Notes under the pieces: generated by a model | Databases searched by the model: none | What the model was told of the DNA's origin: nothing | What the model saw: only the letters and a program-made list of their open reading frames with translations | Sequence record: CP099787.1 | DNA: 64,000 nucleotides | Strand: one strand, 5' to 3' | Source of the DNA: a plasmid | Program-made: the position numbers and the translations under genes | Shown here: in pieces, positions 1-64,000 of the stretch | Position numbering within the stretch: position 1 is the stretch's first letter | How the letters are laid out: the number at the start of each line of letters is the position of its first letter

Positions 1-3
1 AAA

Positions 4-207
4 GTGATCGAATGCTTTAAGGATGCTGGCTTAGACTTAAATTACATTGATGATAAGATAAGTGAATTTTCAGATTTAAGTAATTATGCTGCTCTACATC
101 AAGCATTACGTATTCTTGATGATAAGAATATAAATCGATTAGCAGATAAACTTGGTGTTTCGATTTCAGACCTTGAAACGACTTTGTTTGTTTTAAATAA
201 AATTTAA
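4..207 (+). CDS. 3' end of an unidentified gene running in from upstream of the window
   Basis: ORF track; the ORF runs to the window edge; followed by a terminator. Confidence 0.3.
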   Translation: MIECFKDAGLDLNYIDDKISEFSDLSNYAALHQALRILDDKNINRLADKLGVSISDLETTLFVLNKI

Positions 208-213
208 TTTTTA

Positions 214-246
214 AGAGGTTGTGTTAACACAACCTCTCTTTTTTAT
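214..246 (+). terminator. Rho-independent terminator
   Basis: Hairpin AGAGGTTGTGTTAACACAACCTCT followed by a T-run. Confidence 0.6.
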
Positions 247-299
247 TTCTTTAATTAAAGCTACATGGCTCTTTATCTTTATTGCTCAATTCTTAATTT

Positions 300-839
300 T
301 TATAAATTATTTTTCATAACCGAGTAAGTATATAACTGCTCCCAAGCCTCTAGTTTTAAAAACATCAGTGCTTTTTCATATGTAGCACCCTTAATATACA
401 TCCCTCCATCCTTGATCAATCCCTCTGACAAATTTTTCTCTATTTCATTTTGAGGTTCTAAATGCTCTTTTTTTAGGAAATCAATATGTTCTTGAATCAC
501 TAGGTTAAAGTTAATGCCTATATGGTTTAATCTTTCAGTCTGACTTAACTGATCATCATTTAAATCATAAGTAGTTAAAAAAGCTATCTCCTTGCTTCTA
601 GCTACATTATGTTTTGCTACCGCAATGTAAAGTGAATGGCCTGTGACAATATTTGTGATTTTAGAATAATATGATTCAGGAAAATCTTTAATCAATTTCT
701 TAGCATTTGGATCTGTTGGCAAATTTTTATAATTTAGTTCTACAAATAGATAATTGTTTTTAAAACTTCTGTTTAAATTCATTTTCATACTCCATAAGCT
801 TTTCAGCTCATCTATAGAAACCAGCCTATCCGATTTCAC
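300..839 (-). CDS. hypothetical protein; true start probably ATG near 788 (MKMNLN...). The ORF-track N-terminal extension reads through the conserved 5' UTR hairpin
   Basis: UTR hairpin plus SD GGAG then AUG at about 788; upstream region is repeat copy A. Confidence 0.5.
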   Translation of the reverse strand: MKSDRLVSIDELKSLWSMKMNLNRSFKNNYLFVELNYKNLPTDPNAKKLIKDFPESYYSKITNIVTGHSLYIAVAKHNVARSKEIAFLTTYDLNDDQLSQTERLNHIGINFNLVIQEHIDFLKKEHLEPQNEIEKNLSEGLIKDGGMYIKGATYEKALMFLKLEAWEQLYTYSVMKNNL

Positions 840-844
840 CCCTT

Positions 845-885
845 AATTATACTACATTTCATGTCTTTTTATTAAGAAAAAACAT
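845..885 (-). promoter_or_regulatory. sigma70-like promoter, -10 TAGTATAAT (plus-strand 847-855); predicted TSS at the conserved GAAAUCGGAUAGGCUGG
   Basis: Perfect TATAAT read on the minus strand; the same -10 box recurs at 11366, 15268 and 20710. Confidence 0.5.
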
Positions 886-923
886 ATATTTAGTGTATTT
901 TTTCGTGTTATAAAAGACATTTG

Positions 924-1102
924 CAGAGCAACGTGTCCACGTTGCGAACTGATGAAATTTGCGAGCATCCCCCTCCTTGATTACCGTTTCAAACTTCGAG
1001 CGAGTCAGTCAAAATCTGTGATTTTGACTAGACGACCGAAGAAGTGAAACTTCTCCCATTGGACCTTATCCGGTAATAACAAAGCAATCCCGCAGGGTTG
1101 CG
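924..1102 (-). repeat. Repeat copy A of the ~180-bp structured leader element; the extended A/C homology block spans about 796-1170
   Basis: Near-identical to 12964-13142 and 15358-15527; contains perfect hairpins GCAACGTG/CACGTTGC, GTCAAAATC/GATTTTGAC and GAAGT/ACTTC. Confidence 0.85.
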
Positions 1103-1404
1103 ACAAATAGCCCTCTAAATCGCTCTAATTGCCCCTAGATTCAATTTTAAAGATAAACAGCATCCGATCATGCTGCGTTAGGGATGTTGCCCGTAAGGGG
1201 CGAAATACAAGCGTAAAAAAAGAGGATTTGAATCGAGTATTAAAATCAGGTTCAGGCTTTGCATGAAACTAGATTTTAAACTCGATGGATCCTCTTTTTC
1301 GCTTGGAGTTCGAGCGAAGCCAACTAGCCCGGCCCGTAGGGAACGCCAAAATATTTCCAACAGATATTAAATTATTGTGAAGACACCTGGCTAATTACCA
1401 CACA

Positions 1405-1944
1405 CTAAAGATCATGAATTTGTTTCTGATACCAAATTTTGTTTTCGGCTAGAGCTTGATTGAGACGTTTATTTTTAACTAAATCAAGTATTTCCTTTTG
1501 CTCATGATAGGTTATAAGATTGTCTATCTTTGCTTTATTAATTATTTCTCTTACGTCAGGTTCATTCTTGTATTTTTCATAATAATGATTCGAAATTAGA
1601 TCTTCCATTGCATCGTTTGAGACAGGTTTTTTTGCTAAATAATTATCTACACATTTTTTTAATGGTTGTGTATCTACACTTGATTTCAAGACATACCTTG
1701 TTTCCTTATTTAATTCAATTTTAACAAGCGAAAGTTGACTGATATTAATTACATCCATGCAATTATCGTAAATTTCTGAACTTAATTGATCAATTTCTAG
1801 CGACTCAATCGGATAATTGCTTGCTACATAATCTTTTATTTCTTTTTCTACAACCAATTTTTTTAAGGTATTAAGACTATCTTTTGTCATACAACCAGAT
1901 AATATCGAAGCAATGGCGATCATTACAGCTAGTTTTTTCATCAA
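1405..1944 (-). CDS. lipoprotein (lipobox LSGC), paralogue of the next gene
   Basis: Signal peptide plus Cys; C-terminal block similar to 1991-2554 (CVDNYLAKKPVS... vs CVDDYLVKTPIS...). Confidence 0.55.
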   Translation of the reverse strand: MMKKLAVMIAIASILSGCMTKDSLNTLKKLVVEKEIKDYVASNYPIESLEIDQLSSEIYDNCMDVINISQLSLVKIELNKETRYVLKSSVDTQPLKKCVDNYLAKKPVSNDAMEDLISNHYYEKYKNEPDVREIINKAKIDNLITYHEQKEILDLVKNKRLNQALAENKIWYQKQIHDL

Positions 1945-1990
1945 ATTCTCCTAAAGCTCTTCAGCTCTTTAATGCTCTGATAAGCTACTT

Positions 1991-2554
1991 TTAAAGACTT
2001 TGAAAGTCATGTTGGTATGCAGCTTTACCCAAATCAATTTCATGGTCGTAATGTTTCTTCAACACTAGTCCAAGTATTGTCTGGTATTCATAATAGCTGA
2101 TTAAATGATCAGCTTTAGCGTTATCAATTAACGAACGTACTTCAGGATCATTTTTGAATTGCTCAACTCTTGTATCCTCTTTCAGATTTTTCATTGACTC
2201 TTCTGAAATTGGGGTTTTTACCAAATAATCGTCAACACATGATTTGAGATCATTAATATTCACATCTTTATCTAAAACATATTCAGACTCGATACTTCTG
2301 ATAGATAATTTAACCCTCTGTTTCTTGATCATCCTTTTATTAATATTCAAATATTTACTACAAGTACTATATATCGATGGAGTTACATTTTTTATGTCGC
2401 TTATTACAATCATCGAATATTGATCTTGAAGGTACGTATTGATAGTTTTTTCTACAATTTCTTCTTTTGCAAAAGCAAAATCTTCGTCACTCATGCACCC
2501 GGATAAAGCTAATACCAGGGCAAATATTAGAGGTATATTTTTCATCAGTATCAC
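1991..2554 (-). CDS. lipoprotein (lipobox LSGC), tandem paralogue; start likely ATG at about 2545
   Basis: Signal peptide plus lipobox; similarity to 1405-1944. Confidence 0.55.
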   Translation of the reverse strand: MILMKNIPLIFALVLALSGCMSDEDFAFAKEEIVEKTINTYLQDQYSMIVISDIKNVTPSIYSTCSKYLNINKRMIKKQRVKLSIRSIESEYVLDKDVNINDLKSCVDDYLVKTPISEESMKNLKEDTRVEQFKNDPEVRSLIDNAKADHLISYYEYQTILGLVLKKHYDHEIDLGKAAYQHDFQSL

Positions 2555-2625
2555 CTTAAGCCTTAGAGCTCCAGTATGAAAATTAAGTCCTATCTAGACT
2601 GATAAGACCTATTTAAAGCTGAACA

Positions 2626-3174
2626 TTAAATTTTTTTATTTGGCCTAATAACAATTTGAGCCAAAGTATCCTGGGATCTATCAATTATGTTTTCGGAAAT
2701 ATTCAATACTTTTAAAGCCTCAAGTCCAAAATAACTTCTCACATAATTATTCCCGTCAGATGTTGTTAAGAATCTTAAAGTGTCAATTGCAGCAACAAAA
2801 AAGAGTATCTGAAAAGTGATTTCCGCTAATTGCCCTAAATAAGCATAACGTTCATGATTTGATGCGCTTTCTAACGCACCAACAATTTTCTGGATATCAT
2901 CAAAGGGAATCATAATTGAGCAACATAGAATACCCATGATGAAAAAAGCAGGAAGGAGTTCAAGGCATTTACTAAAAGCATTCAGAAAATGCATCACTAA
3001 TGGCCAAACATGTTTTTTTAAAAAAACTAAATCCGTATAAGCCTTCTTTACAATACTGAAGTATTCTTTAGCAGATAAAGTTCCAACAATTTCATTATTG
3101 AAGTCAACAGCATAGCTAAATTTAGATTTATTCATAACCTCTCCATAAGCCCTTCGGCTCGTTAAATAATTCAA
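2626..3174 (-). CDS. membrane protein; true start likely about 3132 (MNKSKF...)
   Basis: Hydrophobic segments; UTR hairpin plus SD inside the track's N-terminal extension. Confidence 0.45.
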   Translation of the reverse strand: MNYLTSRRAYGEVMNKSKFSYAVDFNNEIVGTLSAKEYFSIVKKAYTDLVFLKKHVWPLVMHFLNAFSKCLELLPAFFIMGILCCSIMIPFDDIQKIVGALESASNHERYAYLGQLAEITFQILFFVAAIDTLRFLTTSDGNNYVRSYFGLEALKVLNISENIIDRSQDTLAQIVIRPNKKI

Positions 3175-3804
3175 TTATTTATTATCAACTTTTTCACAGT
3201 ATGCTTTGATCTTTGCAAAGTCTTTATTTGATAGGTTTTCAATGTCATTAGACTTATGACCATTCTCTTTTAACCAGGTTTTGCAATCGACAACGATTTC
3301 TTTTGTTTCAACTGAAGAGTTTGATGCATGACTATTTGAAGAGCCGGACACGATCCAAGCTAACAACATCCAAGTCATCCAATCATTTGAAGATTTATAC
3401 TTTTGATGTTGTTCATGTTTAAATCTATCATAGCTGCTTAGGCTATTATTTTGCACCGGATACGGTTTTTGAACAGCTTGTTTTACTTCAGTACTTTTCA
3501 CTACCGGTTTAACTGTTTTGGTTGTCGGATTAGATTTGGAGGTGGTATTAGCCACTGGTTTATATGTGGTGGTTGCTGAAGGTTTAGAAGGTGTGTAGCT
3601 TGGTTTACTTATGCTACTACTTGGTCGAGAAGTATAGGAGCTCGGAGAGCTTGAAGAATATGATTTACTACTCGATGATGATGAATACGAGCTTCTGCTT
3701 GATGAAGAGCTGTAACTAGATCTAGAAGCAGCATAGCTGGTAGAAACTAATGTTGAAACACTTAAACCAACTACAACAGCTTTAATAAAATAATTAATTT
3801 TCAT
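3175..3804 (-). CDS. secreted Ser/Tyr-rich low-complexity protein
   Basis: Signal peptide, then SSYSSSSSRSSYSSSSSSKSYSSSSPSSYTSRPSSS repeats. Confidence 0.5.
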   Translation of the reverse strand: MKINYFIKAVVVGLSVSTLVSTSYAASRSSYSSSSSRSSYSSSSSSKSYSSSSPSSYTSRPSSSISKPSYTPSKPSATTTYKPVANTTSKSNPTTKTVKPVVKSTEVKQAVQKPYPVQNNSLSSYDRFKHEQHQKYKSSNDWMTWMLLAWIVSGSSNSHASNSSVETKEIVVDCKTWLKENGHKSNDIENLSNKDFAKIKAYCEKVDNK

Positions 3805-3975
3805 AGGTAATCCTCTTAACTTAATACCCGGTGCATAACATTGAATGATCTATTGGGTTTTCAACTTTTGGATCTAAAATTTGATCACAAAGTGAACAAT
3901 GGTACTTCTCTGCCTTAATGAGAATTTTTTTGACATTCCCGCCTAAGCCTAAAGACAATATGTCTTCTTCCTTTT

Positions 3976-4548
3976 TTACTTCTGGATGCTTTGTTTCCAT
4001 GTAAATGCCTCCTGAGCTTTAATCGAAATATCAAGGTCAACTAATAACAAACTCAATTTATTCTTTGTTGTTCGTAAATCCTCGATACTACTTATTGAAA
4101 TTTCATCTGTTTTATTTTTATCGCTAGTAAAATTACCCATTTTTAAAATTTCAGAAATTTGATTATTAAAATCCCATCTAATAATTAAAATATCATGTAC
4201 TATTAGCTTGTTACTCTTTCTCAATTTTGCCTTAACATTCTCAACATATTCTGGATAAACAGATAATATGTTTATTAGAGTTAAAACCCCATCATCCGTT
4301 AGCTTTCTTGAAAGATCCTCAATTTTATTAATCTTTATCATAAAAGTTGCAAAAGTTAATCCAGCTAAAGCAATTGAAGCTAGTTTCAAGGTATATGTGA
4401 CTTCATCTATAAAAAAATTCTGATTAAATGCGAATATTAAAAATACTATTGACACCAATATTGCGAGCCAATAATTATTCAACAATTCTTTAAAATTCAT
4501 TTTGAAGAAATCTTTAGATGTAGGAGAATTCAATAATAAATTTTCCAT
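3976..4548 (-). CDS. membrane protein (2-3 TM)
   Basis: ORF with SD AGAGG; hydrophobic stretches. Confidence 0.45.
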   Translation of the reverse strand: MENLLLNSPTSKDFFKMNFKELLNNYWLAILVSIVFLIFAFNQNFFIDEVTYTLKLASIALAGLTFATFMIKINKIEDLSRKLTDDGVLTLINILSVYPEYVENVKAKLRKSNKLIVHDILIIRWDFNNQISEILKMGNFTSDKNKTDEISISSIEDLRTTKNKLSLLLVDLDISIKAQEAFTWKQSIQK

Positions 4549-4552
4549 ATTT

Positions 4553-4810
4553 CTACCTCTTTTTTAAAATTTGACTATTATTTGAAGGGCATACCCAACC
4601 TTTTATTTCAGTTGATGTACCGTCTTTCGGAGAAGTTATATAACCTACTGTTTTATATAAGCATGGCTCACCTTGAGCACTAACTTTAGGCCATAAAGCT
4701 GCTTGGATATGATCAAAATGTTTAATGAAAACAAATATAAAGAAGAGAAAAATAGCTATTATAAAAATAGTAGCTATTTTATTTTCAAAGCAATGTAGTT
4801 CACTTTTCAT
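4553..4810 (-). CDS. small membrane protein
   Basis: ORF preceded by UTR hairpin plus SD. Confidence 0.45.
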   Translation of the reverse strand: MKSELHCFENKIATIFIIAIFLFFIFVFIKHFDHIQAALWPKVSAQGEPCLYKTVGYITSPKDGTSTEIKGWVCPSNNSQILKKR

Positions 4811-4914
4811 GAGAACACCTTAAGCTTTTCAGCTCATCAATCTATTAATACTTTCAGTACCAATAATACAATATATCGGATTATATTTTAATCATTTTAT
4901 TTAAAAATTAATCC

Positions 4915-6195
4915 TTAATTATGCTTATAATATGGCTCAATCATTTTTCTAATTTTATTTCTCAGTTCATATTGCCTTAATTCAGATAAACCGTTAAGTA
5001 TGCCAAAAGGGATTAAAATAAATAAAAACCAATAAACTACGGCTTTATAATAAAAGTTCCAAAAGCCACTAAAATTATCATTCTTTTTTGTGATTCCTAA
5101 AGCATACTCATACGAATACTTAATATCAGGATTAATAGAAAAAGTAATATCATCCCTTTTTAAATCTGCTAACTGCAAAAGTATGGTATAACCTTTTTGA
5201 ATAGCCTCCCTATTCTGTGGTGTCAAAGTTCGTGAACCGTTCAAATATTCTACTAAAACGTCCTGTGATTTATTATATGTTTGAACCGTACTTTCATAAT
5301 TTTTTAGAAAGAATTCTTTGTTATGTTTTCCTATTGTTGAAGAAGGATTTGAACCATTCACCATGTTATAAACATCAAGTGCTGCAAAATGAACTGGTTC
5401 TTTAATTTCGCTTTTATTATCACCTAACGTTAGTAATCCCGCTACAAGAAGAACAAGTACAAAAATTATGACGCAAACATAATTTACTAAAGATAAGTCT
5501 CTGATATTGAATTTGTCATATTTTTCAGGGTCTTTAGAAATTTCTATCAGGGCCTTATTATCACTCTGTAAAGCTTTAATAGAATAATTGGTGTTCCACA
5601 TATCCCCGTGTGTCTTCGCTATATCAAAGTTACCCAATTTATCTTTAGCAAGATTAATAGCCATATCGAAAGACTTAAGGCTTAAGTCATTGTTCACAAT
5701 TTGCAGGCTATTTAAATCATTAAGCTTAGATAGCTTTTTATACTCATCTTCATTATCAGAAGTCAGTTCACTTAATTTCTTTTGTAAGACCTCTCTAAGT
5801 CTTTGACGTAATTCAAAGTTCCTTTGATACTTTTGTTTTTCAGCAATACAACCTTCGATAAGTTCTTTAAGTTTTCGCTCTGTATTTTCATACTGCTTAA
5901 GAATTAAAGGTAGTACATATTTAGCTTTCTGTATTGCTTGTATATGTTTATAAACTAGTTCTTTATCGTAGACGTATAGAATAGATCTCTTACTTTTTTC
6001 AAATTGTTGAAATGTGAATGAAGACATTACGTTAAAGTAATCTTCATGGATTACACCCATTTTATATCCGCAATCTTGTAAGGTCGTAAGGGATTGCGGA
6101 TGACCTGGTAAATCCTGAATTTCACTTAATAATGAGTCTAGTTCGTTTTCATTAATGAAATTTGTTTTTAATGCAGATAAGTACTTAGTGTTCAT
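4915..6195 (-). CDS. hypothetical protein with a central TM segment; possible TelB/KlaC-like partner of the TelA-like gene
   Basis: Position immediately downstream of the TelA-like gene; TM helix; no motif recognised. Confidence 0.35.
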   Translation of the reverse strand: MNTKYLSALKTNFINENELDSLLSEIQDLPGHPQSLTTLQDCGYKMGVIHEDYFNVMSSFTFQQFEKSKRSILYVYDKELVYKHIQAIQKAKYVLPLILKQYENTERKLKELIEGCIAEKQKYQRNFELRQRLREVLQKKLSELTSDNEDEYKKLSKLNDLNSLQIVNNDLSLKSFDMAINLAKDKLGNFDIAKTHGDMWNTNYSIKALQSDNKALIEISKDPEKYDKFNIRDLSLVNYVCVIIFVLVLLVAGLLTLGDNKSEIKEPVHFAALDVYNMVNGSNPSSTIGKHNKEFFLKNYESTVQTYNKSQDVLVEYLNGSRTLTPQNREAIQKGYTILLQLADLKRDDITFSINPDIKYSYEYALGITKKNDNFSGFWNFYYKAVVYWFLFILIPFGILNGLSELRQYELRNKIRKMIEPYYKHN

Positions 6196-6207
6196 AACAT
6201 TTCCCCG

Positions 6208-7311
6208 TTAATCTGCACTGATTTTTAATTGTTGCGGATCCGCAACGACCAGGCTTTTGAGCTGATCATTTAATTGTTGTGCCTGTAATTGTGTTTCTTT
6301 TCGCTTCTGAGCTGAAGTTTTGTTGATTGCCATAACTTCTTCAAAAGCAGTTAATGTATCAAGCTGCACCTTCTGAAGTGTCTCAATATCTATAACTTGG
6401 CGGTTGCTTTGTTTTGCAATATGAATTGAAGTTTCTTTAAAATCTTTCGCGCTTTCTAGAAGTGTTTCATTTGTGAAATTATCAATTTCCTCACCTAATT
6501 GTGAGTATTTCTTTTGATCTAAAATATTCAAGGCCAACATTAATTGTCTTTGCCAGGCTGGAATAGTTAAGCCAGATATAGTTTGGAACTTTTCAATTAA
6601 CGCAATATTATTGTTCTGCAAAAAAGTAATCTGAGGCAACGTTTGTAAGGCACTTAATCTCAACAATTCTAGATCCGTAATACGCTTATCTAAACGCTCT
6701 AAGATTTGTGAATATGCATTTGCTCTTTGCTTTGCTAGATCTGTACCTTCACTGTTAAGTGACTCAATCAAGCCAATAAGCTCATTTTTTTTATATCGAC
6801 CAGCTATGACAGCAAAACCTAGTTGAGTATAAACAGAAATTGTATGCTCAAATAATTTCGTCAAGCTATCATTATTTAATTGCAACCCTTTTTGAGCTTC
6901 TGCTACTTGCAATAAATTATCATTTAATTGTGATTCTACTGTCTTAAATTTAGTAATAAGCCTGTCTTTTGAATTACCAATTTTTGCTAACAGCCCCCCT
7001 ATCAACGGTATATTTGATTTATCACTACCAATGGAAAAGTCTGTTCTTTTTAATTTTACAGTAATATCCGTCATTAATTCTCCCATAACTCCCAACTGAT
7101 CATTAGTAACTAATGACAGCATTTGGTTAGAAAGATCAGCTAACGAATCACGGTTATTAGCCCCCAACTCAAGTACCTTTTGTGGGTTCTTAATTAGATC
7201 TAAGTTTTCAACTATTGCTAAAACTTCATCTTTTCTATCAATATCAAGATCAAGTTTTTCCATTTCATTTTCAATTGAAAATACTTGTGTTGTTAATTCA
7301 TTATTTAGCAT
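6208..7311 (-). CDS. TelA/KlaB-like toxic-anion-resistance family protein (tentative)
   Basis: Size (~367 aa) and coiled-coil-rich composition recalling the TelA family; the 16-bp palindrome lies in-frame at its 3' end (VADPQQ). Confidence 0.4.
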   Translation of the reverse strand: MLNNELTTQVFSIENEMEKLDLDIDRKDEVLAIVENLDLIKNPQKVLELGANNRDSLADLSNQMLSLVTNDQLGVMGELMTDITVKLKRTDFSIGSDKSNIPLIGGLLAKIGNSKDRLITKFKTVESQLNDNLLQVAEAQKGLQLNNDSLTKLFEHTISVYTQLGFAVIAGRYKKNELIGLIESLNSEGTDLAKQRANAYSQILERLDKRITDLELLRLSALQTLPQITFLQNNNIALIEKFQTISGLTIPAWQRQLMLALNILDQKKYSQLGEEIDNFTNETLLESAKDFKETSIHIAKQSNRQVIDIETLQKVQLDTLTAFEEVMAINKTSAQKRKETQLQAQQLNDQLKSLVVADPQQLKISAD

Positions 7312-7346
7312 TTTAAAACTCCTTAAGTCTTACGACTCGCAATTAC

Positions 7347-7625
7347 TCACCAGTTTATTAACTGAAGAAAAAGATTAAACGTTGTAAAGAGAACCATTGC
7401 AATGGTAGAAATTAGAAGAAGCAAAGAGATTGTACTATCATCATCATCACCATAAATCAAAGATATAAAATAAAGTCCAAAGCTAAGTATTATTAGAATA
7501 ATATTTCTAAATACTACTTCGTCCCATATATACCTAATGAAAAATATTAAAGCAGCGTATGCAAGTAGGACGATTAAAACTCCGATCGAGAACCGAAGGA
7601 TTTTGGCAAGTTTTTTCATAAACAC
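7347..7625 (-). CDS. small membrane protein
   Basis: Two TM helices; UTR hairpin plus SD upstream. Confidence 0.45.
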   Translation of the reverse strand: MFMKKLAKILRFSIGVLIVLLAYAALIFFIRYIWDEVVFRNIILIILSFGLYFISLIYGDDDDSTISLLLLISTIAMVLFTTFNLFLQLINW

Positions 7626-7657
7626 CTCAAGCTTTGCAGCTCTACTTTCAACATATT

Positions 7658-7891
7658 TTATTTAACCGGATATACGGGTAATTGTCCTTTTTCACAGCTA
7701 TAGGATCTTCGCTCTTTTACCTCTGAACCAAACTTAACGCTAATAATTTCGTTACCAGCATCATGTTTTAAACGCTTAAGTACTTCTTTTTTACACTCTT
7801 GTTCTGATTGGAACGGTATCGTATAAACAGCATGTTTATTCGGAGAGAAAATATTAATAACCAAGAACCAGGCACTAACCCATTTAACCAT
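7658..7891 (-). CDS. small hypothetical protein
   Basis: ORF track only. Confidence 0.3.
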   Translation of the reverse strand: MVKWVSAWFLVINIFSPNKHAVYTIPFQSEQECKKEVLKRLKHDAGNEIISVKFGSEVKERRSYSCEKGQLPVYPVK

Positions 7892-7905
7892 TTTTTAATC
7901 ACTAC

Positions 7906-9135
7906 TTATAAAGATGACCAATAAACCAACTGCCCAGGTACTTCTTTCTTTTTCCAAAATAAGTTGTCCGGCAAGTACTCTTCACTTAAATAACAAACTG
8001 CGTAAAGTATTTCTGCATAGCAGTGAAGTTTTGTTTCACTTCTTGAATAAGCTGAGAATGTAGGTGTATTTAATAGTGCATAACCGTTTGAAGTAACGGT
8101 ATATTTATGTCTACTATCAACTATGTTTGTTCCATACAATTGCATTGCATAATCTAAAGTATCTGGTTGAAATACAGGAAAACCGGATACATAACGGTTT
8201 CTTAAATCGTCATCTACTGTTTTTGGATCCGCCTCATATAACCAATAGGTATTTTCTGGTACAAAATCACAAATTGATTTCTGATAAACAAGTCCAGTTG
8301 CAATGCGTATATCTTCATTAAGTATATAATTTCGTACTTGATTGGCAGCACTTGGACTCTCACAGCTAATAATTAAATGTAGAGCTAATTTTCCATTGCT
8401 CTGATCAACTTGGCCGACACCTACGTTTGTACGTGTTCTTGGATATTTAATTACTTTCTCACGCACTGAGACATTTTGATTTTTTTCAGTACCAGAAATT
8501 CCAATCGCAAAATCAACTTTTTGGCCTGTCTTTAATTCAACATAATTAAAGAAGCTCGCAATAGATGTGACACTTGGTAAACCTGTTGCTATTAAATTAC
8601 TGCTTAAATTAGCATCATCAATAAAAACAGTTAAACAAAACTCATCATCAGGTAGTTTTGATTTACTAAATTCAATAGGTCTTAAAGTAATTTCAGGTGT
8701 ATTAAAGCTATTAATTTTTCCCTGTGAAATCTCAATTAACTCATTGTAATCAGAAAAGGATCTTTCTCGATCTTCAACTGTTACTTCTAAAAGTGCATTC
8801 CCATAGTCTTTATTTCTCTTATTAAGCTCATAGTAAATCCCAATTGCTGGCATCGGTGTGATTGCAACCGGCCCTAAGTCTTTAAGTGGAATTGAAACCT
8901 GCTTAACTTTAGAATCAACTAGATCAGGAATACCCTTAAACGTTGCACAATTTAATTCCTTAAAACAATTTTTACGCAAGCTTACAGTTTTAGAGCTTAT
9001 ATAGTTTAACGGTATATCAAATTGGATTTCTGCATAGATTGGACTATGCATAGACTTCTTATGGAACAAAGCTGGTGAGTGTGTAGCCTGTTTTGCTGTA
9101 GCAAGGAATTCTTCAGTATTAAAATTAATATTCAT
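7906..9135 (-). CDS. hypothetical protein (409 aa)
   Basis: Long ORF; SD GAGGA; preceded by a 17-codon uORF. Confidence 0.5.
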   Translation of the reverse strand: MNINFNTEEFLATAKQATHSPALFHKKSMHSPIYAEIQFDIPLNYISSKTVSLRKNCFKELNCATFKGIPDLVDSKVKQVSIPLKDLGPVAITPMPAIGIYYELNKRNKDYGNALLEVTVEDRERSFSDYNELIEISQGKINSFNTPEITLRPIEFSKSKLPDDEFCLTVFIDDANLSSNLIATGLPSVTSIASFFNYVELKTGQKVDFAIGISGTEKNQNVSVREKVIKYPRTRTNVGVGQVDQSNGKLALHLIISCESPSAANQVRNYILNEDIRIATGLVYQKSICDFVPENTYWLYEADPKTVDDDLRNRYVSGFPVFQPDTLDYAMQLYGTNIVDSRHKYTVTSNGYALLNTPTFSAYSRSETKLHCYAEILYAVCYLSEEYLPDNLFWKKKEVPGQLVYWSSL

Positions 9136-9136
9136 T

Positions 9137-9190
9137 TTAATCCTCGCTTTTAAATGTAATTAAACACATGTTGCAAGCTAACGATTTCAT
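9137..9190 (-). CDS. 17-codon upstream ORF (MKSLACNMCLITFKSED); its stop overlaps the SD of the downstream gene
   Basis: Carries the conserved UTR hairpin plus SD itself; stop TAA sits within GAGGATTAAAATG of the 7906-9135 gene. Confidence 0.35.
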   Translation of the reverse strand: MKSLACNMCLITFKSED

Positions 9191-9270
9191 AGTTTCTCCT
9201 TAAGCTCTTCAGCTCTATAGCTTTTTGAATTATTAAATAAACAAGGAGGTCGCCCCCCTTGTTAGTTGTT

Positions 9271-10527
9271 TTAAATAAGGTCTTGTTGATTTAAAATAAC
9301 TTGCATACGAGAGTCTTCAACATTAGAAGATGGAACAAATACATGTAATTGCGCCATAGAATCTAAAATAGTCGCCAACTCATTAACTAGTACTGGATAT
9401 TGAATTAAGCTTTTCCACGAAAACAAATTAGCTGTATTTTCATCATTAAAGCTTCTTAAAAAGCCACAAGCTACTGATACTAAGTCTTCATCTTCGCTTT
9501 CTGTTAAATCTAAAATACTGACGTAACTTTCCAAAATACCATTAAAATAAGCTGTCTCAAGCTCTGAAAATGCCTTTTCATTTGCTTGTTTTACAATCTC
9601 TTTTGTTTGCTTTTGAGTAGTAGTCGTAAAAGATTTTTCATCTTTCACTGCTTCAGTATTTTCAACCGATTCTTGAACTTTTGCAGGTTGCTGTAAAGTC
9701 TCTTTAGTTTCGGTAATGAGCTCTTGAGTATTGTCCACTTTACTATCTTCATCTTTTTCACCAGCCTTTGGCGAATTCTGAAGTTCTAAAGATGACTGTG
9801 TTACCTCTGAAGTGCTTGAGGTAATAATTTCACCCTTCAGCTCTTTAGACCATACACGGGCTAATTTTGATGAAATAGCACCTTCATGATCTGCTACTAA
9901 CGCTTTTACTTCTTCTGGATACTCAGCTAATAAGTTTTTAATGATCGTGCCAGTTTCAGCATCATTTACCATTTTATTAGCCATAAGGCTTTTTAGATAA
10001 TCATCTGATTCAAGCAATTGTAATCTTCGAGAAACCCATGTCTTTGACTTATTAATTTCATTAGCTAAATCGTCATAACTATACTTTGGATTCTCTGCCA
10101 CGCCTTCTTCTAGCATCAATTTTAAATTCGTAGCAACTTCAAGCAAACTCATGTCTTTTCTAAATAAGTTTTCTGACATTTTTACTCGGCGTGAACCAAG
10201 TTTGTTATCAATCGTTGCTTCGATAGTATCCAAGTTCAAATGTTTATGAGCTAAATAACGATAATGGCCCATATTAATAATATATTCACCAGGATTATCA
10301 GAATCGGCTCTAACTGAAATAGGCTGAAGTAAACCATCTCTCAAAATAGTATTTGCCAGTTCTTTTACATAATCTTGATCATATTCAAGACGTACATTCT
10401 GAGGATCCAACTTAACCCGATTAAGCGGCAATTTTAGAATTGTGCGGTCAGAGTTATTGTTAGCATTTAAGTTTGCTGAAGTTAATGAGCTATCAACAGC
10501 GTTTAAATCACCTAATAAAGAAGACAT
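9271..10527 (-). CDS. parB: ParB/KorB-like partition and regulatory protein
   Basis: ParB N-terminal domain motifs (LQPISVR, GHYRYLA); long acidic C-terminal half as in KorB; directly downstream of parA. Confidence 0.8.
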   Translation of the reverse strand: MSSLLGDLNAVDSSLTSANLNANNNSDRTILKLPLNRVKLDPQNVRLEYDQDYVKELANTILRDGLLQPISVRADSDNPGEYIINMGHYRYLAHKHLNLDTIEATIDNKLGSRRVKMSENLFRKDMSLLEVATNLKLMLEEGVAENPKYSYDDLANEINKSKTWVSRRLQLLESDDYLKSLMANKMVNDAETGTIIKNLLAEYPEEVKALVADHEGAISSKLARVWSKELKGEIITSSTSEVTQSSLELQNSPKAGEKDEDSKVDNTQELITETKETLQQPAKVQESVENTEAVKDEKSFTTTTQKQTKEIVKQANEKAFSELETAYFNGILESYVSILDLTESEDEDLVSVACGFLRSFNDENTANLFSWKSLIQYPVLVNELATILDSMAQLHVFVPSSNVEDSRMQVILNQQDLI

Positions 10528-10530
10528 AGC

Positions 10531-11304
10531 TTAAACCCCCATTTTCTCTAAAACTAATTGATTAATTTTTTTGATTTTTCGCCCTACATCTTTTGCTGAC
10601 GTTTTATCAATTTTCCATACTGGAACTTGTTGTTCACTTGCATCAGCAATTGCAGATCGATTAGGTATGAAAGCAGTCTTATCAAGCATTAAATGACTCA
10701 GTTGTTTCTGCAATTCATTTAAAGTTGTTTTTTGAGTAACAGAGTTAGCACTAACCATATTTGGAAGCAGCCCTAGAAACTGAATTTTTGGGTTTACTTC
10801 TTTAATTTCTTGTGTGGTATCAATAATACCTCTTAGCCCTAGAATTGAATATTTATCCAATAAAAAAGGAGATAGAGCAAATTCAGAAACTAACAAAGGT
10901 AATCGCTGAAACGGGCCGTCTGTAGGAGGTGTATCAAAAATACAGATATCAAAAAATTCGTTAGCCTTAGCAATATTTGATTTGAAATTACGTTGGTATT
11001 CTTCAACTTTATCTAGCTTAAACTCTTGTTCTGTAGGATCAAAAAGTGATTTTAAACTCTTATTACCTTTAAAAAGAACAAAATATTTATCTAAAGTTTC
11101 AAAGTTTTGGATATCCGTAAATAGACTATGGGTATCTTTAATCTCAACCGCAACTTTACTAAGTGAGAAACCACTATTACCTTGTTTATCCATGTCTACA
11201 AATAGAACACGCATACCGCGCTCATAACAGTAATGTGCCAAATGAACAGCAACAGAGGTTTTGCCAATCCCACCCTTTTCGTTAGTGATTACGATTTTTT
11301 TCAT
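10531..11304 (-). CDS. parA: ParA partition ATPase
   Basis: Deviant Walker A KGGIGKTS; 257 aa. Confidence 0.85.
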   Translation of the reverse strand: MKKIVITNEKGGIGKTSVAVHLAHYCYERGMRVLFVDMDKQGNSGFSLSKVAVEIKDTHSLFTDIQNFETLDKYFVLFKGNKSLKSLFDPTEQEFKLDKVEEYQRNFKSNIAKANEFFDICIFDTPPTDGPFQRLPLLVSEFALSPFLLDKYSILGLRGIIDTTQEIKEVNPKIQFLGLLPNMVSANSVTQKTTLNELQKQLSHLMLDKTAFIPNRSAIADASEQQVPVWKIDKTSAKDVGRKIKKINQLVLEKMGV

Positions 11305-11360
11305 TGTTCTTTACTCCAAGCATTTCTGCTCAATTTTGAAATCAGCCTATCCGATTTCTG

Positions 11361-11400
11361 AATAAATTATACTACTAAAACATACTTTTTTGCAAGAAAA
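11361..11400 (-). promoter_or_regulatory. parAB promoter: -35 TTGCAA, 18-bp spacer, -10 TATAAT
   Basis: Read on the minus strand; the 24-bp palindrome lies about 40 bp upstream. Confidence 0.5.
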
Positions 11401-11435
11401 AGATTAAATTTTATAGCGCCAATTTGTCTTAAATA

Positions 11436-11459
11436 GGTTGTTGCGGATCCGCAACAACC
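11436..11459. repeat. 24-bp perfect palindrome GGTTGTTGCGGATCCGCAACAACC (candidate ParB/KorB operator or parS)
   Basis: Seen directly in sequence; intergenic, upstream of parA. Confidence 0.9.
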
Positions 11460-11496
11460 TAAGCTTGTGTAAGTTACATCTATGCATATAAAAAAA

Positions 11497-12274
11497 TCAA
11501 TCATTAATTAAAATGAAATTAGGCACATAATCTTCAGCTTTATGTACAATTTCCTTTAATTTTTGACTATGCAATTTTATGTCCCACCCTTTTACGTAAT
11601 ACATTAAGCTACACCAGCATTCACGATACTTTAACTTGAGGGTATCACCAACAAAAATACGGCAAGGCACTGCCCACAAACTTAGTTGTATATAACACAT
11701 TAAAGCAACGTTTCTATCAATGTCTGCTGCCTCAATATACAAGTGATCTTGCACTTGTATCTTAGATTCCAAACAGAGTTTTACAGTTGAAAGTAAAGTT
11801 GAGCCAGCTCCACAAGCTGGATCGGAAATCGAAATCACCCCCTCTTCCTCAAGTTGGTTTTTTAAGGTCGGTCATTACAACTTGAGCACATAAATTTGAT
11901 ACCTCACTTGGTGTAAAATATTGGCCGATATGATCATTCCCAATTTCTAATTCCATGTAAATGCTACCTAACACATCATATGGCTCACCCTTTGCTTCGC
12001 ATAAATCCACCAACAGATAAAACAATTTTTTTATTTTTAAACGTCCACTAACGTCGTAACGATTGATACGTTGAAGATATTCATTTTCAATATTGTGGTT
12101 AAACAAATTTTGATATCTATGACCAATTGAGTTTCTTAATGCTGCTGCTGAACAAAAAACAAAGTCATGAAATATTTCATAAATGTTTTTAGATTGGTCG
12201 ATACTTTTTAAGGTATGTATAAACTCACTTTTCAAAACACTATAAGTTTTACCAATGTTAACTTTTGAATTCAC
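11497..12274 (-). pseudogene. N6-adenine DNA methyltransferase remnant (HsdM/gamma-class), frameshifted and 3'-truncated
   Basis: GQYFTPSEV (motif X) and DPACGAGSTLL (motif I) in two ORFs split at a C5 run around 11836-11840; ends after GDTL with no NPPF/NPPY motif. Confidence 0.55.
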
Positions 12275-12302
12275 TTTTTTCTCCGCAAGCTCTTCAGCTC
12301 AA

Positions 12303-12800
12303 TCAATTAATAGTTTTCAATGTATTGAATTGTATAAAACCATTTAAACCGGCTTTACGAAAAGTTTCTAAGACTTTGAAATACATTAATTGGAAATTAA
12401 GAGACTCATCTGCTGTTTTAGTGAATTCTCCCAAGTGGTCAGGTCTGAATAATATATCTGCGTTATTATTAAACCAGGTCAAACATTCAAAAATGAAGTC
12501 ACCATAGAACTCATATGTTTCTTGAATAGCGGTTAAGAAAGGACAAGGAATACCAATCAATTCTTCAAGAACTTTTAATGTTGAAATAAACTTATTAAAT
12601 GACTCTTTTGTACTTAATGTATAAACATTAAAGTCCTTACAATCATACATAGTAGTAGATAAGGCAACTAAGCCAGTATTGTATTCAAAAGATGGCTTCA
12701 TAATATCAATATGGCCAACAGCACATGCACAATGTGATGGAGTCTTTAAACGACCAATTTTTAAATCAGTTATGATTAATACATTAAAATAATTATTCAT
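12303..12800 (-). CDS. hypothetical protein (165 aa)
   Basis: ORF with UTR hairpin; leader carries repeat copy B. Confidence 0.45.
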   Translation of the reverse strand: MNNYFNVLIITDLKIGRLKTPSHCACAVGHIDIMKPSFEYNTGLVALSTTMYDCKDFNVYTLSTKESFNKFISTLKVLEELIGIPCPFLTAIQETYEFYGDFIFECLTWFNNNADILFRPDHLGEFTKTADESLNFQLMYFKVLETFRKAGLNGFIQFNTLKTIN

Positions 12801-12963
12801 TTTTTCACCATAAGCTTTTCAGCTCAAAATACGAAATCAGCCTATCCGATTTCTAACCCCAAAATTGTAATACAATGATGTATTTTAATCAAGATCTTTA
12901 AACGTTAATATTGTTAAAAAACATTAATTTAATGAAATATATTTTCGAATTAAACATTACTAA

Positions 12964-13142
12964 CAGAGCAACGTGTCCACGTTGCGAACTGAAGGAATTT
13001 GCGAGCATCTCCCTACTTGATTACCGTTTCAAACTTCGAGCGAGTCAGTCAAAATCTGTGATTTTGACTAGACGACCGAAGAAGTGAAACTTCTCCCATT
13101 GGAGCTTATCCGGGAGTAACAAAGCAATCCCGCAGGGTTGCG
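12964..13142 (-). repeat. Repeat copy B of the ~180-bp structured leader element
   Basis: About 95% identical to copies A and C over the core. Confidence 0.85.
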
Positions 13143-13282
13143 CTTCTAAATTGCGAATCTAATTGATTTTAGGTTCATCCACTCTAGTTAATTAATGGAA
13201 CTGACAGCATTTTTTAATATTCTAGTGTGTTAGGGATAGATATACTTACCTACACCTACTTTAAAAATCACATAACACATGT

Positions 13283-14075
13283 CTAAGCTACATTCGCTTG
13301 GTTAAACATATTTAAGATATCAATTGCTGAAGTATTTTGACGAAAAAAAACTCTATCAGGCCTGCCTGGTTGATTGTTAGTTTGCCCGTGGATCCTTTCC
13401 ATTCGTAAATGAAACTCTAAAGCAAACGGATTTGATTCAAGCTGCTTCAATAATTTTGGAAATGATTTCTCAAAACACATATTACAATTTCCATCCCATT
13501 CATTTAGCTCTAGATCAAACGCTTGCTTTGACCACCAATCTAATATGAATTGCTTATCCACTGGATGTTCTGTGACTAATGGATAAATAAAGTTATTTGC
13601 TTCTGCATCCTTAGCACAACGTTTAGATTCATCAGCCCGGATACCGATTGCAGTAGGGATATCTTTAGGTTTCATCCCAATACTACGAATATATGAATCC
13701 ATTGGTCTTATTTTTAATTCACGGGTGCAATGCTTATAAACTTTATTAGGAATTCCGTATTTCTCAATCATCTGTTCAAAAAGTACTGGCCCCCTGGTAG
13801 CTGTCTTAAAATTGACAACTTTATGCGTCGTACCTACTCTTTTTTTAGGGTGAATAACTTGCTTCTAACCAAACTGTATTGAAATTAAAATATTTATCAC
13901 ATTTATCGACAAACTCTAAAGTTTTCTCATGCTCAATGCCTGTATTTGCAAATGTGACTATAAAGTTATAAAGGTGGCTATAGTTATTAAGCAAGTACCA
14001 GGTTAAATATGCTGAAGTACGTCCACCACTAAAGCTAATTTGATAATATGATTTCATTAATTTCACCTTAAGCAT
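13283..14075 (-). pseudogene. PAPS-reductase-like PP-loop ATP pyrophosphatase split into two ORFs (13845-14075 and 13283-13771)
   Basis: SFSGGRTSA P-loop in the N-terminal ORF; CTRELKIRP and GIRADES in the C-terminal ORF; T7 run at about 13848. Confidence 0.55.
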
Positions 14076-14328
14076 TTCTGCTCGAATCTCAATTGTTTTA
14101 GCCTTTTATAATTTTTAATCTGAACCGCATCCCTCTTTATTAAAGGCCCCCATAGGTAGCTCCCAGTTTTTTGTAAATATAGGCAAGGTATATTCTTTTC
14201 TCATTGCCTGATCCAAAGCTACTAAATCATTGATATTAAAAGGCTGAATACCCTCACTTATATTTATGACATTGATTTTTTTTCGACTAATTGTAGTTGC
14301 AAATTGTTCTTCGTATTTAAAAATTCGA

Positions 14329-15207
14329 TCAATACGATTGGGAAAATAATGTTTGATGGTTTGCCCAAACTTTCGGGCTATTATAGATACAAGTCATACA
14401 GCTTGATCTCGACCATCCTAAGCGATATGGTACTGGCGCTGCGACATTATGACGCTCTAAAATTTCCCACACTTGACGTTCTGTAAAATCAAGAACTGGT
14501 CGATATGCATCAATTAGACGACCTTTTTTCCCATTACGATTATCACAAAAATGTGTTTCTAATTGGAAGTATTTTGCTCGATTAGGACTTTCTTCTCGAC
14601 GCTCTCCAGTAACAAATAAAACTTTAGAGTTATTAAAACGCTCCTGGTTTGATAAAGCTCTACGCCCTACCTCGATCTTCAGAGCTGAAGAACACCATCT
14701 AATACGGAGATCTGCTGATTGTTGAGGAAACCGCAATCTCGTTCCAGCTTTTGCTCGTTTTCTTGGAATAATGATATTCCCACTCGGTGTTTCAATCTCA
14801 TATTCATGGCTTATGGAATTATTTTTTAGCATCTCCCCCTCGAAGCCATGCATTAACCAGCTATTATAAATTGGTAAATTAAATGCTTTGGCAAGCTGTT
14901 TGTTGTAGCTATCCATAAACAGCCAATCCATAAACGGCTCACTCTTACCGTCAACAAGGTTATGCCACAATTCAACCTTTGACATGTCCACGCCTTTCTC
15001 TATTAAATAGAGCAAAGAAGCAATACTATCTTTTCCGCCACTCATACTGACGATAATTAAATCATAAATATCTAAATCTATTTCTGAGACAGAGAACAAC
15101 TTACCTTCAGATGCAAGTGCCTGTCCTATAGCATTTTTTAATACATTAGGAATAACATTCACATCATCATGTCTATCAAGCTCTTTATATAAAGCATTAT
15201 TTTTCAT
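14329..15207 (-). CDS. PAPS reductase family (PP-loop) protein
   Basis: SGGKDS P-loop and ERREES motif. Confidence 0.7.
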   Translation of the reverse strand: MKNNALYKELDRHDDVNVIPNVLKNAIGQALASEGKLFSVSEIDLDIYDLIIVSMSGGKDSIASLLYLIEKGVDMSKVELWHNLVDGKSEPFMDWLFMDSYNKQLAKAFNLPIYNSWLMHGFEGEMLKNNSISHEYEIETPSGNIIIPRKRAKAGTRLRFPQQSADLRIRWCSSALKIEVGRRALSNQERFNNSKVLFVTGERREESPNRAKYFQLETHFCDNRNGKKGRLIDAYRPVLDFTERQVWEILERHNVAAPVPYRLGWSRSSCMTCIYNSPKVWANHQTLFSQSY

Positions 15208-15357
15208 TCAATTCACCTTAAGCTTTTCAGCTCATATATAGAAACCAGCCTACCCGATTTCACCCCTCAATTATACTACATTTTCATGTCTTTTTATTAA
15301 GAAAAAACATATATTTAGTGTAATTTTTCGTTTTATAAAATACTTTTGCAGAGCAAC

Positions 15358-15527
15358 GTGTCCACGTTGCGAACTGATGAAATTTGCGAGCATCCCCCTC
15401 CTTGATTACCGTTTCAAACTTCGAGCGAGTCAGTCAAAATCTGTGATTTTGACTAGACGACCGAAGAAGTGAAACTTCTCCCATTGGACCTTATCCGGTA
15501 ATAACAAAGCAATCCCGCAGGGTTGCG
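15358..15527 (-). repeat. Repeat copy C of the ~180-bp structured leader element; extended homology with copy A spans about 15213-15600
   Basis: Near-identical to 924-1102. Confidence 0.85.
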
Positions 15528-15719
15528 ACAAATAGCCCTCTAAATCGCTCTATTTGCTCCTAGATTCAATTTTATAGAAACAAGGTAGCCTAACTACCAA
15601 AGAAATAAAACATGGCTAGAATTAACAAATATGATCAAAAACAAAATTAAACTTGTAATATTTTTTGTATATAAATTAAATAAATCACATATAATAAATT
15701 ACTGAAAGGAGGATTTGTT

Positions 15720-15926
15720 ATGGGATCTACAGTACGTCTCCGGGATCCAACAGCTCAACTTGTTATGGATACCGCATTAGATATGCAACAAGAGCAACGT
15801 CAAATGGTTAAAACTTCAGATATTGTTGAAACATTGGTTCAAAGATATATAAAGACAATTAGCTTTGAAGATGTTCAACAAACTATTGAAAATCGCAAAA
15901 AGAATAAAAAAAATAAGGACAAATAG
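15720..15926 (+). CDS. small protein with strong SD AAAGGAGGA; possible transcriptional regulator or antitoxin-like
   Basis: Only plus-strand gene in this region; basic C-terminus. Confidence 0.4.
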   Translation: MGSTVRLRDPTAQLVMDTALDMQQEQRQMVKTSDIVETLVQRYIKTISFEDVQQTIENRKKNKKNKDK

Positions 15927-15931
15927 AAAAC

Positions 15932-16168
15932 CTATTTGCCCTTATAAATTGTGTCAAACTCTGTCAACCAATCAAGCCTGTTAAAACCGGCTTCAACTTC
16001 ATTGCCTCTTACATCTGCAATATAAAATTTCTTCTTACCATCTTTAAGAAACCATCCAGCTAATATATTTACATAATTACTCTTACAGTTCAGAACTCTC
16101 ATGTAAGCATCCGGTGCAGCAGGATGAGCTGGATCAACATGCTCAAGTTGAGGATCAACGTTACTCAT
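15932..16168 (-). CDS. small hypothetical protein
   Basis: ORF track. Confidence 0.35.
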   Translation of the reverse strand: MSNVDPQLEHVDPAHPAAPDAYMRVLNCKSNYVNILAGWFLKDGKKKFYIADVRGNEVEAGFNRLDWLTEFDTIYKGK

Positions 16169-16172
16169 TCAA

Positions 16173-16880
16173 TCAACTCAAGAAAATCTTTTTCGTTTCA
16201 TTAGGATCAATAGCATGATGTAAGTTCACCTTACTCCCGTCCGAATACCCTTTTACTCGTGCTTGATTAAGCATATCTTTATTATAATGTTTAACACTTT
16301 TAACTTCGCAATATATAAGATTAAGAGTTTTCTCATATTCGCTCAGTTTTTCCTTTAGCTCTTTATCTGGATTTAAGTTCCTACACTTTTTTTCAACTCC
16401 AAGAATCCACCCTCTATGATAGCTTATGCCTAAACGTCTCTTAGATTTAAGTTTAGTATTTCCATGTAAAGTGGCTAAATAACTTTGTTTATTTTTAATC
16501 AAAATAGGGAGTAAAACAGTATATGCATATGTTGCAATAGACACATTTGGTTCAACTCCATAAAAAACATGTTGTTGATATTTCACACCTTCTAAAGTGT
16601 AAAAACCTGAGTAACTTCCGCATTCAAAGACATTTGCGATCATTACTTTAAGCCGTCTTTCAATATCTTTAGTTCTTTGAGTTTTTGTCTGAATAATTCG
16701 CTCTTTAATATCACTAATTAGTATCTGTTTTTCACTTATTTTGTACTTCTGCATCAATGTCTGTGCTTGCTTAAGTGCAACGGCTGCTTCATGCTCATTG
16801 GCACTTTTTGATAATGCTAGGCACTTACTAATTTTATCTATGATAGTTTGCATATCTTCCATTTTTGGCTCCTTAAGCAT
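16173..16880 (-). CDS. conserved plasmid hypothetical protein; start likely about 16861 (MEDMQ...)
   Basis: UTR hairpin plus SD. Confidence 0.45.
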   Translation of the reverse strand: MLKEPKMEDMQTIIDKISKCLALSKSANEHEAAVALKQAQTLMQKYKISEKQILISDIKERIIQTKTQRTKDIERRLKVMIANVFECGSYSGFYTLEGVKYQQHVFYGVEPNVSIATYAYTVLLPILIKNKQSYLATLHGNTKLKSKRRLGISYHRGWILGVEKKCRNLNPDKELKEKLSEYEKTLNLIYCEVKSVKHYNKDMLNQARVKGYSDGSKVNLHHAIDPNETKKIFLS

Positions 16881-16911
16881 TTCTGCTCAATTAAAATAAG
16901 TTTTAAAGATT

Positions 16912-17424
16912 CTAATCAATAAACATCAAGATCAATAAGAATAACCAAGCAACTAAACTCGCCCCTAAAGGTGTAAGTGTTATTACCCAAAATAAATCAT
17001 TTGCAGTAAATTGATCAGATTTATCTTCCTTTGTCCTAGCTTCAACTTTGGCTGAAAATTTATCATTCACTTTTTCAACCACGCCAATAAAAGCTCCAAT
17101 TTTCCACCAAATAGAAATTGCAATCTGAACGAAGACTAATTTTACGGCAAATGAGATGAAATAAATGTCCACTAAATTAAATAGCGATTCAAAGGGCAGT
17201 AAACTATCAATTGATTTTGAGTTATTAGCATTGTCAATACCCAAAATCTTATTTTCAAGATCTGACACGAATGCATCTATTTGCGTATTAAATACAAAAA
17301 ATACTAAATATCCTGTTATTAACACTATCAATAAGTATCCTAAACGCCAAATTATATTCTCTTTGGTGTTATTCACACGACTAATCATCAGACTCATAAT
17401 TTCTACCTCGTCTAGTTGTACCAA
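16912..17424 (-). CDS. membrane protein (4 TM)
   Basis: Hydrophobicity. Confidence 0.45.
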   Translation of the reverse strand: MVQLDEVEIMSLMISRVNNTKENIIWRLGYLLIVLITGYLVFFVFNTQIDAFVSDLENKILGIDNANNSKSIDSLLPFESLFNLVDIYFISFAVKLVFVQIAISIWWKIGAFIGVVEKVNDKFSAKVEARTKEDKSDQFTANDLFWVITLTPLGASLVAWLFLLILMFID

Positions 17425-17716
17425 CTAACATGAAATGTTCTGCTTCACCCTCGGAAAAAATACTCAATCCATATCTCGCCGGAGGAACAATAAAATTACT
17501 GGTAAAAATATCATCCTCCCTGTGCATCCAAAACTCATCAGTCACCCAAATTGGCTTACCAGCAGTTTTGCCTTTAAAGAATTTACCACGAGGTAAAATA
17601 TCTCCACGCTTTAACACGTTCTCTAACCAATATTTAAATGGTGCCTCATTGTTTCTTTTTGCTTTCAATATATTAATATTAAATTCGCGCGAATCTTGAG
17701 TAACACTAACTATCAT
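17381..17716 (-). CDS. hypothetical protein
   Basis: ORF track. Confidence 0.35.
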   Translation of the reverse strand: MIVSVTQDSREFNINILKAKRNNEAPFKYWLENVLKRGDILPRGKFFKGKTAGKPIWVTDEFWMHREDDIFTSNFIVPPARYGLSIFSEGEAEHFMLVGTTRRGRNYESDD

Positions 17717-17818
17717 ATGTTTTCCTTCTTAATCAATTAAATAAATTACTATCAATTTAAGTAATAATTTTTGGAAGAATTAAATCAAAATGGAATCTTT
17801 TTAATTCTTCCTTATCAA

Positions 17819-18007
17819 TCAAGATTTAATATCGGATATATTTTGTACAGCTAAATATCCACTTTGGCCAAATTTTCTAACTGTACTTAATGGTTTAATA
17901 TCCTTAGCTGGTAAAACCACAAAACCATTATTTTGATGAGCATTTTGGAAGATTTTTTCAAGTGTCCAAAATGTACAACCAACATCTACAATCATTATAT
18001 TTTCCAT
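17819..18007 (-). CDS. small hypothetical protein
   Basis: ORF track. Confidence 0.25.
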   Translation of the reverse strand: MENIMIVDVGCTFWTLEKIFQNAHQNNGFVVLPAKDIKPLSTVRKFGQSGYLAVQNISDIKS

Positions 18008-18019
18008 ATTTTGATCCTT

Positions 18020-18367
18020 TTAGTTGATACGTAAATCTTCAAGTTTCGCACCTTTTTCAATTTCGGCTACTAACCAACGTGGTTGTTTACCGCGTCCAGT
18101 CCAAGTATCTTGTTCGTTTGCTTTACTACGATAGCGCGGTTTTACAGATTTACGAGCTTTCTTTTTAGAGTTCGCTGCGCCTACTTTCAAAAGATCCTCT
18201 ACTGAATATCCTACGCTTTCTGCAATTGAAATTATTTTCAAATAAGCATCCTCAATGGCTTGTTCTTTTTTGATTTCAATTAATTTGGCTGCTTCAAGCT
18301 GAAGATCTTTTAACTCTTCAATTGATAATTCACTAATTTGCGACATATTCACCTCTTTATTAAACAT
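18020..18367 (-). CDS. hns: H-NS family nucleoid-associated (plasmid 'stealth') protein
   Basis: C-terminal TWTGRGKQPRWL DNA-binding motif; coiled-coil N-terminus. Confidence 0.8.
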   Translation of the reverse strand: MFNKEVNMSQISELSIEELKDLQLEAAKLIEIKKEQAIEDAYLKIISIAESVGYSVEDLLKVGAANSKKKARKSVKPRYRSKANEQDTWTGRGKQPRWLVAEIEKGAKLEDLRIN

Positions 18368-18376
18368 TAATTACTT

Positions 18377-18392
18377 GTTGCGGATCCGCAAC
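18377..18392. repeat. 16-bp palindrome GTTGCGGATCCGCAAC (18 bp with flanks)
   Basis: Intergenic between hns and the nuclease gene. Confidence 0.9.
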
Positions 18393-18411
18393 ATTCTTTC
18401 TCTACTAATAA

Positions 18412-18957
18412 CTACTGTGATTGATTCTTTCGCCACATACTCGGATATACCGGCTTAGCATCTTGCCAAAGACCAATTTTATTTTTTCGCGCGTATGACT
18501 CTAGATCCAGCATTATTGGATCATCTAAATATTCACGAAAGGCCCATGCCATACCATTTTTAACCATTATCCTATTAATAGGATCCACACCTACTAGAAC
18601 AGTTCCTATCAATCGATGATACTTGTCATACCCTTTTTCCTGGATATAAACATTTCTATTAAAAGTTAAATCTGATAAAGCTTGCTTAGCCTTTGCTCCA
18701 AATGGCTGGCTTTTTTCTGGTGCATCAATATCTGCTAGACGCACCTTTATTTGATTATTTGATCTGTCTAAAACTGTTATTGTATCTCCATCAGTTACAC
18801 CAATTACTCTTGCAACAAAGTCTGCGTTAGCAATGTTACTTACTAACAATAAGCTACCTAAAAATATCTTTATTCCAGTTACTTTCATAAGGTCAGTTTC
18901 CGCTAACAATATATAGTTTTTTTGTTTTATGATGATCTTCAAGCATTTGTTTTTCAA
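18412..18957 (-). CDS. secreted thermonuclease (SNase-like); start likely about 18888
   Basis: GVTDGDTITV ... RLADIDAPE motif; signal peptide. Confidence 0.75.
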   Translation of the reverse strand: MKNKCLKIIIKQKNYILLAETDLMKVTGIKIFLGSLLLVSNIANADFVARVIGVTDGDTITVLDRSNNQIKVRLADIDAPEKSQPFGAKAKQALSDLTFNRNVYIQEKGYDKYHRLIGTVLVGVDPINRIMVKNGMAWAFREYLDDPIMLDLESYARKNKIGLWQDAKPVYPSMWRKNQSQ

Positions 18958-19108
18958 GAATATCTATTCCGTTAGCTAGATCAATGCAATCCTGGCATAT
19001 ATATTCTTTATTAAAACAATTTTCATCTTGCTCAATTTCTTGAAAAATATGTGAATTTTGGTCACAAATCGAGCAAGTCTTAGGGAACTGAATTATTTCA
19101 CCATTCAT
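18893..19108 (-). CDS. small C4 zinc-ribbon protein
   Basis: CSIC...CQDC. Confidence 0.4.
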   Translation of the reverse strand: MNGEIIQFPKTCSICDQNSHIFQEIEQDENCFNKEYICQDCIDLANGIDILEKQMLEDHHKTKKLYIVSGN

Positions 19109-19240
19109 AATTTTTTCTCACCCTCATCTGTTTTGGATCAATTACTGGAAATTAAAGATCTTTTTTTAAAGCCATTTTCTTCACAAGTTGTTTCACCAAC
19201 ATAGCTAGATCCGCTTTCACAAGCATGTTTAATAACCTGC

Positions 19241-19528
19241 TTACTCACTAAAAATACGAGAGCTAATGAAATTACTAAAGGAGCAAGTATTCCGATAATT
19301 TTCATTTCTTATCACCCTTTCTTCTATTAACTCATAGCCTGAAAATGTTCTAACAATGGGCTTAGGTAAATTGTCTCTTTTGATAAATAGAAAATCTTGT
19401 TGCAGTTTTTGAAATACTTGCCAAGTAGTTTTCGTATCCTCATTAAGGTAATTACCATCTTGATCTTCAGTAAAATCTAAGGTTGAAAAATATTGTTCAA
19501 ACAAGCCTTTATTAGTCATAGCCTTCAA
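19241..19528 (-). CDS. hypothetical protein
   Basis: ORF track. Confidence 0.35.
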   Translation of the reverse strand: MKAMTNKGLFEQYFSTLDFTEDQDGNYLNEDTKTTWQVFQKLQQDFLFIKRDNLPKPIVRTFSGYELIEERVIRNENYRNTCSFSNFISSRIFSE

Positions 19529-20121
19529 CTCCAGACCTCATTTATCTCGGTCATCAAGTTTGAATCTTCTAAACATTTAAAAAACGATGATTGCTGCGAC
19601 TCTGATAAAATCACTTCAGTAAGATGTGGTTTCTTATCTACAATTTTTGAATTGTAAATAGATGCATAGAACTTATTTTCTTCATTAGCTGAAAGTATAA
19701 AAACACTTTCATTTGAAGAATTAGGATCTAGAGAGCAACCGATCAAAGTTTTTGATTTAATGCAATTCATTTCATTAAAAAGGAAATGCTCAATAATATT
19801 TAAGTTATCTTCCAACACCTTGAAATTGTTTAGTTTTGTGCGGATAGACCAACTATTTGACCAAAGCTTTAAGATAACTGTGGAAAGAGCAAATATTGCT
19901 GTAAGAAAGTAATATCCTAACGTGGAGTTATCACTCGTTAATCCAGAATACCCAGCATATGCTGCTAAAATTACTAGTAAACAAAGTAGTATTAAATTTA
20001 CTTGCTTCTTCTTAGTCGCTTCGATATCCGAAAAAATCTTATTAAAGCCACCCTCTGAATAACGACTGAGGTAGAAATTTATAACTTTAGATTTGTTAAT
20101 AGTGTCTGTTTTTGAGCTCAT
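19525..20121 (-). CDS. membrane protein
   Basis: TM helices. Confidence 0.4.
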   Translation of the reverse strand: MSSKTDTINKSKVINFYLSRYSEGGFNKIFSDIEATKKKQVNLILLCLLVILAAYAGYSGLTSDNSTLGYYFLTAIFALSTVILKLWSNSWSIRTKLNNFKVLEDNLNIIEHFLFNEMNCIKSKTLIGCSLDPNSSNESVFILSANEENKFYASIYNSKIVDKKPHLTEVILSESQQSSFFKCLEDSNLMTEINEVWS

Positions 20122-20292
20122 CAGTTACCCTTTTAAATTCAATTCAAGGATTGTTTGTTTTTGCTGAAGTTTAAAATCAAATTGTAGTAGGACTGGCTAA
20201 TTCGGATTTTTTTATAGCCAAAGTCTATGTAATAAAAAACCCTATGGTTTTTTATCCGTTTCTTTGGAATACAATTAAATTTCAATATATGC

Positions 20293-20685
20293 TTAACAGT
20301 CATTTTCATGGTCCACCTCTGTGTTAAATAGCTTTAACTCAACGAACCAGTAATTAAACTTACCTTCTACACTAGCAATTATTTCTGCATATACTCCCTT
20401 TGAATTAACTAAAATTTTGACATCTTCTAAATCAATAGGACCTTTGAAGTTAAGAAGGCGTAAATGAATGAAGTTATGTAAATTGATTTCAGGTATACGA
20501 TATGTAGTGAAGAAACAGGATTCCAAGCTTTTCAGCTTCGCAATACTCTGATCTAAGTCCTGAACTATTTTTTCAGGCAAATTAAGAATGAGGGTTTCAA
20601 AGTCTAAGTGACTTTTAAAATTTAGGATATTATCTGGGAAAGCTAGAAATTGAATGGTTTCTACCATCTTGAACTCCTTAAGCAT
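20293..20685 (-). CDS. hypothetical protein
   Basis: UTR hairpin upstream. Confidence 0.4.
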   Translation of the reverse strand: MLKEFKMVETIQFLAFPDNILNFKSHLDFETLILNLPEKIVQDLDQSIAKLKSLESCFFTTYRIPEINLHNFIHLRLLNFKGPIDLEDVKILVNSKGVYAEIIASVEGKFNYWFVELKLFNTEVDHENDC

Positions 20686-20796
20686 TTCTGCTCATTAATT
20701 GCGTAGATTATACTACTAAAACATACTTAAAACAAACTGTTTATTATTTAGCTATACTAACAGACGGTTCTGTATATTTAAACAAAAAAAATAACT

Positions 20797-20812
20797 GTTG
20801 CGGATCCGCAAC
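20797..20812. repeat. 16-bp palindrome (20 bp with flanks CTGTTGCGGATCCGCAACAG)
   Basis: Intergenic. Confidence 0.9.
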
Positions 20813-20820
20813 AGCTACTT

Positions 20821-21201
20821 TTACTTATTATCTCCGTCAATAAATTCTTTAGCCAATTGTGTAAACTTTGCGCTTCTATTTGGAGAAACGGCATCAATTC
20901 CAGTAATAACACTCTTAGGTAAAGTTAAAGTAACTCTTTCTAATGTATCATCAAAGCAACTACTCGGAATTTCTAATAAAATCCCGCCACTTTTTAAACT
21001 TTTGTAAAGATCAAATACTGGTAATTTTTCTCCAGCATGGTGCAGAGCGACCACTTTTTCGATAATCCTGTTTTTCATTTGTTCAATACAATGTAGTAAA
21101 TTGCTTGATTTTTCTACAATATCAAACGCTTCGCAATTTAAATAATAAATATTGCCCTGTCTTAAAACTTTAACCGGAATGTAACGAGTTTCATCAACCA
21201 T
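20821..21201 (-). CDS. hypothetical protein
   Basis: ORF track. Confidence 0.35.
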   Translation of the reverse strand: MVDETRYIPVKVLRQGNIYYLNCEAFDIVEKSSNLLHCIEQMKNRIIEKVVALHHAGEKLPVFDLYKSLKSGGILLEIPSSCFDDTLERVTLTLPKSVITGIDAVSPNRSAKFTQLAKEFIDGDNK

Positions 21202-21246
21202 GATATTTCTAATCTAAATCATACGAGTAAATCATACCAAAAAAAA

Positions 21247-21771
21247 TTATTTAGTAGAAAGTTTTTCAAGACACTTTTTTGCCTCTTCTAATAGACGAGT
21301 ATCAATTTCTCTTTTATGTGTAAGCATTCTTCTGAGATTTTGAGGATTCGCGTTCAAGAGATCTGCATATATACTACTTGTAAGCTCTTCACCATTCTGA
21401 GCTTCATAAAGTTTTTTTGTTTTTTCATATATTTGCTTTAGATGGATAGCATTAATAAAGTCCTTTCTTTCTTGAACAACCCCTCTCTCAATATAATTCC
21501 AATCAAAATAATTTTTTTCAAAATCTTTATTTTTTGCTTTGGACTCAAGACGTTTAAGTCTATTTTGAATTTCGGGAACAGCTACTTGACTCAAAATAGT
21601 GAAGACCTGACTATTATGATAATCAGGGTCCTCCATCACGACTTTATTTAGAAAATCATCACCGATTTTCTGAAGCTCTGGATATTGGGGAGAATTTTTT
21701 GGTACACAAGTTTCGAGAAATACATCATATAACCCCTTAACTTGTCCGATTTGTATCGAATAACTGCTCAT
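21247..21771 (-). CDS. hypothetical protein
   Basis: ORF track. Confidence 0.35.
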   Translation of the reverse strand: MSSYSIQIGQVKGLYDVFLETCVPKNSPQYPELQKIGDDFLNKVVMEDPDYHNSQVFTILSQVAVPEIQNRLKRLESKAKNKDFEKNYFDWNYIERGVVQERKDFINAIHLKQIYEKTKKLYEAQNGEELTSSIYADLLNANPQNLRRMLTHKREIDTRLLEEAKKCLEKLSTK

Positions 21772-23002
21772 TTGGTTTTAAATTGTCCTCTAAAATTTCT
21801 GAATCTGTAGTTAATAATCCAAGTTTTGGAAGATCAGGCATCGCCATTTCAGCCTCCCATATCCAACCTTCATATTCACTAGCTTCAATCAAATTAACTA
21901 CACTTTCTTTATACGTGTGAGATTGTGCTGCCGGAATGATATACATTGCCGTAGGAACAGGCAAAGTATCAAGAGCCACTAAACTCGACAACGGTTTTTT
22001 TCTATCCAGATTGTAACGCAACCCTTTAATAAAAGGTCTATTTTCTCTGATCATTTCATTTATAAGATCATATTCATACATATTCTCATAAGGAATCCAC
22101 TGTTCATTTACAACAATTAAACTAACTTCTTCTAAATTAGCTACACCAGAAATTCCTCTAGTAAAAGTTGAGATAGTAATTAATTGAGAGTTTTCGTGAG
22201 CACCCCAAAGCTCTAAGTCCTCTTGGAACCGTTTAAATATTCTTTTATGTAGATCCTTATTCATAAAAAAATGGAAATCTGGACAATGCTTTATAACCAT
22301 TTTGAAATCGTATCTGGCTTCTGAAATTTCTTTAACTATTCCTATTAAAATCATGAGGTTTTGTGATGCTTTGCCCGTATTCATATGGGCCATTTTTTCA
22401 TTTCTTCTTGCTATTATTTCTTTTTTCTTCTGATCATTATATGTTTCAGGAATATAGAGATTATCGGTTAATGAAGCTCTTTTGGCGATTTTAGAATCAC
22501 TAGCATTAAGCAGTGCTTTTCTTACTGTATACCAATTTCTCTTCGGAATGTCTGGATTGAAATAATTTAACTTAGCTTCTTCAAAAAGATAATGAAGTAA
22601 TCCACGTAATGTAAGTTTTTTTCCATCAGTTCTTACCGAGTCACTATCTGCTCCAGAAGGGGCTGGCGGAGCTTTACCTGGCATTTTAGTTAAACTGAAA
22701 TCTAATTTTAAATTTGTAGTACCATCTTCAGGATTTTCTTGTATTGCCTGTCCTTGTACCTCTCCAAGCCCGGAAAGTTCTTCAGGAGGCTCAAAACTTA
22801 AACAGACTGGTGAATGTCTTCCACCTGTTTTAGGCATTCTTTTTAGAATATAACTTTCATTTATTTTTGCTATGTACATTTCAACACCATTATTAGTACA
22901 TAAACAAAGTGGACGTTTCCGCTTCTCATAGTATTGTTTTAATAATGATTGTAGTCCTTCAAAATCACTACTAATTACATCTTCACCAAATAATAGTTTC
23001 AT
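21737..23002 (-). CDS. large conserved hypothetical protein with an N-terminal CxC...C cysteine cluster
   Basis: 421 aa; PLCLCTNNG...SPVCLSF; common ICE/plasmid-type hypothetical. Confidence 0.45.
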   Translation of the reverse strand: MKLLFGEDVISSDFEGLQSLLKQYYEKRKRPLCLCTNNGVEMYIAKINESYILKRMPKTGGRHSPVCLSFEPPEELSGLGEVQGQAIQENPEDGTTNLKLDFSLTKMPGKAPPAPSGADSDSVRTDGKKLTLRGLLHYLFEEAKLNYFNPDIPKRNWYTVRKALLNASDSKIAKRASLTDNLYIPETYNDQKKKEIIARRNEKMAHMNTGKASQNLMILIGIVKEISEARYDFKMVIKHCPDFHFFMNKDLHKRIFKRFQEDLELWGAHENSQLITISTFTRGISGVANLEEVSLIVVNEQWIPYENMYEYDLINEMIRENRPFIKGLRYNLDRKKPLSSLVALDTLPVPTAMYIIPAAQSHTYKESVVNLIEASEYEGWIWEAEMAMPDLPKLGLLTTDSEILEDNLKPNEQLFDTNRTS

Positions 23003-23017
23003 ATTAGTAACTCCAAA

Positions 23018-23869
23018 TTATCTGTCTAGTTCTACGCCAACATCATGTTGTAAGCTTTGTTCTTGAGTAATATGAAAATCTTGTATTTCCTTTTCATTCA
23101 TTAATTGCGGTATATCCCCAGCATGATTAATAAATAACTCTCGTCCACGATAAAAGTTATTGTCTTTTTCGAGTTGATCCTTTAATTGATCTTTACTGTA
23201 TTTTATTCCAACCAAGTTATTGATTTTGAGTGTAAAATCCCTTTCAGACTCATCCGTCACGATACCATGTACTACATCTCTAAATGAACCAGGATCTTTA
23301 ATAATCTTTGGTGGGTCTAAATTTATTTCTAAGTTCTTTTCTGATTTCCCGTTTATATTTTTATTTTGGTTTTCACGTGGATTAATTGTTAGATGAGCAT
23401 TTTCAATTTCTTTTAATTGTTGTTGCGTCAGCAAATTATAATCAGCCTCCGTTTTAGATAAAGTTTTATTCGTTTCTTGATTATAGATATTTAAACCAGC
23501 TTTTTTTTGGTTCCATACCCCTTCATCATTACGCATGTTTGAGTAAATTTCTTTACCAACACGATCATAAACTTTAAAACTATCCACAACTTTTGAATTT
23601 TCTAATTCTTCTATTGCTCTTAAAGTTTCAGGATGTGTATTTTTATCTAAAGAGTTTTCATTAGGGGGGAATGAAGATACTGCTCTGATTTCAATCGTAT
23701 AATTTTTACTCTTAAGCGATTCAGTAATATCATTTAAAACATTTTCATTTTTAAATTCATGATTTAAAAGCAAATTATATTTTTCATTACTAATAGTAGA
23801 AATCAATTGATGAATTGAATGGTCTTTATCTTGTTGCGGATCCGCAACTTTAAAAAATTGATTGGTCAA
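23018..23869 (-). CDS. hypothetical protein; its 5' end overlaps the next ORF exactly at the 16-bp palindrome (possibly one gene with 23850-24101)
   Basis: Overlap 23850-23869; palindrome 23833-23848 encodes VADPQQ. Confidence 0.4.
   Translation of the reverse strand: MTNQFFKVADPQQDKDHSIHQLISTISNEKYNLLLNHEFKNENVLNDITESLKSKNYTIEIRAVSSFPPNENSLDKNTHPETLRAIEELENSKVVDSFKVYDRVGKEIYSNMRNDEGVWNQKKAGLNIYNQETNKTLSKTEADYNLLTQQQLKEIENAHLTINPRENQNKNINGKSEKNLEINLDPPKIIKDPGSFRDVVHGIVTDESERDFTLKINNLVGIKYSKDQLKDQLEKDNNFYRGRELFINHAGDIPQLMNEKEIQDFHITQEQSLQHDVGVELDR
23833..23848. repeat. 16-bp palindrome inside coding sequence
   Basis: Seen directly. Confidence 0.9.
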
Positions 23870-24101
23870 TTAAAATTGAACCACCTTTTTTATTTAATTC
23901 ATCTTGTGCTTGTGCAACGATTACGTCTTTACCTGAATCATGAGTACCCACAGTTAATATAGCTGTTGGAGTTTCTTGACTAACAGCTAAAGCTTTAGAA
24001 AAACTAAAATACTTATCTACAAATTGAGTAAATTGTTGATTAATGCTTTCTTCCGAATTCAAACTAGAATTTAGAGAATTTTCAAAATTATTTGTTACCA
24101 T
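23850..24101 (-). CDS. hypothetical protein
   Basis: ORF track. Confidence 0.3.
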   Translation of the reverse strand: MVTNNFENSLNSSLNSEESINQQFTQFVDKYFSFSKALAVSQETPTAILTVGTHDSGKDVIVAQAQDELNKKGGSILIDQSIF

Positions 24102-24327
24102 TATTGAGTTCCTTATTTAGATTTATAAGTTCATTTTTAAAAGAAATTAGACTAGAAAAGTCCATCTTATATAGGACACCGTTATTTAATATCCTTACTG
24201 ACATAGATATCAATTTTTGATGCTCAATAGAGGCATCTTCAATAGAATTTTGTAGAAGTAAAAATATTAAATATTTGATATCTTTAAGATATTTATTTCT
24301 CTCGTTAAAAAAATAAAGATTTTCCAT
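24088..24327 (-). CDS. hypothetical protein
   Basis: ORF track. Confidence 0.3.
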   Translation of the reverse strand: MENLYFFNERNKYLKDIKYLIFLLLQNSIEDASIEHQKLISMSVRILNNGVLYKMDFSSLISFKNELINLNKELNNGNK

Positions 24328-24339
24328 CTATAGTTCACC

Positions 24340-24395
24340 GTAAAACATCGTAAGCAATGAACATACTATACTAAAAAAAATCAATCAAAGTGCTG
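24340..24395 (-). promoter_or_regulatory. Conserved box TTGCAGCACTTTGAT plus TAGTATAGT (-10-like); copy 1 of 3
   Basis: Same motif at 25790-25830 and 52618-52662. Confidence 0.45.
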
Positions 24396-24398
24396 CAA

Positions 24399-25592
24399 TT
24401 ATTGAATTGGAACTTTTAATTTGAATTTGATGGTAATTTTTAATTCTTCAGATTCATTAAAATCATAAATGTGCTCATCTAAAATAATAACGATTAAAGA
24501 AGCAATGAAGCAGGCTAATATCTGATTTTGGGCATTGTCACATAACTTTTTTAATTCTGATAAATGCATTATTGCAGCTTGTACTTTTATGCCTTGAAGC
24601 CAACGGAGAACGCTTCTGTACGATACTTGAAGTAATTCTGATATATAGGTTTTAGTTTTACCAGAACGCAATAAACGCGCAGCCGTGCGCCTCATTTCAA
24701 CATATTTATCGGATTTTGCACGTCCACCTTTCTTTGCTTTAATATGTTGCCTTTCACAAAACTCTTGAAAGCAGTAGCTATCTTTTTTCCAACAATATTT
24801 TGCGATTGATTTTGCTGTAGCACAAACTTCTGAATATGGTAGCGGAACGCTAAAATTCTTATTTGCATTTATTAATAAGCTTTTTACATGATCAAACCAC
24901 TCAACAAATGTTTTACTTCTATAACTTCTAATGTCGATATATGCTTGATGCCGTATTTCGTTAAATAGATGATCATTACGGCCGTTAATTACAAATTTCT
25001 CTATACCGGGTTTTTCTGAATTTATATTTCTGTATTCATGTGGCTTAAGTTCTAAATGTTCAACAAGTTCATGCAATGAATACTTTTCTAATCGTGGTAC
25101 TTCTACAATCCATTTTTCATGTGCAGGATTCTTTGCTATTAGTCCCACGTACTTGCTGTCACCTTTTAATACTTCAGTGAGCTTTTTAGAAACTGAATTA
25201 TAAAATTCTTGAGCTCTCTTGCTGGAACTTTCAGTAAAACTTACTGGAGCTTCAAGTTCATAGTAAAAATGGCAATGAGTATTTTCTGGATTAACTACAA
25301 TTAAATTTGGTACTGGAATATTGTCATCAAAATCATACCGCCAAGCTGTTGCTGCGCCTGGATAATCAGCATCAATAACTATATATCTTTTAAAATTCGG
25401 ATGATTAATTTGTATATGTGAGTGACGTATAGCTTGTTTCTTGTCACGAATCTTTAATCCGAAGAAGTCACTGGTACAGTAAGGTTTTTTTGGTAGGTTT
25501 TCATATAATCTATTGATTATAAAGTCTTTTTTAGAATTTAAATTAACAGAGTTTACAGTCATAAGTATGCCCATTGTACAATTTGGACACAC
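24399..25592 (-). CDS. rep: plasmid replication initiator (replicase/primase-type Rep with C-terminal HTH)
   Basis: YIVIDADYP ... HFYYELEAP-type replicase block; basic helix-turn-helix C-terminus. Confidence 0.6.
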   Translation of the reverse strand: MCPNCTMGILMTVNSVNLNSKKDFIINRLYENLPKKPYCTSDFFGLKIRDKKQAIRHSHIQINHPNFKRYIVIDADYPGAATAWRYDFDDNIPVPNLIVVNPENTHCHFYYELEAPVSFTESSSKRAQEFYNSVSKKLTEVLKGDSKYVGLIAKNPAHEKWIVEVPRLEKYSLHELVEHLELKPHEYRNINSEKPGIEKFVINGRNDHLFNEIRHQAYIDIRSYRSKTFVEWFDHVKSLLINANKNFSVPLPYSEVCATAKSIAKYCWKKDSYCFQEFCERQHIKAKKGGRAKSDKYVEMRRTAARLLRSGKTKTYISELLQVSYRSVLRWLQGIKVQAAIMHLSELKKLCDNAQNQILACFIASLIVIILDEHIYDFNESEELKITIKFKLKVPIQ

Positions 25593-25632
25593 TTTTCTTG
25601 GTTATTATAATGATCTTTCGCATATAAAAGGG

Positions 25633-25664
25633 TTGCAAAAGATATGAAGTAGATGTACTATGAA
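25633..25664 (+). promoter_or_regulatory. Candidate countertranscript promoter (-35 TTGCAA, 17-bp spacer, -10 TACTAT)
   Basis: Plus strand, inside the rep leader. Confidence 0.4.
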
Positions 25665-25667
25665 TCT

Positions 25668-25766
25668 ACGTTATACAAATAACCGTTGTTAAGTATGCCC
25701 TGCGAAGGATCTTGACAACAACCAGAGAGACTGAACGTTGGCGCGTTCAGTCTTTCGTCTTTTTAA
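25668..25766 (+). ncRNA. Candidate ~100-nt antisense copy-control RNA ending in an intrinsic terminator
   Basis: Promoter plus the 25728-25766 hairpin and T-run, opposite the rep 5' leader. Confidence 0.35.
25728..25766 (+). terminator. Rho-independent terminator (10-bp stem AGACTGAACG/CGTTCAGTCT followed by a T-run)
   Basis: Seen in sequence. Confidence 0.55.
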
Positions 25767-25789
25767 GCATAGCATTTTTCTAATCAAAA

Positions 25790-25830
25790 AAAATCATCAA
25801 AGTGCTACAACTTTTCGTATTTTATAGCAC
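25790..25830 (-). promoter_or_regulatory. rep promoter region with the TTGTAGCACTTTGAT box; copy 2 of 3
   Basis: Motif similarity. Confidence 0.4.
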
Positions 25831-26065
25831 AAAATATTTTAGTTATCCACAATTTGTATAAATTTATTTTTTATCACAAATTACATTTTTCAACTCTAGC
25901 CTTAGTAACCTTATTCTAGTGCATCACTCTGCGTATTCATCTTTAAATAAATCATTCACTAAAAATGTTGAATTTTTAAACTTAACTTTTTTTTTGTATA
26001 TGGTTATCATATGATCTAAACATACACTTGATTTAAAAAATCCCACTCATTACAAGGAAACCATT

Positions 26066-26299
26066 ATGAAAAAAATCTTTTTATCTTTAACTTTGGGTTT
26101 AACACTTGCTGCTTCAAATGCTGCTTTTGCTCAAAAAAAAGGAGGCGAATGTTATTCCCGTGATAACTCAACATATATGTGCCCTGCCATTAGCCAAAAA
26201 GATCGTTTAACTATCCAACAAATTTATGATTTGGGATGGAAAGTAGTAGGTTACTTTGGAACACAAACAGGTAGATCAATTATCATCGAGCAACAATAA
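26066..26299 (+). CDS. small secreted protein
   Basis: Signal peptide; two Cys. Confidence 0.45.
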   Translation: MKKIFLSLTLGLTLAASNAAFAQKKGGECYSRDNSTYMCPAISQKDRLTIQQIYDLGWKVVGYFGTQTGRSIIIEQQ

Positions 26300-26318
26300 T
26301 TTGATAATTGTTTAGACT

Positions 26319-26618
26319 TTGCCAACACGGTACTTCATGTATGTGTTGTACCTATTGGAGAATAAAATGATTGAAAATAAGTTTATGAAATTTTTGTTAT
26401 TTCTTTTATTTGCAATTATGGGCTCCACACTTAGCTACATGATTAACAATATAATTCCTTTAATTATTTTACTTGTTATTTATGGATTAATTGTTAAGGA
26501 TCCAGCTTTAAGAGCTCATAAATTTCTAGAAAGAGAAGTGTATTTTGTTCCGTGCGATCCTAGTACATCATACAAATATGCTCCTTTTGCGCCTCCATTT
26601 TTTACTTCAAGCAAATAA
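26319..26618 (+). CDS. small membrane protein; start likely about 26367
   Basis: SD GGAG plus ATG (MIENK). Confidence 0.4.
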   Translation: MPTRYFMYVLYLLENKMIENKFMKFLLFLLFAIMGSTLSYMINNIIPLIILLVIYGLIVKDPALRAHKFLEREVYFVPCDPSTSYKYAPFAPPFFTSSK

Positions 26619-26659
26619 CCAAAACACATTTTTGAGCCTCTCGGCTTCAGGAGTCAATA

Positions 26660-27325
26660 ATGCAAATCTCAGATAGAGTTGAAAGTTATATCCGTGAAGT
26701 TGTTCATCTAAATGCTACCTCTTCTTATACATTATTGTCCTATATTGAAGGACCAATAAAGAATGAGTTCTTTTATCAAATTGATGACACTTACCAAAGA
26801 CTTTATTTTGAAGAATTACGGAAGCCCAGTGCATTAAGATTTATCCCGGGCGCAATGGAATTACTTTCAAATGATAATATTCCGTCAACCATAAAAGAAC
26901 TTTTTGTGATCGCTGCAAGACAAAGAAAGAATTTTTATTTTTGGAAGCGGCCAATTAATGCAATAACAGACTTTCTTAAATCCATAGATCCGAATCAATT
27001 GAAAGATTTATCTAAAATCAAATCATTGATATCAGAACATAACCTTAAAGCGCAAAAAAATAGCTCCATAATTCAGTTAAAATCTCTAAATGACAGATTT
27101 ATAAGCGATTTAATACATTGCTACTTTGAATTGATGAAGTATAAGTCTGATACTATTCGAGTTATTACTATTTTCAAAACAATACAGAAAGATACTGAAG
27201 TATTTCTTGATCGAGTTGAGTATTTTCTGGAAAACATTGAAAACCAAGAAATTAATGAATATTGGAATAATATCCGTATAACGTTCGATGATTTTTTACA
27301 AATTAAATATGACTTCAAACAATAA
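26660..27325 (+). CDS. hypothetical protein
   Basis: UTR hairpin GAGCCUCUCGGCUUCAGGAG upstream. Confidence 0.45.
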   Translation: MQISDRVESYIREVVHLNATSSYTLLSYIEGPIKNEFFYQIDDTYQRLYFEELRKPSALRFIPGAMELLSNDNIPSTIKELFVIAARQRKNFYFWKRPINAITDFLKSIDPNQLKDLSKIKSLISEHNLKAQKNSSIIQLKSLNDRFISDLIHCYFELMKYKSDTIRVITIFKTIQKDTEVFLDRVEYFLENIENQEINEYWNNIRITFDDFLQIKYDFKQ

Positions 27326-27362
27326 CCTCTAAACACGGTCCTTCATTTTTTCGGGTTAATAA

Positions 27363-27866
27363 ATGATTAATTTGCTTGAGCTCCTTTATCTAGGAGATTT
27401 TTATTCCCTTGTGTTTATATTTTTCTTGATGTTAATGCTAGCTAGTTTAATTTTCTTTGCATTAAAAAAACGTCCAATTTTCTATAATTCATTCAGCTTA
27501 TCATTCTTTCTTACTTTAATTGCTTGGTTGAGCATAAATGCAGCACCACTACCCTTTGCATTACAGGAAAATATTAAAACTCTTTTAATTCAACAAGCAA
27601 AAGCCGGTGTTGGGTCTAACGGTCTTGTAAATCGTATTCTAGTGCCATGTATGTATCCAAATAAAGGTTATATTAGAGGGTTTGATTATCACTATGCTTT
27701 AGATTCTTATAAAACTGACATGCAAAAACATCTTGATAAAACTGAAGCTTTTAAAGTTCAACCTAAGAGTGTCTTAAACATCGATACTAGTTTAGAGCTG
27801 TGTAAATTTATTGAAGAATTTAATGTAATAAAAGTTAAAGAAATCACAGAAAATGAACCTAGATAA
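27363..27866 (+). CDS. membrane-anchored hypothetical protein
   Basis: N-terminal TM helices. Confidence 0.4.
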   Translation: MINLLELLYLGDFYSLVFIFFLMLMLASLIFFALKKRPIFYNSFSLSFFLTLIAWLSINAAPLPFALQENIKTLLIQQAKAGVGSNGLVNRILVPCMYPNKGYIRGFDYHYALDSYKTDMQKHLDKTEAFKVQPKSVLNIDTSLELCKFIEEFNVIKVKEITENEPR

Positions 27867-27944
27867 AAGTTGCAAAATATTCCATGGCCATTCTCCTTCA
27901 GCAGCTCCTGGATAAAAGTAATTAAATGTCATAACCTTTTGTTT

Positions 27945-27982
27945 TATAAAAAAATGCCAAGAATAGTTATTAAAACTCTCTT
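27945..27982. terminator. Bidirectional terminator hairpin TGCCAAGA...TCTTGGCA flanked by A and T runs
   Basis: Lies between convergent genes. Confidence 0.5.
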
Positions 27983-28027
27983 GGCATTTTATTACAAAAA
28001 TATAAGAAGTTTAGCTTTAGATTTTTT

Positions 28028-29053
28028 CTAAGACTTATAAAAATCACTTTTGCATTTACTGGTCGACCTAATATTATCTGCCCAATTTATTAATTCGTTA
28101 TTCGATCTTGGTTTTGGCAATGTCTGAGCAATATTCAACCAACAACTTGTTGAATGCCCTTCATCGTCTTTTGTATTTTTTGCTCTTAATTTACTCCAAT
28201 TATTAACAGCTTGGTCTGCAATGCTAGGATGATTTACATACAGATAACCCGCCATATAAAGATCCGCAAAAACTTCTTTCCACAATGTAGAGGCGCTACC
28301 AAGCTCTTGGTAACTCATTAGATCTTTTACGTGGGATCTAAATTTTGGTGCTATAGCGTTTGTACCTAAAATTGTTGTCTTATCTGAATTTGCTGCATTT
28401 ATATTGAATGTTAAATAATCTCTCTTAATATCAATACAATGTGCAAACTCATGCATCATTATTGCCATCTTTGGAATATCAAGTCTTTCCTTTGCAAGCT
28501 TATCTTTTGATATATTTTTTATCATTTCTTGCTTCATATCTTGGCTCGAAACATCAGAATAATTTAATGCACAATATCCGTTCATTAAATACATTGATGC
28601 GCCTGATGCATCTGGTACAACTACTAATCTTGTTAGAGCCCAACTTGTCCTTGTATTTCCAAGTTTAATATATACATCATTTTCATGACCAAGCTTTTGA
28701 ATAATTCCGAATTCTTTACTCTTAGCATCTTGTTCATTTGTTTTTGTAAACTTTTGCTGATCTCTAATTGAGTACAAATGAAGAAATGTTCCTGAAGTGC
28801 CTACAATAACTAAAAAAATCAATGATAGAGCACCATATACAAGTTTTATATCCCATCCTTTCAATACTTCTGAAAAATTTTTCCAAATAAAATACAATAT
28901 ATAAGCTACTGATATTATGGCTATACAAACATTTAACCCCAAAAAATTATTATTAGGTTGTATATAAAAATTCAGAATGACAATAAATATTGATGATATT
29001 ACTAATCCAATTTGTGCTAGAAATAGCAGGATCATATGCGAAATTGACTTCAT
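28028..29053 (-). CDS. membrane-anchored HExxH zinc-metallopeptidase-like protein, paralogue 1
   Basis: HEFAHC motif; NGYCALN and DDEGHSTSCW blocks shared with 31336-32328; 3 N-terminal TM helices. Confidence 0.55.
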   Translation of the reverse strand: MKSISHMILLFLAQIGLVISSIFIVILNFYIQPNNNFLGLNVCIAIISVAYILYFIWKNFSEVLKGWDIKLVYGALSLIFLVIVGTSGTFLHLYSIRDQQKFTKTNEQDAKSKEFGIIQKLGHENDVYIKLGNTRTSWALTRLVVVPDASGASMYLMNGYCALNYSDVSSQDMKQEMIKNISKDKLAKERLDIPKMAIMMHEFAHCIDIKRDYLTFNINAANSDKTTILGTNAIAPKFRSHVKDLMSYQELGSASTLWKEVFADLYMAGYLYVNHPSIADQAVNNWSKLRAKNTKDDEGHSTSCWLNIAQTLPKPRSNNELINWADNIRSTSKCKSDFYKS

Positions 29054-29325
29054 TGTTGTTTGAACCGTATATCTTGTGTATGTTTAGGAGAGATGATACT
29101 AAAATCACAATATATTGTGCTTATAAGGTAAAAAATCAACTTATATTTTTAAATTCCTGTATTTTCACCGCGCCTTTACTTCATAGATTCGCGTATATGA
29201 GCATTTTAATTGATCTGTATGAACATAGGTCTTAATCTTAAGTTAGGGCTTAAACAGTAAATGAACGCAATCTAGAGGGTATTTTTTATATTAGTTTGCT
29301 GAACTCCTAAAAAAAGAGGTTCCTA

Positions 29326-29553
29326 GTGAAGAAAAATCTTTTAAATATGCCACTTGATTTACAAATGAAAAGGGCTAATGAAGCTGGTCTAACTTTAGAT
29401 CAATGGCAACAATCTATAAATGAAAAATTAGCAAATATGCATCAATGTGTTATTAAATCTATGGTTCCAACTGGTAAGTTTTGCTTCATCAAATTATCCG
29501 ATTCTGAGCGATTCCAAAGGAAAATGGACTCGGCTATATTCGTAATAAAGTAA
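29326..29553 (+). CDS. small hypothetical protein
   Basis: ORF track. Confidence 0.3.
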   Translation: MKKNLLNMPLDLQMKRANEAGLTLDQWQQSINEKLANMHQCVIKSMVPTGKFCFIKLSDSERFQRKMDSAIFVIK

Positions 29554-29578
29554 ACCATCGTAGCTAATTGGAAAAAGT

Positions 29579-29863
29579 ATGAAAACCAAAGAAATTATCC
29601 AAATGCCACTGAAATTGATCTCATCAAGTAAAAAAGATGATGTATACGAAAATATTGAAGCTCTTGTATTGAGCATAAAGAAAGATGGCTTTTTACTCCC
29701 TATCAGCGTGCGAATGAATCCCGATAAAACAGGAGAATTCATTGTTAATCTTGGGGAAAACCGATTTAGGGCAGCGCTAGCACTTGGTTTAAATACTATT
29801 CCTGTTTATATTGAGGAAGCTCCAAAAATTTCTATTGATTTCCTGTTTACGAGTCCAGAATAA
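29579..29863 (+). CDS. small ParB-N-terminal-domain-like protein
   Basis: LGENRFRAA motif resembling the ParB GxxRxxA box. Confidence 0.4.
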   Translation: MKTKEIIQMPLKLISSSKKDDVYENIEALVLSIKKDGFLLPISVRMNPDKTGEFIVNLGENRFRAALALGLNTIPVYIEEAPKISIDFLFTSPE

Positions 29864-29877
29864 TTAAATTTCGACTT

Positions 29878-31170
29878 TTAATTGTTAATTTTTAATAGCC
29901 CATCCCATGAAAAATAATTTTGGCTTAGGCTATTACGGCACATGGTCCATTTCCGATCCGGGAACATACATGTACCAACTGCAAGCTTTTTTTTACCAAA
30001 TTTATTAGTGATCGACTCGAACGCTAACATGAGATTTTCTTGTTTTGCTATATCATCCATATCTGTTAATAAGTCATATGTGAAAAGTGACTTTGGTTCC
30101 AGCCCGGTTAATATAAGCCCGCACTTTTTATATTCTATCCCTTCTGTATACACTTTCTCGATTAGCTTTACCGCAGCTTCAACCAAAGTTAAAACATTAT
30201 CAGTAGGAATAACAAAACCACTTGTAGAGCTCTTATAGTAGTACTTTCTTTTATTATCAAATGGATTAGAGTGTGCGAATACAATGATACAACCACAAAG
30301 CAAATTAGCTTTTCTAAGCCTTCTAAACGCATCTTGAGTATATCGAGAAATTGCTTCTTGTAAGTCTTCCAATGCTGTGACACGCTGACCAAAAGATTTT
30401 GATGATATTATTTGCTTTTGACTTGGTGGACTATGCTCAATCTCAATACATGGGATTCCTCGCAGCTCCATTACTGTTCTTGCTAATACCACACTAAATT
30501 GTTTTTTTATCCATACTGGATTAGCAACAGCTAAGTCATAAACTGAAGAAAACCCAAAATTATTTAATTGCTTTGCTATTCGCCTTCCAACTCCCCACAC
30601 TTCATTCAAGGGAATATCCTGAAAAATGTCTTCTTTTATGAGTGGATCCATGTTAACTAAATCGCATACTCCATTGAAATGTTTCATCTTTTTTGCTAGA
30701 AAATTACCTAATTTAGCCTCTGTTTTTGATCTACCCAATCCAACTGAGACGGGCAAACCAATTAATCGAAAGATTTCTTTTTTTATAGTATGTGCATATT
30801 CAGTTAGATCAAATAAACTCTCGTAATTAGTTAGTAAGAGCCAAGCTTCATCTATACTATAGACTTCCATTTCTTGATCAGTAACAAATTGATTTATAAT
30901 AGAATGAAAGCGTCTACTCATTTCACCATAAACTGTATAATTACTAGACAACATCACAACGTTATTACGCTTAATAATATCTTTTATCTTAAAGAGCGGA
31001 ACGCCCATCTGAATTCCAAGCAATTTCGCCTCATTTGAACGGGCTACTACCGTGGCATCCCCATTTGACAAGACAATAACTGGTTTATCAATAAGTTGTG
31101 GATTAAAAAACCGCTCAATACTAGCATAGCAGTTATTAATATCGATTAGGGCGAAGACATGCTCTTTCAT
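29878..31170 (-). CDS. umuC: Y-family error-prone DNA polymerase UmuC; no umuD adjacent
   Basis: N-terminal FALIDINNCYASIER; about 430 aa. Confidence 0.8.
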   Translation of the reverse strand: MKEHVFALIDINNCYASIERFFNPQLIDKPVIVLSNGDATVVARSNEAKLLGIQMGVPLFKIKDIIKRNNVVMLSSNYTVYGEMSRRFHSIINQFVTDQEMEVYSIDEAWLLLTNYESLFDLTEYAHTIKKEIFRLIGLPVSVGLGRSKTEAKLGNFLAKKMKHFNGVCDLVNMDPLIKEDIFQDIPLNEVWGVGRRIAKQLNNFGFSSVYDLAVANPVWIKKQFSVVLARTVMELRGIPCIEIEHSPPSQKQIISSKSFGQRVTALEDLQEAISRYTQDAFRRLRKANLLCGCIIVFAHSNPFDNKRKYYYKSSTSGFVIPTDNVLTLVEAAVKLIEKVYTEGIEYKKCGLILTGLEPKSLFTYDLLTDMDDIAKQENLMLAFESITNKFGKKKLAVGTCMFPDRKWTMCRNSLSQNYFSWDGLLKINN

Positions 31171-31291
31171 GCTATCTTGAAAATGTTACAAATTCAAAAT
31201 AAATGGTAGAGCTGAGTCTTAAAAAAAGCAAATTAAAAAAATTCTTTAAAATCATTACAACGACATTGATTGTCGTTAGTTATAATAATTA

Positions 31292-31307
31292 TTTGCGGAT
31301 CCGCAAC
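31292..31307. repeat. Near-palindrome TTTGCGGATCCGCAAC (1 mismatch) in the divergent umuC / metallopeptidase-2 intergenic region
   Basis: Seen in sequence. Confidence 0.8.
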
Positions 31308-31335
31308 GCTTGAAACTAATTACCAGGATATAAAA

Positions 31336-32328
31336 ATGTCTAATCACAAAATTAACTTGAATGATTTGACTATCCCCGTCCTTTTCATTCTATTTGTGAT
31401 TTCTATCATGATATGGCCTCTGTTGGGCTTCATAATTCCGTTGCATTACCCGGTAATCGGTTTAACTATACTTTCTTTGATGACGATGACTCCCTTATTT
31501 TTTTTATTAAATAGTCAAATTAAAAAGGGTCCTCATCCGGTTACTAGTAAATTAAAACAATTCATAATTTCAGGTTCTCTTTCTGCAAGTTTTACGCTGT
31601 TGATTGCATTGATAGCCGTTATAGTAGGTAATTCATTAAAACTCTATTCGCAAAAGCAATTTGATGATCAAAGGCAAGAATTTCTAAGTTCTGCAACCGG
31701 GTTTAAAATCTTAAAAGATTACGCTTTTAAAAATTATAAAACTGTGGTTGAGCTTGGCGACATAAATGATAGTTGGGCATTAACAACACTTAATATCCCT
31801 AATGCTTCTCCGGCTTCTATGCAAGCAGCATCGGGTTATTGCATTTTAAATCTATCACCCCAAAATGTCTTAAATACTGCACCTTCTTTAGTCGATAAGG
31901 ACTTGTGGGTTCAAGGAATCATGATGCATGAATTTGCTCATTGTCTTGATAGGTCAAGAGATTTACCTAACAAAAACTCTTTGAACCCATTGTCCACTCT
32001 GTCCATCGCTCCCGACCAAGCTAATAAAGTTACTGATCTGCAATCATATTTGCTTAATGAGAGATCTGAACAAACACAACTCTGGCGTGAAGCCGTCTCT
32101 GATATTTTTGCTATCGGATACTGGAAAATAAAAGCTGATCACAATAATTATAATTCCTTAGTAAATTCACTATATAACTATAGAGCTGAAAGAAGTTCCG
32201 ATGATCCTGAGCATGGAACAATGTGTTTTATCAAGGCTGCTATGAATAGCAAAATTCCTTTATCTGAAGAGAAATTGTTTGAATGGTCAGATGAAATAAG
32301 ACGAACTGCTAAATGTAGAATTTCTTAA
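31336..32328 (+). CDS. membrane-anchored HExxH zinc-metallopeptidase-like protein, paralogue 2 (track start 31270 is probably too far upstream)
   Basis: HEFAHC; SGYCILN; DDPEHGTMCF; TM helices. Confidence 0.55.
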   Translation: MSNHKINLNDLTIPVLFILFVISIMIWPLLGFIIPLHYPVIGLTILSLMTMTPLFFLLNSQIKKGPHPVTSKLKQFIISGSLSASFTLLIALIAVIVGNSLKLYSQKQFDDQRQEFLSSATGFKILKDYAFKNYKTVVELGDINDSWALTTLNIPNASPASMQAASGYCILNLSPQNVLNTAPSLVDKDLWVQGIMMHEFAHCLDRSRDLPNKNSLNPLSTLSIAPDQANKVTDLQSYLLNERSEQTQLWREAVSDIFAIGYWKIKADHNNYNSLVNSLYNYRAERSSDDPEHGTMCFIKAAMNSKIPLSEEKLFEWSDEIRRTAKCRIS

Positions 32329-32334
32329 AAAAAT

Positions 32335-32361
32335 GCCCTCAATTTTGAGGGCATTTTATTT
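32335..32361 (+). terminator. Rho-independent terminator GCCCTCAATTTTGAGGGC followed by a T-run
   Basis: Seen in sequence. Confidence 0.65.
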
Positions 32362-32444
32362 AATTTCTCTTTCCGTTCCTTAACTTAGCATCGATAACAA
32401 CAAACTTTCGATCGACCGTTTCCATATACTGTTTTGCCGTCGTA

Positions 32445-32885
32445 TTAATTCCCATTTTCGTAAAGTTGTGCATTGTTTCTCATAGCCTTCACAGATACAC
32501 CGGCTAAAGCCATTTTACCTTGTCTTGCTGCTACAGCCATGCTTGGATTACCAATGTTATGGACTGTATAAATATCTGCAAGTGTTACGTTATCTCTTAT
32601 ACCATTGGCTTTAAAAGCAGATTTAACACGGTCTTCTGCATCTTTAATATGTTCAGCTAAAGCTAGTGCTCCAATTCTTGGATCCTTCCTTTTTTCAAGT
32701 AGCTCTTCTCTAGATAAACCTCTTAGTGCTCGCAGTTCAGGATGTCTCGATTTAGCAATTCGTTCAGCAAACGTTCCAGCTACAAATTGGCCTAAGCCGG
32801 TTGCTTTAGTTGCTGATACAGCATCTTCTTTGAACGAGCTCTCTAAACCCGAAATTAAAATAACTTTCTGAGGGTCCACCCCCAC
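32445..32885 (-). CDS. lytic transglycosylase (SLT domain) protein
   Basis: GLESSF...ATGLGQF catalytic motif; locally higher GC. Confidence 0.6.
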   Translation of the reverse strand: MGVDPQKVILISGLESSFKEDAVSATKATGLGQFVAGTFAERIAKSRHPELRALRGLSREELLEKRKDPRIGALALAEHIKDAEDRVKSAFKANGIRDNVTLADIYTVHNIGNPSMAVAARQGKMALAGVSVKAMRNNAQLYENGN

Positions 32886-32950
32886 TTCCCTAGCAGCTTG
32901 AATTAGAAATCCTCCTGTTTTTTCATACTGCCTATAGAGTTGGGGGTCCT

Positions 32951-35900
32951 TTACTTTTTTGGGTCAATATCTCTTCTGTTCCACTGGCCAAATGAAGCAC
33001 CATTACTGTTTATATGGGTTTCATTTTTTGGCATAACCTTTTCTTTCAACTCGGTAAATGCTTCTTTCGCATGACCAATAGGATCAAAATCAATCGTGTC
33101 CTTAATATCTTTACGTTTCCATTCTCCTACTTTTTCTTCAAGCTCAAAGTTTCTATCTTTTGTGTGCTCAGTTTTATTATGTTGATTCTGCTGAATAACT
33201 GACATATTACCTTCAATATCATCCAGACTATTTTTCACACCACTAATTGCTGAAGATGGCCCCGTATTCACTGACACTTGTTTAATTCCAGTACCAATAT
33301 TGCTAGAATTTTTAGCAAAATCCGCACTGATCCCACTTCGGCTTCCCACATTGCCTTTATTTGATCTAAAGTCACTTGGCAAATTAAATTCAATTGGCTT
33401 TCCGTCAGCATATGTGCTTGGAGTCTCTTTAATTCGTGCAGTTTCATTAGCTAAATAATCTTGCATGTATTGGGTTTGTTGCTGCGGACTTAAATTACTA
33501 AATTGAATCTGGTCTAGGCCAAAATGTTGAGCAACTTCTTTTTTAAACTTAGGATCTTGTGCAAAGTTATAACCACTTTCCATTGAATGAGAGCTTGCAA
33601 AAGAAGTACTACGTGCTTCTTCATTTCTTGAACTTAATTGTGCATTTCTATTTTCTGCATAACTATTATTTTCATAAAGGCTGGCCGAACGTTCATGACC
33701 ATTTGATGAGGTGTGAGTTTCATTTTGACTTTCATGTTTGTTATGTTCTAGATCATTACGATAATTAACTCCGGTAGATACACCGCGATACTCATCAACT
33801 GCTGAAGTTCTGTTTTGACCTTCATCTTGTGTACCACTCCAGTTAATACCTTTCTGACCTTGTGCATAGACTCCAACACCAGCTTGAATACCAACTCCAG
33901 CTTTACCACCTTTACCACCTTTACCACCTTCTCCTTTAGATACAGGTTGAACATTCCCTGGATTAGTTGGAGAGCCAGCAACACGTTTTTCTTCAGAGCC
34001 TCCACCACCACTTCCGGCACCACCACCTAAGCCTAAATTTCCGTTTGCTCCGGCAGACATGGCCGTATAATCTGTCTTACTTAATGAAACACCCGTATGT
34101 GTAGTATCTGATTCGTTTTGGTTCGTTCCAGTCGTATACCCTTTCGAATTTCCAACTCCTGTTAATGAAGAATTAGATACACCTCTCTCATCCGTTAAGC
34201 CATATGTTTCAGATCTGTTATATGAGTTTGTATTCGTTGAACCGGTTGCTTTGTCATATGTCGCACCAACGCCATATACAGAATCTGTACTCTGTCCATA
34301 TCGGTTTTCGTTGCTTCTGCTTATTGATTGGCCTGTATGAAGAGATTGCGCTGTTGTATCTTCAAGCTTTTGAGTATTCATAACTCCAGATGGGGTTAGT
34401 GTATGGCTAGTTCCATACTCATTTGTTAAAGTTGTTAAACCTCGGCTTTGTGAAAGATTGCTATCATATTTGTTCATTGAAGTGTTGTTGACTGAAGATG
34501 AATCAATATTAGTTTCACCCAATGTCATATTACCCATTGCCATTGAACTGCCGATCGACGAACCTGCTGATGTAAAGCGCCCAACTATTTGATTTCCAAT
34601 TGCAGCTATATCACCATAAAATCCTCGTGCTATCCATGCAGCTAGAGGTATAGTTAGAATTACAAATAATCCAATAACAGTTTGAATATCAACGACTGTG
34701 GAGTCTAATACCCCCATTTTAGTAAAGGGAATGCCCTCACTAAAATCTAGAGCTTCTGCTTTCCGTCTTAGATATAGCATTGAAGCATGATTAATTAATG
34801 CGAAAATTAGAGGAAAAAGGCCAAGCGTTAAAAAGCTTGTAAAGTAACCGGATAAAATATTTACTGCCGTACTCGGTTTTAAAACTATTAACATGACCGC
34901 TATTGGGAATGTTGCATATAGAACAACTTCTAGCCAATTTCTCACTATCGGAATGACTTCAAATGCTAATTTTGATAAAACTGCGGCTGCACCTTTCATT
35001 TGTTCTGAAGCTGCTGCTGCACCTGCCGATGCCATTAATTCTTGTATACGAGTTTGATCATTAATAAGTGCCGGTAATTCAGTATTTGCATCTTTCATAA
35101 TGTTATTAAACATACTTTGTTTAACAGCATCAGAAGCACTTTGATTAGCTCCAAGTATCCAGCTATAACTTGTTCCAACAGCATTTGTATACATAGATAA
35201 AGCAGTCGCTTCATTAAAATCTATAAATGCATTTTTTCCGTAATAGCGCATTGCTGCTGCAATACCATCGTTAACTTGTTGCTTTAATCTTGTTGCTCCT
35301 TCGACACATGTGACGGTTTCAGGTGCACCTTTCAAAATACCCAGAGTTACAAATCGCGCTGGATTTGTATTGGAAAATAGCTTGTTCCAACTATCTGTTT
35401 TCTGCATCAAATCTTCAGCATTCAATACCCCATCTTGCATGTCGTAAATTGAAACATTCTTTGATATATTGCATAATATCAGCACGCAAACTAGGACTAG
35501 TGATACTCATTTTATTTGTGTTTCTTATTAGGGCTTGACCAAAGCCCATATCACCAGTTCCTGTTAAACTTAGGCTGCTAGGTACGGAAGTAAGTGTTTC
35601 ATATTCTTTAGTTATCCATCCCGTTGTGAAATTTGTTGTGAATGCTCCCATTGCTAACAGCCAGGGAACATTACCCACAATTTTTGGAGGCTCTTGCTTA
35701 AGTTTATCAACTACGGCCACTGAACTAACCGGCGCCATAATGATTACTACAATAAAGTAAGCCCAACCAAAATTTCTAACAAACTTTCCTAAATCTCTAT
35801 CTAAAGCAAATACAAAAAGCGAAGCCATGATCGCAGTTAAAAAGATGAATTTTAAAGCCCCTACCCAGTCGCTACTTCCCATGAGAGATGCAACAGCATT

Positions 35901-35954
35901 AAGGATTAAGTAGGTACTTTCAACGTTCCAGTACGTTTCAATTGTAAAGTCCAT
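32951..35954 (-). CDS. traG: F-type TraG (mating-pair stabilisation), split into two overlapping ORFs (35415-35954 and 32951-35485); C-terminal Gly/Ser/Asn-rich repeats
   Basis: N-terminal polytopic membrane domain; size about 1000 aa; overlap region around 35415-35485; removing one base in the G4/C4 run (35428-35431) fuses the frames; GGKGGKGGK repeats. Confidence 0.65.
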
Positions 35955-35969
35955 AATTATTATCCCTAC

Positions 35970-37397
35970 TTATTTATCTAATGTGTTAGCGAAGACAATT
36001 GACTGTCTTAAAGCTGGAGCTAAATTTGAATGTAAAGTTCGCTCCATATGCTGAACTTCCTGGGCGATATTAAATGAGACATTGGAACGTGCGTAAGCAA
36101 CTTGCGTGCTTTGGTTCAAGTCTGCTCTTGTTTTATCTAAGGTTTCTCTAATCTTAGTAACTTCTTGAGCAGTTACAGCATCAGCCGTTCCAGCAATAAT
36201 ATTGCCTAAAGCAGCTTCAACCATCTTTGAAGTTATTTCAAAGTACGCAAGAGCATATTTTGCTGCTATCAGTTCTTTGTACTGGTCTAAGGCCATCATT
36301 GCAGCAGTACTATCACCACCATATCGAGTATTCAGTGCTATGATTTTATAGATCGGAATATCTGTTAAATTGATGAATTGAATGATTCCACCAGCATCAG
36401 TAATTGGGCGACGTTGCGAAATAGCATCCGCTAGTAATCTCATCTTTTCATCTACTAGCGAATAGAATGTTTCATTAGTTGTTAAGTTGTCTTGAACAAG
36501 AGATGTACATTCATCTTCACGTGTACCATCGACACAACGCCAAACTGGAAATTGTGCTTGTGAACTTGCACTAGTACCAATGAGTGTAGAAATATTATCG
36601 ATTCTTCGCGGATAAGCGACTATTTTAGGCGTTCCATTGGTTGGATCTTCAGTTATAACTACTGTACCCACCATTGCCATGATTAAGTATTTTTGGTCTG
36701 TAGGTAATGCTGAAATTTTTGATAATGCTTTCCAAGTCAAGTTACCATCCGGTATATGATTTTTCATATTTGGATCTTGATTAGATAAATTATCTAAAGT
36801 TTGATTTGTTTGTTGTGAATTTCCCTTATTCTTGGTCCATGCTTCTGTCATATCACTGAAGATATTTTTTATTGTTCCAAAATTCATTGAAGATTGTTCG
36901 CGTCCACGCAATGCAACAGTAGAAGTTGCTGCATTAACAATCCCTTTCGCTGCCTCACACGAATCAATGTTCATTCTATTAATTTGTTGAGAGGCAGATT
37001 GAAGAGCTTGCAGAACGTTATCGCAAGTCGGACATAAATTTTGTAAAGCTAATTTAAAGCCATATCCCAATGCATTTGAGCCGATATTTTTTAGCATGGC
37101 TACAAATTGTTCTTTATTTACAAAGCTGAAGCCACCCATATACAAGTCAATGCCGCCACAACCAGCATTAGCTGAAGGAGGGGTAATAGCAGCTAGATTA
37201 TATGTGGTGTTGGGAGTTCGCATAAACAAACTCCCACCTGTCATATAATTCATAGTCTGGCCCTGGATTGCGGTTGGCTGAGTAACATTTCCACGCGCAT
37301 TTATTTGGTCAAAAACTTCTTGCATTGAGGCTGGATCGGCATTTGCAGAAACCGTAATACCAAATAGAACACCTATAATTAATGCTTTAATTTTCAT
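35970..37397 (-). CDS. traH: TraH
   Basis: Signal peptide; size and position between traG and traF. Confidence 0.65.
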   Translation of the reverse strand: MKIKALIIGVLFGITVSANADPASMQEVFDQINARGNVTQPTAIQGQTMNYMTGGSLFMRTPNTTYNLAAITPPSANAGCGGIDLYMGGFSFVNKEQFVAMLKNIGSNALGYGFKLALQNLCPTCDNVLQALQSASQQINRMNIDSCEAAKGIVNAATSTVALRGREQSSMNFGTIKNIFSDMTEAWTKNKGNSQQTNQTLDNLSNQDPNMKNHIPDGNLTWKALSKISALPTDQKYLIMAMVGTVVITEDPTNGTPKIVAYPRRIDNISTLIGTSASSQAQFPVWRCVDGTREDECTSLVQDNLTTNETFYSLVDEKMRLLADAISQRRPITDAGGIIQFINLTDIPIYKIIALNTRYGGDSTAAMMALDQYKELIAAKYALAYFEITSKMVEAALGNIIAGTADAVTAQEVTKIRETLDKTRADLNQSTQVAYARSNVSFNIAQEVQHMERTLHSNLAPALRQSIVFANTLDK

Positions 37398-37430
37398 AAC
37401 ATCACCTTAAGCCGTGAGGCTCCTTTATTA

Positions 37431-37760
37431 TTAAGATACTTGAATTGGTTTATCGCAATTCTCATCAGAGGTTTTAGTACCACTTAATTCTGGTTTTTTA
37501 AGTTTTCTGCTCCTTTCGTTTAATGAACTAGAATGTAAATGTTGCGGATCCGCAATCTTAGTTTTACTAGATGTTAATTCTTTATGTTCATTACAAAAAC
37601 GGCCAGATTCAACTTTGATTAATCTATTTTTCTGAAGTGAATGAGCTGTTTCTCTTTCACTATTAATCTTCAAAAAAACATCTTGCATTGAGTTTGAGCC
37701 AGCGAACATAGGGCCAGAACAAATCAAAGATAAGGAAATTACTATTAATTTTGCTTTCAT
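37431..37760 (-). CDS. small secreted protein; palindrome variant inside
   Basis: Signal peptide; GTTGCGGATCCGCAAT at 37541-37556. Confidence 0.35.
   Translation of the reverse strand: MKAKLIVISLSLICSGPMFAGSNSMQDVFLKINSERETAHSLQKNRLIKVESGRFCNEHKELTSSKTKIADPQHLHSSSLNERSRKLKKPELSGTKTSDENCDKPIQVS
37541..37556. repeat. Near-palindrome GTTGCGGATCCGCAAT
   Basis: Seen in sequence. Confidence 0.8.
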
Positions 37761-37930
37761 AGAGACACCATAAGCCCTTCGGCTCTAATTAAGTTTAAAA
37801 ATCTTGACCTGGTTGGGTATTTGTAAGTACCCAAATTCTTTCTATGACTTCATTTAAAGACATTACACCAAATCCGATCGGTGCGTGATCTTTAGTTTTT
37901 TTAGATGCAATAAAGGTAGCGGGTACTTTT

Positions 37931-38608
37931 TCAATACCCCATTTTTGTACCACTTGCACGGCCATCTACAGGATTTGGAAAGTCAGGTAATCCAGCTCCA
38001 TCAACACTAACGCCAAGCACTTCAAAACCATACATTTGTGATAATTGTTTAAGTATTGGAGCCATTTGATGACAGTACGGACAATCTGATCTGAAGAAGA
38101 ATATCAATCCTTGTTCTTTACTTAAGTTCTTAAGATATCCATCAATTTGCGTTTGCTTTGCCTGTGCTTGAACTTTAATCGCTGCATTATTAGATGGGTT
38201 TCTTAATGAATAATCATAGTCTGGATTCTGATAAACTACTCGTCTCCATTGGTCTGTAAATACAGTTGCTTTGTTTTGTACAAGATGCCATGCATCAAGA
38301 TAATTTTTGATGTTCTGTTCTGTCGGATACATGACTGCTATATCTTCTCGTTTTTTTAACTCAGCTCGAAGTTCAGTCGCAGTCTTTAATTTATTTAAAT
38401 CAGTAATAGGATCAAATAAAGGAGCTTGTTTAGGAGTTTCCTTTTTTACTTCCTGAACCGGCGTTTCTTCTTTTGGCTTATTACAATACCAGTTGACTTT
38501 AGTTCGATCACAATTCCAAACAGAGTCATAATCCAATACATTATTGGCTTTTGTTAGCTGAGTTAGCCCACTAAATACAACCATTGAAGCTAAGATTAAT
38601 TTATTCAC
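37931..38608 (-). CDS. traF: TraF (thioredoxin-fold, CPYC)
   Basis: Signal peptide; CPYCH. Confidence 0.7.
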   Translation of the reverse strand: MNKLILASMVVFSGLTQLTKANNVLDYDSVWNCDRTKVNWYCNKPKEETPVQEVKKETPKQAPLFDPITDLNKLKTATELRAELKKREDIAVMYPTEQNIKNYLDAWHLVQNKATVFTDQWRRVVYQNPDYDYSLRNPSNNAAIKVQAQAKQTQIDGYLKNLSKEQGLIFFFRSDCPYCHQMAPILKQLSQMYGFEVLGVSVDGAGLPDFPNPVDGRASGTKMGY

Positions 38609-40660
38609 TGTAATAACCTCCGACGGCTTGCTTATTTACCCGTTCTCTAATCTTTTCTGCTTTATCTCCCAAATCAACGTTTTTTGGCACTACTGAGTTT
38701 TGAAATTCAGTCATATCAATTTTAGAGAAATCTAATTTTTGCAATTGCTCAACAGTAATTCCTTCACAAGTTTCTAATGAAAGACCAAGCTGTTTTCTGC
38801 CCTCTCGGTTAATTATCTTTGCCAAGATACTTTTGAAACAGCAATAGGAACGACTCTCTTCAGTACAACCAAAAATGGTTTTTGATGAGCACCATGTCCG
38901 CGCATGAGTACATAAACTACCGCCACGTTTTACGGCCAAGTCCCGTTCTTCTTCGTTACATTGAAGCCATCCACCAGTCAGATCTCCCTGAAGGTTTTTC
39001 ATCATTGAATCATCGTTATATAAATCATCATATTGATAAGTTGAGCCTTCTGTTTGCTGAGCTGCTTGTTCCGGGTTATTACCCATAGCTTGAGTTTGCT
39101 TACTTCCAGTTGCATTGTTTGAAGCTTTAGAAACGTCAACTTTTATTTCTTTACAACAGCTCATGATGTTATGACCAGCTAATAGCTTTACAGTACATGT
39201 TCCCCCTTCTCCATTGAATACTCTCAAGGAACCTGTAGAATCTTTTTCGCCATACACGCCCGCTTCTCGCGTAGCTTCCATCATTGCAATTGCTTGACCA
39301 AAATCTTTATCCGGTTCTGAAGATTCTTGATAGCATTTACCGTCAGTACATTTAGCCTCTACACATACTCTTCGATTTTCTTTTCGTGCTTCTGAAGTTT
39401 TGCATTGATATGTTTGACTATAAGTTAAGCAATTACCTGCTGAGTCTTTGGATGAACAAACACTTTTAATTTGAGAACAACCAGCATCTATTAAGTTTTG
39501 ACAATCAGATACATTAGTTTTTTCCGCACACATGAATTGTTTTTCTTCATAAACACATTCGCCATCGATTGTTTTTTTGCATTCTGATTTTATCTCTTTG
39601 CATGGTTTAATAGTCGGGTTGTATTTATCATAACAACCATTAACCTTCTGTTTTTTACATGCGCACGCAATTCTTGTTTTAATATTTACACTTGTCCACC
39701 AATCTGTGCGTGCATTCCAGTTTTCAAGTCTAACTGTATTAATGCCTTCTTTGAGGAATGGTTTTAGATCCACATTCGTTGTTCCTGAGCAACAATGAGC
39801 GCCCCCCCAATTAAAACTCCATGCTTCTTTACCATTGATATAAAGTCTTGAACCGTCGTTATTCATAAAATCAGTGAGGCGAAATTCAGCCAAAGATTCC
39901 AGATTCTTAACTTCAAAACTATATTCGGCAGCATGTACTCCAGTAGAACCATCAGTTCCAAATAGGCCAATTTTTAAAAAGCCATTTTCCATTGTGATTG
40001 TTGAATTATGAAATGGCTTAGTCACTTTTAAAGTAGTATGATCAATTCCGCTTCCATCTTCTCCACAAATCATGTCTTTTATTGGAGAAATACAATCAGT
40101 AAAGAGAATTTTGTTTATGCAGCTTTCTGTAGAACTAGTTGAAAATACTGAGCACTGTTTATTTTCAAAAACTGGTTTAACATCGAATTCTTTATTGAAG
40201 CAAAACTGATTTGTAGAACCTTCAATGCTTGCTTGTGTAGCACTTTCACCAGATACCTTTATCGTTTCCTTAGAGTCTTTTACTAGGGGATCTTTTTTTG
40301 GATCAATTTCATAAATTGGTCTAGATGTAGCACTTTTATTAACTAAATTAATAGCCTCACATTCCAAGTTAAGTTGATTGCTTCCACTCATATTTTGGTT
40401 TTGGCAGTTCGTAACTTTCTGGTTTCCAATACTATTAACGTTTCCCATTCCATTTTTTGATAATAGGCGGATTCAGGTGCGTTAGTTGAAAAATTAGGTA
40501 CTGTATTCTGACCATTTTGAGAATTTACTAAAGAGGATGTGGACTCAATAGAATTTTGGCCAAAATCTCTCCCTTCCTCTTCTGCTGTTTTTGCATGTAT
40601 GACGCTTGACATACATGCAAAACTCAATATTGTTGCTAATACATGATGTTTCTTAATCAT
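38601..40660 (-). CDS. traN: TraN (Cys-rich outer-membrane mating-pair stabilisation protein), split into 40388-40660 (signal peptide) and 38601-40448
   Basis: More than 30 Cys; 90-aa ORF supplies the signal peptide. Confidence 0.65.
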
Positions 40661-41418
40661 TGATTAGCTCCTTTTAAAAAGGTCAGATATCTCTTTGCGA
40701 TCTGACTCAGTTCAGCCGTTTCTTTTTTCTCCATTTGTTCTAAGGCATATTCAAGACTTATATCACCCGTAATTTTGCTATGATTTTCGGGTAATACACA
40801 GCCTTCTTCATCTAGATTTTCTTCTGCCCGTGGTTTTACTAAAACTATAGCCGGTACTGAATCAACCCGGTATTGTTTAAACGCGTTAGGGTTAATTTGA
40901 ATATTGGCTGATTTAACGCCTATCTGGGATATGGCTTTCGCCATTTCCATGTAGTTACCGTCTTTAAAACCTCTAAAGACAACTACGCCACCAGCCTTAG
41001 TAACATCTGTCACTAGTTTGTTTAAAGCATCTTTGGGCATAGATAAGCTTGCAAAAGCTAAAATACCATCAACATTTTTCTTATTTTCTGCTTTACGTTT
41101 ATATCTTGCTGCAATGTCATCAAGATTTATACCATTTGGTTTTTGAACATTAATATTTGGAAAGTTGTTAGGACGTGCCTCAACACTTTTTAAAATTTCA
41201 ATTTGCTTTCTTGCTTTTTCTTGAGCCATTTCCCAATCAGACTTTTTGAAAGTCTGATTTTTTACTTTATCCATTTCCTTTTTAATTTCTTGTTCGCTAG
41301 GAAAATCTGCACTGTGTACATTGCAAGACAACAAACAAATTGATGCTAGGATTAATTTTTTCATTCTAGTTACTCCTTTTAATACACATAGAACGGTGAA
41401 ATAGGGCCCAAACAGCAA
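40657..41418 (-). CDS. trbC: TrbC; start likely about 41364
   Basis: Signal peptide; position between traU and traN. Confidence 0.55.
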   Translation of the reverse strand: MLFGPYFTVLCVLKGVTRMKKLILASICLLSCNVHSADFPSEQEIKKEMDKVKNQTFKKSDWEMAQEKARKQIEILKSVEARPNNFPNINVQKPNGINLDDIAARYKRKAENKKNVDGILAFASLSMPKDALNKLVTDVTKAGGVVVFRGFKDGNYMEMAKAISQIGVKSANIQINPNAFKQYRVDSVPAIVLVKPRAEENLDEEGCVLPENHSKITGDISLEYALEQMEKKETAELSQIAKRYLTFLKGANQ

Positions 41419-42422
41419 TTTTTCTTTCTGAATAATTCATAGGAGAAATGTTCGCCAGTTACCGGCCATGATTTCCCGGCACCCCATACACTTGTCGTTC
41501 TGCCGAATGGCTGGCAGCATTTACCATTAATTTTTTTAGTTTGTGCCACTGGATAGAGCATCTGATATTTATATGCTGTTTTATCCATAATTGGTTGCGG
41601 ATAAACGCCACACAATCCAGCTTCTCCATTGGTTCCCCAAGTTAGGAACTGACGATGCATTTTTGCTGCTAATCGTTGTGCAATTAGTGATGAAGCTTGA
41701 ATATGACTAACATGTGCGCCAACGTTCCCATTTAATGGATAAATTGAACCATTACATCCAGCACACCAGAACAGACCATTTGAACCAAAACCTGCTGATG
41801 CTAATACGCAATCCCCTGCACATGCAGCTTGTGTAAGTGGGTTTGTGAATAAGGCTGCTTCTGGAGATAAAATTGCAGACAACTCATCATCATTCCACAT
41901 CGGATCCAACTCAGTCATATATCCGATATCAAAGTATCCAGTTTCAGTACATGGATGCTCATAGATCACTTCTAACCACATCATGATTGGATCTGTATAC
42001 CAGTGCGCTTGATAAAATGAGTGCCTATTGTTGTCATCATGCAAACGTACTTCACCTTCCGGTGCTTCTACACCTACGTCCAATTCAGTTCCTAATGAAA
42101 CCATACAATAAGGAGTACGAGTTACATCTACTCGTCTTACTGGCTCCCAAAAACCTGTTTGAATTCCTAGATAGATTCTTGGGATCGCACAACTACAGAA
42201 CAATTGCGATGGATTACTATTATCTTCTTGTCCACCTTTCCACAATGGCATTCCTCCCATGCTGATAGGAAAAATGCAAGACCAACAGATATCGCTAATT
42301 GGATTAGCAAATTCGCCTGGGCAACGTAAGCTTTTAGATCCATTATTATTTGATCCAGAGTCAGCGGCGAAGCTTAAATTAGTGAAAATTAAAAGGAATA
42401 AAATAGTAAAAAATTTCTTCAT
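41379..42422 (-). CDS. traU: TraU
   Basis: Cys-rich periplasmic protein of about 330 aa; gene order. Confidence 0.7.
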   Translation of the reverse strand: MKKFFTILFLLIFTNLSFAADSGSNNNGSKSLRCPGEFANPISDICWSCIFPISMGGMPLWKGGQEDNSNPSQLFCSCAIPRIYLGIQTGFWEPVRRVDVTRTPYCMVSLGTELDVGVEAPEGEVRLHDDNNRHSFYQAHWYTDPIMMWLEVIYEHPCTETGYFDIGYMTELDPMWNDDELSAILSPEAALFTNPLTQAACAGDCVLASAGFGSNGLFWCAGCNGSIYPLNGNVGAHVSHIQASSLIAQRLAAKMHRQFLTWGTNGEAGLCGVYPQPIMDKTAYKYQMLYPVAQTKKINGKCCQPFGRTTSVWGAGKSWPVTGEHFSYELFRKKNCCLGPISPFYVY

Positions 42423-43117
42423 TTCACTAACTCCTTAGCTGGGACTTCACTAATCTCAAGCATTTTTCCATTTTGTCTAACAATCGATGGTACAGATGTA
42501 ATTTGTAATCGCTTTGAGATATAACCGTACTGGTCAAAGTAGACTTGACGTTTCCAAGCTCTAGTCAAATCGAACCAAGAGCCATCTACTAAAATTGGAG
42601 TAATTCGATTTTTATACAATTCAGTTAATTTTTTTACCGCTTGTACTTGTTCTGGATCTGAGCCTTTAAAAAGAACTAGTGTTTTAGTCATGGTCACGGT
42701 ATCCAATGGATTTACACTTGTTCCTGCTCTAGCAACCACAACCCCTTCATCAGTTTTTATGTCATTAGATAAGTGCATGGTTGGGTCAAATAACCTGACC
42801 TTCTTTACTGTAACAGTAGAAATATTTTCAACTGGTTTTGGGTTTTTAGCAGAGTTCATGGCACGTGAAACAGCTTCTTGCTGTTTCCGCTTTAACTCAC
42901 CGGTTTTCTCAAGAGCCTTTAATTTCGTATAAATTTGCTCTAATGCATCCGGCTCTTGAATTTTATATACAGCTCCATTAACCCCTAAATCTTTGGAATT
43001 AGAGTTAAATGAAATCGCTAAAATTGGTAATAAAAAAAGATATTTAGAAAATTTCATAAGCTTTCCCCAAAATATATTGCTTGTTAATTGTTCCGACCTT
43101 TGCGTAACGACTATCAA
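42419..43117 (-). CDS. traW: TraW; start likely about 43057
   Basis: Signal peptide; gene order. Confidence 0.6.
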   Translation of the reverse strand: MIVVTQRSEQLTSNIFWGKLMKFSKYLFLLPILAISFNSNSKDLGVNGAVYKIQEPDALEQIYTKLKALEKTGELKRKQQEAVSRAMNSAKNPKPVENISTVTVKKVRLFDPTMHLSNDIKTDEGVVVARAGTSVNPLDTVTMTKTLVLFKGSDPEQVQAVKKLTELYKNRITPILVDGSWFDLTRAWKRQVYFDQYGYISKRLQITSVPSIVRQNGKMLEISEVPAKELVK

Positions 43118-43544
43118 GCGAGTCTTTATGAGGAGTGCTTACAAATATTTCATTTTTAGGAATTACTTGTGATGAGATAACTTCGAGCTGAAGCTTTCCA
43201 TCTGCACTTTGTTTTTTTGCTCTACCAATGTATTTATCATTTATAAAGACGTCTCGATCTTTAACAACGATACGATCACCTTCAACACCTGATACAATTT
43301 TTACAAAAATAACGTCTTTAGGATATTTGATCTGGCCTTGCCATAAAAAACCAACTAAATCACCCTTTTGTACAGGCTCACCTTTTTTAATTACATATAC
43401 TTTCCCACTCAAGCTTGTTGTGTGATTGACCGTATAGATAAACCATTTTTGGCATAACATTAGCCCTACACTGACAATCAACATCAAAACAAATGTCACT
43501 AGTAAGACGTTTACAACCTTAAACCTTTTAACTTCATTATTCAT
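43044..43544 (-). CDS. S26-family conjugative signal peptidase (TraF-type)
   Basis: N-terminal TM; DSRY motif. Confidence 0.5.
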   Translation of the reverse strand: MNNEVKRFKVVNVLLVTFVLMLIVSVGLMLCQKWFIYTVNHTTSLSGKVYVIKKGEPVQKGDLVGFLWQGQIKYPKDVIFVKIVSGVEGDRIVVKDRDVFINDKYIGRAKKQSADGKLQLEVISSQVIPKNEIFVSTPHKDSLDSRYAKVGTINKQYILGKAYEIF

Positions 43545-43591
43545 GAATACACCCTAAGCCGTCAGGCTCCTTAATCAAAAAATCTGTCTAA

Positions 43592-43987
43592 TTATTTTTG
43601 ATAGATTGTTTCTCTAACCTGTTGTGTGTAATCTTTTACACGATTAGTATCACTTAAAAGCGCTGCTTTATTAACCAAAATACATTTGCATTCATCACTG
43701 ATTTTTTGAACTGCACTATTAAGTTGCTTAGTAAATTTTTGATTTTCGATATCTGCTATTTTTGATTGTTGAGCTAAATCAACATTTGCTGAATCAAGAT
43801 TTTTAACGCCTTGATATAACAAGTCTGTTAGCTTTTTCTCATGTTCTTTTACCAGTGTCAGAATATCGATCGTAGCTATCTTTGGACGTTTCATATCATT
43901 GTAATAATCCATAGCTCCCGCAATAACTATTACGATGATTGTTAAAACTAAACCTTGAGTCATTTTTTGCATAGTTGAAAGTTTCAT
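43592..43987 (-). CDS. trbI: TrbI-like inner-membrane protein
   Basis: Size and position after traC. Confidence 0.45.
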   Translation of the reverse strand: MKLSTMQKMTQGLVLTIIVIVIAGAMDYYNDMKRPKIATIDILTLVKEHEKKLTDLLYQGVKNLDSANVDLAQQSKIADIENQKFTKQLNSAVQKISDECKCILVNKAALLSDTNRVKDYTQQVRETIYQK

Positions 43988-46710
43988 ACTTCTTCAGCCT
44001 CTTTTTTACGCATTAAAGCGTATGTTGCTTCTGTCATACTCATGCCTTTATTCGTGCATTCTTCAATGAAGTTGTAGTCGTCTTTGTTTGTTGATGCCAT
44101 AGCTAAAGAAAACGGATCCGCAACATGTCTTACGATGTGCTGACCGTTTGGTGAAGTAACCATAATTTCTGAATACCAACCGTGGATACTTTCAATTGAC
44201 TTAATTTGTTTAATGACAGCTTCAGAAAAGTTCGCTTTTTTCTCTTGAAGTAACTTTTCAAAGCTTTGTTCATCTTGGCGTAAGAAGAATTTCCAGTCTG
44301 AAGAATTATATGCAGCTCTAGCAGCATCATTCGCAAATGCGTCATCAATACCTTGAGTACCCATGCCAAATGAACCAAAGTATTTACGTGCTCTACGATA
44401 ACCTTCTTCAATAAAAGCTGCTGTTTCTTCTGTATCATCAAGTAGTTGCCATGCTTCATCTACAAACACGATTTTCCCTTGAGATCGCGATAAATACATA
44501 TCTCGCATGATTCGGTTCATAACACCGAAAAGCACAACCGTTTTTAATTCAGGTGAGTCTTTTAGTTCTTCCAGTTCGAGATATATCATCTCGTTATTCA
44601 TATCGATGTTGGCTTTACCATTAAAGTAACTTCCATACATCCCGTTTGTTTTGAAATTTTCTAACTGAGTACCAAGAGCCCAACCTCGTGCATCAATATT
44701 TCCGTTTTGATCTCTAATTTCTTTCAAGAAGTCAGAGATTTGGTCTACGCCATTGTTATTGCGGAATTTTAACCATGTCTCTCTAATAGCTCTTGAAAGG
44801 AGAGCTTTATCGTAATCGTCTAATGGTTTGGATGGTGAAGCCATTTTTGCATACATAGGCAAGAGCATTTTCATCTCTTGGGCAAATGTATTTAAGGTTC
44901 CTTCTTTTTCCGAAAGTTCCTCATCTTCAATTACCTCTAGCCATGTGAAAGGATTCATACAAATCTTTTCGCGCTTTGCGAAATCAATTGCTTGTCCTTT
45001 ACCGAGCGCTACGAAGTTTTTAAATGAGCGTCCTACGTCAATAATATATATTTTGAAGCCCAAGCTTTTGTAAGCTGCCAAAATTTCAAGAGAGAAAACA
45101 GATTTACCAGCGCCTGACGTACCACAAATATAAAAATTATAGTTCCCCTGTTTATTTGAAAATAAATCAAAAAAACAAGGTGTTCCTCTGCGGCCAAATA
45201 CCATAATTACCGGTTTACCGAAACCTTGCCATTCTGACAAAATTGGCATCATATCTACGGCATTAATAGTTGTTTTAGTCGTAATCAGCTTTAATTTCTT
45301 CAAATCATCTCTTGCCTTTTTTGTCAAAATCATAGGCATTGATGAATAAAGAAGTGGCAGTTGTAAGCAAGATAACGGCATTACGCTAAAGCCGTTTGAC
45401 TTCCATAAATTGTCAACGTTTGCAGAATAACTATCTAGTTGTGATCTTGGAGCGAATATCCCGATTGTATGATAGAGCTCGCACATCCCTCCACCTTTAT
45501 GTAGGTGATATGTGATCGCATTCCAATCTCTAGCAATTTCAGCATACTCAGGCTGCCATTTTGCCATTTTACTTTCAGCATTCTGTGTTGAACGAGCTTG
45601 CTTTATTCTTGCTTTGGTTTCAGAAGATGTTTTATCTAAGATATGAATACCCATCGAAATTATGTAAGGGCATGGATACTGAAGGGAATTTTCAAAAAAA
45701 TCGCCAATTACATTTCCCATTTCATAAAGATGTTTGAATTTTGGATACCTCATAACTCCAAAACCACGAAATGCAATTCGATTGTCTTCTTCTAGATCTT
45801 CATCGTCATCTTCTTCAATCCATTCAGAATCATAGACTCTTACTGATCTATTAGTTCCCTTAGTTTTATCAATTATAGGTTGACCAAATACTATTTCAGA
45901 CACACCAACTGTTGCTGAATGACCACGTGGTGTTAACTGACTTTTTATTGATTCTAGACGATTATAATCTTCACTGTAGTATGAGCGAGAAACTTGGAAT
46001 TCATGTTCTGGTGGAACGGTTCTAAATAAACTCTCAGGGTCAAGCATTGGCTTAATTATTTTAAGCAGTAACATTGGTGTTAAAACAATATTAGGTAATT
46101 TAGCTTGTTGTAGTTGAGCACTTGTCTGATGCAACAACTCTTCCATTTGCTTAATTAGTTGTGGGTCTTTATAACTACCCGAACGTGTAACTGATAGAAT
46201 AATTTTTGGTTTTTTAATAACGTAATATGAGTCTCTTCCGAACTGTGGCCGTCCTTTACGAGACTGGATATGTTTGATTCGATTCTTTGCAAATTCTATT
46301 GCGAAATCAGACACTTTACCATTCTGATATTCCGCAACACGTAAATCCAAGTACTCTTGAAGATCATCTTCAAAAATTGTATTACCGAAGTTTAATATCT
46401 GAATACCTGTTTCCGCAGGGAAACTTGAAATAATAGATACTATGCGAGAAACGAAGTCCTCATTTGATCCTGTCTGCGGTATGATTTCTAGAGCAAAGCT
46501 TACGGAAGGGCCATCATTATAATAAAGACTTCTTTTCACATTAAACATGTTGTATTTAAATATCTGATACATGCCGTAGCTTTCAAGAATCTTATTCGTT
46601 AAATCTACAGTTGAGAATTTTTTACCTGTCGGATCATCACCTAATACGTGGACCTTAAACCAGTTTGCGAGCATGGCTCTAAAATTGATTAGTTTGTTAT
46701 TTCCAGTCAT
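43984..46710 (-). CDS. traC: TraC/VirB4 ATPase
   Basis: Walker A GTSGAGKS; 908 aa. Confidence 0.85.
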   Translation of the reverse strand: MTGNNKLINFRAMLANWFKVHVLGDDPTGKKFSTVDLTNKILESYGMYQIFKYNMFNVKRSLYYNDGPSVSFALEIIPQTGSNEDFVSRIVSIISSFPAETGIQILNFGNTIFEDDLQEYLDLRVAEYQNGKVSDFAIEFAKNRIKHIQSRKGRPQFGRDSYYVIKKPKIILSVTRSGSYKDPQLIKQMEELLHQTSAQLQQAKLPNIVLTPMLLLKIIKPMLDPESLFRTVPPEHEFQVSRSYYSEDYNRLESIKSQLTPRGHSATVGVSEIVFGQPIIDKTKGTNRSVRVYDSEWIEEDDDEDLEEDNRIAFRGFGVMRYPKFKHLYEMGNVIGDFFENSLQYPCPYIISMGIHILDKTSSETKARIKQARSTQNAESKMAKWQPEYAEIARDWNAITYHLHKGGGMCELYHTIGIFAPRSQLDSYSANVDNLWKSNGFSVMPLSCLQLPLLYSSMPMILTKKARDDLKKLKLITTKTTINAVDMMPILSEWQGFGKPVIMVFGRRGTPCFFDLFSNKQGNYNFYICGTSGAGKSVFSLEILAAYKSLGFKIYIIDVGRSFKNFVALGKGQAIDFAKREKICMNPFTWLEVIEDEELSEKEGTLNTFAQEMKMLLPMYAKMASPSKPLDDYDKALLSRAIRETWLKFRNNNGVDQISDFLKEIRDQNGNIDARGWALGTQLENFKTNGMYGSYFNGKANIDMNNEMIYLELEELKDSPELKTVVLFGVMNRIMRDMYLSRSQGKIVFVDEAWQLLDDTEETAAFIEEGYRRARKYFGSFGMGTQGIDDAFANDAARAAYNSSDWKFFLRQDEQSFEKLLQEKKANFSEAVIKQIKSIESIHGWYSEIMVTSPNGQHIVRHVADPFSLAMASTNKDDYNFIEECTNKGMSMTEATYALMRKKEAEEV

Positions 46711-46719
46711 AAGTTAATC

Positions 46720-47364
46720 TCACTGTCTAGTAAACTTAGAGATATCGACATTCAAGTCTTTTATTTCAGTATTTATTCCATTCAAAATTTCTTTACTATT
46801 TGGCTGGCTATTAACTGAAGCATTTACTGGTATAGGACCATCTGAACCTGTTTTAGTAGATTGCGGATCCGCAACTGTAATGGCTGGACTTGAATAGTTT
46901 GAAATTGGGGCTCCAATTGGTGCGTATGCATCTTGTAGACGTCGAGAATTGTGTTCAATCATCCACTTCCAATTGTCGATTACTAGATAGAAATATTGTT
47001 GATCGAATAAAGTTCTATCCGAAGATTCCCACGGAGCTACCCAAATTCTGAGAGTTTTCGGTTGGCGTAGTAATGGTTCATCTGCGTATGGAGCTACTGG
47101 CATTGCATTATCTTTAGTCGCACGTGTACGCTGCATATATGTATTTGCAATTACTTCTTTACTATTGCCATGTTTAACCTGCTGTGACGGCAAATTGTTT
47201 GCATTCAAATTCGCCATTACACCTGACATTGAGTCACACAAAATTCCATCTGGCGCTTTGCATGAAAATGAGCTTTGACCATTTAAACCGTCGAACCCTC
47301 CGTTAAATGCTGCACATCCACTTAGATTGATTGCCAAGCAAAGTAAAATACCTTTTCTTTTCAT
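46720..47364 (-). CDS. traV: TraV-like lipoprotein
   Basis: Lipobox LSGC plus conserved Cys pair; directly upstream of traC. Confidence 0.5.
   Translation of the reverse strand: MKRKGILLCLAINLSGCAAFNGGFDGLNGQSSFSCKAPDGILCDSMSGVMANLNANNLPSQQVKHGNSKEVIANTYMQRTRATKDNAMPVAPYADEPLLRQPKTLRIWVAPWESSDRTLFDQQYFYLVIDNWKWMIEHNSRRLQDAYAPIGAPISNYSSPAITVADPQSTKTGSDGPIPVNASVNSQPNSKEILNGINTEIKDLNVDISKFTRQ
46860..46875. repeat. Near-palindrome ATTGCGGATCCGCAAC inside CDS (VADPQS)
   Basis: Seen in sequence. Confidence 0.8.
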
Positions 47365-47652
47365 TTATAAATTCTCCAATGCTGTATGTGAATCAACGGC
47401 TTTTTCATTTTGGAAAGCCAAAATTGATTCATTGAATTTAGTTTCTTCATTCGGCTTCTTAGTTGTCTTAACAGGTGGACGAAGATGTACCTCAAGCTTA
47501 GAAATTACTTGATTAACATTTTTTGAGTTATTGACTGTTAAACACTTTTCTTGATAAGGGCTCGTTGCTAGAGCACTGCATCCTGAAAGTAAAAGAATGA
47601 ATGGACAAATAATTAAATATTTCATTGACTCTCCTGAAGCCGTGAGGCTCAC
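47365..47652 (-). CDS. small lipoprotein
   Basis: Lipobox LLSGC; UTR hairpin upstream. Confidence 0.45.
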   Translation of the reverse strand: MSLTASGESMKYLIICPFILLLSGCSALATSPYQEKCLTVNNSKNVNQVISKLEVHLRPPVKTTKKPNEETKFNESILAFQNEKAVDSHTALENL

Positions 47653-47667
47653 TATCTTTAGCTATCT

Positions 47668-48399
47668 TTATTTTGATTTCTGAGATGAATTGAGAAGTCG
47701 TTCTAGTTCAGAAACACCCACTGCTCCAGGCACCATTGAACCGTCTTCAAATATTAATGAAGGTGTACCTTGAATATTCATACTTGATGCAAATTCAATA
47801 TTACGATCTATTGGGTGAGCGCAATTTTTGGATGAAGGCTTAATATTTTCAATCATGTAATCTTGAAATGCTTTACCAGGATTCTTAGAACACCAAATTG
47901 ATACTGCTGTTGTTTTAGCAGTTGGGTGAATACTCTCTAACGGATAAAGGAATGTATAAATCGTTACATTATCAATCGATTGCAAATTACGTTCTAATTG
48001 TTGGCAATATGGGCAATCAGGATCGCTAAATACTACGAGCTTTCTTTTCCCATTGCCTTTAACTGTTTTAATTGCATCTTTTAAACGATCAGCATTCGGG
48101 AAACCAACTTCAACTTTGTTTGAACTTGTTGGAGTCGTTGTTAAATCTGTTTGTGTTTTCATATCAAACAAATTTCCAAAAATGAAGTATCTACCATCTT
48201 TATCGGTATATGCCACATTTCTACCCATTACGACTTCATATATGCCGGTTAAAGGAGTTTTATTCACTTGAGTAACAGTAGTTGCCGGATAGTTTTTTTG
48301 GATATTAGACTTAATATCTTCTGCTACATCTGCATATGCTATTGAATAGGAACTAATTGCTACGGCAAAAGTTAATAAAAATTTTTTCATATTAGTCAT
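47668..48399 (-). CDS. DsbC-like thiol:disulfide interchange protein (TrbB-like)
   Basis: CPYC; signal peptide. Confidence 0.6.
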   Translation of the reverse strand: MTNMKKFLLTFAVAISSYSIAYADVAEDIKSNIQKNYPATTVTQVNKTPLTGIYEVVMGRNVAYTDKDGRYFIFGNLFDMKTQTDLTTTPTSSNKVEVGFPNADRLKDAIKTVKGNGKRKLVVFSDPDCPYCQQLERNLQSIDNVTIYTFLYPLESIHPTAKTTAVSIWCSKNPGKAFQDYMIENIKPSSKNCAHPIDRNIEFASSMNIQGTPSLIFEDGSMVPGAVGVSELERLLNSSQKSK

Positions 48400-48440
48400 C
48401 CATTAAAATGCGTTTTTGTTGATTCATTGGAGTTGCACTT

Positions 48441-49710
48441 TTAGTTATTAAAACATTGATTCGCTACTGTGCCACCTTGTTGAACAACAATCTCTAAAGT
48501 TCGCCCTGCACTAACTTCAATAACAGGAAATAAGTCATTTGCCCGTTGCATATAGAAATCAGAAAGTTTTTCTGCTCCACCTGAAATCGCACCACCTACT
48601 GCGGCTTGCTTCAGTTCACTTCCTGAAATCGTTCTAACAGTACCTAGCGCCGATTGGCTTGCTGTACCAACTGTACTACCGTACAGTCCACCTATAGCCT
48701 CCATTGCGGATGCTAATGCAGCTTTAGCAAGAATTTGACCTTGTTTACTTACTACACGGCCACGAATACCAGTTTTGCCGTCTTCTCCAACGACTTGACC
48801 TTTAATTTGAATTGGTACTGTTTGACCATTAATAATGCAGTTACCACTTTGAATTGTTGCTTTAACACGTTCACTCGATAATTCACCCCAAGCGGCTCCT
48901 ACAAAACGACATCCTTTGATGTTCATTTTATAATTATTTGGCATATCGAATTTCCCAACTGTTTGGAATACAACTGGAATTGGGTCCGACTGTGCTTGTC
49001 CACCAGTTGGTGCATCTACGCCATTAATCATTACGACACGAACAAAACTCCCATCCGGGATAAATGTTGTTTTCTCAGGTCGTTGGCTTTTAACTGAAGT
49101 AGATGTTGTATTTCCTTGTTCATCAATTGACTTATTCATGTCAATAATGCCAAAGGTTTTAACTGGAGCTATATTATTTGGTAAAGGTATTCGCTCGCCT
49201 GTCTGAGGATCGATACCAGTTCCATTTGGATCTGATAGAATACTTTGTCCATGCAATCCTTGTTTATTTGGATAAGCTGAAGATGTACCAGCTATTCCCC
49301 CAAGATTTGGTGGATTTGTATTTGTTGGTTGTGCTACCACTCTTGATTCGGAACGATTAGCAATTTGACTAATACGCTCGTTCATTATTGATAGTTCTGA
49401 CTTTAACGCATCATTTTGAGCAACTTGAGAGTTAACGGTTTGAGTTAAATCATCGAATTTGCTTTTTTTGAGCTTCTTGATCAATTGCGGCCGTTTGTCT
49501 CCATTTATCTTGCTCTTCAGCATCACCCGGTTTTTCCACATTTACCGCATTTTCAGGTGCTTGAGTTTTATTCGTTTCTTCTGGTGGACTTCCAGAAAAC
49601 AAGAAAATAGCAACAATAATGAATAATATTGTGCCTAATATGGCCAACCATTTAATTTGTTTTTTCTTGAGTTTGTCATTAGGATTTTCTAAATCGATAT
49701 CGTTACTCAT
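48441..49710 (-). CDS. traB: TraB/VirB10-like, split into two overlapping ORFs (49450-49710 and 48441-49541)
   Basis: N-terminal TM plus Pro-rich region, then VirB10-like C-terminus; T7 run at about 49466. Confidence 0.65.
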
Positions 49711-49719
49711 TTATATCTC

Positions 49720-50442
49720 CTAATTATTTTCTCTAACAACATAAACAAATGTCGATCTGCCAGGGCTTAGTGTTAAATTTTGAATAGAAACAGCACTTAC
49801 ACCTTTTCTATAAAATTCCTGCTCTAACAAATTCATTGTTTTATTTGTTAAATTAGTTAGTTGATACATTTCGCCATACATACCGTCGGTATCGTAACGA
49901 CGCAACAAAACAAATTTAGACTCTTTCCACAAAGGGATTTCTGCTTTTACGAACGAACGGGATATCCCGTCTACGGCAAGTGTCTCTTGAGGATTTTCGG
50001 CATCATCTCCCATGACATACATCAATTCTTTTATTTGCTGTAAATAGGATTGAGATCGTTTGCTTGTGCCCGCACCTGGTTTTGGCGGAACTAATACAAC
50101 CTCTTCGGCCCCAACGCTACGTGGCTGCAATACAAGCTTGTAACGGGTTCCTTCATCATCAGTAACAAATAGAGTTATAGGTGTATTCTGGAAATATGGA
50201 GATATTTTAAAATAGAGAGTCCCTTGCTCTTTATCTGGCAAGGTATCCAAAGCTGTTACATCTGATGGCACTAAATTAACAATTCGTCTTCCATCAACAA
50301 CAAGCACATTTGGCTCTGTATTCGACACAGTTACTTGAACAGTTTCTTGATCAGCTTTAGTAATATGTTGAGCCGCAAATGTAGATGTAGTCAGGAAGAT
50401 AGAAGATATAAACAATGCAATTTTACTGAGTTGCAATTTCAT
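49720..50442 (-). CDS. traK: TraK
   Basis: Signal peptide; gene order. Confidence 0.6.
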   Translation of the reverse strand: MKLQLSKIALFISSIFLTTSTFAAQHITKADQETVQVTVSNTEPNVLVVDGRRIVNLVPSDVTALDTLPDKEQGTLYFKISPYFQNTPITLFVTDDEGTRYKLVLQPRSVGAEEVVLVPPKPGAGTSKRSQSYLQQIKELMYVMGDDAENPQETLAVDGISRSFVKAEIPLWKESKFVLLRRYDTDGMYGEMYQLTNLTNKTMNLLEQEFYRKGVSAVSIQNLTLSPGRSTFVYVVRENN

Positions 50443-51001
50443 CTTTCACCTCATTTAATGAATAAAGACATATCGTTCCCTTACTCATCACAAATTTAGT
50501 TTGAATCTTTTGTGATTTTTCAGAGACTAAACGATCTGCCAAATAGGTTTTCCTTGTTCCTTCAATGGTTACGGCCTTATCTGCTTCTTGAAAAGTGAAA
50601 GCACCTGAAGATGACCACACACTGGTAAGGCCCTCACGTTTAATTTGTGCTTCAGATTGACTTAAATATTTTTGAATTTGTGGGAAGGATGGTTCACATG
50701 TAATGCCTAGAATTTTTTCAAAGTTCTTGGATACATTTATTGGTGTAACATTGAATAGATAATTAATTACATAGTTTGAAAAATCTAAATAATATTCTTT
50801 ATTTGCCGAAGTACTTCCTAAGATATACGTTGGGCCTGAATTATCCGAAGGTTTAATTATTGTTTTGCCACTCAGTGCAAGTACAATATTTGCAATTATT
50901 GATAAAGTAAGTAAGCCTATTAAAGAAAAGATCACATAAGTCTGTGATCTATTTCTTAAATTAAGGCTTTCATTTGATGCTATTCCAACTTCTGAATCCA
51001 T
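50423..51001 (-). CDS. traE: TraE
   Basis: N-terminal TM; gene order. Confidence 0.6.
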   Translation of the reverse strand: MDSEVGIASNESLNLRNRSQTYVIFSLIGLLTLSIIANIVLALSGKTIIKPSDNSGPTYILGSTSANKEYYLDFSNYVINYLFNVTPINVSKNFEKILGITCEPSFPQIQKYLSQSEAQIKREGLTSVWSSSGAFTFQEADKAVTIEGTRKTYLADRLVSEKSQKIQTKFVMSKGTICLYSLNEVKDEIATQ

Positions 51002-51005
51002 AATG

Positions 51006-51305
51006 TCATCCGAAAAAGTGGCGATTGTTTGATTCAGGCAACTCCTTTAATTTCGGTGAGTTAGCCACCCAGTAAGTTAGGTGGAGCATATAATCAGGAT
51101 GTAGACCTGCTTTAGCTTTATTGAAGTAATAAGCTATTGCGAATCCCACAAAGAATCCCAAGAAGGGATGACCAAAAACAAAACCCAGAATGAAGATCAG
51201 AAATGAAGCTAAAGCAACATCTTGATCAAACATTAAGAACTTTGATTTAGCATCGATGTACGTTGGAACATAATGAGAAAGTTCTACACCTGAAGACATA
51301 CCCAC
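51006..51305 (-). CDS. traL: TraL
   Basis: Small membrane protein; gene order. Confidence 0.55.
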   Translation of the reverse strand: MGMSSGVELSHYVPTYIDAKSKFLMFDQDVALASFLIFILGFVFGHPFLGFFVGFAIAYYFNKAKAGLHPDYMLHLTYWVANSPKLKELPESNNRHFFG

Positions 51306-51320
51306 CCCACTAAAAAGTTA

Positions 51321-51674
51321 TTAGATAACGGCTGTAAACGAACCTGTTACTAACGACACAATAATTCCAACTACAACGGCAGCAACTGCTGGAATTACAA
51401 TAACGCGAAGATCACGAGTCCAAGCGAATGCACCAATTGCGAATAATAAACTCGCAAGAATTGCTAATTTCCCGTATGGGCCTTTAATCCAGCCTTCCAC
51501 TGTTGTCGCCCAAGTGTTAAATGTAGAACCAACACCTGTACCAGTACCTGCGGTTGATAAAGTCATCCAAATAAGCATTGCTGTGACAACCATCAAGGCG
51601 ATTGTTACTGGACGTTTTAGTTTTTTGATATCAAAGTAAATTTGATGTGTTTGAGCTGGAACAACTAATTCCAT
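51321..51674 (-). CDS. traA: TraA propilin
   Basis: Long leader plus two hydrophobic helices; about 117 aa. Confidence 0.65.
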   Translation of the reverse strand: MELVVPAQTHQIYFDIKKLKRPVTIALMVVTAMLIWMTLSTAGTGTGVGSTFNTWATTVEGWIKGPYGKLAILASLLFAIGAFAWTRDLRVIVIPAVAAVVVGIIVSLVTGSFTAVI

Positions 51675-51724
51675 ATTTTTATTCCTCTTAAGGTTTTAGG
51701 TTTTGCCCCCTTAAATGGGGTTAT

Positions 51725-51961
51725 TTATTTGGCTACTGCCAAATGCTTTTCACTGCGCTCTTGTTGAACGCAACTTTTATTTTCTGGATCACATAGAACA
51801 AATTTTGATTCTCTGCCTTCACCCTTTTGAAGAACATTCACATATCGGGTGATAGGGTTAGGTTCATTCATACTCTGCTGTTTTGTTTCATTTTTTTGTT
51901 CTTTTGCTACTGCTAAGGTTGCGGATCCGCAACATAGTAGAAGCAAAAAAAATCTATTCAT
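51725..51961 (-). CDS. small secreted protein; perfect palindrome encodes part of its signal peptide (CCGSATLA)
   Basis: Signal peptide; palindrome at 51918-51933. Confidence 0.4.
   Translation of the reverse strand: MNRFFLLLLCCGSATLAVAKEQKNETKQQSMNEPNPITRYVNVLQKGEGRESKFVLCDPENKSCVQQERSEKHLAVAK
51918..51933. repeat. 16-bp perfect palindrome
   Basis: Seen in sequence. Confidence 0.9.
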
Positions 51962-51977
51962 TTCATACTCCGTGTGG

Positions 51978-52604
51978 TTAGAATCGAATTATTTGGAAAT
52001 TTGAAGTTTTCTTAATTGTTTGATTCACTGAAGAATAATTTGGAATATCTTCGTTATAATTAACTGACTGAGCTTTTATACTTTGAGGTTGTAATGGGGT
52101 ATAAACTGCTGGTAAGCCCGCTTTTCTTTTATAGCCTTCAAAGTATCTTCGAACATCGGCAGAATATTGATTCATTGCCGTATATGCTTTAGAAGCAGGT
52201 CCTCCGTAGTAACACCCTACTGCTCTCCAGACTTCACCAAATTTTTTTAAACAATCAGCAAGAACCCATGAAGCAATTTTTTGAGAAGTACAAGGATCGA
52301 ATAAATCATTACGAGTAATTCCTTGTTTTCTTAAAGCTGGTAAATGAATGGTATTTATCTGCATTAGTCCTAATGCTCTATTGCCATCTTTAAGTAAAGA
52401 ACCAACTGCACCAACATGGCCTCTACTCTCTTTCCATCCAATTGCTTTTAATAAAATAGGATCCGTACCATACATACTTGCGGCTTCATCCCAACAAACA
52501 GCATATGTTGTTGATGTAACACAAGCTCCAAATACGATTGCTGAAAGTTTTATAATTGAGTTATGTATGTTGTAAGTTTTAGCTCTTTGCATAGCTTCAA
52601 TCAT
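51978..52604 (-). CDS. VirB1/Orf169-like lytic transglycosylase; first gene of the tra operon
   Basis: LGLMQIN SLT motif. Confidence 0.7.
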   Translation of the reverse strand: MIEAMQRAKTYNIHNSIIKLSAIVFGACVTSTTYAVCWDEAASMYGTDPILLKAIGWKESRGHVGAVGSLLKDGNRALGLMQINTIHLPALRKQGITRNDLFDPCTSQKIASWVLADCLKKFGEVWRAVGCYYGGPASKAYTAMNQYSADVRRYFEGYKRKAGLPAVYTPLQPQSIKAQSVNYNEDIPNYSSVNQTIKKTSNFQIIRF

Positions 52605-52617
52605 GTACGAATTAATA

Positions 52618-52662
52618 TGTTATTATCATACTAAAAAATTACATCAAAGTGCTGCAATTTTT
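52618..52662 (-). promoter_or_regulatory. tra operon promoter with the TTGCAGCACTTTGAT box and TAGTATGAT -10; copy 3 of 3
   Basis: Motif shared with both rep-flanking sites. Confidence 0.5.
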
Positions 52663-52834
52663 TAAAAATAAAACTGCTTGTTTTTATCTATAAATTTCAG
52701 TATGTTATAGATTTCATTAATATATTTTTACATTATTTGTTACAATAGGCATACACTTGCTGAGGTTAAATAAGCGATATTTAACACTCCCCAAGCCATA
52801 ATGTTGTTTTTTTGTTTATACAAGCTTAAGAAAA

Positions 52835-53170
52835 ATGGCAAAAAAAGGCATAAATTCTTTAAATCTCATTAATAGTTATGAGTCAAAAATTATGAATGTT
52901 AAGTTATCAACTGTTGAAGCAGCTCTCAATACTCCGTTAAAACCATTAGAATTAAATTCCGAAGTAAAATGTCCTAAATGTAAAAGTCGGAATCTCATAT
53001 GCAGCGTTAGATACCAAACAGCAGATGTAATTCATTTTGAAAATGGATGTTTTCAATTAAAGGAATCAGAAGCATCAAAGATTTTCAAAAAAATTGATCT
53101 GGAATGTAAAGACTGTGGCAATAAATTTGAAAATGAAAAAGTTAAGACACCCAATGAAGTGTTGTTCTAA
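52835..53170 (+). CDS. zinc-ribbon protein (CPKC...CKDC)
   Basis: Two CxxC pairs. Confidence 0.4.
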   Translation: MAKKGINSLNLINSYESKIMNVKLSTVEAALNTPLKPLELNSEVKCPKCKSRNLICSVRYQTADVIHFENGCFQLKESEASKIFKKIDLECKDCGNKFENEKVKTPNEVLF

Positions 53171-53195
53171 ACAATAAGAATAGAAGGAGTGCAAG

Positions 53196-53627
53196 ATGCA
53201 AAGTATTGTCAAACATATATTTAGACACTATCTGGTAGCTTTATTAAGTTTAGGAATATTTATTCTGAGTTACTTTGTTGGGATGGTATTTGGTAAATTG
53301 CTATTTAAAAACATGAATGCCGTAGAGATCGGATCTATTTTTACAGCCCTTGCCGTTAATTTTTACCTCTCCCTCCTACTGTGTACCTTCACTTTTGTTG
53401 GGCAATTTTTTTTCAATTCATTAAAAAAAATTGCAGACACCCCTTTCCAAAATCTCTTAATTCTTTTAACTGGTAGTTTTTGGATGGTTGCTACACGAAC
53501 TCCTGAAGTGATTACGAACAATATTCCCTTATATAATTTTAATATTAGCCTAATAACTTTATTTGCATTTATGTTGTTCATTAGCAATTCAAAATTTATA
53601 AAAGCTTTTATTTCTAAACAAGAATGA
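53196..53627 (+). CDS. membrane protein
   Basis: 4 TM helices. Confidence 0.4.
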   Translation: MQSIVKHIFRHYLVALLSLGIFILSYFVGMVFGKLLFKNMNAVEIGSIFTALAVNFYLSLLLCTFTFVGQFFFNSLKKIADTPFQNLLILLTGSFWMVATRTPEVITNNIPLYNFNISLITLFAFMLFISNSKFIKAFISKQE

Positions 53628-53640
53628 AAAAGTCTCAAAC

Positions 53641-53670
53641 AATTGTTGTTGCGGATCCGCAACAACAATT
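53641..53670. repeat. 30-bp perfect palindrome AATTGTTGTTGCGGATCCGCAACAACAATT between convergent genes
   Basis: Seen in sequence. Confidence 0.9.
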
Positions 53671-54307
53671 ACTTTAAAGCTTGAGATGAATTTGATTCGC
53701 TATATCTCTTCCAAACTAGCTTAACTAAAGAAACACTACAATTTGCTATTAATGCCGTTTTTGAAATACTAATATTCTGCTTTCTTAACTCTACAATTTT
53801 ATCGTGAAGTTTTTTGTCAGCTTTTCTACCATTGTAAAGACCTTTATTTTTTCGAAGTTCAATTCCCTCTTCCCTTCTTTTTTTAATTAACAAATAATCT
53901 TCATGTGCCATTTGCAATGCAATTTTTAGCAACATGTCTTGTACTTGATCTAATACAATTTTAGAAATTCCACTAGCATCTTTTGAAAATTCAGATAAAT
54001 CAATTACACCGGGTATTGAAAGTTTTGCACCTTTTTCTTTAATTGCAACAATTAACTTCTCGGCTTCAGGTAATGGTAATCTACTAATACGGTCAATTCG
54101 CTCTGCAATAACTACTTCACCGGCTTGAAGGTCATGTATCATCCTATTAAGTTCTGGACGATCAGGTGTAATACCTGAAGCTTTTTCCCTATAGACTGCT
54201 GCAATATAATAACCAGCATTTCGCGCATCATTTATCACCTTCTCTTGTCGCTCAAGATCTTGTTTCTCTGTACTGACACGCATGTAAATACGAGCTACGT
54301 TATTCAA
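53669..54307 (-). CDS. serine recombinase (resolvase/invertase family)
   Basis: N-terminal YMRVSTEKQ catalytic Ser; C-terminal HTH. Confidence 0.8.
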   Translation of the reverse strand: MNNVARIYMRVSTEKQDLERQEKVINDARNAGYYIAAVYREKASGITPDRPELNRMIHDLQAGEVVIAERIDRISRLPLPEAEKLIVAIKEKGAKLSIPGVIDLSEFSKDASGISKIVLDQVQDMLLKIALQMAHEDYLLIKKRREEGIELRKNKGLYNGRKADKKLHDKIVELRKQNISISKTALIANCSVSLVKLVWKRYSESNSSQALK

Positions 54308-54563
54308 CAGATCAGACTCCTACATTTATAAACAAATATCATGGGTAACTATAATTGCCATATTTACTATCAATATGGCTTTTTTGGGTATAGTTAAAAA
54401 GACCTCAGAATTATATATGGTTAAAATAGAATTTTGAGCATCTAAAATGGCCTAGCCAACCTTGCTGAGTTATATTGACCAAATATACATATTAAATTAT
54501 ATTGATTCAATATAACATCATAAAACTTTATGAATGAGCTGAAAAGCTTATGGAGTACAAAAA

Positions 54564-55223
54564 ATGATCCATGAAAATATCTACATGCATGATGTAATCG
54601 ATATATTCGATGTTTATCAAAAAGACGATCTGCTTAAGAAATCCAAACTAGGACTCATGAAAAAATGGGATACTTTCTCAATTATAGCCATATTTTTATC
54701 CATAATTGCTTTAATCGGTGGTTCCCTATGGTTAGTTGGTTTAGTTAGTCATGAAAAATCTAATAATGTTGATACTGCATTTATGATAGCAATTAGCGGA
54801 CTTGTATCGATCATTATTAATTACTATTTAAATAAAAAAATAACAGAAATAATTTTAAGAAAAGTTTTTTATTCTTCAAAAGAAAAAGAATTTAAATTAT
54901 CTAGACCAATGTATATTAACTTAGTATTACTTTCAGATTATGAGCGATGTTCAGCTCTCATTGAAAAGGAAATCAATGAAGATATGTATAAAAAGGTATT
55001 GTATCTGAAAGATAATTATAATCTCCCTTTAAAAAAACCAATCGAAAAGATCATGAAAGAAAGAGGGTATATATCCTATTTTGACTATGAATTTTTATTC
55101 ATAGAACATTTTTATAAAAGATTCAAAGATATGGAATTTGAGACGATACAGGAATCAAAGATCTTAGAAGCAAGAGAACGTATCGGTGAAGCTAACAATA
55201 TCACTAATGATAAAAAGGAGTAA
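54564..55223 (+). CDS. membrane-anchored hypothetical protein
   Basis: UTR hairpin GAGCUGAAAAGCUUAUGGAG upstream. Confidence 0.45.
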   Translation: MIHENIYMHDVIDIFDVYQKDDLLKKSKLGLMKKWDTFSIIAIFLSIIALIGGSLWLVGLVSHEKSNNVDTAFMIAISGLVSIIINYYLNKKITEIILRKVFYSSKEKEFKLSRPMYINLVLLSDYERCSALIEKEINEDMYKKVLYLKDNYNLPLKKPIEKIMKERGYISYFDYEFLFIEHFYKRFKDMEFETIQESKILEARERIGEANNITNDKKE

Positions 55224-55365
55224 CAGATTAAAAATGGTTCAAGAGATGTTATTGAATCAAATAAATAATACAATTCGGTATTATTACATTTACTTTTTCT
55301 TGAATTTTGTAGATACTTAACCTAGATTTTTAAAGAATGAGCTCAATAGCTTAAGGAGATATACT

Positions 55366-55563
55366 ATGGGGTTTAAATTTAGTTTAATTACGCTAATTAT
55401 TACAGCATTAGGTGTACTATTTATTTTGGTAGGTTTGTATTGGTACAAATCTAAAAAGTATCAAAATGATTTATGGGTTCAAAATGTAGGCCATATGACT
55501 TTAATTATCGGTCTATTTCTGAGTATAAATGGCATTGGTTTTTCAATTAAATTTAATCAGTAA
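55366..55563 (+). CDS. small membrane protein
   Basis: SD AAGGAG. Confidence 0.4.
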   Translation: MGFKFSLITLIITALGVLFILVGLYWYKSKKYQNDLWVQNVGHMTLIIGLFLSINGIGFSIKFNQ

Positions 55564-55776
55564 GAGAGGGTTAATAAATTGGTCCATTATTCTATTTAAC
55601 AGGAATTTCAATTTTAATGGGCTGGCATATATTATTTATCCATAGATTTAATAATCATGTGACACCATGTCTTGCAGCGGTGTTAGCATTATCATTTATG
55701 TTAATTCAATCCAATTTTCCGCCTTCAATATTACAAATTAATTAACCAATACCAAAATTTTAGAGCTGAAAAGCTT

Positions 55777-56238
55777 ATGGAGTTAAACATGGAATTATTG
55801 CAACCACTAGACTTAATTAACAATTGTCTTATTACGCTTCCTAATACAGACACTTCATTTTTGAATCCAACATCTATTAATGTAGCAATGAATTGTGCTA
55901 GTTATATGATATTGTCGATAGTCATTAGTTTGATAGCACTAAAATTGCTAACTTTTAAATTTGTAAACTTAAATATTAATATAATTGCCTTATCTCTTTT
56001 TATAGGAACTACTATAGGCTTTTTATCATTTCCATATCATTTGAATAATGCTATGAAACCATATCAACAGGCTTTAGATATTGCTTTACCAACAGTTAGA
56101 ACTGTAAATGATCCAATCCTGAATTCTGTATTTGTAAAAGGAAGTTATACACTATCAGAATATGGATCACTCGCAAAAAAATACAACGAAAGATCAGAAG
56201 TAATTAAATCATTTGCCATTAAAAACTCTTGTAAATAA
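55777..56238 (+). CDS. membrane protein; start likely about 55789
   Basis: UTR hairpin. Confidence 0.4.
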   Translation: MELNMELLQPLDLINNCLITLPNTDTSFLNPTSINVAMNCASYMILSIVISLIALKLLTFKFVNLNINIIALSLFIGTTIGFLSFPYHLNNAMKPYQQALDIALPTVRTVNDPILNSVFVKGSYTLSEYGSLAKKYNERSEVIKSFAIKNSCK

Positions 56239-56252
56239 AGAAGGTTATTACA

Positions 56253-56531
56253 ATGGATAGTTTTACACTTACTCTATATCTTTCAAGTTTTTTATTGTTG
56301 CAATCACTGAGTTTTCTTTTTAAGGATGACTTTGAAGAATTTGATACTTCTTTAATTGGTTTAAGTTTAATGTGTGGAATAGGAATTAAAGCTTCATTAG
56401 TTTTTTTTACAACCACACTTTCTATTAATAAAATAGCAAGTATCATATTTTTAATTCTATTTACAATTTTTTCTTTAATCCATATCCTCATTAATTTTTA
56501 CAATTCTGTTGTAAAAAGAAAATACGGATAG
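56253..56531 (+). CDS. small membrane protein
   Basis: TM helices. Confidence 0.35.
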   Translation: MDSFTLTLYLSSFLLLQSLSFLFKDDFEEFDTSLIGLSLMCGIGIKASLVFFTTTLSINKIASIIFLILFTIFSLIHILINFYNSVVKRKYG

Positions 56532-56559
56532 TTTCAACATACGAGCTGAAGAGCTTAAG

Positions 56560-56742
56560 GTGAATTATATGCATCTTAGATTTAATGAACTTACAACTGT
56601 TTTATGTATTGCCTCCAATGCGATTATAATTCTTGGAATCCTTATCATAAGAAAAGGACGACATATTGGTATTGGTCAAGCATTTATTTTCACTGGACTT
56701 ATCCTTAATACAAATTGCTTTGTTTTTGCTTTAAAGCCCTAA
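56560..56742 (+). CDS. small membrane protein; start likely about 56569
   Basis: UTR hairpin GAGCUGAAGAGCUUAAGGUG. Confidence 0.35.
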   Translation: MNYMHLRFNELTTVLCIASNAIIILGILIIRKGRHIGIGQAFIFTGLILNTNCFVFALKP

Positions 56743-57341
56743 ATTCTATTTCTCTATTTAACAAGGATTTATCTATGAACACTAAACTTGATTCGACCTC
56801 TAAAGTTTTTTTAACTTTATTTGGAGCAGTACAACCTTTTATTTTAAATTTGGTTTTTATTTTCTTTGCTGTTTTAGCTTATTATATAAATTTTATCCCC
56901 AAGCCAGAAGTTTTAATCTTTTTCTTATGCTACCTTAACGCTCAGTCTTTTGGAAAAAGTTTTTATCTTTTTGGTTTATTAAAATATTCCAAAGGTCTTA
57001 ATCAGTTTCCTTTTAAAGAGCTAGGGGTAATCATTATAAATCTTATTTTTATATTTCTTATCCTATTTTTTTCTTATTCCTTCTCTAATTTAAGTTTTTC
57101 TTCTGAAAATACTAAAAGTGCTTTTGGTACTTTTTGTTTAGTTTTAATGATTGATTTCATTCTAACTCCTTACACTTTTAAGTATTTCAGAGAGTATTCT
57201 TTTATTAGTATTACCGATAGTTCTGCTGATAATGCAATTGTTGTTGATGACAAAAAGAAAGGGATTTTCAATTTTGTCTTCAGTATCGCTTCATTAACTT
57301 TAGGTATGCTCGTTCTCAATTTTGTTAAGGGATTATTCTAA
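56715..57341 (+). CDS. polytopic membrane protein; start likely about 56775
   Basis: SD AAGGA. Confidence 0.4.
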   Translation: MLCFCFKALNSISLFNKDLSMNTKLDSTSKVFLTLFGAVQPFILNLVFIFFAVLAYYINFIPKPEVLIFFLCYLNAQSFGKSFYLFGLLKYSKGLNQFPFKELGVIIINLIFIFLILFFSYSFSNLSFSSENTKSAFGTFCLVLMIDFILTPYTFKYFREYSFISITDSSADNAIVVDDKKKGIFNFVFSIASLTLGMLVLNFVKGLF

Positions 57342-57357
57342 TTTTCCTTTCAAATAA

Positions 57358-57705
57358 TTGATTGCTTGGAGATTTAATATGCCTAATTTTATTTTTAACC
57401 CTGAAACTTTTGTGACACCAGGCCACGGCTCTGATCCCGGTGAGTGGAATGATGATGATCGAAAGGACATTACAACTCTTAGATATCTTTATCCTGAGAT
57501 AGCACATTGGGGCGATTTAGCTATAGGTTCTGCATTTGGCTCTTATTCTTTCGATATTCTTGAAGTTCAATGGGCTGAATGGATGATTAAGCGCGATGAT
57601 AGCTTTCTTAATTATTGTTGCTGGCGTCAATTGTATGGTGAGTGGCAATTCCATTTAGATATTGACAAAGTAGACCAAGAAGCCTCGCATTTATGGAAAA
57701 TTTAA
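57358..57705 (+). CDS. hypothetical protein
   Basis: ORF track. Confidence 0.35.
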   Translation: MIAWRFNMPNFIFNPETFVTPGHGSDPGEWNDDDRKDITTLRYLYPEIAHWGDLAIGSAFGSYSFDILEVQWAEWMIKRDDSFLNYCCWRQLYGEWQFHLDIDKVDQEASHLWKI

Positions 57706-57736
57706 TTTTTCTTTATGTAAGCTTTCCGAAATAAAT

Positions 57737-57760
57737 AAAAAGCCCTTATGGGCTTTTTTT
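57737..57760. terminator. Bidirectional terminator AAAAGCCCTTATGGGCTTTTTTT
   Basis: Seen in sequence. Confidence 0.65.
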
Positions 57761-58184
57761 AAAGTTCAATATTCTCTATTTCATCAATGCTTTGTTTAAG
57801 CTCTGGCAATGTTTCAAAATCACCATTCTTTAAGAAGTAATAGACCGCAGCATTAGTAAAACTCGATAGTGTTTCACCCTTTTTCTGTACTGCTGTTTCC
57901 CGGATTCTTTTAGCTATTTCTACTTCAATTCTTATTACAGTTCTTGAGCCTTTAATCATCTTATAAGCTGGTTGTAATTTTCTAACTTCAGCAGTAATTT
58001 TCTCATTATTTACTGTATCCTCTAAGATCTTTCCAAGCACGTAATTAAAGGGTAATTTTTTCAACTTTTGATAGTTACCTAATATCATTTTCAAAGTTGG
58101 GCTTAGTAGGACCTGAAATGGTTCTCTTTCATCATACACACGTTTTGAAACATTGTGCATTACTGCATTACTCGTTACCACCAT
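57759..58184 (-). CDS. hypothetical protein downstream of the relaxase
   Basis: ORF track. Confidence 0.35.
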   Translation of the reverse strand: MVVTSNAVMHNVSKRVYDEREPFQVLLSPTLKMILGNYQKLKKLPFNYVLGKILEDTVNNEKITAEVRKLQPAYKMIKGSRTVIRIEVEIAKRIRETAVQKKGETLSSFTNAAVYYFLKNGDFETLPELKQSIDEIENIEL

Positions 58185-58274
58185 TATCCCCTTTACCTTT
58201 ACCGATAACTACATTAGGCTTAATTTAATATAGCATTTATAAACCATATACCACAATTTCATAATACTCTGTTC

Positions 58275-61200
58275 CTATCTTTCTAGCTCATTAGTTACAC
58301 CAATTTTTTCATTTTCGATGATATGTTCTGGTACTTTTTGACCAACTTCTTTAACTGTATCCAAATAACTTGTTTTATCTTGTTTAAACGTAATTGCTTC
58401 TCGTGTCATTTGTTTATTATCAGTGTAAATCTGCAAATTATGCTCTTCCCTCGTTACAGCAACATAAAATGATCTTGTTCCAAATGTATTACCTAAAACT
58501 TTGGTGGCAGCCTTATCACTTTTCAGATCATTTGCTAATTTTTGGCTATTTAGTAACAAAAATACATTACCCTGTGTTAAGCCCTGAGAGGAATAAACAG
58601 TACTACTATAGCCGTAATCAAAATGTTTAAACCCACTTCTTGATAGGCTTTTCTCTTTCCCATCCTGGCCTTCTACTATTACTTTATCTTCATGAATATC
58701 CTTGATTTTATATCTTTCACCATTCTTGATCTGTTCATCATCTTTTGTCCGGGTAATTCTTATTACATCTCCCTTAGCTATCTTTCTTTGTTCTGATTTA
58801 TATACTTCTACACTTCCTTTTTTAGGGTTCCATTTAATTTTATTTTTATCCTTATCAATTAATACCAATTTACCTTCTTTGTCTTTCATCATTACTTTTA
58901 GATAGTCACCTTTTTCAATTTTGATTCCTGTGTCTTTATCTGTAAATGATTTCCCAAAACGTATCGTCATATTAGGCTCATAATTATTAATATGTTTACG
59001 CTCCGCTTCAGTGAAATTGGTATTTACTAAGATCTCAAAATTATGATCATTATGATCTAATTCATTTAGTTTTTTCATTTCGCTTCTTACAAGTGAGTTC
59101 AGCATTACTCTATCTGAGTTAAAGGGAGTAATGATAAGGCTATTATCTCTTGATTCCTTATTAAGCCTCATATAATCACCAACTAATTTTTGATGTACTT
59201 CATGAATTTCCTGAAATAAGTCATGCTGCTCATGTAGAGCTGGTTGTGTACCCTTTGCAGCTACAACTACTTCATGAATCCTTTGCTGTTTATCAAGTAA
59301 ATCAAAAGCTTTATCGTTGTTACTTAAATCAATTTTACCTTCTTTGTTTTTTGCAACGACAACAGAAACCACGTCTTTAAGTTCCTGGTTTTTTTGACGG
59401 ATAATGTCATGCATTTGTGAAGTTTTTAGCACACCTCTATTTTGTACAAGTTCAAAATGGTTTTCCTGCACTAATTGACTGAAGCTGCAATTTATCCCCT
59501 AAAAAAACAACACGACTATTAGCTTGCTTAGCCAAAGTCAAAATGTCTTTGAAGTTTGTCTGGCTTACAAATGAAGATTCATCAACTATCCAGATTTCAT
59601 TTTTACGGTTTACTCCCCCATTCTTTTCAATTTCTTTCTGAAGCTCATTTTCTTTAATCTGAAACATGGCCATTGTTTTTGAGGGTATACCAGTTTCCAA
59701 TTCTAAGTTTTTAGCAGCTACGCCAGTGGCGGCCATACCTTTAACAATAAAACCGTTTTCTGAGGCTACTTTATTCAAAGTATGCAGCATTGTAGTTTTA
59801 CCCGTACCAGCTAAACCGTCTACGCCTATATATCTACTTTCAGAACTAAATATTGTTTCAAGACTTGCTCTTTGTCCGGGTGTAAACTTCCTCCCTCTCA
59901 ACTGTTCCTCTTGATCGAGTCTTGTTTTAACTTGAGATTCATCCACTATTGGACTCACGCTTTTTTGTTCATTTTGTATATGTTGTAACGACCAAACTTC
60001 GCTATGTGCCAAACGCTGAGTTGTTAACTTCCCATCTACCCGGACGATGATTTTTTCTTTTTCTAGTCTATTTAACTCAGCTCGTACTTGTTCATGAGTT
60101 ACTTCTTGTATGTCAAATTTCATAGCCGTATTTAGTATCTTTGTTTCAGGTATCATCATTTCTCTTTCGGTGTGATGCCCTATAGCGTAGTAAACGGCTT
60201 CTTTTGTTTTTTGGCTTATGAGTACTTGTTGAGATTCACGATTCTTTCTTTGATAAGGTCGTTCTCTAGGTACAGTCTGGTCTTTTGAATTGTTACTCGC
60301 TTTAGGTTCAGTTTGTTTCTTACCCAATCTAACTTCATCTTGAATATGCGCTTCTTGGCCCATATTTTGCGTTTCTGGCTCTTTTTGGGATTTTCCTGAT
60401 ACTTGACTAGCTTTTTCATTTGATATGGCGCTATCGCTCGGATTTTGCGTTTCAGAGTTGTCAATTCGTTTATCTGGTGCTTCTTTATCAGCGTTATTAG
60501 ATTTATCGCTAGAAACTTCCGTTTTCCCTTCAAATGATATATTCGGATCATTTTTTGAGGATCCGGTTTTCCATATGTCTTTTTGGTTTTTTTCTGAAGG
60601 TTGCGGATCCGCATTCATCTGATTCGTTTTAATTTTATCTTCTAGCTTATCTACAAAACTTTGTGTAATGCCAAGTTCACTTGCACGTTCCTTCCAAACT
60701 TGACGTAATTCAGCCTCATTAAATGCCTGTTTCCTTTCCCGTGTTTTTAAAGCTGCTTGTTCTCTCAAACTAGCAGGTGCATCTTCAATATCAATTCCTC
60801 TACTTTTTAAACTTTCAATAATCTGAGTTCTTCGCTGAGAAAACTCTTGTATCATTTCTGGAGTAAAGCCGGCAATTTCAAAATTGCCCTGATTATCTTT
60901 TACCTCTACATCAAGACCTATAGCTCTTAAATTTTGAGCGAGATTAGAATTATATATCGAACCTATGGTTGCCTGATTATCATAAATTACTTCGTTACTT
61001 AATGCCGTCCATGAATCTTTATCATTTAAAGTCATGTTCATAACAACTGCATGTGTATGAGTTTGCGGATCCAATGCTCTACTAGTATTGTGATTAAAAA
61101 GAGCAACAACTAAATTATCACTCTCTGATTTTTGAATTGTGCCATCAACACTGATTCTAGTTTGCGTGTAATGATCTTCAATAGCGGAAATAGTATCTTT

Positions 61201-61551
61201 AACAGCATCAAGATGTGCTTGTAGCACATCTTGATTTTCAAAAACCTCTGCCATTATCGAAACAGATTTTGGAGCACTAAACGTTAAATCTATACCAGCT
61301 CTATGATCAATATAACTTTGACCATTTTCATCTTTCCTAACTCGCCCCAACTGTTGATCTTCTACTCTACCTTCTAGCAAGTCTTTAAAAGTATTTGCCT
61401 CAATTTGTTCACCATTAATACCTAATACTTGAGCACCACGACCATACCATTCAGTTTGATCCAATGATTGTTGCTCATTAGTATAATAATTATCTAATTG
61501 GTAGTAAGACAAAGCCTTTCCTGATTCAACTACATTGTTAACACTTAGCAT
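58275..61551 (-). CDS. traI: MOBF relaxase-helicase (TrwC/TraI-like), split into two overlapping ORFs (59452-61551 and 58275-59471)
   Basis: HNTSRALDPQTHTHAVVMN histidine-triad block; Walker A GLAGTGKTT; overlap region 59452-59471 (an A7 run lies about 35 nt downstream, at ~59505). Confidence 0.8.
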
Positions 61552-61562
61552 TATCTACCTAC

Positions 61563-63722
61563 CTAATCATTGTTATTGAACAAGTCTTTAAAACTAGATT
61601 CATTAGAATCATTACTTGAATTAGTGTCAGGAGTAACGTCATTATTTTTCTGAGCACTTGATTCATCGGTTGCGGCAAGATAGCTGGCAAAAGTATGTAG
61701 TCTGTCATTATTAACAACTTTAGGCTTTTCATCTTCGTCCGGGATTATTTCATCTGGTTGAATACCGTTTTTTTCATTAAGTGATAAATCACTATCTTCT
61801 GTTTGAGAATGAAATAAATCTAAAGGTGAATTTTCATAAATAATTTCAGAGGTTGTATTAGATTTCCCAAAGAAACTACTATTTCCAACAAGTGGCTCAG
61901 TAGAATTCCCAAAGAAATTGCCTTCTTCATTTTGTTGTTCTACTAATGGCTCTTTTCCATCAGAATTCGATTGGGATTCTAAAGCTTCAGCAACCGCAAA
62001 CGCAGAAATGAAACCCATATTTTCTCGTTCTATAAATGCTGGAACATTTTTTAAGTGAGGATGATATTTCTGAGTAATCTTCGTAACTGGATAATCACCA
62101 GGAACTCTTAAGTATCCTGTTAGATCTGGCAACTTCATAATTTCAGATGGTAAAACAATAAAGCGTTCTCTCCTTTGAGTAATAAAACTATCACCGTCTC
62201 TTGAATCATTAACCCCCATACTTCTAGACATATTTTTTTCAGCAACTTCCATCTGTCCAAGAATTTCAGACATTCTTTTCGCAGTTTCATTTTCATTAAC
62301 TCGATAGAACACTTTCGTTTGTAAAGCTGAAATTATTGAACGAGCAATTTTTTCTCCGTACTTTTCTTCAAGTTGAGGAATATCTTGTAGTCCTAAAAAA
62401 TGACATAAACCGAATTTACGAGTATTTGTAAGAGATAAAGGTAAATCATCCATTTTTGGTAGAGTTGGGAACTCATCACAATACATCCATAATAGTTCAC
62501 GATGTATTGGTTCTAAGTTCATTACGGCTTTAATGAATATTGAAAACCACAACGTAATAAGTGGTTCAATAGTAGTTTTCTGTTCTTCTCTAAGCGAAAG
62601 GAAAATCCATGAGTCTTCTTCAGGCCGACTTACCCAATCACGTATAGAAAACTGTGTACCGGAATCTGGTAAATAGCGAAATGCTCTTAATTTATTTTGT
62701 ACTGTTGTAAGAACAGCCAGTGCCGTCTTTTCAGCTTTTTTATCAACATGCTTTGAAGCAGCCGTTCCCTCAAGCACAGACGATATTTCTTCAATAGTAA
62801 AATGTGCAATTGTGTCATGGAGAGTCTTATTTGAGTGTATACCATTAGCATGTAATTCACGCATGACTTCAGCTAATACTGTTCTACCAGCTTCGCCAAA
62901 ATAAGGATCTTTACCCTCAACTGGAACAAAAGCATTAGCAATACTATCGAAATGCTCATCATGACGAATTTCAAAAAATGGTGACCAATACGGCATACGT
63001 TCATCAAATGGATTTAGAATAATATCTATACCTGGTCGATAAAATTCTGAAGTGAATTCTCCTGAAGGATCATAAACGATAGCTTTTCTTTTATTGCTTC
63101 TAACCTGAGATAAATGATCTCTAAAAATTTGAGACTTACCAGAACCAGGAGCACCAAAAATACCAACATTCGTACCTTCTGTATTTTTTACCATAGGTAT
63201 GTTAGAAATTTTATATGGACTGAATCCTTTCGTACTTTGGATTTTATAAATTAATGCGTCATTAGAAACTAGTTCTGAACCACGAATTTGTTCATCAGAC
63301 ATTACTTCCTTACCATAAGTAAACCAGTAATAAATAAGACCACCGACTAGAAATGAGCTTAAAAGAATACCTAAAATAAATGCTCGAAAAACATAAAACT
63401 TTAATTGGTTAAAATAGGGATTAATAATGTGCTGAGCTTGATCAAGAGTGTAATCACGTACAACACCATTTAGCTTCAATGCTACTCTCGCATCTGGATT
63501 ATTAAATACTGACTTTAACCAAATATCGTATTGCACACTTAAAGCAAGAAAATGAACATCCTTTAATTTAATGTATAGAAATGCACATACAATGCCAATC
63601 GTAATCATCAGGCCAAAAACTATGACATTCATCATGCTTGAAATAAACATTCGAAATTGATGAATCCATATTTCAGAACCTCTCGTAAATTCGATTGCTT
63701 TTGAGTTATTCTTTGCTTTCAT
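61563..63722 (-). CDS. traD: type IV coupling protein (TraD/TrwB/VirD4 family)
   Basis: N-terminal TM helices; Walker A GAPGSGKS. Confidence 0.8.
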   Translation of the reverse strand: MKAKNNSKAIEFTRGSEIWIHQFRMFISSMMNVIVFGLMITIGIVCAFLYIKLKDVHFLALSVQYDIWLKSVFNNPDARVALKLNGVVRDYTLDQAQHIINPYFNQLKFYVFRAFILGILLSSFLVGGLIYYWFTYGKEVMSDEQIRGSELVSNDALIYKIQSTKGFSPYKISNIPMVKNTEGTNVGIFGAPGSGKSQIFRDHLSQVRSNKRKAIVYDPSGEFTSEFYRPGIDIILNPFDERMPYWSPFFEIRHDEHFDSIANAFVPVEGKDPYFGEAGRTVLAEVMRELHANGIHSNKTLHDTIAHFTIEEISSVLEGTAASKHVDKKAEKTALAVLTTVQNKLRAFRYLPDSGTQFSIRDWVSRPEEDSWIFLSLREEQKTTIEPLITLWFSIFIKAVMNLEPIHRELLWMYCDEFPTLPKMDDLPLSLTNTRKFGLCHFLGLQDIPQLEEKYGEKIARSIISALQTKVFYRVNENETAKRMSEILGQMEVAEKNMSRSMGVNDSRDGDSFITQRRERFIVLPSEIMKLPDLTGYLRVPGDYPVTKITQKYHPHLKNVPAFIERENMGFISAFAVAEALESQSNSDGKEPLVEQQNEEGNFFGNSTEPLVGNSSFFGKSNTTSEIIYENSPLDLFHSQTEDSDLSLNEKNGIQPDEIIPDEDEKPKVVNNDRLHTFASYLAATDESSAQKNNDVTPDTNSSNDSNESSFKDLFNNND

Positions 63723-63726
63723 TCAA

Positions 63727-63927
63727 TTAAGCCTCTGATTGATTACGACGTTTAGCAACTGACTCTCTAGCTTCTTTTGATGCTTGTAAAAAGAGAGCTT
63801 CACCAGTGGTTTCGCGTTTATTAAAGTCTTTAACTAATGGCAGATTTTTATATTTAGCAGCTTCCAAGAAAGTTAAAGTAGCAATGAACTCTTCAGTTTG
63901 TTTATTCAAACCGTTTTCATAAATCAA
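63727..63927 (-). CDS. small putative relaxosome accessory protein (TrwA-position)
   Basis: Position upstream of the coupling-protein gene, as in R388 trwA-B-C. Confidence 0.3.
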   Translation of the reverse strand: MIYENGLNKQTEEFIATLTFLEAAKYKNLPLVKDFNKRETTGEALFLQASKEARESVAKRRNQSEA

Positions 63928-64000
63928 CTTAGCTAAACTAGAATTTGAGATATCAAATTTTTCATCAATAAAATGAGATTGGTTCGTAAAACTCTGATTG

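Follow-up and report, generated by a model that had tools for sequence, protein, structure and literature searches.

A covarying hairpin, most likely formed in mRNA, joined to the ribosome-binding sites of many unrelated genes on an Acinetobacter conjugative plasmid

Background

Why would many unrelated genes of one plasmid carry the same small hairpin at their ribosome-binding sites? The question is raised by a 64,000-nucleotide stretch of sequence record CP099787.1 (the window), part of a pACICU2/RepAci6-type conjugative plasmid of Acinetobacter baumannii, a type of resistance plasmid that is widespread in Acinetobacter. In roughly a quarter of the plasmid's genes, a small covarying RNA hairpin stands directly 5' of the ribosome-binding site (hairpin-SD), while many other genes have good Shine-Dalgarno (SD) sequences yet lack it. 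A preliminary description had reported the motif at 22 or more genes on both strands, as GAGC-N4-GCUU followed by a UAAGGAG fully complementary to the 16S 3' end. Here, we redefine this element, evaluate its covariation and distribution, and weigh what it might do.

Results

Motif definition and copy number

All 22 reported positions carry the motif, and two further copies (GAGC starts 7338(-) and 55339(+)) bring the total to 24 (Table 1). The covariance model that had been proposed as a check was built from these 24 copies and, run with filters off, recovered exactly the same set at 23.3-35.8 bits (E 5e-8 to 2e-4), against 13.6 bits for the next-best score in the window. Separately, the antisense core CWCCTTAAGC, allowing one mismatch, was found 27 times versus 6.0 +/- 2.5 expected by chance, with about 22 of the 27 being motif copies. 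The consensus, (U)GAGC-N-[4-nt loop, mostly GAAA/GAAG]-N'-GCUU-(0-2 nt)-GG(A/U)G, corrects the earlier one in two respects: six rather than four nucleotides separate GAGC from GCUU, namely a fifth, variable pair plus the 4-nt loop, and the full UAAGGAG occurs in just 5/24 copies, the SD core being GGAG in 14/24 and GGUG in 10/24.

Every copy (24/24) reads in the same direction as an ORF that follows it, with none elsewhere, and the 3' end of its 14-nt hairpin is 9-14 nt from the start codon (ATG 23, GTG 1). Most copies stand behind an AU-rich spacer 2-31 nt past the previous stop codon (16/24 downstream of a same-strand ORF), and five follow TATAAT promoters. Predicted hairpin energies range from -3.8 to -7.4 kcal/mol, with a mean stem probability of 0.84 in native context; in these thermodynamic predictions, the SD is not exceptionally open (unpaired with a mean probability of 0.45). 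Absent from the preliminary description was that the hairpin-SD is part of a larger repeated unit of promoter, first hairpin, and second hairpin plus SD; in the unit at 817-851 the first inverted repeat stands 7 nt 5' of the hairpin-SD, and such promoter units, ~200 bp long, are repeated at least four times in the window.

Table 1. Hairpin-SD copies, each a covariance-model match, and promoter-proximal units (last two rows) in the window
Sequence (5' to 3')	Position	Strand	Context
AUGAGCU GAAA AGCUUAUGGAG	788..811	-	34.4 bits; 160-aa ORF 300-782; after promoter/IR unit
GAGCU GAAG AGCUU UAGGAG	1946..1969	-	ORF 1405-1941; intercistronic, upstream stop 23 nt away
GAGCU CUAA GGCUU AAGGUG	2550..2573	-	U.G closing pair; ORF 1991-2545
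GAGCC GAAG GGCUU AUGGAG	3139..3162	-	ORF 2626-3135; upstream stop 14 nt away
GAGCU GAAA AGCUU AAGGUG	4814..4837	-	ORF 4553-4810
GAGUC GUAA GACUU AAGGAG	7317..7340	-	C-G to U-A, pair 4; TelA-family gene 6208-7311
GAGCU GCAA AGCUU GAGGUG	7621..7644	-	90-codon ORF absent from PLSDB gene table
GAGCU GAAG AGCUU AAGGAG	9194..9217	-	17-codon ORF (about 9137-9190), whose stop adjoins SD/ATG of gene 7906-9135
GAGCA GAAA UGCUU GGAG	11310..11333	-	parA 10531-11304; after promoter/IR unit
GAGCU GAAG AGCUU GCGGAG	12279..12302	-	N6-methylase gene (GTG start); upstream stop 2 nt away
GAGCU GAAA AGCUU AUGGUG	12804..12827	-	165-aa ORF 12303-12800; after promoter/IR unit
GAGCA GAAA UGCUU AAGGUG	14062..14085	-	gene with end near 13278
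GAGCU GAAA AGCUU AAGGUG	15212..15235	-	PAPS-reductase-family gene; after promoter/IR unit
GAGCA GAAA UGCUU AAGGAG	16867..16890	-	DUF2786/DUF7168 gene 16173-16862
GAGCA GAAA UGCUU AAGGAG	20672..20695	-	ORF 20293-20667; TATAAT box begins 19 nt 5' of hairpin
GAGCC UCUC GGCUU CAGGAG	26632..26655	+	ORF 26660-27325
GAGCC UCAC GGCUU AAGGUG	37401..37424	-	traH 35970-37397; orthologous copy in p2BJAB0868
GAGCC GAAG GGCUU AUGGUG	37764..37787	-	ORF 37431-37760
GAGCC UGAC GGCUU AGGGUG	43548..43571	-	signal peptidase gene 43044-43544; p2BJAB0868 orthologue reads AAGCU GAAA AGCUU
GAGCC UCAC GGCUU CAGGAG	47629..47652	-	86-codon ORF; RefSeq start falls inside motif
GAGCU GAAA AGCUU AUGGAG	54534..54557	+	ORF 54564-55223
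GAGCU CAAU AGCUU AAGGAG	55337..55360	+	ORF 55366-55563
GAGCU GAAA AGCUU AUGGAG	55761..55784	+	ORF ending 56238; RefSeq start is ATG inside motif
GAGCU GAAG AGCUU AAGGUG	56541..56564	+	57-codon ORF
Promoter-proximal unit	817..851	-	TATAAT (851-846), then inverted repeat GAAAUC-GGAUAGGCU-GGUUUC (837-817)
Further promoter-proximal units	11338-11358, 12833-12853, 15241-15261	-	

Stem covariation and strand specificity

The stem comprises five pairs (G.U, A-U, G-C, C-G, N-N') under a mostly GNRA-like tetraloop. Covariation of the arms, as originally claimed, holds in the window for the closing pair (UA 11, CG 7, AU 4, and UG 1 among 23 distinct rows) and, through a single C-G to U-A replacement, for the fourth pair, but not for the three outer pairs, which are constant. 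In a set of 86 copies drawn from five plasmid lineages, complementarity at the closing pair is kept without exception (86/86) as C-G, U-A, A-U, or U.G (U.G six times, A.C never), and pairs 3 and 4 show one double change each. At six of seven orthologous genes compared between the window and p2BJAB0868 or a MAG plasmid (parA, methylase, 165-aa ORF, m14083, m20693, and lepB), the closing pair carries a double substitution. Such retained complementarity together with double substitutions at orthologues supports a sense-strand RNA hairpin, and the invariant G.U pair and U.G variants mean that the fold is possible on the sense strand only. Judged from these sequence patterns, the element is therefore most likely a strand-specific mRNA hairpin directly attached to ribosome-binding sites across many unrelated genes, in line with the original preference for an RNA (or ssDNA) structure over protein-binding DNA.

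The same data make it very unlikely that the motif is a stoperator-like double-stranded DNA operator through which a plasmid repressor blocks transcription at many gene starts. In short intergenic regions and at a fixed orientation to transcription, it does read as an imperfect palindrome (RAGC-N6-GCTY), like the L5 stoperators (PMC3203893), but the inner pair covaries rather than being conserved, departures are of the G.U type on the sense strand only, and a fixed spacing of 9-14 nt from start codons is as expected of a translational rather than a transcriptional signal. By contrast, the plasmid's genuine DNA palindrome, TTGCGGATCCGCAA, is sequence-invariant across 10 copies.

Placement along the plasmid

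Most copies are intercistronic and stand ahead of accessory genes specific to the lineage, in what is presumed to be the leading (first-transferred) region; the motif also marks the few gaps within the tra operons. Beyond the window, the 6-kb interval from the T4CP gene to the start of the window holds six more copies; these and 14 copies at 1-21 kb of the window are all oriented towards the putative oriT. In pBDT201-3, ardA and other antirestriction genes occupy the position equivalent to this motif-rich region.

Concentration in the presumed leading region could also suggest a single-stranded DNA hairpin that acts on the transferred strand during conjugation, as a priming site, nuclease signal, or single-strand promoter, the last having been suggested earlier; small GNRA-type DNA hairpins can be stable. 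We give this hardly any credence. Five copies lie on the other strand and four within tra operons, all following gene orientation; if the template of the leading genes is the T-strand, that strand carries the complement, in which G.U becomes A.C. A single-strand promoter is disfavored because copies track gene orientation on both strands at 9-14 nt from starts, and because the element spans just 14 nt and lacks -35/-10 sequences, unlike Frpo-type elements, which extend over a few hundred nucleotides.

Distribution, variants, and gene exchange

The motif belongs exclusively to one clade of Acinetobacter MPF_F/MOB_F conjugative plasmids, where it has lineage-specific variants. Pattern scans of one genome per species plus viral contigs found no motif outside this clade, and the GAAR-loop, AAGGWG form had no match in any Acinetobacter chromosome (one genome per species), which excludes a host-wide ribosome-binding-site context. 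No Rfam family matched, neither at gathering scores nor at E<=1, and no description was found in the searchable literature; as first supposed, the hairpin-SD thus appears to be an undescribed, plasmid-family-specific start signal. More distant relatives carry variants that the preliminary description lacked, AUGCC-GNAA-GGCUU-GGAG (pAS62-4) and GGCC/GAGCC-GAGA-GGC(C/U)-AGGAG (pBDT201-3). That related lineages keep the architecture and not the sequence favors a role based on structure, recognized by host machinery that is itself conserved.

Most motif-bearing genes of the window lack orthologues in p2BJAB0868, which has ~30 of its own. Synteny blocks between the two break between motif genes, one block begins inside a motif (at 14073), and one slot holds a PAPS-reductase gene in the window and a C5-methyltransferase gene in p2BJAB0868, with the motif ahead of both. 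These patterns and the repeated promoter units would fit a portable junction, in which a conserved expression signal at the 5' edges of accessory genes offers short homology for plasmid recombination, genes are swapped as ready-to-express cassettes, and the hairpin is kept because it is carried along. As the primary role this is quite improbable: at 24 nt the motif is short for homologous recombination, the compensatory changes between orthologous sites indicate selection on pairing that a pure recombination role does not need, and in the sole presence/absence polymorphism examined (NZ_CP140435.1) the boundary falls in the long promoter repeat, not in the hairpin. It is, nevertheless, compatible with a role in translation, and the two are non-exclusive.

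Outer-stem conservation and the search for a cognate factor

Within a lineage, conservation of GAGC/GCUU goes far beyond what a purely structural role needs, which points to sequence-specific recognition or spread via duplication and recombination. The former could reflect a shared translational operator, with a plasmid or host RNA-binding protein or small RNA recognizing the GAGC/GCUU stem beside the SD and switching ~30 genes on or off together, e.g., timing establishment genes after transfer. The near-invariance of the outer stem and its G.U pair while loop and closing pair vary, a stem version specific to each plasmid lineage (as expected with a co-evolving cognate factor), the spatially coherent set of motif genes, and the overlap with the ribosome-binding site, where translational operators classically lie, all point this way. 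Nonetheless, we consider it rather unlikely. The loops are variable and so are not the recognition element, and the only small-RNA complementarity found is antisense of the copies themselves. For the plasmid-encoded RNA-binding regulator proposed at the outset, profile scans (Pfam on 48 hypothetical proteins; PHROGs and NCBIfam on 10 of those) revealed no RNA-binding domain, which is weak evidence because most plasmid proteins are of unknown function, and the sole conserved candidate compared by structure, the 165-aa ORF, shows similarity to YfbM and to a DNA mimic rather than to an RNA-binding protein.

Discussion

We tentatively favor, at a probability of roughly 40%, a cis-acting structured translation-initiation module that stabilizes or insulates each cistron. 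The hairpin would be the standard 5' boundary of the translation-initiation region in these plasmids: its 5-bp stem and tetraloop would fold in the transcript directly 5' of the SD, and fast folding may keep the ribosome-binding site apart from upstream coding RNA. Endonucleolytic cleavage in the AU-rich spacer could then leave a 5'-proximal stem-loop and slow 5'-end-dependent decay, and the hairpin may, in addition, be stacked against the SD/anti-SD helix. Each cistron, whatever the gene's origin, would as a result be translated strongly and independently, which, if true, would suit establishment genes that depend on very few transcripts after conjugative entry. Several observations weigh against this module, namely the SD accessibility predicted above, the many good-SD genes that lack a hairpin, and the over-conserved outer stem. 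Further, a 5-bp stem is weak for a barrier, and in promoter-proximal copies it is the other inverted repeat, not the proposed stabilizer, that would form the 5'-terminal hairpin.

Comparison with known systems

Short hairpins beside or overlapping the SD or AUG are known from the translational operators of T4 gp43, RegA, and MS2 coat, where a repressor competes with the 30S subunit; those have one or few targets, unlike the hairpin-SD with its many targets, variable loops, and no known cognate protein. Stabilizer hairpins in the E. coli ompA 5' UTR, pap, and T4 intercistronic regions, for which protection from RNase E-type decay has been proposed, are likewise small, stable tetraloop hairpins in untranslated spacers 5' of ribosome-binding sites on polycistronic or phage-like transcripts, but they are individual and sequence-unrelated, whereas the hairpin-SD is one sequence family, used about 30 times on each replicon with constant spacing to the SD. 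The promoter-early stem-loop (PeSL) cassettes of T4-type phages (PMC2839356, PMC4122927) are also repeated intergenic regulatory motifs with a stem-loop, found beside variable genes of unknown function where the genome is plastic, with equivalent slots in related genomes holding unrelated genes, each with the motif. PeSL, however, is a composite of promoter and terminator-like stem-loop acting at the level of transcription and recombination, while 16/24 hairpin-SD copies have no promoter, and the element lacks a U-tract and is tied to the ribosome-binding site.

By analogy, the closest concept would be the start-associated sequences (SAS) of cluster K mycobacteriophages (Pope et al. 2011, PMC3203893), for which no function had been verified as of 2025 (PMC12699233). 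The hairpin-SD and SAS alike are short, conserved, and asymmetric, include an SD core, and stand in one orientation a few nucleotides 5' of start codons in unrelated genes, most of them non-structural or accessory (11-19 for SAS, 24-30 for the hairpin-SD), with a strong ATG preference and variation between sublineages. Each belongs to one mobile-element group and is essentially absent from the host chromosome, and each often has a second inverted repeat upstream (ESAS for SAS, GAAAUC...GAUUUC for the hairpin-SD), although RNA pairing of the ESAS repeats is unsupported according to Pope et al. (PMC3203893). They differ in host and element, mycobacteriophages versus a plasmid in Gammaproteobacteria, and are unrelated in sequence (GGGATAGGAGCCC versus GAGCN-loop-N'GCUU-AAGGWG); SAS has its SD inside GGG...CCC, whereas the conserved part of the hairpin-SD is a hairpin 5' of the SD that is maintained by compensatory changes.

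Hairpin-SD copies and translation starts

All 22 positions listed in the preliminary description carry the hairpin-SD, a GAGC-N-N'-GCUU hairpin with a 4-nt loop directly 5' of a Shine-Dalgarno (SD) sequence, and a structural scan yielded two further copies, bringing the window to 24, whose gap-free alignment gives the consensus nTGAGCTGAAAAGCTTAAGGAGA. With filters switched off, a covariance model built from these copies and applied to the entire window returned exactly those 24, at 23.3 to 35.8 bits, while the best score outside them was 13.6 bits. Every copy (24/24) is sense relative to its downstream ORF and places the end of the hairpin 9–14 nt before a start codon, which is ATG in 23 cases and GTG in one. 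The formula GAGC-N4-GCUU first proposed for the motif needs a wider spacing, as the arms are separated by 6 nt rather than 4, i.e., a variable fifth (closing) pair, N-N', plus the 4-nt loop; likewise, the GGAG core of the proposed SD is kept in 14 copies but replaced by GGUG in 10, and the full UAAGGAG occurs in only 5/24.

For two genes (Table), the RefSeq start in reference plasmids falls inside the motif, at the GTG of GUGAGC on the minus strand and at the ATG of GCUUAUGGAG on the plus strand, and in both a start 9–14 nt past the hairpin is more likely to be right. Separately, one minus-strand copy drives a 17-codon ORF (MKSLACNMCLITFKSED) whose stop abuts the SD and ATG of a 409-aa gene, an arrangement that suggests putative leader-peptide translational coupling between the two; a terminator-like hairpin lies just upstream of this copy.

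The window matches many complete Acinetobacter baumannii plasmids of 64–90 kb at 99.9–100% identity, NC_010606.1 (pACICU2) among them, and has a G+C content of 30–38%. PLSDB types these plasmids as conjugative, MOB_F, MPF_F, and rep_cluster_734 (the pACICU2/RepAci6 type) and holds more than 200 near-identical records of the type. Gene coordinates were carried over from two annotated relatives. Eleven genes that are intact in the reference plasmids, including traG, traN, traF, traB, mobF, a methylase, and PAPS reductase, have no intact ORF of the same length in the window within 15 nt of the transferred coordinates, and the three that were checked all read as shortened ORFs; the likely cause is not biological but lies in small indels introduced by sequencing or assembly.

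Table. Locations of the features discussed, in window coordinates unless a contig is named
Feature	Location	Strand	Remark
Hairpin-SD, further copy	7338	-	structural scan
Hairpin-SD, further copy	55339	+	structural scan
Hairpin-SD before 17-codon ORF	9194-9217	-	
17-codon ORF	9137-9190	-	MKSLACNMCLITFKSED
409-aa gene	7906-9135		
Terminator-like hairpin	9263-9240		
Gene with RefSeq start inside motif	47365-47652	-	GTG of GUGAGC
Gene with RefSeq start inside motif	55777-56238	+	ATG of GCUUAUGGAG
GGAUAGGCU inverted repeat, window	817-837, 11338-11358, 12833-12853, 15241-15261	-	
GGAUAGGCU inverted repeat, elsewhere	L002 at 32723, 33153, 34142; also L076, L077, L057, L066, L073		
Upstream half of promoter region	~925-1060, 12960-13150, 15340-15530	-	near-identical
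Deletion end point, NZ_CP140435.1	~925		
Palindrome TTGCGGATCCGCAA, exact	6232, 11441, 18378, 20798, 23834, 31293, 37542, 46861, 51919, 53649		
Palindrome TTGCGGATCCGCAA, 1 mismatch	60601		
Unmatched genes	near 11495-12271, 13278-14051, 14109-15200, 19320-19511, 23010-24092, 32347-32889, 32953-35955, 37796-38584, 38601-40658, 48390-49706, 58271-61546		11 genes
Weak Rfam matches	118-250, 32217-32365		unrelated
Clostridiaceae-labelled contigs	L053, L057, L066, L073, L074		MAG CAZNMO01 (uncultured Clostridiaceae)
pAS62-4 (A. seifertii)	L078/L079		NZ_CP061586.1
pBDT201-3 (A. indicus)	L096/L097		NZ_CP094261.1

Covariation and the sense-strand RNA fold

Within the window (23 distinct rows), the closing pair is U-A in 11, C-G in 7, A-U in 4, and U.G in 1, and it is paired in every row. 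At the fourth position, 22 rows have C-G and one has U-A, and the outer pairs G.U, A-U, and G-C do not vary. None of the 500 column shuffles reached the observed structure in percentage paired, cells changed on both sides, or covariation score, three of the five measures used, and the structure also beat every slid register on percentage paired, double changes, and covariation score. In a wider alignment of 86 motif copies drawn from five plasmid lineages, the closing pair was complementary throughout (C-G 46, U-A 30, U.G 6, A-U 4, and A.C 0), pairs 3 and 4 showed one double change each (G-C to A-U and C-G to U-A, respectively), and the loop began with G in 72 copies and read GAAA in 43. Seven orthologous genes that bear the motif both here and in the diverged plasmids supply the most telling evidence: at six of them (parA, an N6-methylase, a 165-aa ORF, the minus-strand motif genes m14083 and m20693, and a signal peptidase), the closing pair has been substituted on both sides. 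These 86/86 complementary pairs and 6/7 double substitutions support the initial suggestion that compensatory changes reflect an RNA (or ssDNA) structure. Further, the only non-Watson-Crick pairs are of G.U type on the sense strand and would be A.C mismatches on the opposite one, and hence the fold belongs to the sense strand, with mRNA its simplest carrier. For the hairpins in isolation, folding predicts -3.8 to -7.4 kcal/mol, and the mean predicted probability of formation in native context is 0.84.

A separate repeat offers a contrast. The perfect palindrome TTGCGGATCCGCAA, often as GTTGCGGATCCGCAAC, has 10 identical copies in the window against 0 expected, some upstream of genes (H-NS, 4915-6195, 31336-32328) and some within coding regions; by analogy with IncP plasmids, the set looks like dispersed parS/KorB-type ParB-binding sites. 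Such invariance is the behavior of a protein-read DNA site, unlike the covarying hairpin-SD. Thus, a stoperator-like operator in double-stranded DNA, which fits poorly with covariation whose wobble pairs are confined to the sense strand, is very unlikely. An element acting in single-stranded DNA seems less probable still, as both the covariation pattern and an orientation that follows the genes fit it poorly.

Distribution and lineage variants

A scan for the pattern GAGCNGAARNGCTTAAGGWG in one genome per species across 185,579 species gave 59 loci, close to a rough chance estimate, and none on an Acinetobacter chromosome among the specific sequence forms scanned. For these forms, the scan led to rejection of a host-wide ribosome-binding-site context, which the preliminary description had named, coupled with the lack of a structural requirement in reporter assays, as a refutation of its claim. 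Three scans of IMG/VR for specific motif forms likewise returned only isolated matches at chance level, and a phage origin was therefore rejected. The sole cluster in the genome scan was a 'Clostridiaceae' MAG with nine exact pattern matches at five loci on four contigs, in which the covariance model found 14 copies. These contigs are a 65–72% identical relative of the plasmid, with parA/parB, T4CP, and mobF 65–84% identical to the window, and evidently derive, judging from these sequences, from an Acinetobacter-type plasmid mis-binned into that MAG.

The syntenic but diverged plasmid p2BJAB0868 (~68% identity) has ~30 covariance-model matches, while more distant MPF_F/MOB_F relatives have none but carry their own hairpin versions. 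For example, the form AAAUGCC-G(A/U/C)A(A/G)-GGCUU-GGAG occurs at least 12 times in pAS62-4, in part at orthologous genes, and extends to ~35 conserved nt (AAAUGCC-GNAA-GGCUU-GGAG-U(C/A)..GAAAAUG), and pBDT201-3 has ~6 copies of (G)GGCC or GAGCC-GAGA-GGC(C/U)-(N)AGGAG. Nothing comparable was found in a Moraxella catarrhalis relative, and a TraH tblastn listing, swamped by F-type plasmids, was no help in following the spread. What the lineages share is a short hairpin with a GC core and a GNRA-like loop, placed directly against the SD. The hairpin is strand-specific, covarying, start-associated, and, for the forms scanned, specific to this plasmid clade.

Genomic context and promoter units

Two thirds of the copies (16/24) lie 2–31 nt past the stop codon of a same-strand ORF, with AU-rich sequence just upstream, and are therefore intercistronic. 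A TATAAT -10 box precedes 5/24 copies, four of them within a repeated promoter region of ~200 bp, where the order is TATAAT, 8 nt, a G(A/G)AAUC-GGAUAGGCU-GAUU(U/C)C inverted repeat, 5–8 AU-rich nt, and the hairpin-SD. There are 17 such units in three lineages, and in their inverted repeat G.U variants and a single compensatory change, A-U to G-C, accompany a conserved 9-nt loop containing GGA; this repeat could be a 5'-terminal RNA hairpin ~2 nt from the predicted transcript start, or an operator. The upstream half of the promoter region is near-identical in three copies and includes a further inverted repeat (GCAACGTGGACACGTTGC), and in NZ_CP140435.1, which carries a natural deletion, the end point falls within this repeated region.

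Six more copies occur in the 6 kb of plasmid outside the window, next to the T4CP/relaxase operon, so that the complete plasmid has at least 30. Twenty of these sit in a gene block of uniform orientation that points at the expected site of oriT, the intergenic stretch upstream of the relaxase operon, and the equivalent block in pBDT201-3 begins with ardA and other antirestriction genes; from this orientation and gene content, we infer that the motif-rich block is probably the leading region.

Motif-bearing genes are mostly lineage-specific; p2BJAB0868 shares few of them and bears a different set, and synteny blocks break between motif-bearing genes, one beginning within a motif. These features would fit a shuffling of genes as cassettes, similar to the promoter-early stem-loop (PeSL) cassettes of T4-type phages, a role compatible with the hairpin acting either in cis or as an operator; the single indel looked at, however, has its end in the longer promoter repeat and not in the motif, and we regard shuffling as improbable.

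Possible functions of the hairpin-SD

We tentatively favor, at a probability of roughly 0.4, the reading in which the hairpin-SD acts in cis as the structured edge of a standard translation-initiation region. The hairpin would insulate the ribosome-binding site from RNA upstream, cleavage in the AU-rich spacer would leave each cistron with a protective 5'-proximal stem-loop, and the hairpin might stack somewhat on the SD/anti-SD helix; accessory and establishment genes would, as a result, be expressed strongly whatever their context. Partition-function folding did not support the idea that the hairpin holds the SD open. Because 10 copies have GGUG and the stem-to-GGAG distance is not constant (0–2 nt past GCUU in the window, with other values in other lineages), exact coaxial stacking in register with the 16S 3' end is retained as no more than a possible contribution.

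Three observations argue against such a boundary as the full explanation: within a lineage the outer stem is highly conserved, the hairpin version differs from lineage to lineage, and predicted folding does not open the SD. The same observations favor the main rival, a shared translational operator for a putative factor, which we consider rather unlikely. Against it, no RNA-binding domain was found on the plasmid (Pfam for 48 hypothetical proteins; PHROGs and NCBIfam for the ten most conserved) and no complementary small-RNA locus in the window, where complementary sequences were only the antisense of the copies and ~5 chance matches, leaving a trans-acting antisense RNA unsupported as well; these negatives are weak evidence because most plasmid proteins are orphans. 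An extended form, which we think unlikely, would combine the hairpin-SD and the GAAAUC-GGAUAGGCU-GAUUUC hairpin that lies upstream of it, at the 5' ends of transcripts, as the operator set of a plasmid-wide post-transcriptional regulon. A putative RNA-binding factor, encoded among the plasmid's orphan proteins or provided by Acinetobacter, would recognize the lineage-specific stem and thereby time or license the translation of ~30 establishment and anti-defense genes on entry to a new cell.

These findings imply that roughly a quarter to a third of the plasmid's genes, chiefly poorly understood ones in the presumed leading region, share this one structured translation-start signal, and they suggest that post-transcriptional control of expression has a layer specific to the plasmid. 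In Acinetobacter baumannii, carbapenem and aminoglycoside resistance is carried by RepAci6/pACICU2-type plasmids as one of its main conjugative vehicles, and the motif offers a simple sequence handle for repairing start-codon annotation, helps to spot this plasmid clade in metagenome bins, and permits mutational tests of establishment-gene expression after transfer.

Comparison with known elements

Rfam gave no match in the window at gathering thresholds and, at E<=1, only two unrelated weak matches and none for the motif, and literature on RepAci6, pACICU2, pAb-G7-2, and p1AB5075 yielded no description of a start-site hairpin. Hence, in line with the first impression, no description of the hairpin-SD was found in Rfam or the searchable literature, and this on a clinically important plasmid family.

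Several known classes were rejected. An intrinsic (Rho-independent) terminator is contradicted by the 3' flank, (A/U)AGG(A/U)G with no U run, and a terminator scan of 1-20000 included no hairpin-SD copy among its calls. CsrA/RsmA sites do not fit loops such as GAAA, GAAG, GUAA, and UCAC, none of which has GGA; GGA is present in the loop of the separate upstream GGAUAGGCU repeat. Frpo-type single-strand promoters (ssi) are long imperfect hairpins of roughly 100–300 nt that recreate -35/-10 elements on the transferred strand in one orientation, whereas the hairpin-SD, for which such a role had been suggested, is 14 nt long, lacks promoter hexamers, and follows gene orientation on both strands. 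Integron attC-like cassette sites differ in size, and the plasmid has a serine recombinase only, with no integron integrase.

An ompA-type 5' stabilizer, a candidate role, is a stem-loop a few nt from the mRNA 5' end that lengthens half-life; at promoter-proximal copies, the predicted 5'-terminal hairpin is instead the GGAUAGGCU repeat.

The PeSL cassettes of T4-type phages are promoter-terminator composites associated with variable genes (PMC2839356, PMC4122927). The hairpin-SD shares that association but not the composite, with TATAAT at only 5/24 copies and AAGGAG in place of a U-tract.

The nearest concept is the start-associated sequences (SAS) of cluster K mycobacteriophages, a 13-nt motif that contains the SD, keeps a single orientation, favors ATG starts, and lies before 11–19 non-structural genes unrelated to one another. 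SAS are absent from the host and often have an inverted repeat upstream, and their function was given as unknown (PMC3203893) and had yet to be verified in 2025 (PMC12699233); a Citrobacter myophage also has a 26-bp repeat described as SAS-like (PMC4611695). Like SAS, the hairpin-SD places an SD core a few nt before many unrelated starts in a single gene-relative orientation (24/24 here) and is confined to one mobile-element group, being essentially absent from the host for the specific forms scanned. It differs in sequence (GGGATAGGAGCCC is unmatched at <=2 mismatches, the consensus here being TGAGCTGAAAAGCTTAAGGAG), in residing on plasmids of a Gram-negative host, and in showing compensatory base-pair changes, which ESAS does not. 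The hairpin-SD is best classed with start-associated, structured translation-initiation motifs, and with its real RNA covariation it is the plasmid counterpart to the SAS of phages. As a tractable Gram-negative system, it could therefore help settle what SAS do, a question that dates from 2011.

Follow-up and report, generated by a model that had tools for sequence, protein, structure and literature searches.

What does a non-coding, hairpin-rich sequence of about 180 bases do that recurs, nearly unchanged, in three intergenic regions of the part of a conjugative plasmid that is transferred first? The copies lie in a stretch of 64,000 nucleotides of record CP099787.1 (hereafter the window), which belongs to a RepAci6-type (MOBF/MPF_F) conjugative plasmid of Acinetobacter baumannii. 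The complete plasmid has a further 8 kb beyond the window. In a first-pass annotation, the repeat was read as a portable regulatory RNA in the 5' leaders of different genes, i.e., as a riboswitch, an attenuator or the target of a small RNA.

Copies of the repeat and their boundaries

Three near-identical copies were recovered by repeat search, blastn and nhmmer, and with the --max option nhmmer found exactly these three within the window. The cores are 96-98% identical to each other (Table 1) and lie largely where they had been placed before, with a minor correction for copy C, the core of which starts at 15349 rather than at 15358. Copies A and C also share their surroundings (792-1153 and 15216-15578, 96.7% identity over 363 bp by repeat search and blastn), while the flanks that copy B has in common with the others are much shorter. 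A fourth copy resides in the 8 kb absent from the window and is joined to copy A by a 561-bp duplication detected with blastn. This duplication includes the tail of copy A, in which a long hairpin with a U tail (1297-1214) is accompanied by another terminator-like hairpin at 1176-1157. The tail is therefore peculiar to copy A, as had been stated, only within the window.

The earlier view that the repeat is no transposon but a portable cis element, structured and non-coding, held up. No open reading frame is conserved, a transposase is lacking, the repeat search revealed no terminal inverted repeats at the copy ends, there are no target-site duplications, boundaries vary between copies, and the genes downstream are unrelated to each other. 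A miniature transposable element would also be multi-copy, non-coding and about 180 bp long, but such an element is effectively refuted by the missing inverted repeats, target-site duplications and fixed ends, and by the occurrence of the repeat solely in plasmid intergenic regions.

Table 1 Features of the repeat copies, their surroundings and the transfer genes in the window.
Feature	Position	Strand	Remarks
Copy A core	924-1104	-	repeat search, profile search, fold comparison
Copy B core	12964-13142	-	96.1% identical to A and to C over 179 bp
Copy C core	15349-15529	-	block in common with A is 15216-15578
Tail of copy A	1140-1400	-	3' region of the upstream gene; shared with the fourth copy, outside the window
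Sigma-70-like promoter after copy A (predicted)	846-875	-	TTAATA-18-TATAAT; 48 nt downstream of P3
Sigma-70-like promoter after copy B (predicted)	12864-12892	-	TTGATT-17-TACAAT
Sigma-70-like promoter after copy C (predicted)	15270-15300	-	TTAATA-19-TATAAT; coordinates from offsets in the homologous copy of L001
5'-UTR hairpin GAAATC...GGTTTC	817-837	-	3' of promoter; gene-sense U·G pair in A and C
Translation-initiation motif GAGCTGAAAAGCTTATGG	792-809	-	small hairpin and Shine-Dalgarno sequence
Genes for MobF relaxase and T4SS coupling protein	58275-63722	-	DNA transferred last

A multi-hairpin fold maintained by compensatory changes

In copy A, read in minus-strand order, the hairpins P1 (1101-1084), P0 (1075-1054), P2 (1050-986) and P3 (945-928) follow each other. 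P2 is a long hairpin with the loop ACA at 1019-1017. On its 3' side in the gene sense it is followed by the invariant GGTAATCA (985-978), the purine tract AAGGAGGG and then P3. All hairpins listed in the first-pass annotation are present in the sequence. When they were compared with 16-65 homologues, GCAACCC/GGG(A)TTGC (P1), GTCAAAATC/GATTTTGAC (top of P2) and GCAACGT/ACGTTGC (P3) stood, while the local pairing GAAGU/ACUUC proved not to be conserved: the partner of ACTTC is a GAAGT about 45 nt downstream within one long hairpin.

We collected 65 unique copies. The compensatory changes among them argue for a fold of several hairpins, the dominant one being P2, an imperfect hairpin of 31+31 nt. 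Changes on both sides were observed at 23 pairs, 91.4% of cells are paired as compared to 38-48% when the partners are slid, and the observed covariation score was reached by 0 of 500 shuffles. The structure is thus far above chance. P2 itself is irregular, with conserved bulges and many differing sequences. P3 is a near-perfect 18-bp palindrome. The single strand folds as well: the plus-strand DNA fold has z-scores of -3.7 to -5.5 and, with 26 of the 31 P2 positions paired and backed by covariation, forms a long imperfect stem-loop. The z-score of the RNA fold is about -2. The copies rank among the most structured 200-nt windows in the leading 24 kb.

Structured RNAs typically have several percent of G·U pairs. 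Gene-sense G·U was found in only 9 of 2255 pair cells (0.4%) and was outnumbered by 40 A·C cells, which correspond to G·T on the opposite strand. Counted as distinct events, wobble pairs are in excess on the plus strand (15 versus 5, p=0.04). Note that this excess may reflect mutational bias, because unpaired columns are skewed in the same way (G>A 12 versus C>T 5). A candidate helix, P4, does show gene-sense G·U pairs, but is only 64% paired.

Position of the core relative to predicted promoters and terminators

In four lineages, sigma-70 promoters are predicted 42-100 nt past the core, and pNDM-BJ01 and pAR2 exhibit the same order of core and promoter as copies A and B. Terminator-like hairpins precede the core. 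Placed between such a hairpin and the gene's own promoter, both of them predictions, the core lies outside the vegetative 5' leader and not in a transcribed 5' UTR, 3' of a promoter, where a riboswitch or leader is expected. P1 itself resembles a terminator, and type II copies have a canonical terminator in its stead. No conserved promoter that would belong to the core was detected on either strand in 65 contexts; one weak plus-strand promoter adjoins copy B.

RNA-level leader features are plausibly limited to the hairpin at 837-817 and the motif next to the Shine-Dalgarno sequence at 792-809. The former, which is perfect in copy B (12833-12853), travels with the repeat. The latter occurs 17 times in the window, including 12808-12825 for copy B and 15216-15233 for copy C. 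In AB5075, the genes right after the copies are not among the rows listed of the TPM table, which reach down to at least ~27 TPM; ParA, ParB and H-NS are listed there at 74-97 TPM.

Searches against Rfam 15 yielded nothing at the gathering score for the whole window and only noise for the three copies at E<=10; the element matches no Rfam family.

Transfer origin and relatives in other Acinetobacter plasmids

An oriT lies just past the end of the window. Its nic region (L001 11544-11566, plus strand) is R388/F-like and consists of the inverted repeat GCACC-N4-GGTGC followed by GTGGTGTGT. With the nic motif on the plus strand, the plus strand of the window is the one transferred. In three MOBF plasmids, 10 of 11 copies have the template version on the transferred strand at a distance of 2-23 kb from nic; in MOBQ and MOBP plasmids, some copies have an ambiguous or the opposite orientation. 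As judged from the sequence, the element is situated in the leading region, and the genes downstream of it have the transferred strand as their template. These genes are of the establishment or anti-restriction type (orphan methylase, PAPS-reductase-like protein, J-domain protein, ArdC and others).

Diverged homologues with 71-78% identity are present in the Acinetobacter conjugative plasmids pNDM-BJ01, pAR2 and pBJ83. This similarity is restricted to the core and persists across unrelated backbones, while the flanks diverge completely. The element is confined to Acinetobacter and yet common to plasmids with MOBF, MOBQ and MOBP relaxases, as expected for a signal read by an enzyme of the host. 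Most copies reside between co-oriented genes, and in nearly all contexts their orientation is that of the upstream gene. Opposite orientation is seen for the pNDM-BJ01-type copy directly after traD, which has no gene downstream, for the copy before the topA/T4SS operon in pAR2 and for that before an Abi gene in pBJ83; small MOBQ plasmids carry partial copies antisense to their neighbours.

Alternative explanations

Could the core still act as RNA, transcribed in the gene sense with its neighbours, and serve as a leader or processing signal, stabilise a 3' UTR or bring about processive antitermination? The arrangement between co-oriented genes, the start of the pNDM-BJ01 copy only 20 nt past the traD stop codon, the G·U pairs in P4 and the RNA fold z-score speak for such a role. 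Like riboswitches and attenuators, the repeat is a structured conserved element 5' of genes; unlike them, its core is outside the predicted vegetative transcript, is almost devoid of G·U pairs and has no associated gene family or Rfam match. Location 5' of predicted promoters and 3' of terminator-like hairpins, the lack of a promoter of its own, G·U pairs rarer than A·C (with the caveat of mutational bias), unrelated downstream genes and the poor pairing of P4 all weigh against the original proposal of an RNA in 5' leaders, and we consider a gene-sense RNA unlikely. An antisense small RNA from the plus strand, with its unpaired CCCTCCTTGATTACC tract as an anti-Shine-Dalgarno seed, would agree with the wobble excess on that side, with the invariant and unpaired pyrimidine tract and with the weak promoter beside copy B. 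It is still less probable, as the 65 contexts lack a conserved antisense promoter at a fixed distance, the plus strand has no terminator, and no plasmid small RNA is among the entries listed of the AB5075 tables searched.

A role in double-stranded DNA is another candidate. The repeat could be an intergenic boundary element resembling REP/BIME sequences, i.e., a terminator, an insulator or a binding platform for a KorB-like ParB, H-NS or gyrase. It is always located between transcription units, P1 or the canonical terminator replacing it would fit such a function, and wobble pairs show no clear strand preference. The palindrome P3, 50-100 bp upstream of promoters, resembles in this the class II KorB operators of RK2, and the plasmid encodes both a ParB with a KorB domain and an H-NS. 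REP/BIME elements are likewise palindromic, multi-copy and found at operon boundaries. The present element differs in being plasmid-specific, much more complex and strongly biased in orientation and in having invariant unpaired joints. Moreover, a long, irregular P2 with conserved bulges and many sequences is unlike a protein operator, the element is also present where a KorB-like ParB is lacking, as in pNDM-BJ01, and the orientation bias in MOBF plasmids would be needless for a symmetric site. We therefore assign this explanation a low probability. Finally, the hairpins might be functionless relics of promoter regions duplicated by homologous recombination. Variable boundaries (179, 363 and 561 bp) and the promoter, UTR and first codons that accompany some copies are in line with this idea. 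It is very unlikely, as the core alone is kept across unrelated backbones with fully diverged flanks and compensatory changes preserve the pairs.

Discussion

We favour a DNA-level signal active on the single-stranded plasmid, a genus-specific single-strand initiation or ssDNA-promoter-like element, while judging this reading to fall somewhat short of probable. The conjugative MOBF/MPF_F backbone, the strand bias relative to nic, the covariation, the scarcity of wobble pairs, the place of the core between terminator-like hairpin and promoter, the restriction to one host genus, the type of downstream genes and the rows listed for AB5075 count in its favour. In a mating pair, the window's plus strand would enter the recipient 5' to 3' from oriT, and each copy would fold into P2 flanked by the smaller hairpins. 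The folded duplex and an invariant junction, in which AACT and TGATTACC flank the hairpin base, may then recruit a host enzyme, either RNA polymerase or primase. RNA synthesis would begin and head towards the 5' end of the strand, before ordinary double-strand promoters can work. The outcome would be early expression of the downstream establishment genes and, alternatively or in addition, primers for synthesis of the complementary strand.

Some details of P2 would suit a promoter formed by folding and others would not. Its 31-nt arm equals the span from -35 to -7 of a promoter. About half of the structural types have TTGACT or TTGTCG close to the loop, in the arm that would take the part of the non-template strand, and nnAACT (GAAACT, GCAACT or TAAACT) with an invariant T at -7 follows 16-17 nt downstream of this -35-like hexamer. 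The would-be -10 box lacks the critical A at -11 in most lineages. The absence of a convincing -10 box and the opposite-orientation copies in other plasmids are weak points of the ssDNA-promoter reading. As copies occur in both orientations, either strand might be its target, for instance also following natural transformation or at the vegetative origin.

The closest parallels are the Frpo/ssi ssDNA promoters of F and IncI1 plasmids. These, too, are near-identical copies dispersed over the leading region of a conjugative plasmid, with the template on the transferred strand, 5' of unrelated establishment and anti-defence genes; they fold into a long imperfect hairpin whose top is A/T-rich and are host-restricted. 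Differences are substantial: Frpo/ssi are about 330 nt long and GC-rich, the Acinetobacter element about 180 nt and AT-rich; it has no convincing reconstituted -10 box, a normal double-strand promoter intervenes between element and gene, some copies are inverted, and its function is predicted from sequence. Sequence similarity is absent, with no nhmmer match to Frpo1/2 and ssi1-3 (class 1) at E<=100 and only chance words of 8-16 nt in blastn. Several unrelated classes of ssDNA promoters are already known (PMC12672017, PMC11541004, PMC9849209). It is a reasonable possibility, though less likely than not, that the repeat represents a previously undescribed, Acinetobacter-specific ssDNA element family with the architecture P0-P2-junction-P3, which would launch early expression or priming on incoming DNA, be unrelated to Frpo in sequence and be exchanged among MOBF, MOBQ and MOBP resistance plasmids (RepAci6/OXA-23 and pNDM-BJ01/NDM-1 types).

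Priming origins offer further analogies. The minus-strand origin of f1/M13 and ssoA/ssoU of rolling-circle plasmids are folded ssDNA of 130-200 nt with conserved unpaired motifs, depend on RNA polymerase and on orientation, are host-specific and prime complementary-strand synthesis, also after conjugative transfer. These origins belong to other replicon types, their RSB and CS-6 motifs are missing here, and the present element occurs in several copies per replicon. Primase-dependent G4-type ssi (R1/R100, ColE2) share the clusters of hairpins on one strand. CTG is the start triplet of the E. coli-type primase. The only invariant plus-strand CTG overlaps the P2 loop (closing C and first two loop bases TG); as a difference from G4-type sites, it sits inside a loop of three bases at the end of a 10-bp stem. 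A second CTG beside P3 is not invariant and reads CTA in one lineage.

Should the repeat prove to work as an RNA or as a boundary element instead, it would still constitute an undescribed structured family missing from Rfam. The single-strand promoters demonstrated so far are, to our knowledge, all from enterobacterial IncF and IncI plasmids. In Acinetobacter, the carbapenemases OXA-23 and NDM-1 spread on RepAci6 and pNDM-BJ01-type plasmids. A conserved, covariation-supported element common to three unrelated conjugation backbones of this genus provides a testable handle on early plasmid establishment: it marks genes that may be expressed first, could be a target for blocking transfer and may serve as a probe to find leading regions in unannotated plasmids.

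Copies of the element and source plasmid

Repeat searching and blastn bore out the three-copy, hairpin-rich repeat of about 180 bp described in the first-pass annotation, and a sensitive profile search found exactly three copies in the window, designated A, B and C. Copies A and C share a long block, and copy B shares the core with both; beyond this core, blastn detected only a weaker match of B to the 5'-UTR part. Every hairpin originally listed was found in the window sequence. Neither a conserved ORF nor terminal inverted repeats were found within the element, as had been stated, and the downstream proteins are indeed unrelated (two hypothetical proteins and a PAPS-reductase-like protein). 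A 36-aa ORF following an AAGGAGG tract in copy A was rejected as non-coding, as it is truncated in copy B and its start codon is missing in pNDM-BJ01.

The region had no match in the phage collection. It matched 365 plasmid records, almost all from Acinetobacter and many with 99-100% identity, and conjugative capacity is predicted for 351 of these records. The window is of plasmid, not phage, origin. The top match, pDETAB7a, is a 72-kb plasmid of A. baumannii with a RepAci6-type replicon, a MobF relaxase and an MPF_F transfer system. Judged by this match, the window is 64 kb of a pDETAB7a-like plasmid, from which it differs by 8 mismatches and 5 indels across 21.4 kb. The 8 kb absent from the window carry oriT together with a fourth element copy, which has 561 bp in common with copy A. 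These include the extra structured tail that the first-pass annotation had noted for copy A among the window copies; hence the tail does not belong to A alone. Most of it is made up of terminator-like hairpins of the upstream gene.

Coordinates of element copies and associated features (window positions unless a plasmid is named)
Feature	Position	Strand	Description
Copy A, block shared with C	792-1153		363 bp; 96.7% identity between A and C (repeat search and blastn); predicted sigma-70-like promoter TTAATA-18/19-TATAAT
Copy C, block shared with A	15216-15578		Predicted promoter as for copy A
Copy B, shared core	12964-13142		179 bp; 96.1% identity to A and to C (blastn); predicted sigma-70-like promoter TTGATT-17-TACAAT
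Core compared with other plasmids	925-1111
5'-UTR hairpins	817-837; 12833-12853		GAAATC...GRTTTC, downstream of promoters
GGCTTCGCTCGAAC in copy A tail	1308-1321	minus	Matches P2 3' arm of other lineages
Split ORFs	11497-12274; 13283-15207		Genes for the orphan N6-methylase, the PAPS-reductase-like protein and one neighbour
GAGCWGAAAWGCTTAAGG sites	792-20693	minus	13 sites
GAGCWGAAAWGCTTAAGG sites	54536-56560	plus	4 sites
68-aa ORF	15720-15926	plus	phrog_5219, unknown function
pAR2 copy	pAR2 19619-19810		Predicted sigma-70-like promoter TTGAAT-17-TATAAT, 63-92 nt downstream in gene sense
Inverted copy pair, pNDM-BJ01-type plasmid	42758-42942; 46531-46715	plus; minus	Brackets a 3.6-kb operon
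Putative oriT nic region	11544-11566 of the complete relative plasmid		Outside the window; on the circular plasmid, ~3.2 kb ahead of window position 1

Two further observations concern this region. The sequence GGCTTCGCTCGAAC in the tail of copy A may, from its match to other lineages, be what remains of an additional copy that has decayed. The genes for the orphan N6-methylase, the PAPS-reductase-like protein and one neighbour are each split into two ORFs compared with pDETAB7a, which reflects either true frameshifts or assembly errors.

Homologues and conserved fold

The core is 71-78% identical to sequences on other Acinetobacter conjugative plasmids with different relaxases and secretion systems, namely pNDM-BJ01 (MOBQ/MPF_T), pAR2 (MOBP/MPF_T) and pBJ83 (MOBF/MPF_F), and partial copies occur on small MOBQ plasmids. 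Genome and metagenome contigs were scanned with patterns and the hits examined with nhmmer, which yielded 65 unique copies; nearly all with a taxonomic label reside on Acinetobacter contigs. Of the pattern matches, four on genome contigs from other phyla (Deinococcus, a Bacteroidetes MAG, Pseudomonas and a Butyrivibrio MAG) and, among 70 metagenome loci, 31 had no nhmmer hit and were discarded as chance. A comparison with Rfam, suggested in the first-pass annotation, returned nothing relevant at the gathering score or at E<=10 on three copies; no family matches any copy, and literature searches found no earlier description of the element.

Compensatory changes are plentiful in the alignment. 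Among 16 diverse copies, standard pairs make up 91.4% of pair cells compared with 38-48% when partners are slid, both-sided changes affect 23 pairs (81 cells), and the observed covariation score was reached by none of 500 shuffles. In gene-sense order, i.e., along the window minus strand, the element starts with P1, a hairpin with the look of a terminator, in place of which 'type II' copies carry a canonical terminator (ACACCC-attaa-GGGTGT and a T-run). The short hairpin P0 is followed by P2, a single long hairpin, imperfectly paired, whose arms measure 31 nt each and whose ACA loop is invariant, then by a junction with invariant unpaired GGTAATCA and a purine tract, the poorly supported P4 and finally the 7-bp hairpin P3. 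The sequences of the previously listed GAAGU/ACUUC pairing are present, but long-range pairing within P2 replaces the local hairpin. An outer stem ATTACC/GGTAAT from single-sequence folding was rejected, being confined to copy A and showing no covariation. RNAalifold, applied to both strands of a mixed HMM alignment, recovered only P2d and P3 and did not discriminate between the strands. A DnaA-box-like TTATCCGG is limited to the RepAci6 copies.

Structured RNAs usually contain several percent G·U pairs. When wobbles were counted in helices containing no more than one non-Watson-Crick pair, 2171 of 2255 pair cells were Watson-Crick, 9 were G·T on the gene-sense strand and 40 were A·C, equivalent to G·T when read from the plus strand. 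That G·U pairs are so scarce speaks against an RNA transcribed in gene sense. Distinct wobble events numbered 5 on the gene-sense and 15 on the plus strand (binomial p=0.04). This asymmetry in favour of the plus strand is no more than suggestive, since a comparable G>A excess appears in unpaired columns.

Position relative to predicted transcripts

In four lineages, a predicted sigma-70-like promoter is located 42-100 nt downstream of P3; that of the pNDM-BJ01 copy reads TTGTAC-17-TATAAT. Terminator-like hairpins lie directly upstream of the core, and neither strand has a conserved promoter ahead of the element. From these predicted signals, the core therefore lies outside the vegetative transcripts, between terminator and promoter, and only a short hairpin (837-817) and a Shine-Dalgarno-proximal motif are located in the leader. 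Both this position and the scarcity of G·U pairs speak against the earlier interpretation as an RNA leader, and we regard a gene-sense RNA as unlikely. The other part of that interpretation, a portable cis-acting element and not a transposon, stands, and a MITE is effectively excluded.

Several features surround the core. The pAR2 promoter spacer holds a perfect palindrome, GTCCACAGGTGGAC, probably an operator bound by a repressor of the plasmid. Unlike the core, the 5'-UTR hairpin of copies A and C has a U·G pair when read in gene sense, and that of copy B is followed by a T-rich tract, was flagged as terminator-like and may be an attenuator. The motif GAGCWGAAAWGCTTAAGG, a small hairpin AGCW-GAAA-WGCT joined to a Shine-Dalgarno sequence, is present 17 times in the window compared with 0.22 expected by chance, directly upstream of the start codons of many unrelated genes; it looks like a common translation-initiation or processing signal of plasmid genes. 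Just upstream of copy C and antisense to the surrounding genes lies a 68-aa ORF. Its homologue on the AB5075 plasmid p1AB5075, ABUW_RS19120, is very highly expressed in vegetative cells (~1000 TPM), and its RNA is found in chimeras with that of the chromosomal gene ABUW_RS11870 (PMC11472050 supplements). The ORF may have a regulatory role or act at the RNA level.

Conjugation geometry

The putative oriT nic region of the complete relative plasmid consists of the inverted repeat GCACC-GTTA-GGTGC followed by GTGGTGTGT, an arrangement like that of the R388/F nic regions (MOBF oriTs). It resides upstream of a trwA-like gene, a coupling-protein gene and mobF, and the motif is also present in pBJ83 and p1AB5075. 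On the basis of this motif, the window plus strand would be the transferred strand, and positions 1 to ~21000 are predicted to enter the recipient early. Because the early-region genes lie on the minus strand, the transferred strand would be their template, a layout identical to that of the leading regions of F-like plasmids (PMC11541004). In three MOBF plasmids, 10 of 11 copies place the template version on the transferred strand, 2-23 kb from nic. In the MOBQ and MOBP plasmids, an attempt to assign the transferred strand from sequence revealed no recognisable nic motif. Genes downstream of the element across contexts include those for ArdC, J-domain proteins, DUF6573, a PAPS-reductase-like protein, an orphan methylase (second gene) and many unknowns. 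When 200-nt windows of the leading 24 kb are compared on the plus strand, those with the copies are among the most structured.

Several copies face the opposite way: one directly after traD and towards the operon end in pNDM-BJ01-type plasmids, one before the topA/T4SS operon in pAR2 and one before an Abi gene in pBJ83; in small MOBQ plasmids, partial copies run antisense to the adjacent genes. The traD-adjacent position recurs across several diverged lineages. The operon bracketed by the inverted pair in the pNDM-BJ01-type plasmid adjoins traD and oriT; the two copies could enable inversion, or they could delimit an early transcription unit, one at its start and the other at its end.

A candidate single-strand initiation element

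The single-strand promoters Frpo and ssi of F and IncI1 plasmids, whose logic has been described (PMC9849209, PMC11541004, PMC12672017), are dispersed repeats in leading regions; they fold in the incoming strand, precede establishment genes that are unrelated to one another, and are silent as double-stranded DNA. The present element resembles them in these respects. Moreover, the 31-nt P2 duplex is as long as the stretch from -35 to -7 in a promoter, and TTGACT or TTGTCG adjoins the P2 loop, in the arm that would stand in for the non-template strand. These likenesses and the P2 geometry lead us to propose tentatively, at somewhat less than an even chance, a genus-adapted single-strand initiation element. 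It would fold in the incoming strand and recruit a host enzyme, and RNA synthesis, as transcripts or primers, would start there. Melting and initiation would take place at the base of P2, where the invariant bases are concentrated. For vegetative AB5075 cultures, the TPM rows listed (down to at least ~27 TPM) do not include the genes that immediately follow two copies, with ParA, ParB and H-NS at 74-97 TPM, a pattern that lends weak circumstantial support.

No sequence similarity to Frpo/ssi was found, in which the element differs from them; several unrelated sequence classes of single-strand promoter exist (PMC12672017). The would-be -10 reads GAAACT, GCAACT or TAAACT, often missing the A at -11, and the -35-like hexamer is not universal among copies. 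Because of these points, the opposite-orientation copies and the lack of a recognisable nic motif in MOBQ and MOBP plasmids, four alternatives including the gene-sense RNA are retained. That the element is a REP/BIME-like boundary or protein platform appears improbable. An antisense sRNA with an anti-SD tract is quite improbable: a systematic scan of 65 contexts revealed no conserved antisense promoter, and no plasmid sRNA appears in the main texts of the AB5075 RNA papers or among the supplementary-table rows listed. A functionless recombination module is very unlikely. Even if single-strand initiation proved wrong, the copies would still constitute an undescribed structured family; if it is right, they would add a class, new in both sequence and structure, to a type of signal already known, and would do so in a plasmid group of clinical importance.

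Follow-up and report, generated by a model that had tools for sequence, protein, structure and literature searches.

An evenly spaced 16-bp palindrome on a RepAci6-type plasmid of Acinetobacter baumannii is most likely a hitherto unreported centromere/operator docking site of the plasmid's own ParB

The closest described counterpart of the arrangement reported here is KorB with its operator OB on the IncP-1 plasmids RK2/RP4 (with IncC). In both cases a protein with ParB_N and KorB helix-turn-helix (HTH) domains is encoded beside a small ParA, and a palindromic site recurs in about 10-13 copies around a conjugative plasmid of ~60-70 kb, near to and far from promoters, upstream of the protein's own operon and in part within genes. 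The two differ in the site, the sequences being unrelated (GTTGCGGATCCGCAAC here, OB TTTAGCSGCTAAA there), and in the backbone, which here is of the MPF_F/MOBF type rather than IncP. Our window (the whole stretch of DNA analyzed, 64 kb out of a ~72-kb RepAci6-type conjugative A. baumannii plasmid) contains no OB even with one mismatch allowed, and we therefore rejected the IncP-1 KorAB regulon proper as an identity for the array. No KorA-like or TrbA partner was identified (the KorA search being non-exhaustive), and no same-strand open reading frame of at least 60 aa is embedded in parA.

Two further systems bear comparison. The chromosomal-type parS (TGTTNCACGTGAAACA) is likewise a perfect palindrome of 16-18 bp with outer bases (T)GTT...AAC(A); among our half-sites, the flanking position -1 is T in 58%. 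Multi-parS replicons also carry several dispersed copies, some of them in genes, and the proteins share the ParB/Srx N-domain. However, the inner bases differ, chromosomal-type sites cluster near the origin whereas those described here are spread around the whole replicon, and the DNA-binding domain of our ParB is closest to that of KorB; neither a canonical parS nor a tandem centromere array was found in the window. VirB (with its site virS) and BisD are reported to be ParB-like CTP clamps, ParB-fold proteins that load site-specifically and affect transcription at a distance, but that have no ParA partner or partition role. Our plasmid resembles their context in being AT-rich and encoding H-NS, with one site just upstream of hns; nothing in it points to anti-silencing, and the analogy is functional only.

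RepAci6-type plasmids (pACICU2, pAb-G7-2, p1AB5075 and relatives) play a major part in carrying resistance to carbapenems and amikacin in A. baumannii. No account of the partition or control sites of these plasmids turned up in our literature search, and a survey of plasmids in A. baumannii mentions no parS; queries with the 16-mer and with the 12-mer at its core brought up nothing beyond BamHI cloning primers. A single match for KorB, RepAci6 and Acinetobacter was spurious ('Korber' in a reference list).

Within the window, the 16-mer occurs in seven perfect copies, three with one mismatch and one with two (Table 1), against 0.01 expected from 100 shuffles, and it is the sole recurrent palindrome of at least 10 bp. 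The perfect and one-mismatch copies are exactly those listed in the initial annotation, whose chance expectation of about zero is borne out by the shuffles. Its half-sites held at 28261 and 61063 and, shifted from 44113, at 44115 (GATCCGCAA at 28261 and 44115, TTGCGGATC at 61063), while its fourth, at 60600, proved to be a full two-mismatch site, GTTGCGGATCCGCATT; a decayed full site with four mismatches lies at 44109. The 8.3 kb outside the window add one perfect site and one with a single mismatch, bringing the replicon to 13, and the related plasmid pBJ83 has 14 perfect copies. Intergenic sites make up 5 of the 11 in the window, compared with a non-coding share of 10.7% (binomial P about 0.004, by our own arithmetic), and the other six lie in genes. 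The placements described earlier for two intergenic copies were also correct: the site at 18377 separates the end of the thermonuclease gene from the start of hns, and the one at 31292 separates the divergent Y-family polymerase gene (umuC in that description) from a 330-aa gene, which had been called a metallopeptidase but, having no Pfam match, is at most a putative one.

Table 1. Coordinates of the palindromic sites and of the parAB features in the window. Sites are given irrespective of strand.
Feature	Coordinates	Strand	Setting
Perfect site	6231..6246		in last 40 nt of telA, frame VADPQ; next gene's start codon 35 bp downstream
parB	9271..10527	-	418 aa, ParB_N + KorB HTH; proposed site binder
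parA	10531..11304	-	257-aa Walker ATPase without N-terminal HTH (IncC2/Soj size)
parA 5'UTR conserved element AATCGGATAGGCTGATTT	11339-11356		downstream of promoter
parA promoter (inferred from phylogenetic footprint)	11366..11395	-	TTGCAA-18-TATAAT
Perfect site	11440..11455		core of 28-bp perfect palindrome 11434-11461; 135 bp upstream of parA ATG, position kept in all lineages
Perfect site	18377..18392		30 bp upstream of hns start, 19 bp past thermonuclease stop
Perfect site	20797..20812		8 bp past a stop codon, 129 bp upstream of next gene
Perfect site	23833..23848		within zeta-toxin-family gene, 253 nt from start
One-mismatch site	31292..31307		divergent intergenic; Y-family polymerase gene 121 bp away, 330-aa gene 28 bp away
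One-mismatch site	37541..37556		in 109-aa tra-operon gene, frame IADPQ
One-mismatch site	46860..46875		in traV, frame VADPQ
Perfect site	51918..51933		28 nt into 78-aa gene heading tra operon, frame CCGSAT
Perfect site	53648..53663		core of 30-bp perfect palindrome 53641-53670; between convergent genes, 5 bp past resolvase stop codon
Two-mismatch site	60600..60615		in mobF, 936 nt from start

The array recurs in related plasmids. In pBJ83 the backbone proteins are about 40-85% identical to those of the window and ParB is 60% identical, and contigs encoding ParBs of 60-66% identity carry the exact 16-mer upstream of parA, several of them also just after parB. In a second lineage (pCZH-5-2, pKBN10P02143 and pAS62-4), where ParB is about 30% identical overall, the sites read GTTGCG-KTRA-CGCAAC: the arms GTTGCG/CGCAAC are the same, and the centre is looser, with consensus TTAA. 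Here pCZH-5-2 has 12 copies with exact 6-bp arms and 13 with the 5-bp arm core, and the lineage keeps a site 82-122 bp upstream of parA. Indeed, every locus for which that region is available has one site 80-150 bp upstream of parA, and parA lies directly upstream of parB in all related loci. Among metagenome loci encoding ParB/KorB relatives (74 loci, 607 kb), the motif occurs in just five (L033, L035, L037, L038 and L039), the ParB match being essentially full-length in four and confined to the N-terminal half in L039, and it is absent from about 65 loci with more distant ParB/KorB proteins. The ParB match coordinates, used without gene calls, put it roughly 110-150 bp upstream of parA in L035, L037, L038 and L039; the contig of L033 does not include the region upstream of parA, and its single site is found some 3 kb away on the downstream side of parB. 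A profile search of genome contigs with the ParB alignment gave 2 loci only, a protein search with a 44% relative gave no new homologues, and 17 matches in viral contigs, one per contig with no multi-copy array, look like chance occurrences. This pattern across relatives points to a plasmid-encoded, sequence-specific binder.

Individual positions are conserved as well as the motif. A site in pBJ83 occupies the same position as that at 18377, another lies 204 nt into its zeta gene, and its mobF has a one-mismatch site 951 nt in. The position orthologous to 51918 is occupied in pBJ83, and pCZH-5-2 has there a site with the centre of its own lineage, so that the encoded peptide is CCGSAT in one case and CCVTAT in the other. 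Because this peptide changes with the lineage's centre, selection must act on the DNA; the in-gene sites also use two reading frames (VADPQ and CGSAT). Exact conservation of the 16-mer across diverged lineages, together with in-gene positional conservation, requires selection and makes it extremely improbable that the palindrome is functionless, whether as a short repeat spread by mobility or recombination or as the mark of restriction-modification at GGATCC. Such an origin could be read into the BamHI and Dam sites in the core and into a variant site in pBJ83 that coincides precisely with the boundary between two modules of a ~380-bp repeat. Yet the flanks are unrelated between copies, repeat families in the window amounting to the 16-mer plus chance similarity, and we rejected a REP/MITE-type dispersed repeat for want of shared flanks beyond the core. 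Nor do the sites border a recombination patch: where the window diverges from pXH731 around 31292, the limits of the patch do not coincide with the site. The BamHI restriction-modification link raised in the initial annotation finds no support because GGATCC is not depleted outside the motif (14 copies in the window versus about 5 expected, by our arithmetic); moreover, conservation spans 16 bp, far past the 6 bp of the recognition site, and the sister lineage lacks GGATCC.

A structural role must also be weighed, since some copies extend to perfect palindromes of 18 bp (18377), 20 bp (20797), 28 bp (11440) and 30 bp (53648); of the lengths proposed previously, only 24 bp needed correction, to the 28 bp measured at 11440. 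The sites could form RNA hairpins (terminators or stabilizers) or DNA hairpins and cruciforms, for example on transferred single-stranded DNA. The core hairpin is stable (-9.4 kcal/mol at 20 nt, and between -17 and -20 kcal/mol when extended), the site at 20797 is the top terminator-like match of its region, and some relatives have a site followed by a T-run after parB. Extra symmetry of 5-8 bp and differing sequence, found at 10 of 56 sites (about 18%) and at intergenic copies only, is what would be expected if stem length matters. It goes beyond what a simple dimer-binding model predicts, which counts against ParB as the binder, but it may be a by-product of quasipalindrome template-switch mutation. 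We nevertheless consider a structural role very unlikely: at least 21 copies, on backbones about 25% diverged, share one unvarying sequence, loop included; the arms show no compensatory changes; and the pCZH lineage combines fixed arms with a variable centre and an orientation unrelated to the direction of transcription. Many copies, moreover, lie in genes. Rho-independent terminators were rejected in particular, as a convincing T-run on the transcribed strand accompanies the hairpin at 20797 and at none of the other four sites in the 5-25 kb region.

The protein encoded with parA is a plausible binder. Its N-terminal part matches PF02195 (ParB_N; E 2.4e-11, 43.9 bits versus a cut-off of 26.3) and PF08535 (KorB HTH; E 4.8e-10, 39.7 bits versus 22.3), in keeping with its earlier description as KorB-like. 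By sequence and by fold alike, its best PDB relative is RK2 KorB (8qa8/8qa9), with 8qa8 the top match (E 1.1e-13, residues 31-219), and its fold matches comprise KorB, ParB and Noc. The HTH is followed by a variable linker and a conserved, predicted-helical C-terminal domain. KorB-C is SH3-like; in our ParB no Pfam match to the KorB C-terminal dimerization domain PF06613 was found, residues 320-400 are all-helical in the predicted model (pLDDT about 55-84 over most of the span), and the modelled domain has no PDB match. The model is mediocre (mean pLDDT 58.5) and was used for domain-level statements only; as predicted, the C-terminal domain is not KorB-like, and this, like the lack of an identified KorA-like partner, counts against the protein as a KorB-type binder of the sites. 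The CTP-binding P-motif 2 also departs from its counterparts, reading GHYRYL versus GARRYR in KorB and GERRxR in general, and the ENLQR box reads ENLFR: R117 and N146 retain their equivalents, and R116 and R119 have lost theirs. With only the R117 equivalent kept in this degenerate motif, clamp behaviour is uncertain. The pCZH lineage has GARRVL and ENIQR.

We propose, with a probability of roughly 0.75, that the plasmid's KorB-like ParB binds the palindromes as its cognate DNA sites, and that they double as parS and operator. The suggestion of a KorB-like regulon or parS set thus gains support from the HTH, the strict though correlative co-occurrence of motif and ParB subfamily, the parA-upstream position and the lineage-tracking centre. 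From these comparisons we infer binding by ParB, CTP-dependent sliding, regulation and a division of the sites between partition and regulation. A ParB dimer would recognize both GTTGCG arms through its KorB-type HTH, the central four bases being lineage-specific, and the bound sites would join the small ParA in a partition complex. Through the site that precedes the parA promoter, ParB may repress or tune transcription, and sites about 30 bp upstream of other starts (hns, the gene after telA and the 330-aa gene) may act likewise; the effect could be direct or could depend on spreading or sliding, of the kind that KorB shows from distal OB. The parA-upstream site ends 44 bp upstream of the -35 element, close to the ~40 bp first estimated. 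The KorB 'distal' OB class extends from 45 bp to >1 kb (PMC11790492), and by analogy our site would fall at its lower edge. The parA promoter is the sole footprint-supported one near the sites; in DNA of 33% GC, the other promoter predictions are too noisy for operator assignment.

The other conserved element at this locus, in the parA 5'UTR, may itself be the true operator for autoregulation, which would count against the ParB sites in that role. This separate inverted repeat in the parA leader also fits an arrangement in which the palindromes are bound by another trans-acting factor, of plasmid or host origin, and ParB uses another, unrecognized centromere. Several non-ParB proteins are likewise kept across all lineages, and DUF1173, 126-aa or 77-aa conserved hypothetical proteins and the resolvase, whose gene adjoins one long-palindrome site, would be improbable but conceivable binders. 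The arms, furthermore, stay unchanged while ParB falls to 30% identity; this restricts co-variation to the centre and counts against ParB as the binder. However, the resolvase alone among these candidates has a recognized DNA-binding domain, and 13 dispersed res-like sites would be deleterious. A host factor leaves unexplained why centres differ between plasmid lineages in the same genus. What favours ParB is the strict position upstream of parA, the restriction of the motif to loci with the window's ParB subfamily, a palindrome of 16 bp as is usual for parS and OB, and the failure of another candidate centromere to appear in the window; we regard a different binder as unlikely.

If ParB is the binder, the spacing of its sites suggests how they are used. 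In three plasmids the sites are more evenly spaced than random (CV 0.41-0.46, P about 0.001-0.003), and the largest gap is at most 9.5 kb; in contrast, the 10 exact OB matches in RP1 are spaced as if at random (CV 0.79, P 0.38). Even spacing suggests loading points covering the whole plasmid and, if selected, bears on the distance that ParB/KorB clamps must travel. With a low probability, ParB-type clamps might coat essentially the entire AT-rich plasmid, in place of a local centromere and a few operators, giving global silencing, counter-silencing of chromosomal or plasmid H-NS, or whole-plasmid compaction. The deviant CTP motif and the new helical C-terminal domain might tentatively be connected with such coating, and turnover of site positions would then perhaps keep up the density, including within the long tra operon.

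As the likely ParB site, the palindrome offers a handle for incompatibility-based curing and stability studies, and shows which promoters may be regulated, those of parAB and hns among them; the array would join the known KorB/ParB site arrays. With arms in common and centres that differ, the two ParB lineages form a natural pair for specificity studies. Their recognition helix, K-[TS]-W-[VI]-[ST]-R, is kept in both, and the next residue is R where the centre is GATC and H where it is TTAA.

The dispersed 16-bp palindrome that the initial annotation reported is real: GTTGCGGATCCGCAAC occurs in the window as seven perfect copies, three with one mismatch and one with two (at 60600), against 0.01 expected from shuffles of the window sequence. 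Among window palindromes of at least 10 bp, it alone recurs more than three times. Half-sites were found at 28261, 44115 (first placed at 44113) and 61063; 60600, originally listed with them, is instead the two-mismatch full site, and 44109 is a decayed full site. The intergenic copies sit in perfect palindromes of 18, 20, 28 and 30 bp, so the earlier lengths stand except for 24 bp, which measured 28. The window is AT-rich (GC ~33%) and matches Acinetobacter baumannii conjugative plasmids of RepAci6 type at 99.6-99.9% identity; these are typed MPF_F/MOBF. Its 64,000 bp belong to a plasmid of ~72.3 kb like p1_LZFZ3604, and when the circle was rebuilt by adding the 8,278 bp absent from the window, the count suggested earlier for the whole replicon came to 13 sites, 8 of them perfect.

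The same count in relatives shows that the site outlasts considerable divergence. Plasmid pBJ83 is syntenic with the window but diverged (proteins mostly 40-85% identical, ParB 60%, another replicon cluster), and it has 14 copies of the identical 16-mer, 18 when up to two mismatches are allowed. Positional counterparts of window sites lie upstream of parA, upstream of hns, in zeta and in mobF, and the distance to parA is 136 bp in both plasmids. Assembly contigs with ParB proteins 60-66% identical retain the 16-mer unchanged ahead of parA; several of them also have it ~30 bp after parB. A ~380-bp repeat in pBJ83 (L003 26575 and 38235; L003+L004 53742) is built of two ~190-bp modules that meet exactly at a two-mismatch site variant, GTTGCGGATCCGCACT, which hints that the sites can act as recombination junctions; one copy consists of the right module alone, beginning at the site.

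A sister lineage comprises pCZH-5-2, pKBN10P02143 and pAS62-4. Its ParB is only ~30% identical overall to that of the window, but the recognition helix is retained (KSKTWVSRRL in the window, K[TD]KTW[IV]SRHL in the sister lineage). The sites there are GTTGCG-N4-CGCAAC with a KTRA/TYAM centre, consensus TTAA: in pCZH-5-2, 12 copies have exact 6-bp arms, and one with a 5-bp arm core alone makes 13. A perfect GTTGCGTTAACGCAAC, or a variant close to it, precedes parA by 82-122 bp. Arms thus stay constant between ParB lineages while the centre differs and is looser in one of them, the pattern expected if a dimeric helix-turn-helix protein reads two half-sites. A BamHI-type restriction-modification link, raised earlier, was rejected: the conserved stretch is 16 bp long, and GGATCC is absent from the sister-lineage sites. 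This lineage also contains a second dispersed 16-bp palindrome, TATAACCTAGGTTATA, in ~10 copies (pCZH-5-2 loci L013+L012, 20423-34201 and 50043; also L031 and L032), located in the 17 bp between the TTGCAT and TATAAT boxes of a strong promoter that is itself repeated and drives many small genes. This arrangement resembles an operator for a further global repressor; nothing comparable turned up in the window.

In-gene copies use two reading frames (VADPQ or CGSAT), and at orthologous positions, in the signal peptides of traW and of the 78-aa gene, CCGSAT becomes CCVTAT or GCVTAT, tracking the centre of each lineage. What is conserved is thus the DNA motif, on which selection works, and all copies within one plasmid evolve in concert, pointing to a plasmid-encoded binder. 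In a metagenome scan for ParB/KorB relatives (74 loci, 607 kb), the motif occurred in five loci only (L033, L035, L037, L038, L039), against ~0.04 chance occurrences in the 607 kb by our arithmetic. Four of the five match ParB over essentially its full length (the L039 match is partial), and four have a site an estimated 110-150 bp upstream of parA, as placed from the ParB match coordinates; the single site of L033 lies ~3 kb downstream of parB on a contig that does not include the region upstream of parA. The motif was absent from the ~65 scanned loci with more distant ParB/KorB relatives.

The candidate binder is the ParB encoded directly after the gene for a 257-aa ParA. As initially annotated, it is KorB-like: its best solved relative is RK2 KorB (8qa8/8qa9), both by sequence (E 1e-13) and by fold. 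Members of the subfamily share a conserved C-terminal third, which has no Pfam match and is predicted to be helical in a mediocre model (mean pLDDT 58.5). P-motif 2 reads GHYRYL, compared with GARRYR in KorB, and the protein retains the counterpart of KorB R117, a residue that CTP binding requires. With 236 PLSDB records matching the C-terminal domain, the subfamily occurs on Acinetobacter plasmids only. A binder other than ParB is an unlikely alternative, for which no candidate with a DNA-binding domain was found; nor does the window contain a competing centromere in the form of an RK2 OB, a canonical parS or tandem repeats. Comparative genomics supports the proposed KorB-like operator/centromere set, and we put the probability that ParB binds these sites at roughly three in four. 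The array is a new and apparently unreported member of the ParB/KorB kind. Four features set the system apart from KorB: its site sequence is unrelated, its sites are unusually evenly spaced, the C-terminal domain is new and the CTP motif deviates. The ~410-aa gene after parB, which has no Pfam match, occupies the place of KfrA after korB in IncP; it is common to the RepAci6 and pBJ83 lineages and their metagenomic relatives. Relatives have the 16-mer 35-60 bp upstream of this gene, but it is absent there in the window.

The even spacing is a new observation. It exceeds random expectation in the reconstructed plasmid (13 sites, CV 0.41, P 0.001, largest gap 9.3 kb), in pBJ83 (18 sites, CV 0.46, P 0.0009) and in pCZH-5-2 (13 sites, CV 0.43, P 0.002), although these P values are not independent because the three plasmids are related. 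In contrast, the OB sites of RP1 (10 exact matches) are not evenly spaced (CV 0.79, P 0.38). Each lineage has a site every 3-9 kb along the long tra operon (3-6 kb in pBJ83 and pCZH-5-2), partly in different genes, suggesting that positions turn over while density is maintained.

Annotated genes cover 89.3% of the window, and 5 of its 11 sites fall in the 10.7% that is non-coding (P ~0.004 by our binomial arithmetic); two others lie at gene edges, 23 nt ahead of the telA stop codon and 28 nt into the 78-aa gene. Several sites end 28-35 bp ahead of start codons (hns, the gene after telA, the 330-aa gene) and could overlap core promoters, an overlap that promoter prediction is too noisy in AT-rich DNA to confirm. 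A terminator or hairpin function is an unlikely alternative: a proper T-run on the transcribed strand accompanies the 20797 copy alone, the would-be loop never varies, changes in one arm are not compensated in the other, and many copies are within genes. However, 10 of 56 exact-arm sites, all intergenic, show 5-8 bp of extra symmetry in differing sequences. This may reflect hairpin or cruciform selection at some of the sites, or else mutation by template switching, favoured by a strong palindrome.

Alignment of parA upstream regions from five relatives revealed a conserved promoter, TTGCAA-18-TATAAT; in 20 kb, no more than one other sequence fits the consensus as well. Between the end of the site and the -35 are 44 bp, so this footprint bears out the ~40 bp estimated initially; 'distal' OB sites of KorB lie 45 bp to >1 kb upstream of their promoters (PMC11790492). 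The leader element AATCGGATAGGCTGRTTT (inverted repeat AATC-N9-GATT) follows the -10 TAGTATAAT at four operons including parAB, and might serve a second regulator as its operator or act as an RNA element. Two copies of the long repeat at three of these operons are 98% identical. At least 15 genes share a translation-initiation cassette, GAGCYGAARRGCTTAAGGAG-N7-ATG on the coding strand, whose AGC/GCT stem and GAAA-type loop make a small hairpin immediately 5' of the Shine-Dalgarno sequence; an analogous cassette, CCGAAAGGTTAGGAGTA, occurs 13 times in pCZH-5-2.

Features of the par region, repeated elements and selected genes, in window coordinates
Feature	Position	Strand	Remarks
parB	9271-10527	-	418 aa; ParB_N + KorB (PF08535) domains
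parA promoter	11395-11366	-	
Gene after parB	7906-9135	-	~410 aa
AATCGGATAGGCTGRTTT leader element	818-835, 11339-11356, 12834-12851, 15242-15259	-	conserved
Long upstream repeats	787-1153, 12803-13193, 15211-15578		300-370 bp, shared by three of four leader operons
GAGCYGAARRGCTTAAGGAG cassette (examples)	1946, 2550, 3131, 4806, 7621, 9186, 12279, 12796	-	- strand genes
GAGCYGAARRGCTTAAGGAG cassette (examples, continued)	14052, 15212, 16857, 20660, 37393, 37756, 43540, 47621	-	- strand genes
PAPS-reductase-family gene	14115-15207	-	
DUF1173 gene	21737-23002	-	adjoins zeta-toxin-family gene
ParB_N-domain gene	29579-29863	+	stand-alone, 94 aa

DUF1173, zeta and a thermonuclease are common to all lineages. 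Comparison with pXH731 (NZ_CP021322) showed no counterpart there of 61863-64000, which holds the bulk of the traD-like (T4CP) ORF and what lies past it; the 72-kb relatives do have this stretch, which suggests a deletion or misassembly in pXH731. At 30900-32200, a segment that takes in the 31292 site, the beginning of the Y-family polymerase gene and the greater part of the 330-aa gene, identity to pXH731 falls to 88.8-96%; this looks like a recombination patch whose edges are not at the site. One-base-pair frameshifts relative to pXH731 affect several genes (zeta at 23852, the N6 methylase at 11497-12274, mobF at 58275-61551, PAPS reductase and traN) and are probably homopolymer sequencing errors. 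The zeta difference, T6 versus T5, lies 3 nt from the 23833 site, and phase variation may be another reading of it.

Follow-up and report, generated by a model that had tools for sequence, protein, structure and literature searches.

The conserved box and its genetic surroundings

The window analysed, a stretch of 64,000 nt from record CP099787.1, belongs to a RepAci6-type conjugative plasmid of A. baumannii, and it includes rep, a maintenance block downstream of rep and the tra operon (Table 1). The box TTGCAGCACTTTGAT had three matches in this window, each on the minus strand and each intergenic, at the places reported in a preliminary description of this DNA: site A on the downstream side of rep, site B upstream of rep, where the TTGTAG variant noted there was recovered, and site C upstream of the first tra gene. 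With up to two mismatches accepted as a match, 100 shuffles gave an expectation of 0.34 matches and three or more were reached in none of the 100, while the remaining best matches in the window had three or more mismatches. All three copies fell within the 9-12% of the window lying outside ORFs of at least 60-75 aa.

The earlier list of copies holds for the window and is incomplete for the plasmid, since a fourth copy, site D, was found on the same backbone about 245 nt past the window end. A weight-matrix scan returned exactly four strong sites per plasmid, in RepAci6 and HRAB-85-type plasmids alike, with scores of 24-36 against at most 16 for the next best. A box and the start codon of the gene it faces are 38-235 nt apart (57 nt at site A, from the ATG at 24327, and 38 nt at site C, from the ATG at 52604), or about 520 nt in the case of site D. 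The latter is on the opposite strand; it precedes the start codon of the coupling-protein/relaxase operon by 48 nt and faces away from that operon. Moreover, a 40-nt composite of the box was searched by BLAST among 72,556 plasmids, and matches were found in these Acinetobacter plasmid lineages, with four places in each typical RepAci6 record, and in five records elsewhere (Piscirickettsia, Klebsiella, Rhizobium); other Acinetobacter plasmid families gave no match to the composite in this search, by which degenerate sites would be missed.

Table 1. Features at and around the four box sites (window coordinates unless stated otherwise)
Feature	Position	Strand	Remarks
79-aa ORF	24088-24327	-	First of long maintenance block, zeta-toxin gene next; orthologous 79-aa ORF in relative
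Two overlapping TAGTAT -10-like hexamers	24363-24373	-	Downstream of site A
Site A box, ATTGCAGCACTTTGATTGATTTTTTTTA	24372-24400	-	Core 15-mer 24384-24398, exact; T-run 24373-24380
rep, ColE2-type initiator (RepAci6)	24399-25562	-	Replicase, PriCT_1 and HTH domains; HTH C-terminal
ColE2-type origin candidate, TGTGACAATGCCCAAAATCAGATATTAGCC	24513-24542	-	Inside rep 3′ end, separate from box
Antisense RNA unit opposite rep leader	25584-25766	+	Promoter TGGACA-N16-TATAAT, 25584-25611; terminator hairpin 25725-25756, then T-run
TGCTATGCT, extended -10-like	25766-25774	-	Nearest -10-like element downstream of site B; present in lineage L008 too
Site B, TTGTAGCACTTTGAT	25796-25810	-	Followed by T-run; about 235 nt upstream of rep ATG; one mismatch
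Perfect DnaA box, TGTGGATAA	25843-25851	-	33 nt upstream of site B; in a block kept across the three lineages
Lytic transglycosylase gene	51978-52604	-	First gene of F-type pilus/mating-pair operon served by site C; pXH731 annotation
Site C TAGTAT -10-like hexamer	52628-52633	-	18-nt spacer; 9 nt past GAT
Site C, ATTGCAGCACTTTGATGTAATTTTTTAG	52631-52658	-	Core 52643-52657, exact; upstream of first tra gene
156-aa protein gene	63727-64000 (5′ part)		First gene of coupling-protein/relaxase operon
Site D	L007 11246-11260 (about window 64245)	+	oriT region, coupling-protein/relaxase operon side

Site A follows the rep stop codon (TAA, 24401-24399) directly; the range formerly given for it, 24340-24395, is in the right place and leaves out the motif's first three bases. 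The 79-aa ORF is probably the first gene served by candidate promoter A. An intrinsic terminator at this site was considered and rejected, none being called and the RNA fold reaching only -5.8 kcal/mol with a z-score of -0.35.

The preliminary description had also placed a TAGTAT hexamer 10-12 nt after every copy, at a spacing longer than usual. The hexamer is present at sites A (24373-24368, with a 19-nt spacer from TTGCAG and 10 nt past GAT) and C, the measured distance being 9-10 nt in these two of the three copies, and it is missing at site B, where the closest -10-like element is TGCTATGCT. The long spacer likewise applies to A and C of this plasmid and not to site A of two relatives, in which TTGATT inside the box is an alternative -35 candidate with a normal 16-nt spacer to TAGTAT. 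It is the second hexamer of site A (24368-24363, TAGTATG) that is aligned across all three lineages.

The rep replicon

The product of rep matches the DNA-binding domain of ColE2 Rep (3VW4), and the replicon resembles the ColE2 type in this initiator, in an antisense RNA that lies opposite the leader and has a conserved terminator, and in the origin-like core at the rep 3′ end. The antisense promoter matches 11 of the 12 consensus positions, and the terminator forms 14 pairs, its structure being kept in three lineages through compensatory changes. This covarying terminator (25725-25766) puts the start of rep mRNA at site B, on the upstream side of about 25766, and TGCTATGCT is a candidate for the -10 element of the rep promoter. 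The origin candidate is an island of 30 nt that differs by one base across three lineages and includes an identical 15-mer; within it, AAATCAGATATTAGC at 24514-24528 matches the canonical ColE2 core, ATATCAGATA(A/T)CAGC. ColE2 plasmids differ in being small, and an operator shared with other operons is known in none of them. The box is an addition to the ColE2-type replicon, outside the ColE2 scheme.

Anatomy and conservation of the box

The presence of the motif in homologous plasmids, on which the earlier proposal depended, was borne out. In a syntenic relative with only about 70% identity, each of the four positions stands out as a conserved island, and both rep-flanking sites, A and B, are kept in a third lineage as well. 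At site A a 20-nt run, CACTTTGATTGATTTTTTTT, is identical in this relative within flanks of 48% identity, the longest identical run being the box itself, and at site B the run of 18 nt, AAGTTGTAGCACTTTGAT, is identical. At site C the TAGTAT hexamer sits within an identical run of 15 nt, TTTTTTAGTATGATA, and the relative retains the arms and the T-run while the centre changes from CTT to AAG. Between lineages, identity at sites A and D amounts to 84% within the box and to 41-48% in the flanking 60 nt; the flanking non-coding DNA at sites A, C and D is 41-50% identical in relatives. The box is under selection in these diverged relatives.

The invariant bases compose a short dyad, A(T/G)CA-N3-TGAT; the G placed two bases before it is likewise invariant, and a T-run comes after it. 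Among 11 site instances, G3, A5, C7, A8 and T12-G13-A14-T15 never varied, whereas T1 and T2, bases of the putative -35 hexamer, did. The centre of the dyad is CTT, AAG or ATA, and the arms stay while the centre changes or flips. The arms are 4 bp long, and all RepAci6 copies have AGCA instead of ATCA as the left one. The conserved TAGTAT lies 14-15 nt from the dyad centre at C and D and 21-23 nt from it at A. An invariant dyad with varying T1 and T2 is the pattern expected of a dimer site and not of a -35 hexamer, and the location of the most conserved bases beyond the constraint of RNA polymerase alone, together with the variable distance from box to -10-like element, favours a bound factor over a bare -35. 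Therefore, a -35 hexamer does not account for the whole box, which has the appearance of an operator that overlaps predicted core promoters. The preliminary description had suggested an operator overlapping the -35, and a conserved cis-element does occur at the heads of rep, maintenance and tra modules, site B lacking the TAGTAT box.

A candidate shared operator

Taken as a whole, these patterns suggest that the box is probably a shared control site for one DNA-binding factor. In the specific form considered here, to which we would give even chances, it would be a shared operator in the core promoters of four backbone modules of the RepAci6 family, namely rep, the maintenance block downstream of rep, the pilus (tra) operon and the oriT/coupling-protein-relaxase region. 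The dyad would be bound by a single sequence-specific factor, most likely one encoded on the plasmid and most likely a dimeric repressor of small size. This would occlude the -35/spacer region, and the supply of initiator, the maintenance genes and both transfer operons would then rise and fall together. The promoter role, protein binding, repression and the action of one factor at all four sites are what we infer from sequence. As in the operators of a global regulon, the box is repeated at several backbone operons (four intergenic sites per plasmid) and is conserved above its flanking DNA in both the ~70% relative and the third lineage. Against a shared operator count the orientation of site D away from the relaxase operon, the lack of TAGTAT at site B, the short arms and the AGCA of the left arm in RepAci6 copies.

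In Pfam and NCBIfam scans of about 40 backbone ORFs no small DNA-binding regulator was found, DNA-binding domains being detected only in Rep, ParB, an H-NS-like protein and a resolvase. In a bolder version, which we regard as doubtful though not far-fetched, one unannotated plasmid protein, possibly the ribbon-helix-helix (RHH)-like relaxosome protein whose gene is next to oriT, would bind the 11-bp dyad at exactly four places and act as one switch. If true, this would be a minimal four-operator global circuit without detectable homology to the KorA, omega and TraY systems, and it would tie initiator synthesis, the stability block, pilus synthesis and DNA processing together on plasmids that spread OXA-23 and aphA6 among A. 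baumannii.

In the literature searched, the motif was mentioned in no paper, works on RepAci6 and promoters did not deal with backbone regulation, which appears undescribed there, and no transcription-start data for RepAci6 plasmids were found. In A. baumannii, the conjugative plasmids that carry carbapenem and amikacin resistance genes are mainly of this type, for which PLSDB has more than 200 near-identical records. One conserved box heading replication, maintenance and both transfer modules offers a concrete and testable handle: it could be used as bait for the regulator, it provides four defined sites to mutate in asking whether transfer and copy number are coupled, and it is a possible target for shutting down both at once.

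Alternative explanations

A conserved host protein could bind the box instead, for example the architectural IHF bending promoter and oriT DNA, so that the plasmid would reuse one host site four times, which we consider improbable. Backbone proteins of unknown function are mostly 20-60% identical between lineages in which the box is almost unchanged, a contrast more readily explained by a conserved host factor than by a plasmid repressor that evolves fast. Perfect DnaA boxes 20-33 nt upstream of sites B and D also indicate that host factors are used here, and oriT regions, tra promoters and plasmid origins typically contain IHF sites. In reverse complement the sites read as an A-tract followed by (A/C)ATCAA-AGTG-CT(G/A)CAA, and 12 of 15 bases match the lambda H′ IHF core, which we take to be TATCAATTTGTTGCAA. 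However, of the IHF consensus, WATCAANNNNTTR, WATCAA is present and the TTR element is absent from all 11 sites (CTG, CTA, ATA or ATT in its place), the A-tract is 0-3 nt away from the core where about 8 nt is usual, and neither the conservation of the consensus-free N4 bases nor the in-place flip of the centre at site C of the relative would be expected; the box is not a good IHF site. The absence of composite matches from other Acinetobacter plasmid families also speaks against a host factor, with the reservation that BLAST misses degenerate sites.

The box could also be nothing more than a reused sigma-70 core promoter, with the overlapping -35 candidates TTGYAG/TTGATK and a T-rich spacer present in four places and no dedicated regulator, a reading of low probability. 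The promoters of A. baumannii follow canonical RpoD motifs (PMC6182133), every copy is oriented towards downstream genes, TTG(C/T)AG is followed by TA...T hexamers after a 17-19-nt spacer at A, C and D, and the TTGATT with its 16-nt spacer at site A of two relatives agrees with such a promoter. The strict conservation falls on spacer-type positions (CA-N3-TGAT), whereas T1 and T2 vary; moreover, the spacing to the -10 is inconsistent among sites, B has no matching -10 at the expected distance and none of the box promoters is called by a simple consensus scan.

The chances are slim that the factor is the 156-aa protein, RHH-like and acting in the manner of F TraY or R388 TrwA, which would bind oriT, its own promoter (site D) and the tra promoter, with both sides of rep as further targets here. 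The start of its gene is 48 nt away from site D, and the gene has a conserved position in both lineages. The N-terminus of the protein, KKVSIGGKVSPEIKKYYDDMANRLGISTSQLLEKILIENL, shows a strand-helix-G-x-S/T-helix pattern assigned by eye, of which V-x-h-G-x-(K/R)-V-x-P and G-L-T are retained in the relative's ortholog. RHH proteins such as inc18 omega bind short dyads of the ATCAC type. Nevertheless, the protein has no match in Pfam, NCBIfam or PDB sequences, its AlphaFold model is uninformative (mean pLDDT 42.6), it has no link to the rep-flanking sites and, in contrast to the nearly constant box, it has diverged to only about 33% identity between lineages.

It is very improbable that the copies bind the Rep initiator, with site A as the ColE2-type origin and the others titrating or autoregulating Rep. 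In its favour, Rep is a ColE2-type primase-initiator with a C-terminal HTH, ColE2-type origins are usually located right after rep (PMC2831885, PMC5304414), and site A of two relatives starts TAG-TATCA, like canonical origins reading TATATCAGATAAC; on the other side, the near-identical island with AAATCAGATATTAGC, 115 nt upstream within the rep 3′ end, is a better origin candidate, such an internal origin having already been described for Pseudomonas relatives (PMC5304414). The box itself was rejected as a ColE2-type origin because it shares only ATCA with the core, of which the AGA primer template is a part, and a core-like sequence is found elsewhere. A MerR-type promoter was also rejected, as it requires spacers of 19-20 nt with a long spacer-centred dyad, whereas the spacers here are variable (17-19 nt), the 4+4 bp dyad is at the -35 end of the spacer and no MerR-family domain was found.

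Relation to known plasmid regulons

By analogy, a shared operator would fit a known kind of system, the plasmid global regulon represented by IncP KorA/KorB and inc18 omega. In IncP plasmids, replication, maintenance and transfer functions are co-repressed through repeated operators. As in the KorA/KorB/TrbA system of RK2 and R751, short putative operators recur here at the replication (trfA in IncP), maintenance and transfer promoters of one conjugative plasmid. A second, palindromic operator family, bound by a ParB homologue, is scattered around IncP plasmids, and the 16-bp palindrome GTTGCGGATCCGCAAC, in at least 10 copies, would be its counterpart here. In contrast, the operators are unrelated (IncP OA is GTTTAGCTAAAC), no KorA homologue is detectable here, and the present dyad is much shorter and is followed by a T-run.

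In inc18 (pSM19035), omega, one small dimeric repressor, binds WATCACW heptads and governs copy-number control, partition and the zeta-toxin operon; the half-site TATCAC(T) occurs in the relatives examined here, and a zeta-toxin gene is found in one box-headed operon, directly downstream. Omega, however, needs at least two contiguous heptads in a 7-bp register, whereas one inverted pair about 6 bp apart is seen here. The sequence in the RepAci6 copies is AGCAC, the host is Gram-negative, no homologue of omega was found and the 79-aa ORF preceding zeta does not resemble an RHH protein.

The relaxosome accessory proteins F TraY and R388 TrwA, which regulate tra promoters, offer a further parallel, the box being located both at oriT by the relaxase operon and at the pilus-operon promoter, a layout that mirrors the TraY sites at oriT and PY. 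To our knowledge, TraY and TrwA do not act at a replication gene, and the 156-aa protein differs from them in being called RHH by eye only.

Other dispersed repeat families are also present on the plasmid, including the 16-bp palindrome already mentioned, in 10 or more copies, as is usual in plasmids that have several global regulators.

Copies of the box and their setting

The window belongs to a plasmid of the RepAci6 family (pACICU2, pAb-G7-2, p1AB5075). Its rep region shares 99.9% identity with that of pXH731 and some 200 further Acinetobacter baumannii plasmids, which are typed as conjugative, MOBF and MPF_F, and 61.9 kb of the window is collinear with pXH731. The window stops within the opening gene of the coupling-protein/relaxase operon, and in pHKU4b (locus L007) the usual backbone runs another 5-6 kb beyond that end. 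The zeta-toxin gene and the mobF relaxase gene were each found as two overlapping ORFs (83 + 283 aa and 699 + 398 aa, respectively), being single in near-identical relatives (361 and 1091 aa), which reflects either frameshifts or sequencing errors.

The 15-mer TTGCAGCACTTTGAT is present in the window at sites A, B and C, all on the minus strand, as the preliminary description had reported; its count of three was nevertheless understated, since a fourth copy, site D, lies outside the window. In shuffled sequences, matches with up to two mismatches averaged 0.34 and three were never reached, and the next-best matches in the window carry at least three mismatches. All three sites fall within the ORF-free 9-12% of the window. 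Site A starts at the first base after the rep stop codon, with the next ATG 57 nt on, and site B is placed about 235 nt upstream of the rep ATG. Site C lies 38 nt ahead of the ATG of the leading tra-operon gene, which encodes a lytic transglycosylase. Site D precedes the opening gene of the coupling-protein/relaxase operon by 48 nt, on the opposite strand, in an intergenic region that also contains the F-like nick sequence GGTGCGTGGTGTGTGA. A weight matrix built from 11 site instances retrieved exactly four sites in the RepAci6 backbone (scores 31-36) and four in the diverged relative NZ_CP018144.1 (24-34), all other places scoring 16 or less. One weak box-like sequence, CTCTATCATTGATTTTTTTAGTTAT, inside ORF 28028-29053, scored 15; it could be an internal promoter or have arisen by chance.

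Coordinates of the box copies and of the other features described (window positions unless another record is named)
Feature	Position	Strand	Remark
Site A	24384-24398	minus	exact TTGCAGCACTTTGAT
Site B	25796-25810	minus	TTGCAGCACTTTGAT with one mismatch (TTGTAG)
Site C	52643-52657	minus	exact TTGCAGCACTTTGAT
Site D	L007 11246-11260 (~window 64245)	plus	TTGTAGCACTTTGATGCATTTTTTTT; backbone just beyond window end
Fifth box copy of relative	L003 16772-16799 (NZ_CP018144.1 64247-64274)	minus	TGTATCAACTTGATGG
Weak box-like sequence	28802-28837	minus	CTCTATCATTGATTTTTTTAGTTAT
Antisense promoter	25584-25611	plus	TGGACA-N16-TATAAT, near-consensus; opposite rep leader
Antisense terminator	25725-25766	plus	14 pairs + T-run; opposite rep leader
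Origin-core match	24514-24528		AAATCAGATATTAGC
Conserved island	24513-24542	minus	TGTGACAATGCCCAAAATCAGATATTAGCC
DnaA box	25843-25851	minus	TGTGGATAA, perfect
DnaA-box-like repeat	25871-25880	minus	
DnaA box near site D	L007 11216-11224		perfect
75-aa ORF	29326-29553	plus	
94-aa protein	29579-29863	plus	
Zeta-toxin gene	23018-24101	minus	two ORFs
mobF relaxase gene	58275-61551	minus	two ORFs
GTTGCGGATCCGCAAC palindrome	6231, 11440, 18377, 20797, 23833, 31292, 37541, 46860, 53648, 60598; also 51919		16 nt each
GAGCTGAAAAGCTTAAGGAG hairpin (examples)	3131-3160, 4806-4835, 9186-9215, 12796-12825, 14050-14084, 15200-15234, 16855-16889, 20660-20694, 37393-37422, 37756-37785	minus	
GAGCTGAAAAGCTTAAGGAG hairpin (examples)	54536, 55339, 55763, 56543	plus	
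GAAATCAGCCTATCCGATTTC element	817-838, 11338-11359, 12833-12854, 15241-15262		
~300-nt repeats	857-1153, 12897-13193, 15282-15578		

Conservation across lineages

PLSDB holds two lineages only, the second being syntenic and represented by the HRAB-85 strain plasmid NZ_CP018144.1, which is about 70% identical to RepAci6 in the rep region and 20-89% in backbone proteins. Rep-based scans of genomes and metagenomes for distant relatives added one further lineage only, a metagenome-assembled genome whose Rep is 62% identical. Homologous plasmids were found to keep the box across lineages rather than to lack it. In fact, NZ_CP018144.1 has all four sites in unchanged positions, and box identity between RepAci6 and this relative is 84% at sites A and D, the flanking 60 nt reaching 41-48%. 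The longest identical run of the whole site A alignment is CACTTTGATTGATTTTTTTT, and site B shares an identical 18-nt run, AAGTTGTAGCACTTTGAT. At site C the relative retains the arms, the T-run and TAGTATGATA, while the centre CTT is flipped in place to AAG. In the third lineage site B is unchanged and site A reads ATCA-ATA-TGATTGATTTTTTTT; site D, in turn, is retained exactly in two RepAci6 sub-lineages with differing flanks. Across the 11 box instances G3, A5, C7, A8 and T12-G13-A14-T15 are invariant, and the first two bases of the supposed -35 hexamer, T1 and T2, are variable; the constrained element is therefore the short dyad A(T/G)CA-N3-TGAT plus the T-run, not TTGNNN.

The relative also carries a fifth, weaker and perfectly palindromic copy, TGTATCAACTTGATGG, which sits right on the ribosome-binding site of the gene toward which site D points; the 13-nt segment is missing from RepAci6.

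The box in relation to promoter elements

The preliminary description had assigned a TAGTAT hexamer to all three window copies. TAGTAT follows TTGCAG with a 19-nt spacer at site A and is found with an 18-nt spacer at site C, and TAGTAT(G) is conserved after both sites in all lineages; it is absent at site B, and therefore the pattern fits two of the three copies. Site D is followed by TAATAT or TAAATT. Measured from the centre of the dyad, the -10-like hexamer is 14-15 nt away at sites C and D and 21-23 nt away at site A; there, the box itself contains the best -35 of two lineages, TTGATT, with a spacer of 16 nt. Canonical RpoD motifs are the usual pattern of A. baumannii promoters (PMC6182133), and a simple sigma-70 scan called none of the box-associated promoters. 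A box of constant sequence in a shifting register to the -10 looks like an operator, not like a polymerase contact, and that it is a bare promoter reused at several places seems improbable to us.

A MerR-type long-spacer promoter was rejected, as spacer length is not constant, the short dyad sits off-centre and a MerR gene was not found. In RepAci6-type plasmids the opposite strand of site D provides a good extended -10, TGCTACAAT, pointing into the relaxase operon, which it could serve as at most a local extra; the corresponding -10 is poor at sites A, C (both TGCAAT) and B (TACAAC) and in the relative, and therefore gives no general explanation of the box. Site A was also dismissed as a rep terminator, the hairpin being absent (fold z-score -0.35).

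Candidate binding factors

The preliminary description had interpreted the 15-mer as a possible operator through which one factor co-regulates replication and transfer. Judged from sequence comparison, this is the best available interpretation, and the chances that a dedicated sequence-specific factor acts at the four putative promoters appear evenly balanced. A 40-nt box composite searched against 72,556 plasmids matched only these Acinetobacter lineages and five records from other genera, typical RepAci6 records being matched at four places each, a distribution that fits a family-specific system. Among about 40 backbone ORFs, Pfam and NCBIfam scans detected DNA-binding domains only in Rep, ParB, an H-NS-like protein and a resolvase, and no regulator was found by these scans, a PDB sequence search, two homologue searches and an AlphaFold model. 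The homologue searches, made for two candidate regulators, returned close relatives only.

The relaxase operon begins with a gene for a 156-aa protein whose N-terminus resembles, by eye, a ribbon-helix-helix, a pattern kept in the relative. The protein would correspond to F TraY or R388 TrwA, which both bind oriT and control promoters of transfer genes. This protein had no Pfam, NCBIfam or PDB sequence match, its AlphaFold model was unusable (pLDDT 42.6), and it is about 33% identical between lineages having the box in common; as the box-binding factor it is a lead, not a finding. A ribbon-helix-helix-like N-terminus was likewise seen by eye in a 75-aa ORF, followed by a 94-aa protein comprising a ParB N-terminal domain only. 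This pair is missing from the diverged relative and therefore is not the shared factor.

Alternatively, a host architectural factor could bind the box. Such a factor stays in play because the box is nearly identical in lineages whose proteins have diverged, and the opposite strand resembles an IHF site in its A-tract and WATCAA; however, none of the instances matches the IHF TTR element, for which reason the box was rejected as an IHF site, and we regard a host factor as unlikely.

The literature searched contained nothing on the box motif, on RepAci6-plasmid promoters or on p1AB5075 transcription starts, and regulation in this family is otherwise undescribed there. An iModulon study reported the tra locus as one co-modulated set, giving no cis-element. 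A box regulon would be an addition to the class of plasmid global regulons, on a clinically important plasmid family.

The rep region, its probable antisense RNA and the probable origin

In Rep, Replicase, PriCT_1 and HTH domains were identified; its sequence matches that of the ColE2-P9 Rep DNA-binding domain with known structure (3VW4), and identity to Rep proteins from the small ColE2-type plasmids of enterobacteria is about 35%. A probable antisense RNA (25584-25766, plus strand) faces the rep leader and is predicted to form three conserved stem-loops and a terminator; compensatory changes preserve this structure in the three lineages. Neither this RNA nor any other part of the window matches an Rfam family. 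The predicted arrangement follows the scheme of ColE2, in which rep is under antisense control (PMC5304414), and therefore the rep mRNA would start upstream of about 25766, where site B sits. This is the best indirect evidence that site B belongs to the rep promoter. A block upstream of site B, identical in the three lineages, includes the perfect DnaA box TGTGGATAA together with another repeat resembling a DnaA box. RepAci6-type plasmids, unlike the relative, have a further perfect DnaA box 20 nt ahead of site D.

Site A was a candidate origin because ColE2-type origins sit at the rep 3' end or just beyond (PMC2831885; PMC5304414). The canonical origin of a Salmonella Col156 plasmid, CCTATATCAGATAACAGCGCC, comes immediately after the stop codon, and that of an A. 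pittii plasmid reads CCATATCAGATATCAGCCCC. A scan with the canonical core located AAATCAGATATTAGC within the rep 3' end, identical in all three lineages and part of a 30-nt island, TGTGACAATGCCCAAAATCAGATATTAGCC, with one differing base across lineages whose Rep proteins are 62-67% identical. The core of this island resembles canonical ColE2 origins (ATATCAGATAACAGC), and the island is probably the replication origin, inside the rep coding sequence. Site A was consequently rejected as a ColE2-type origin or Rep-binding site: such an origin is explained without the box, and there is little to be said for Rep as the box-binding factor.

Other dispersed repeat families

With several dispersed repeat families, the plasmid thus has a layered set of cis-elements, as is typical of IncP, IncW and IncN plasmids, which have several global regulators. 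The perfect 16-bp palindrome GTTGCGGATCCGCAAC occurs in at least 10 copies in coding and intergenic DNA, one of them just upstream of parA, and in 15-18 copies in the diverged relative; it looks like a ParB/KorB-type site set. The small hairpin GAGCTGAAAAGCTTAAGGAG, fused to a ribosome-binding site and followed after 5-8 nt by ATG, was observed at about 24 places, preceding many maintenance and leading-block genes, and 19 copies are present in the relative; it may serve in the control of translation or in RNA processing. Finally, the 21-22-nt element GAAATCAGCCTATCCGATTTC, with inverted arms GAAATC/GATTTC, has four copies, one just upstream of parA and the others beside the ~300-nt repeats, and is a candidate for a further operator or promoter family.
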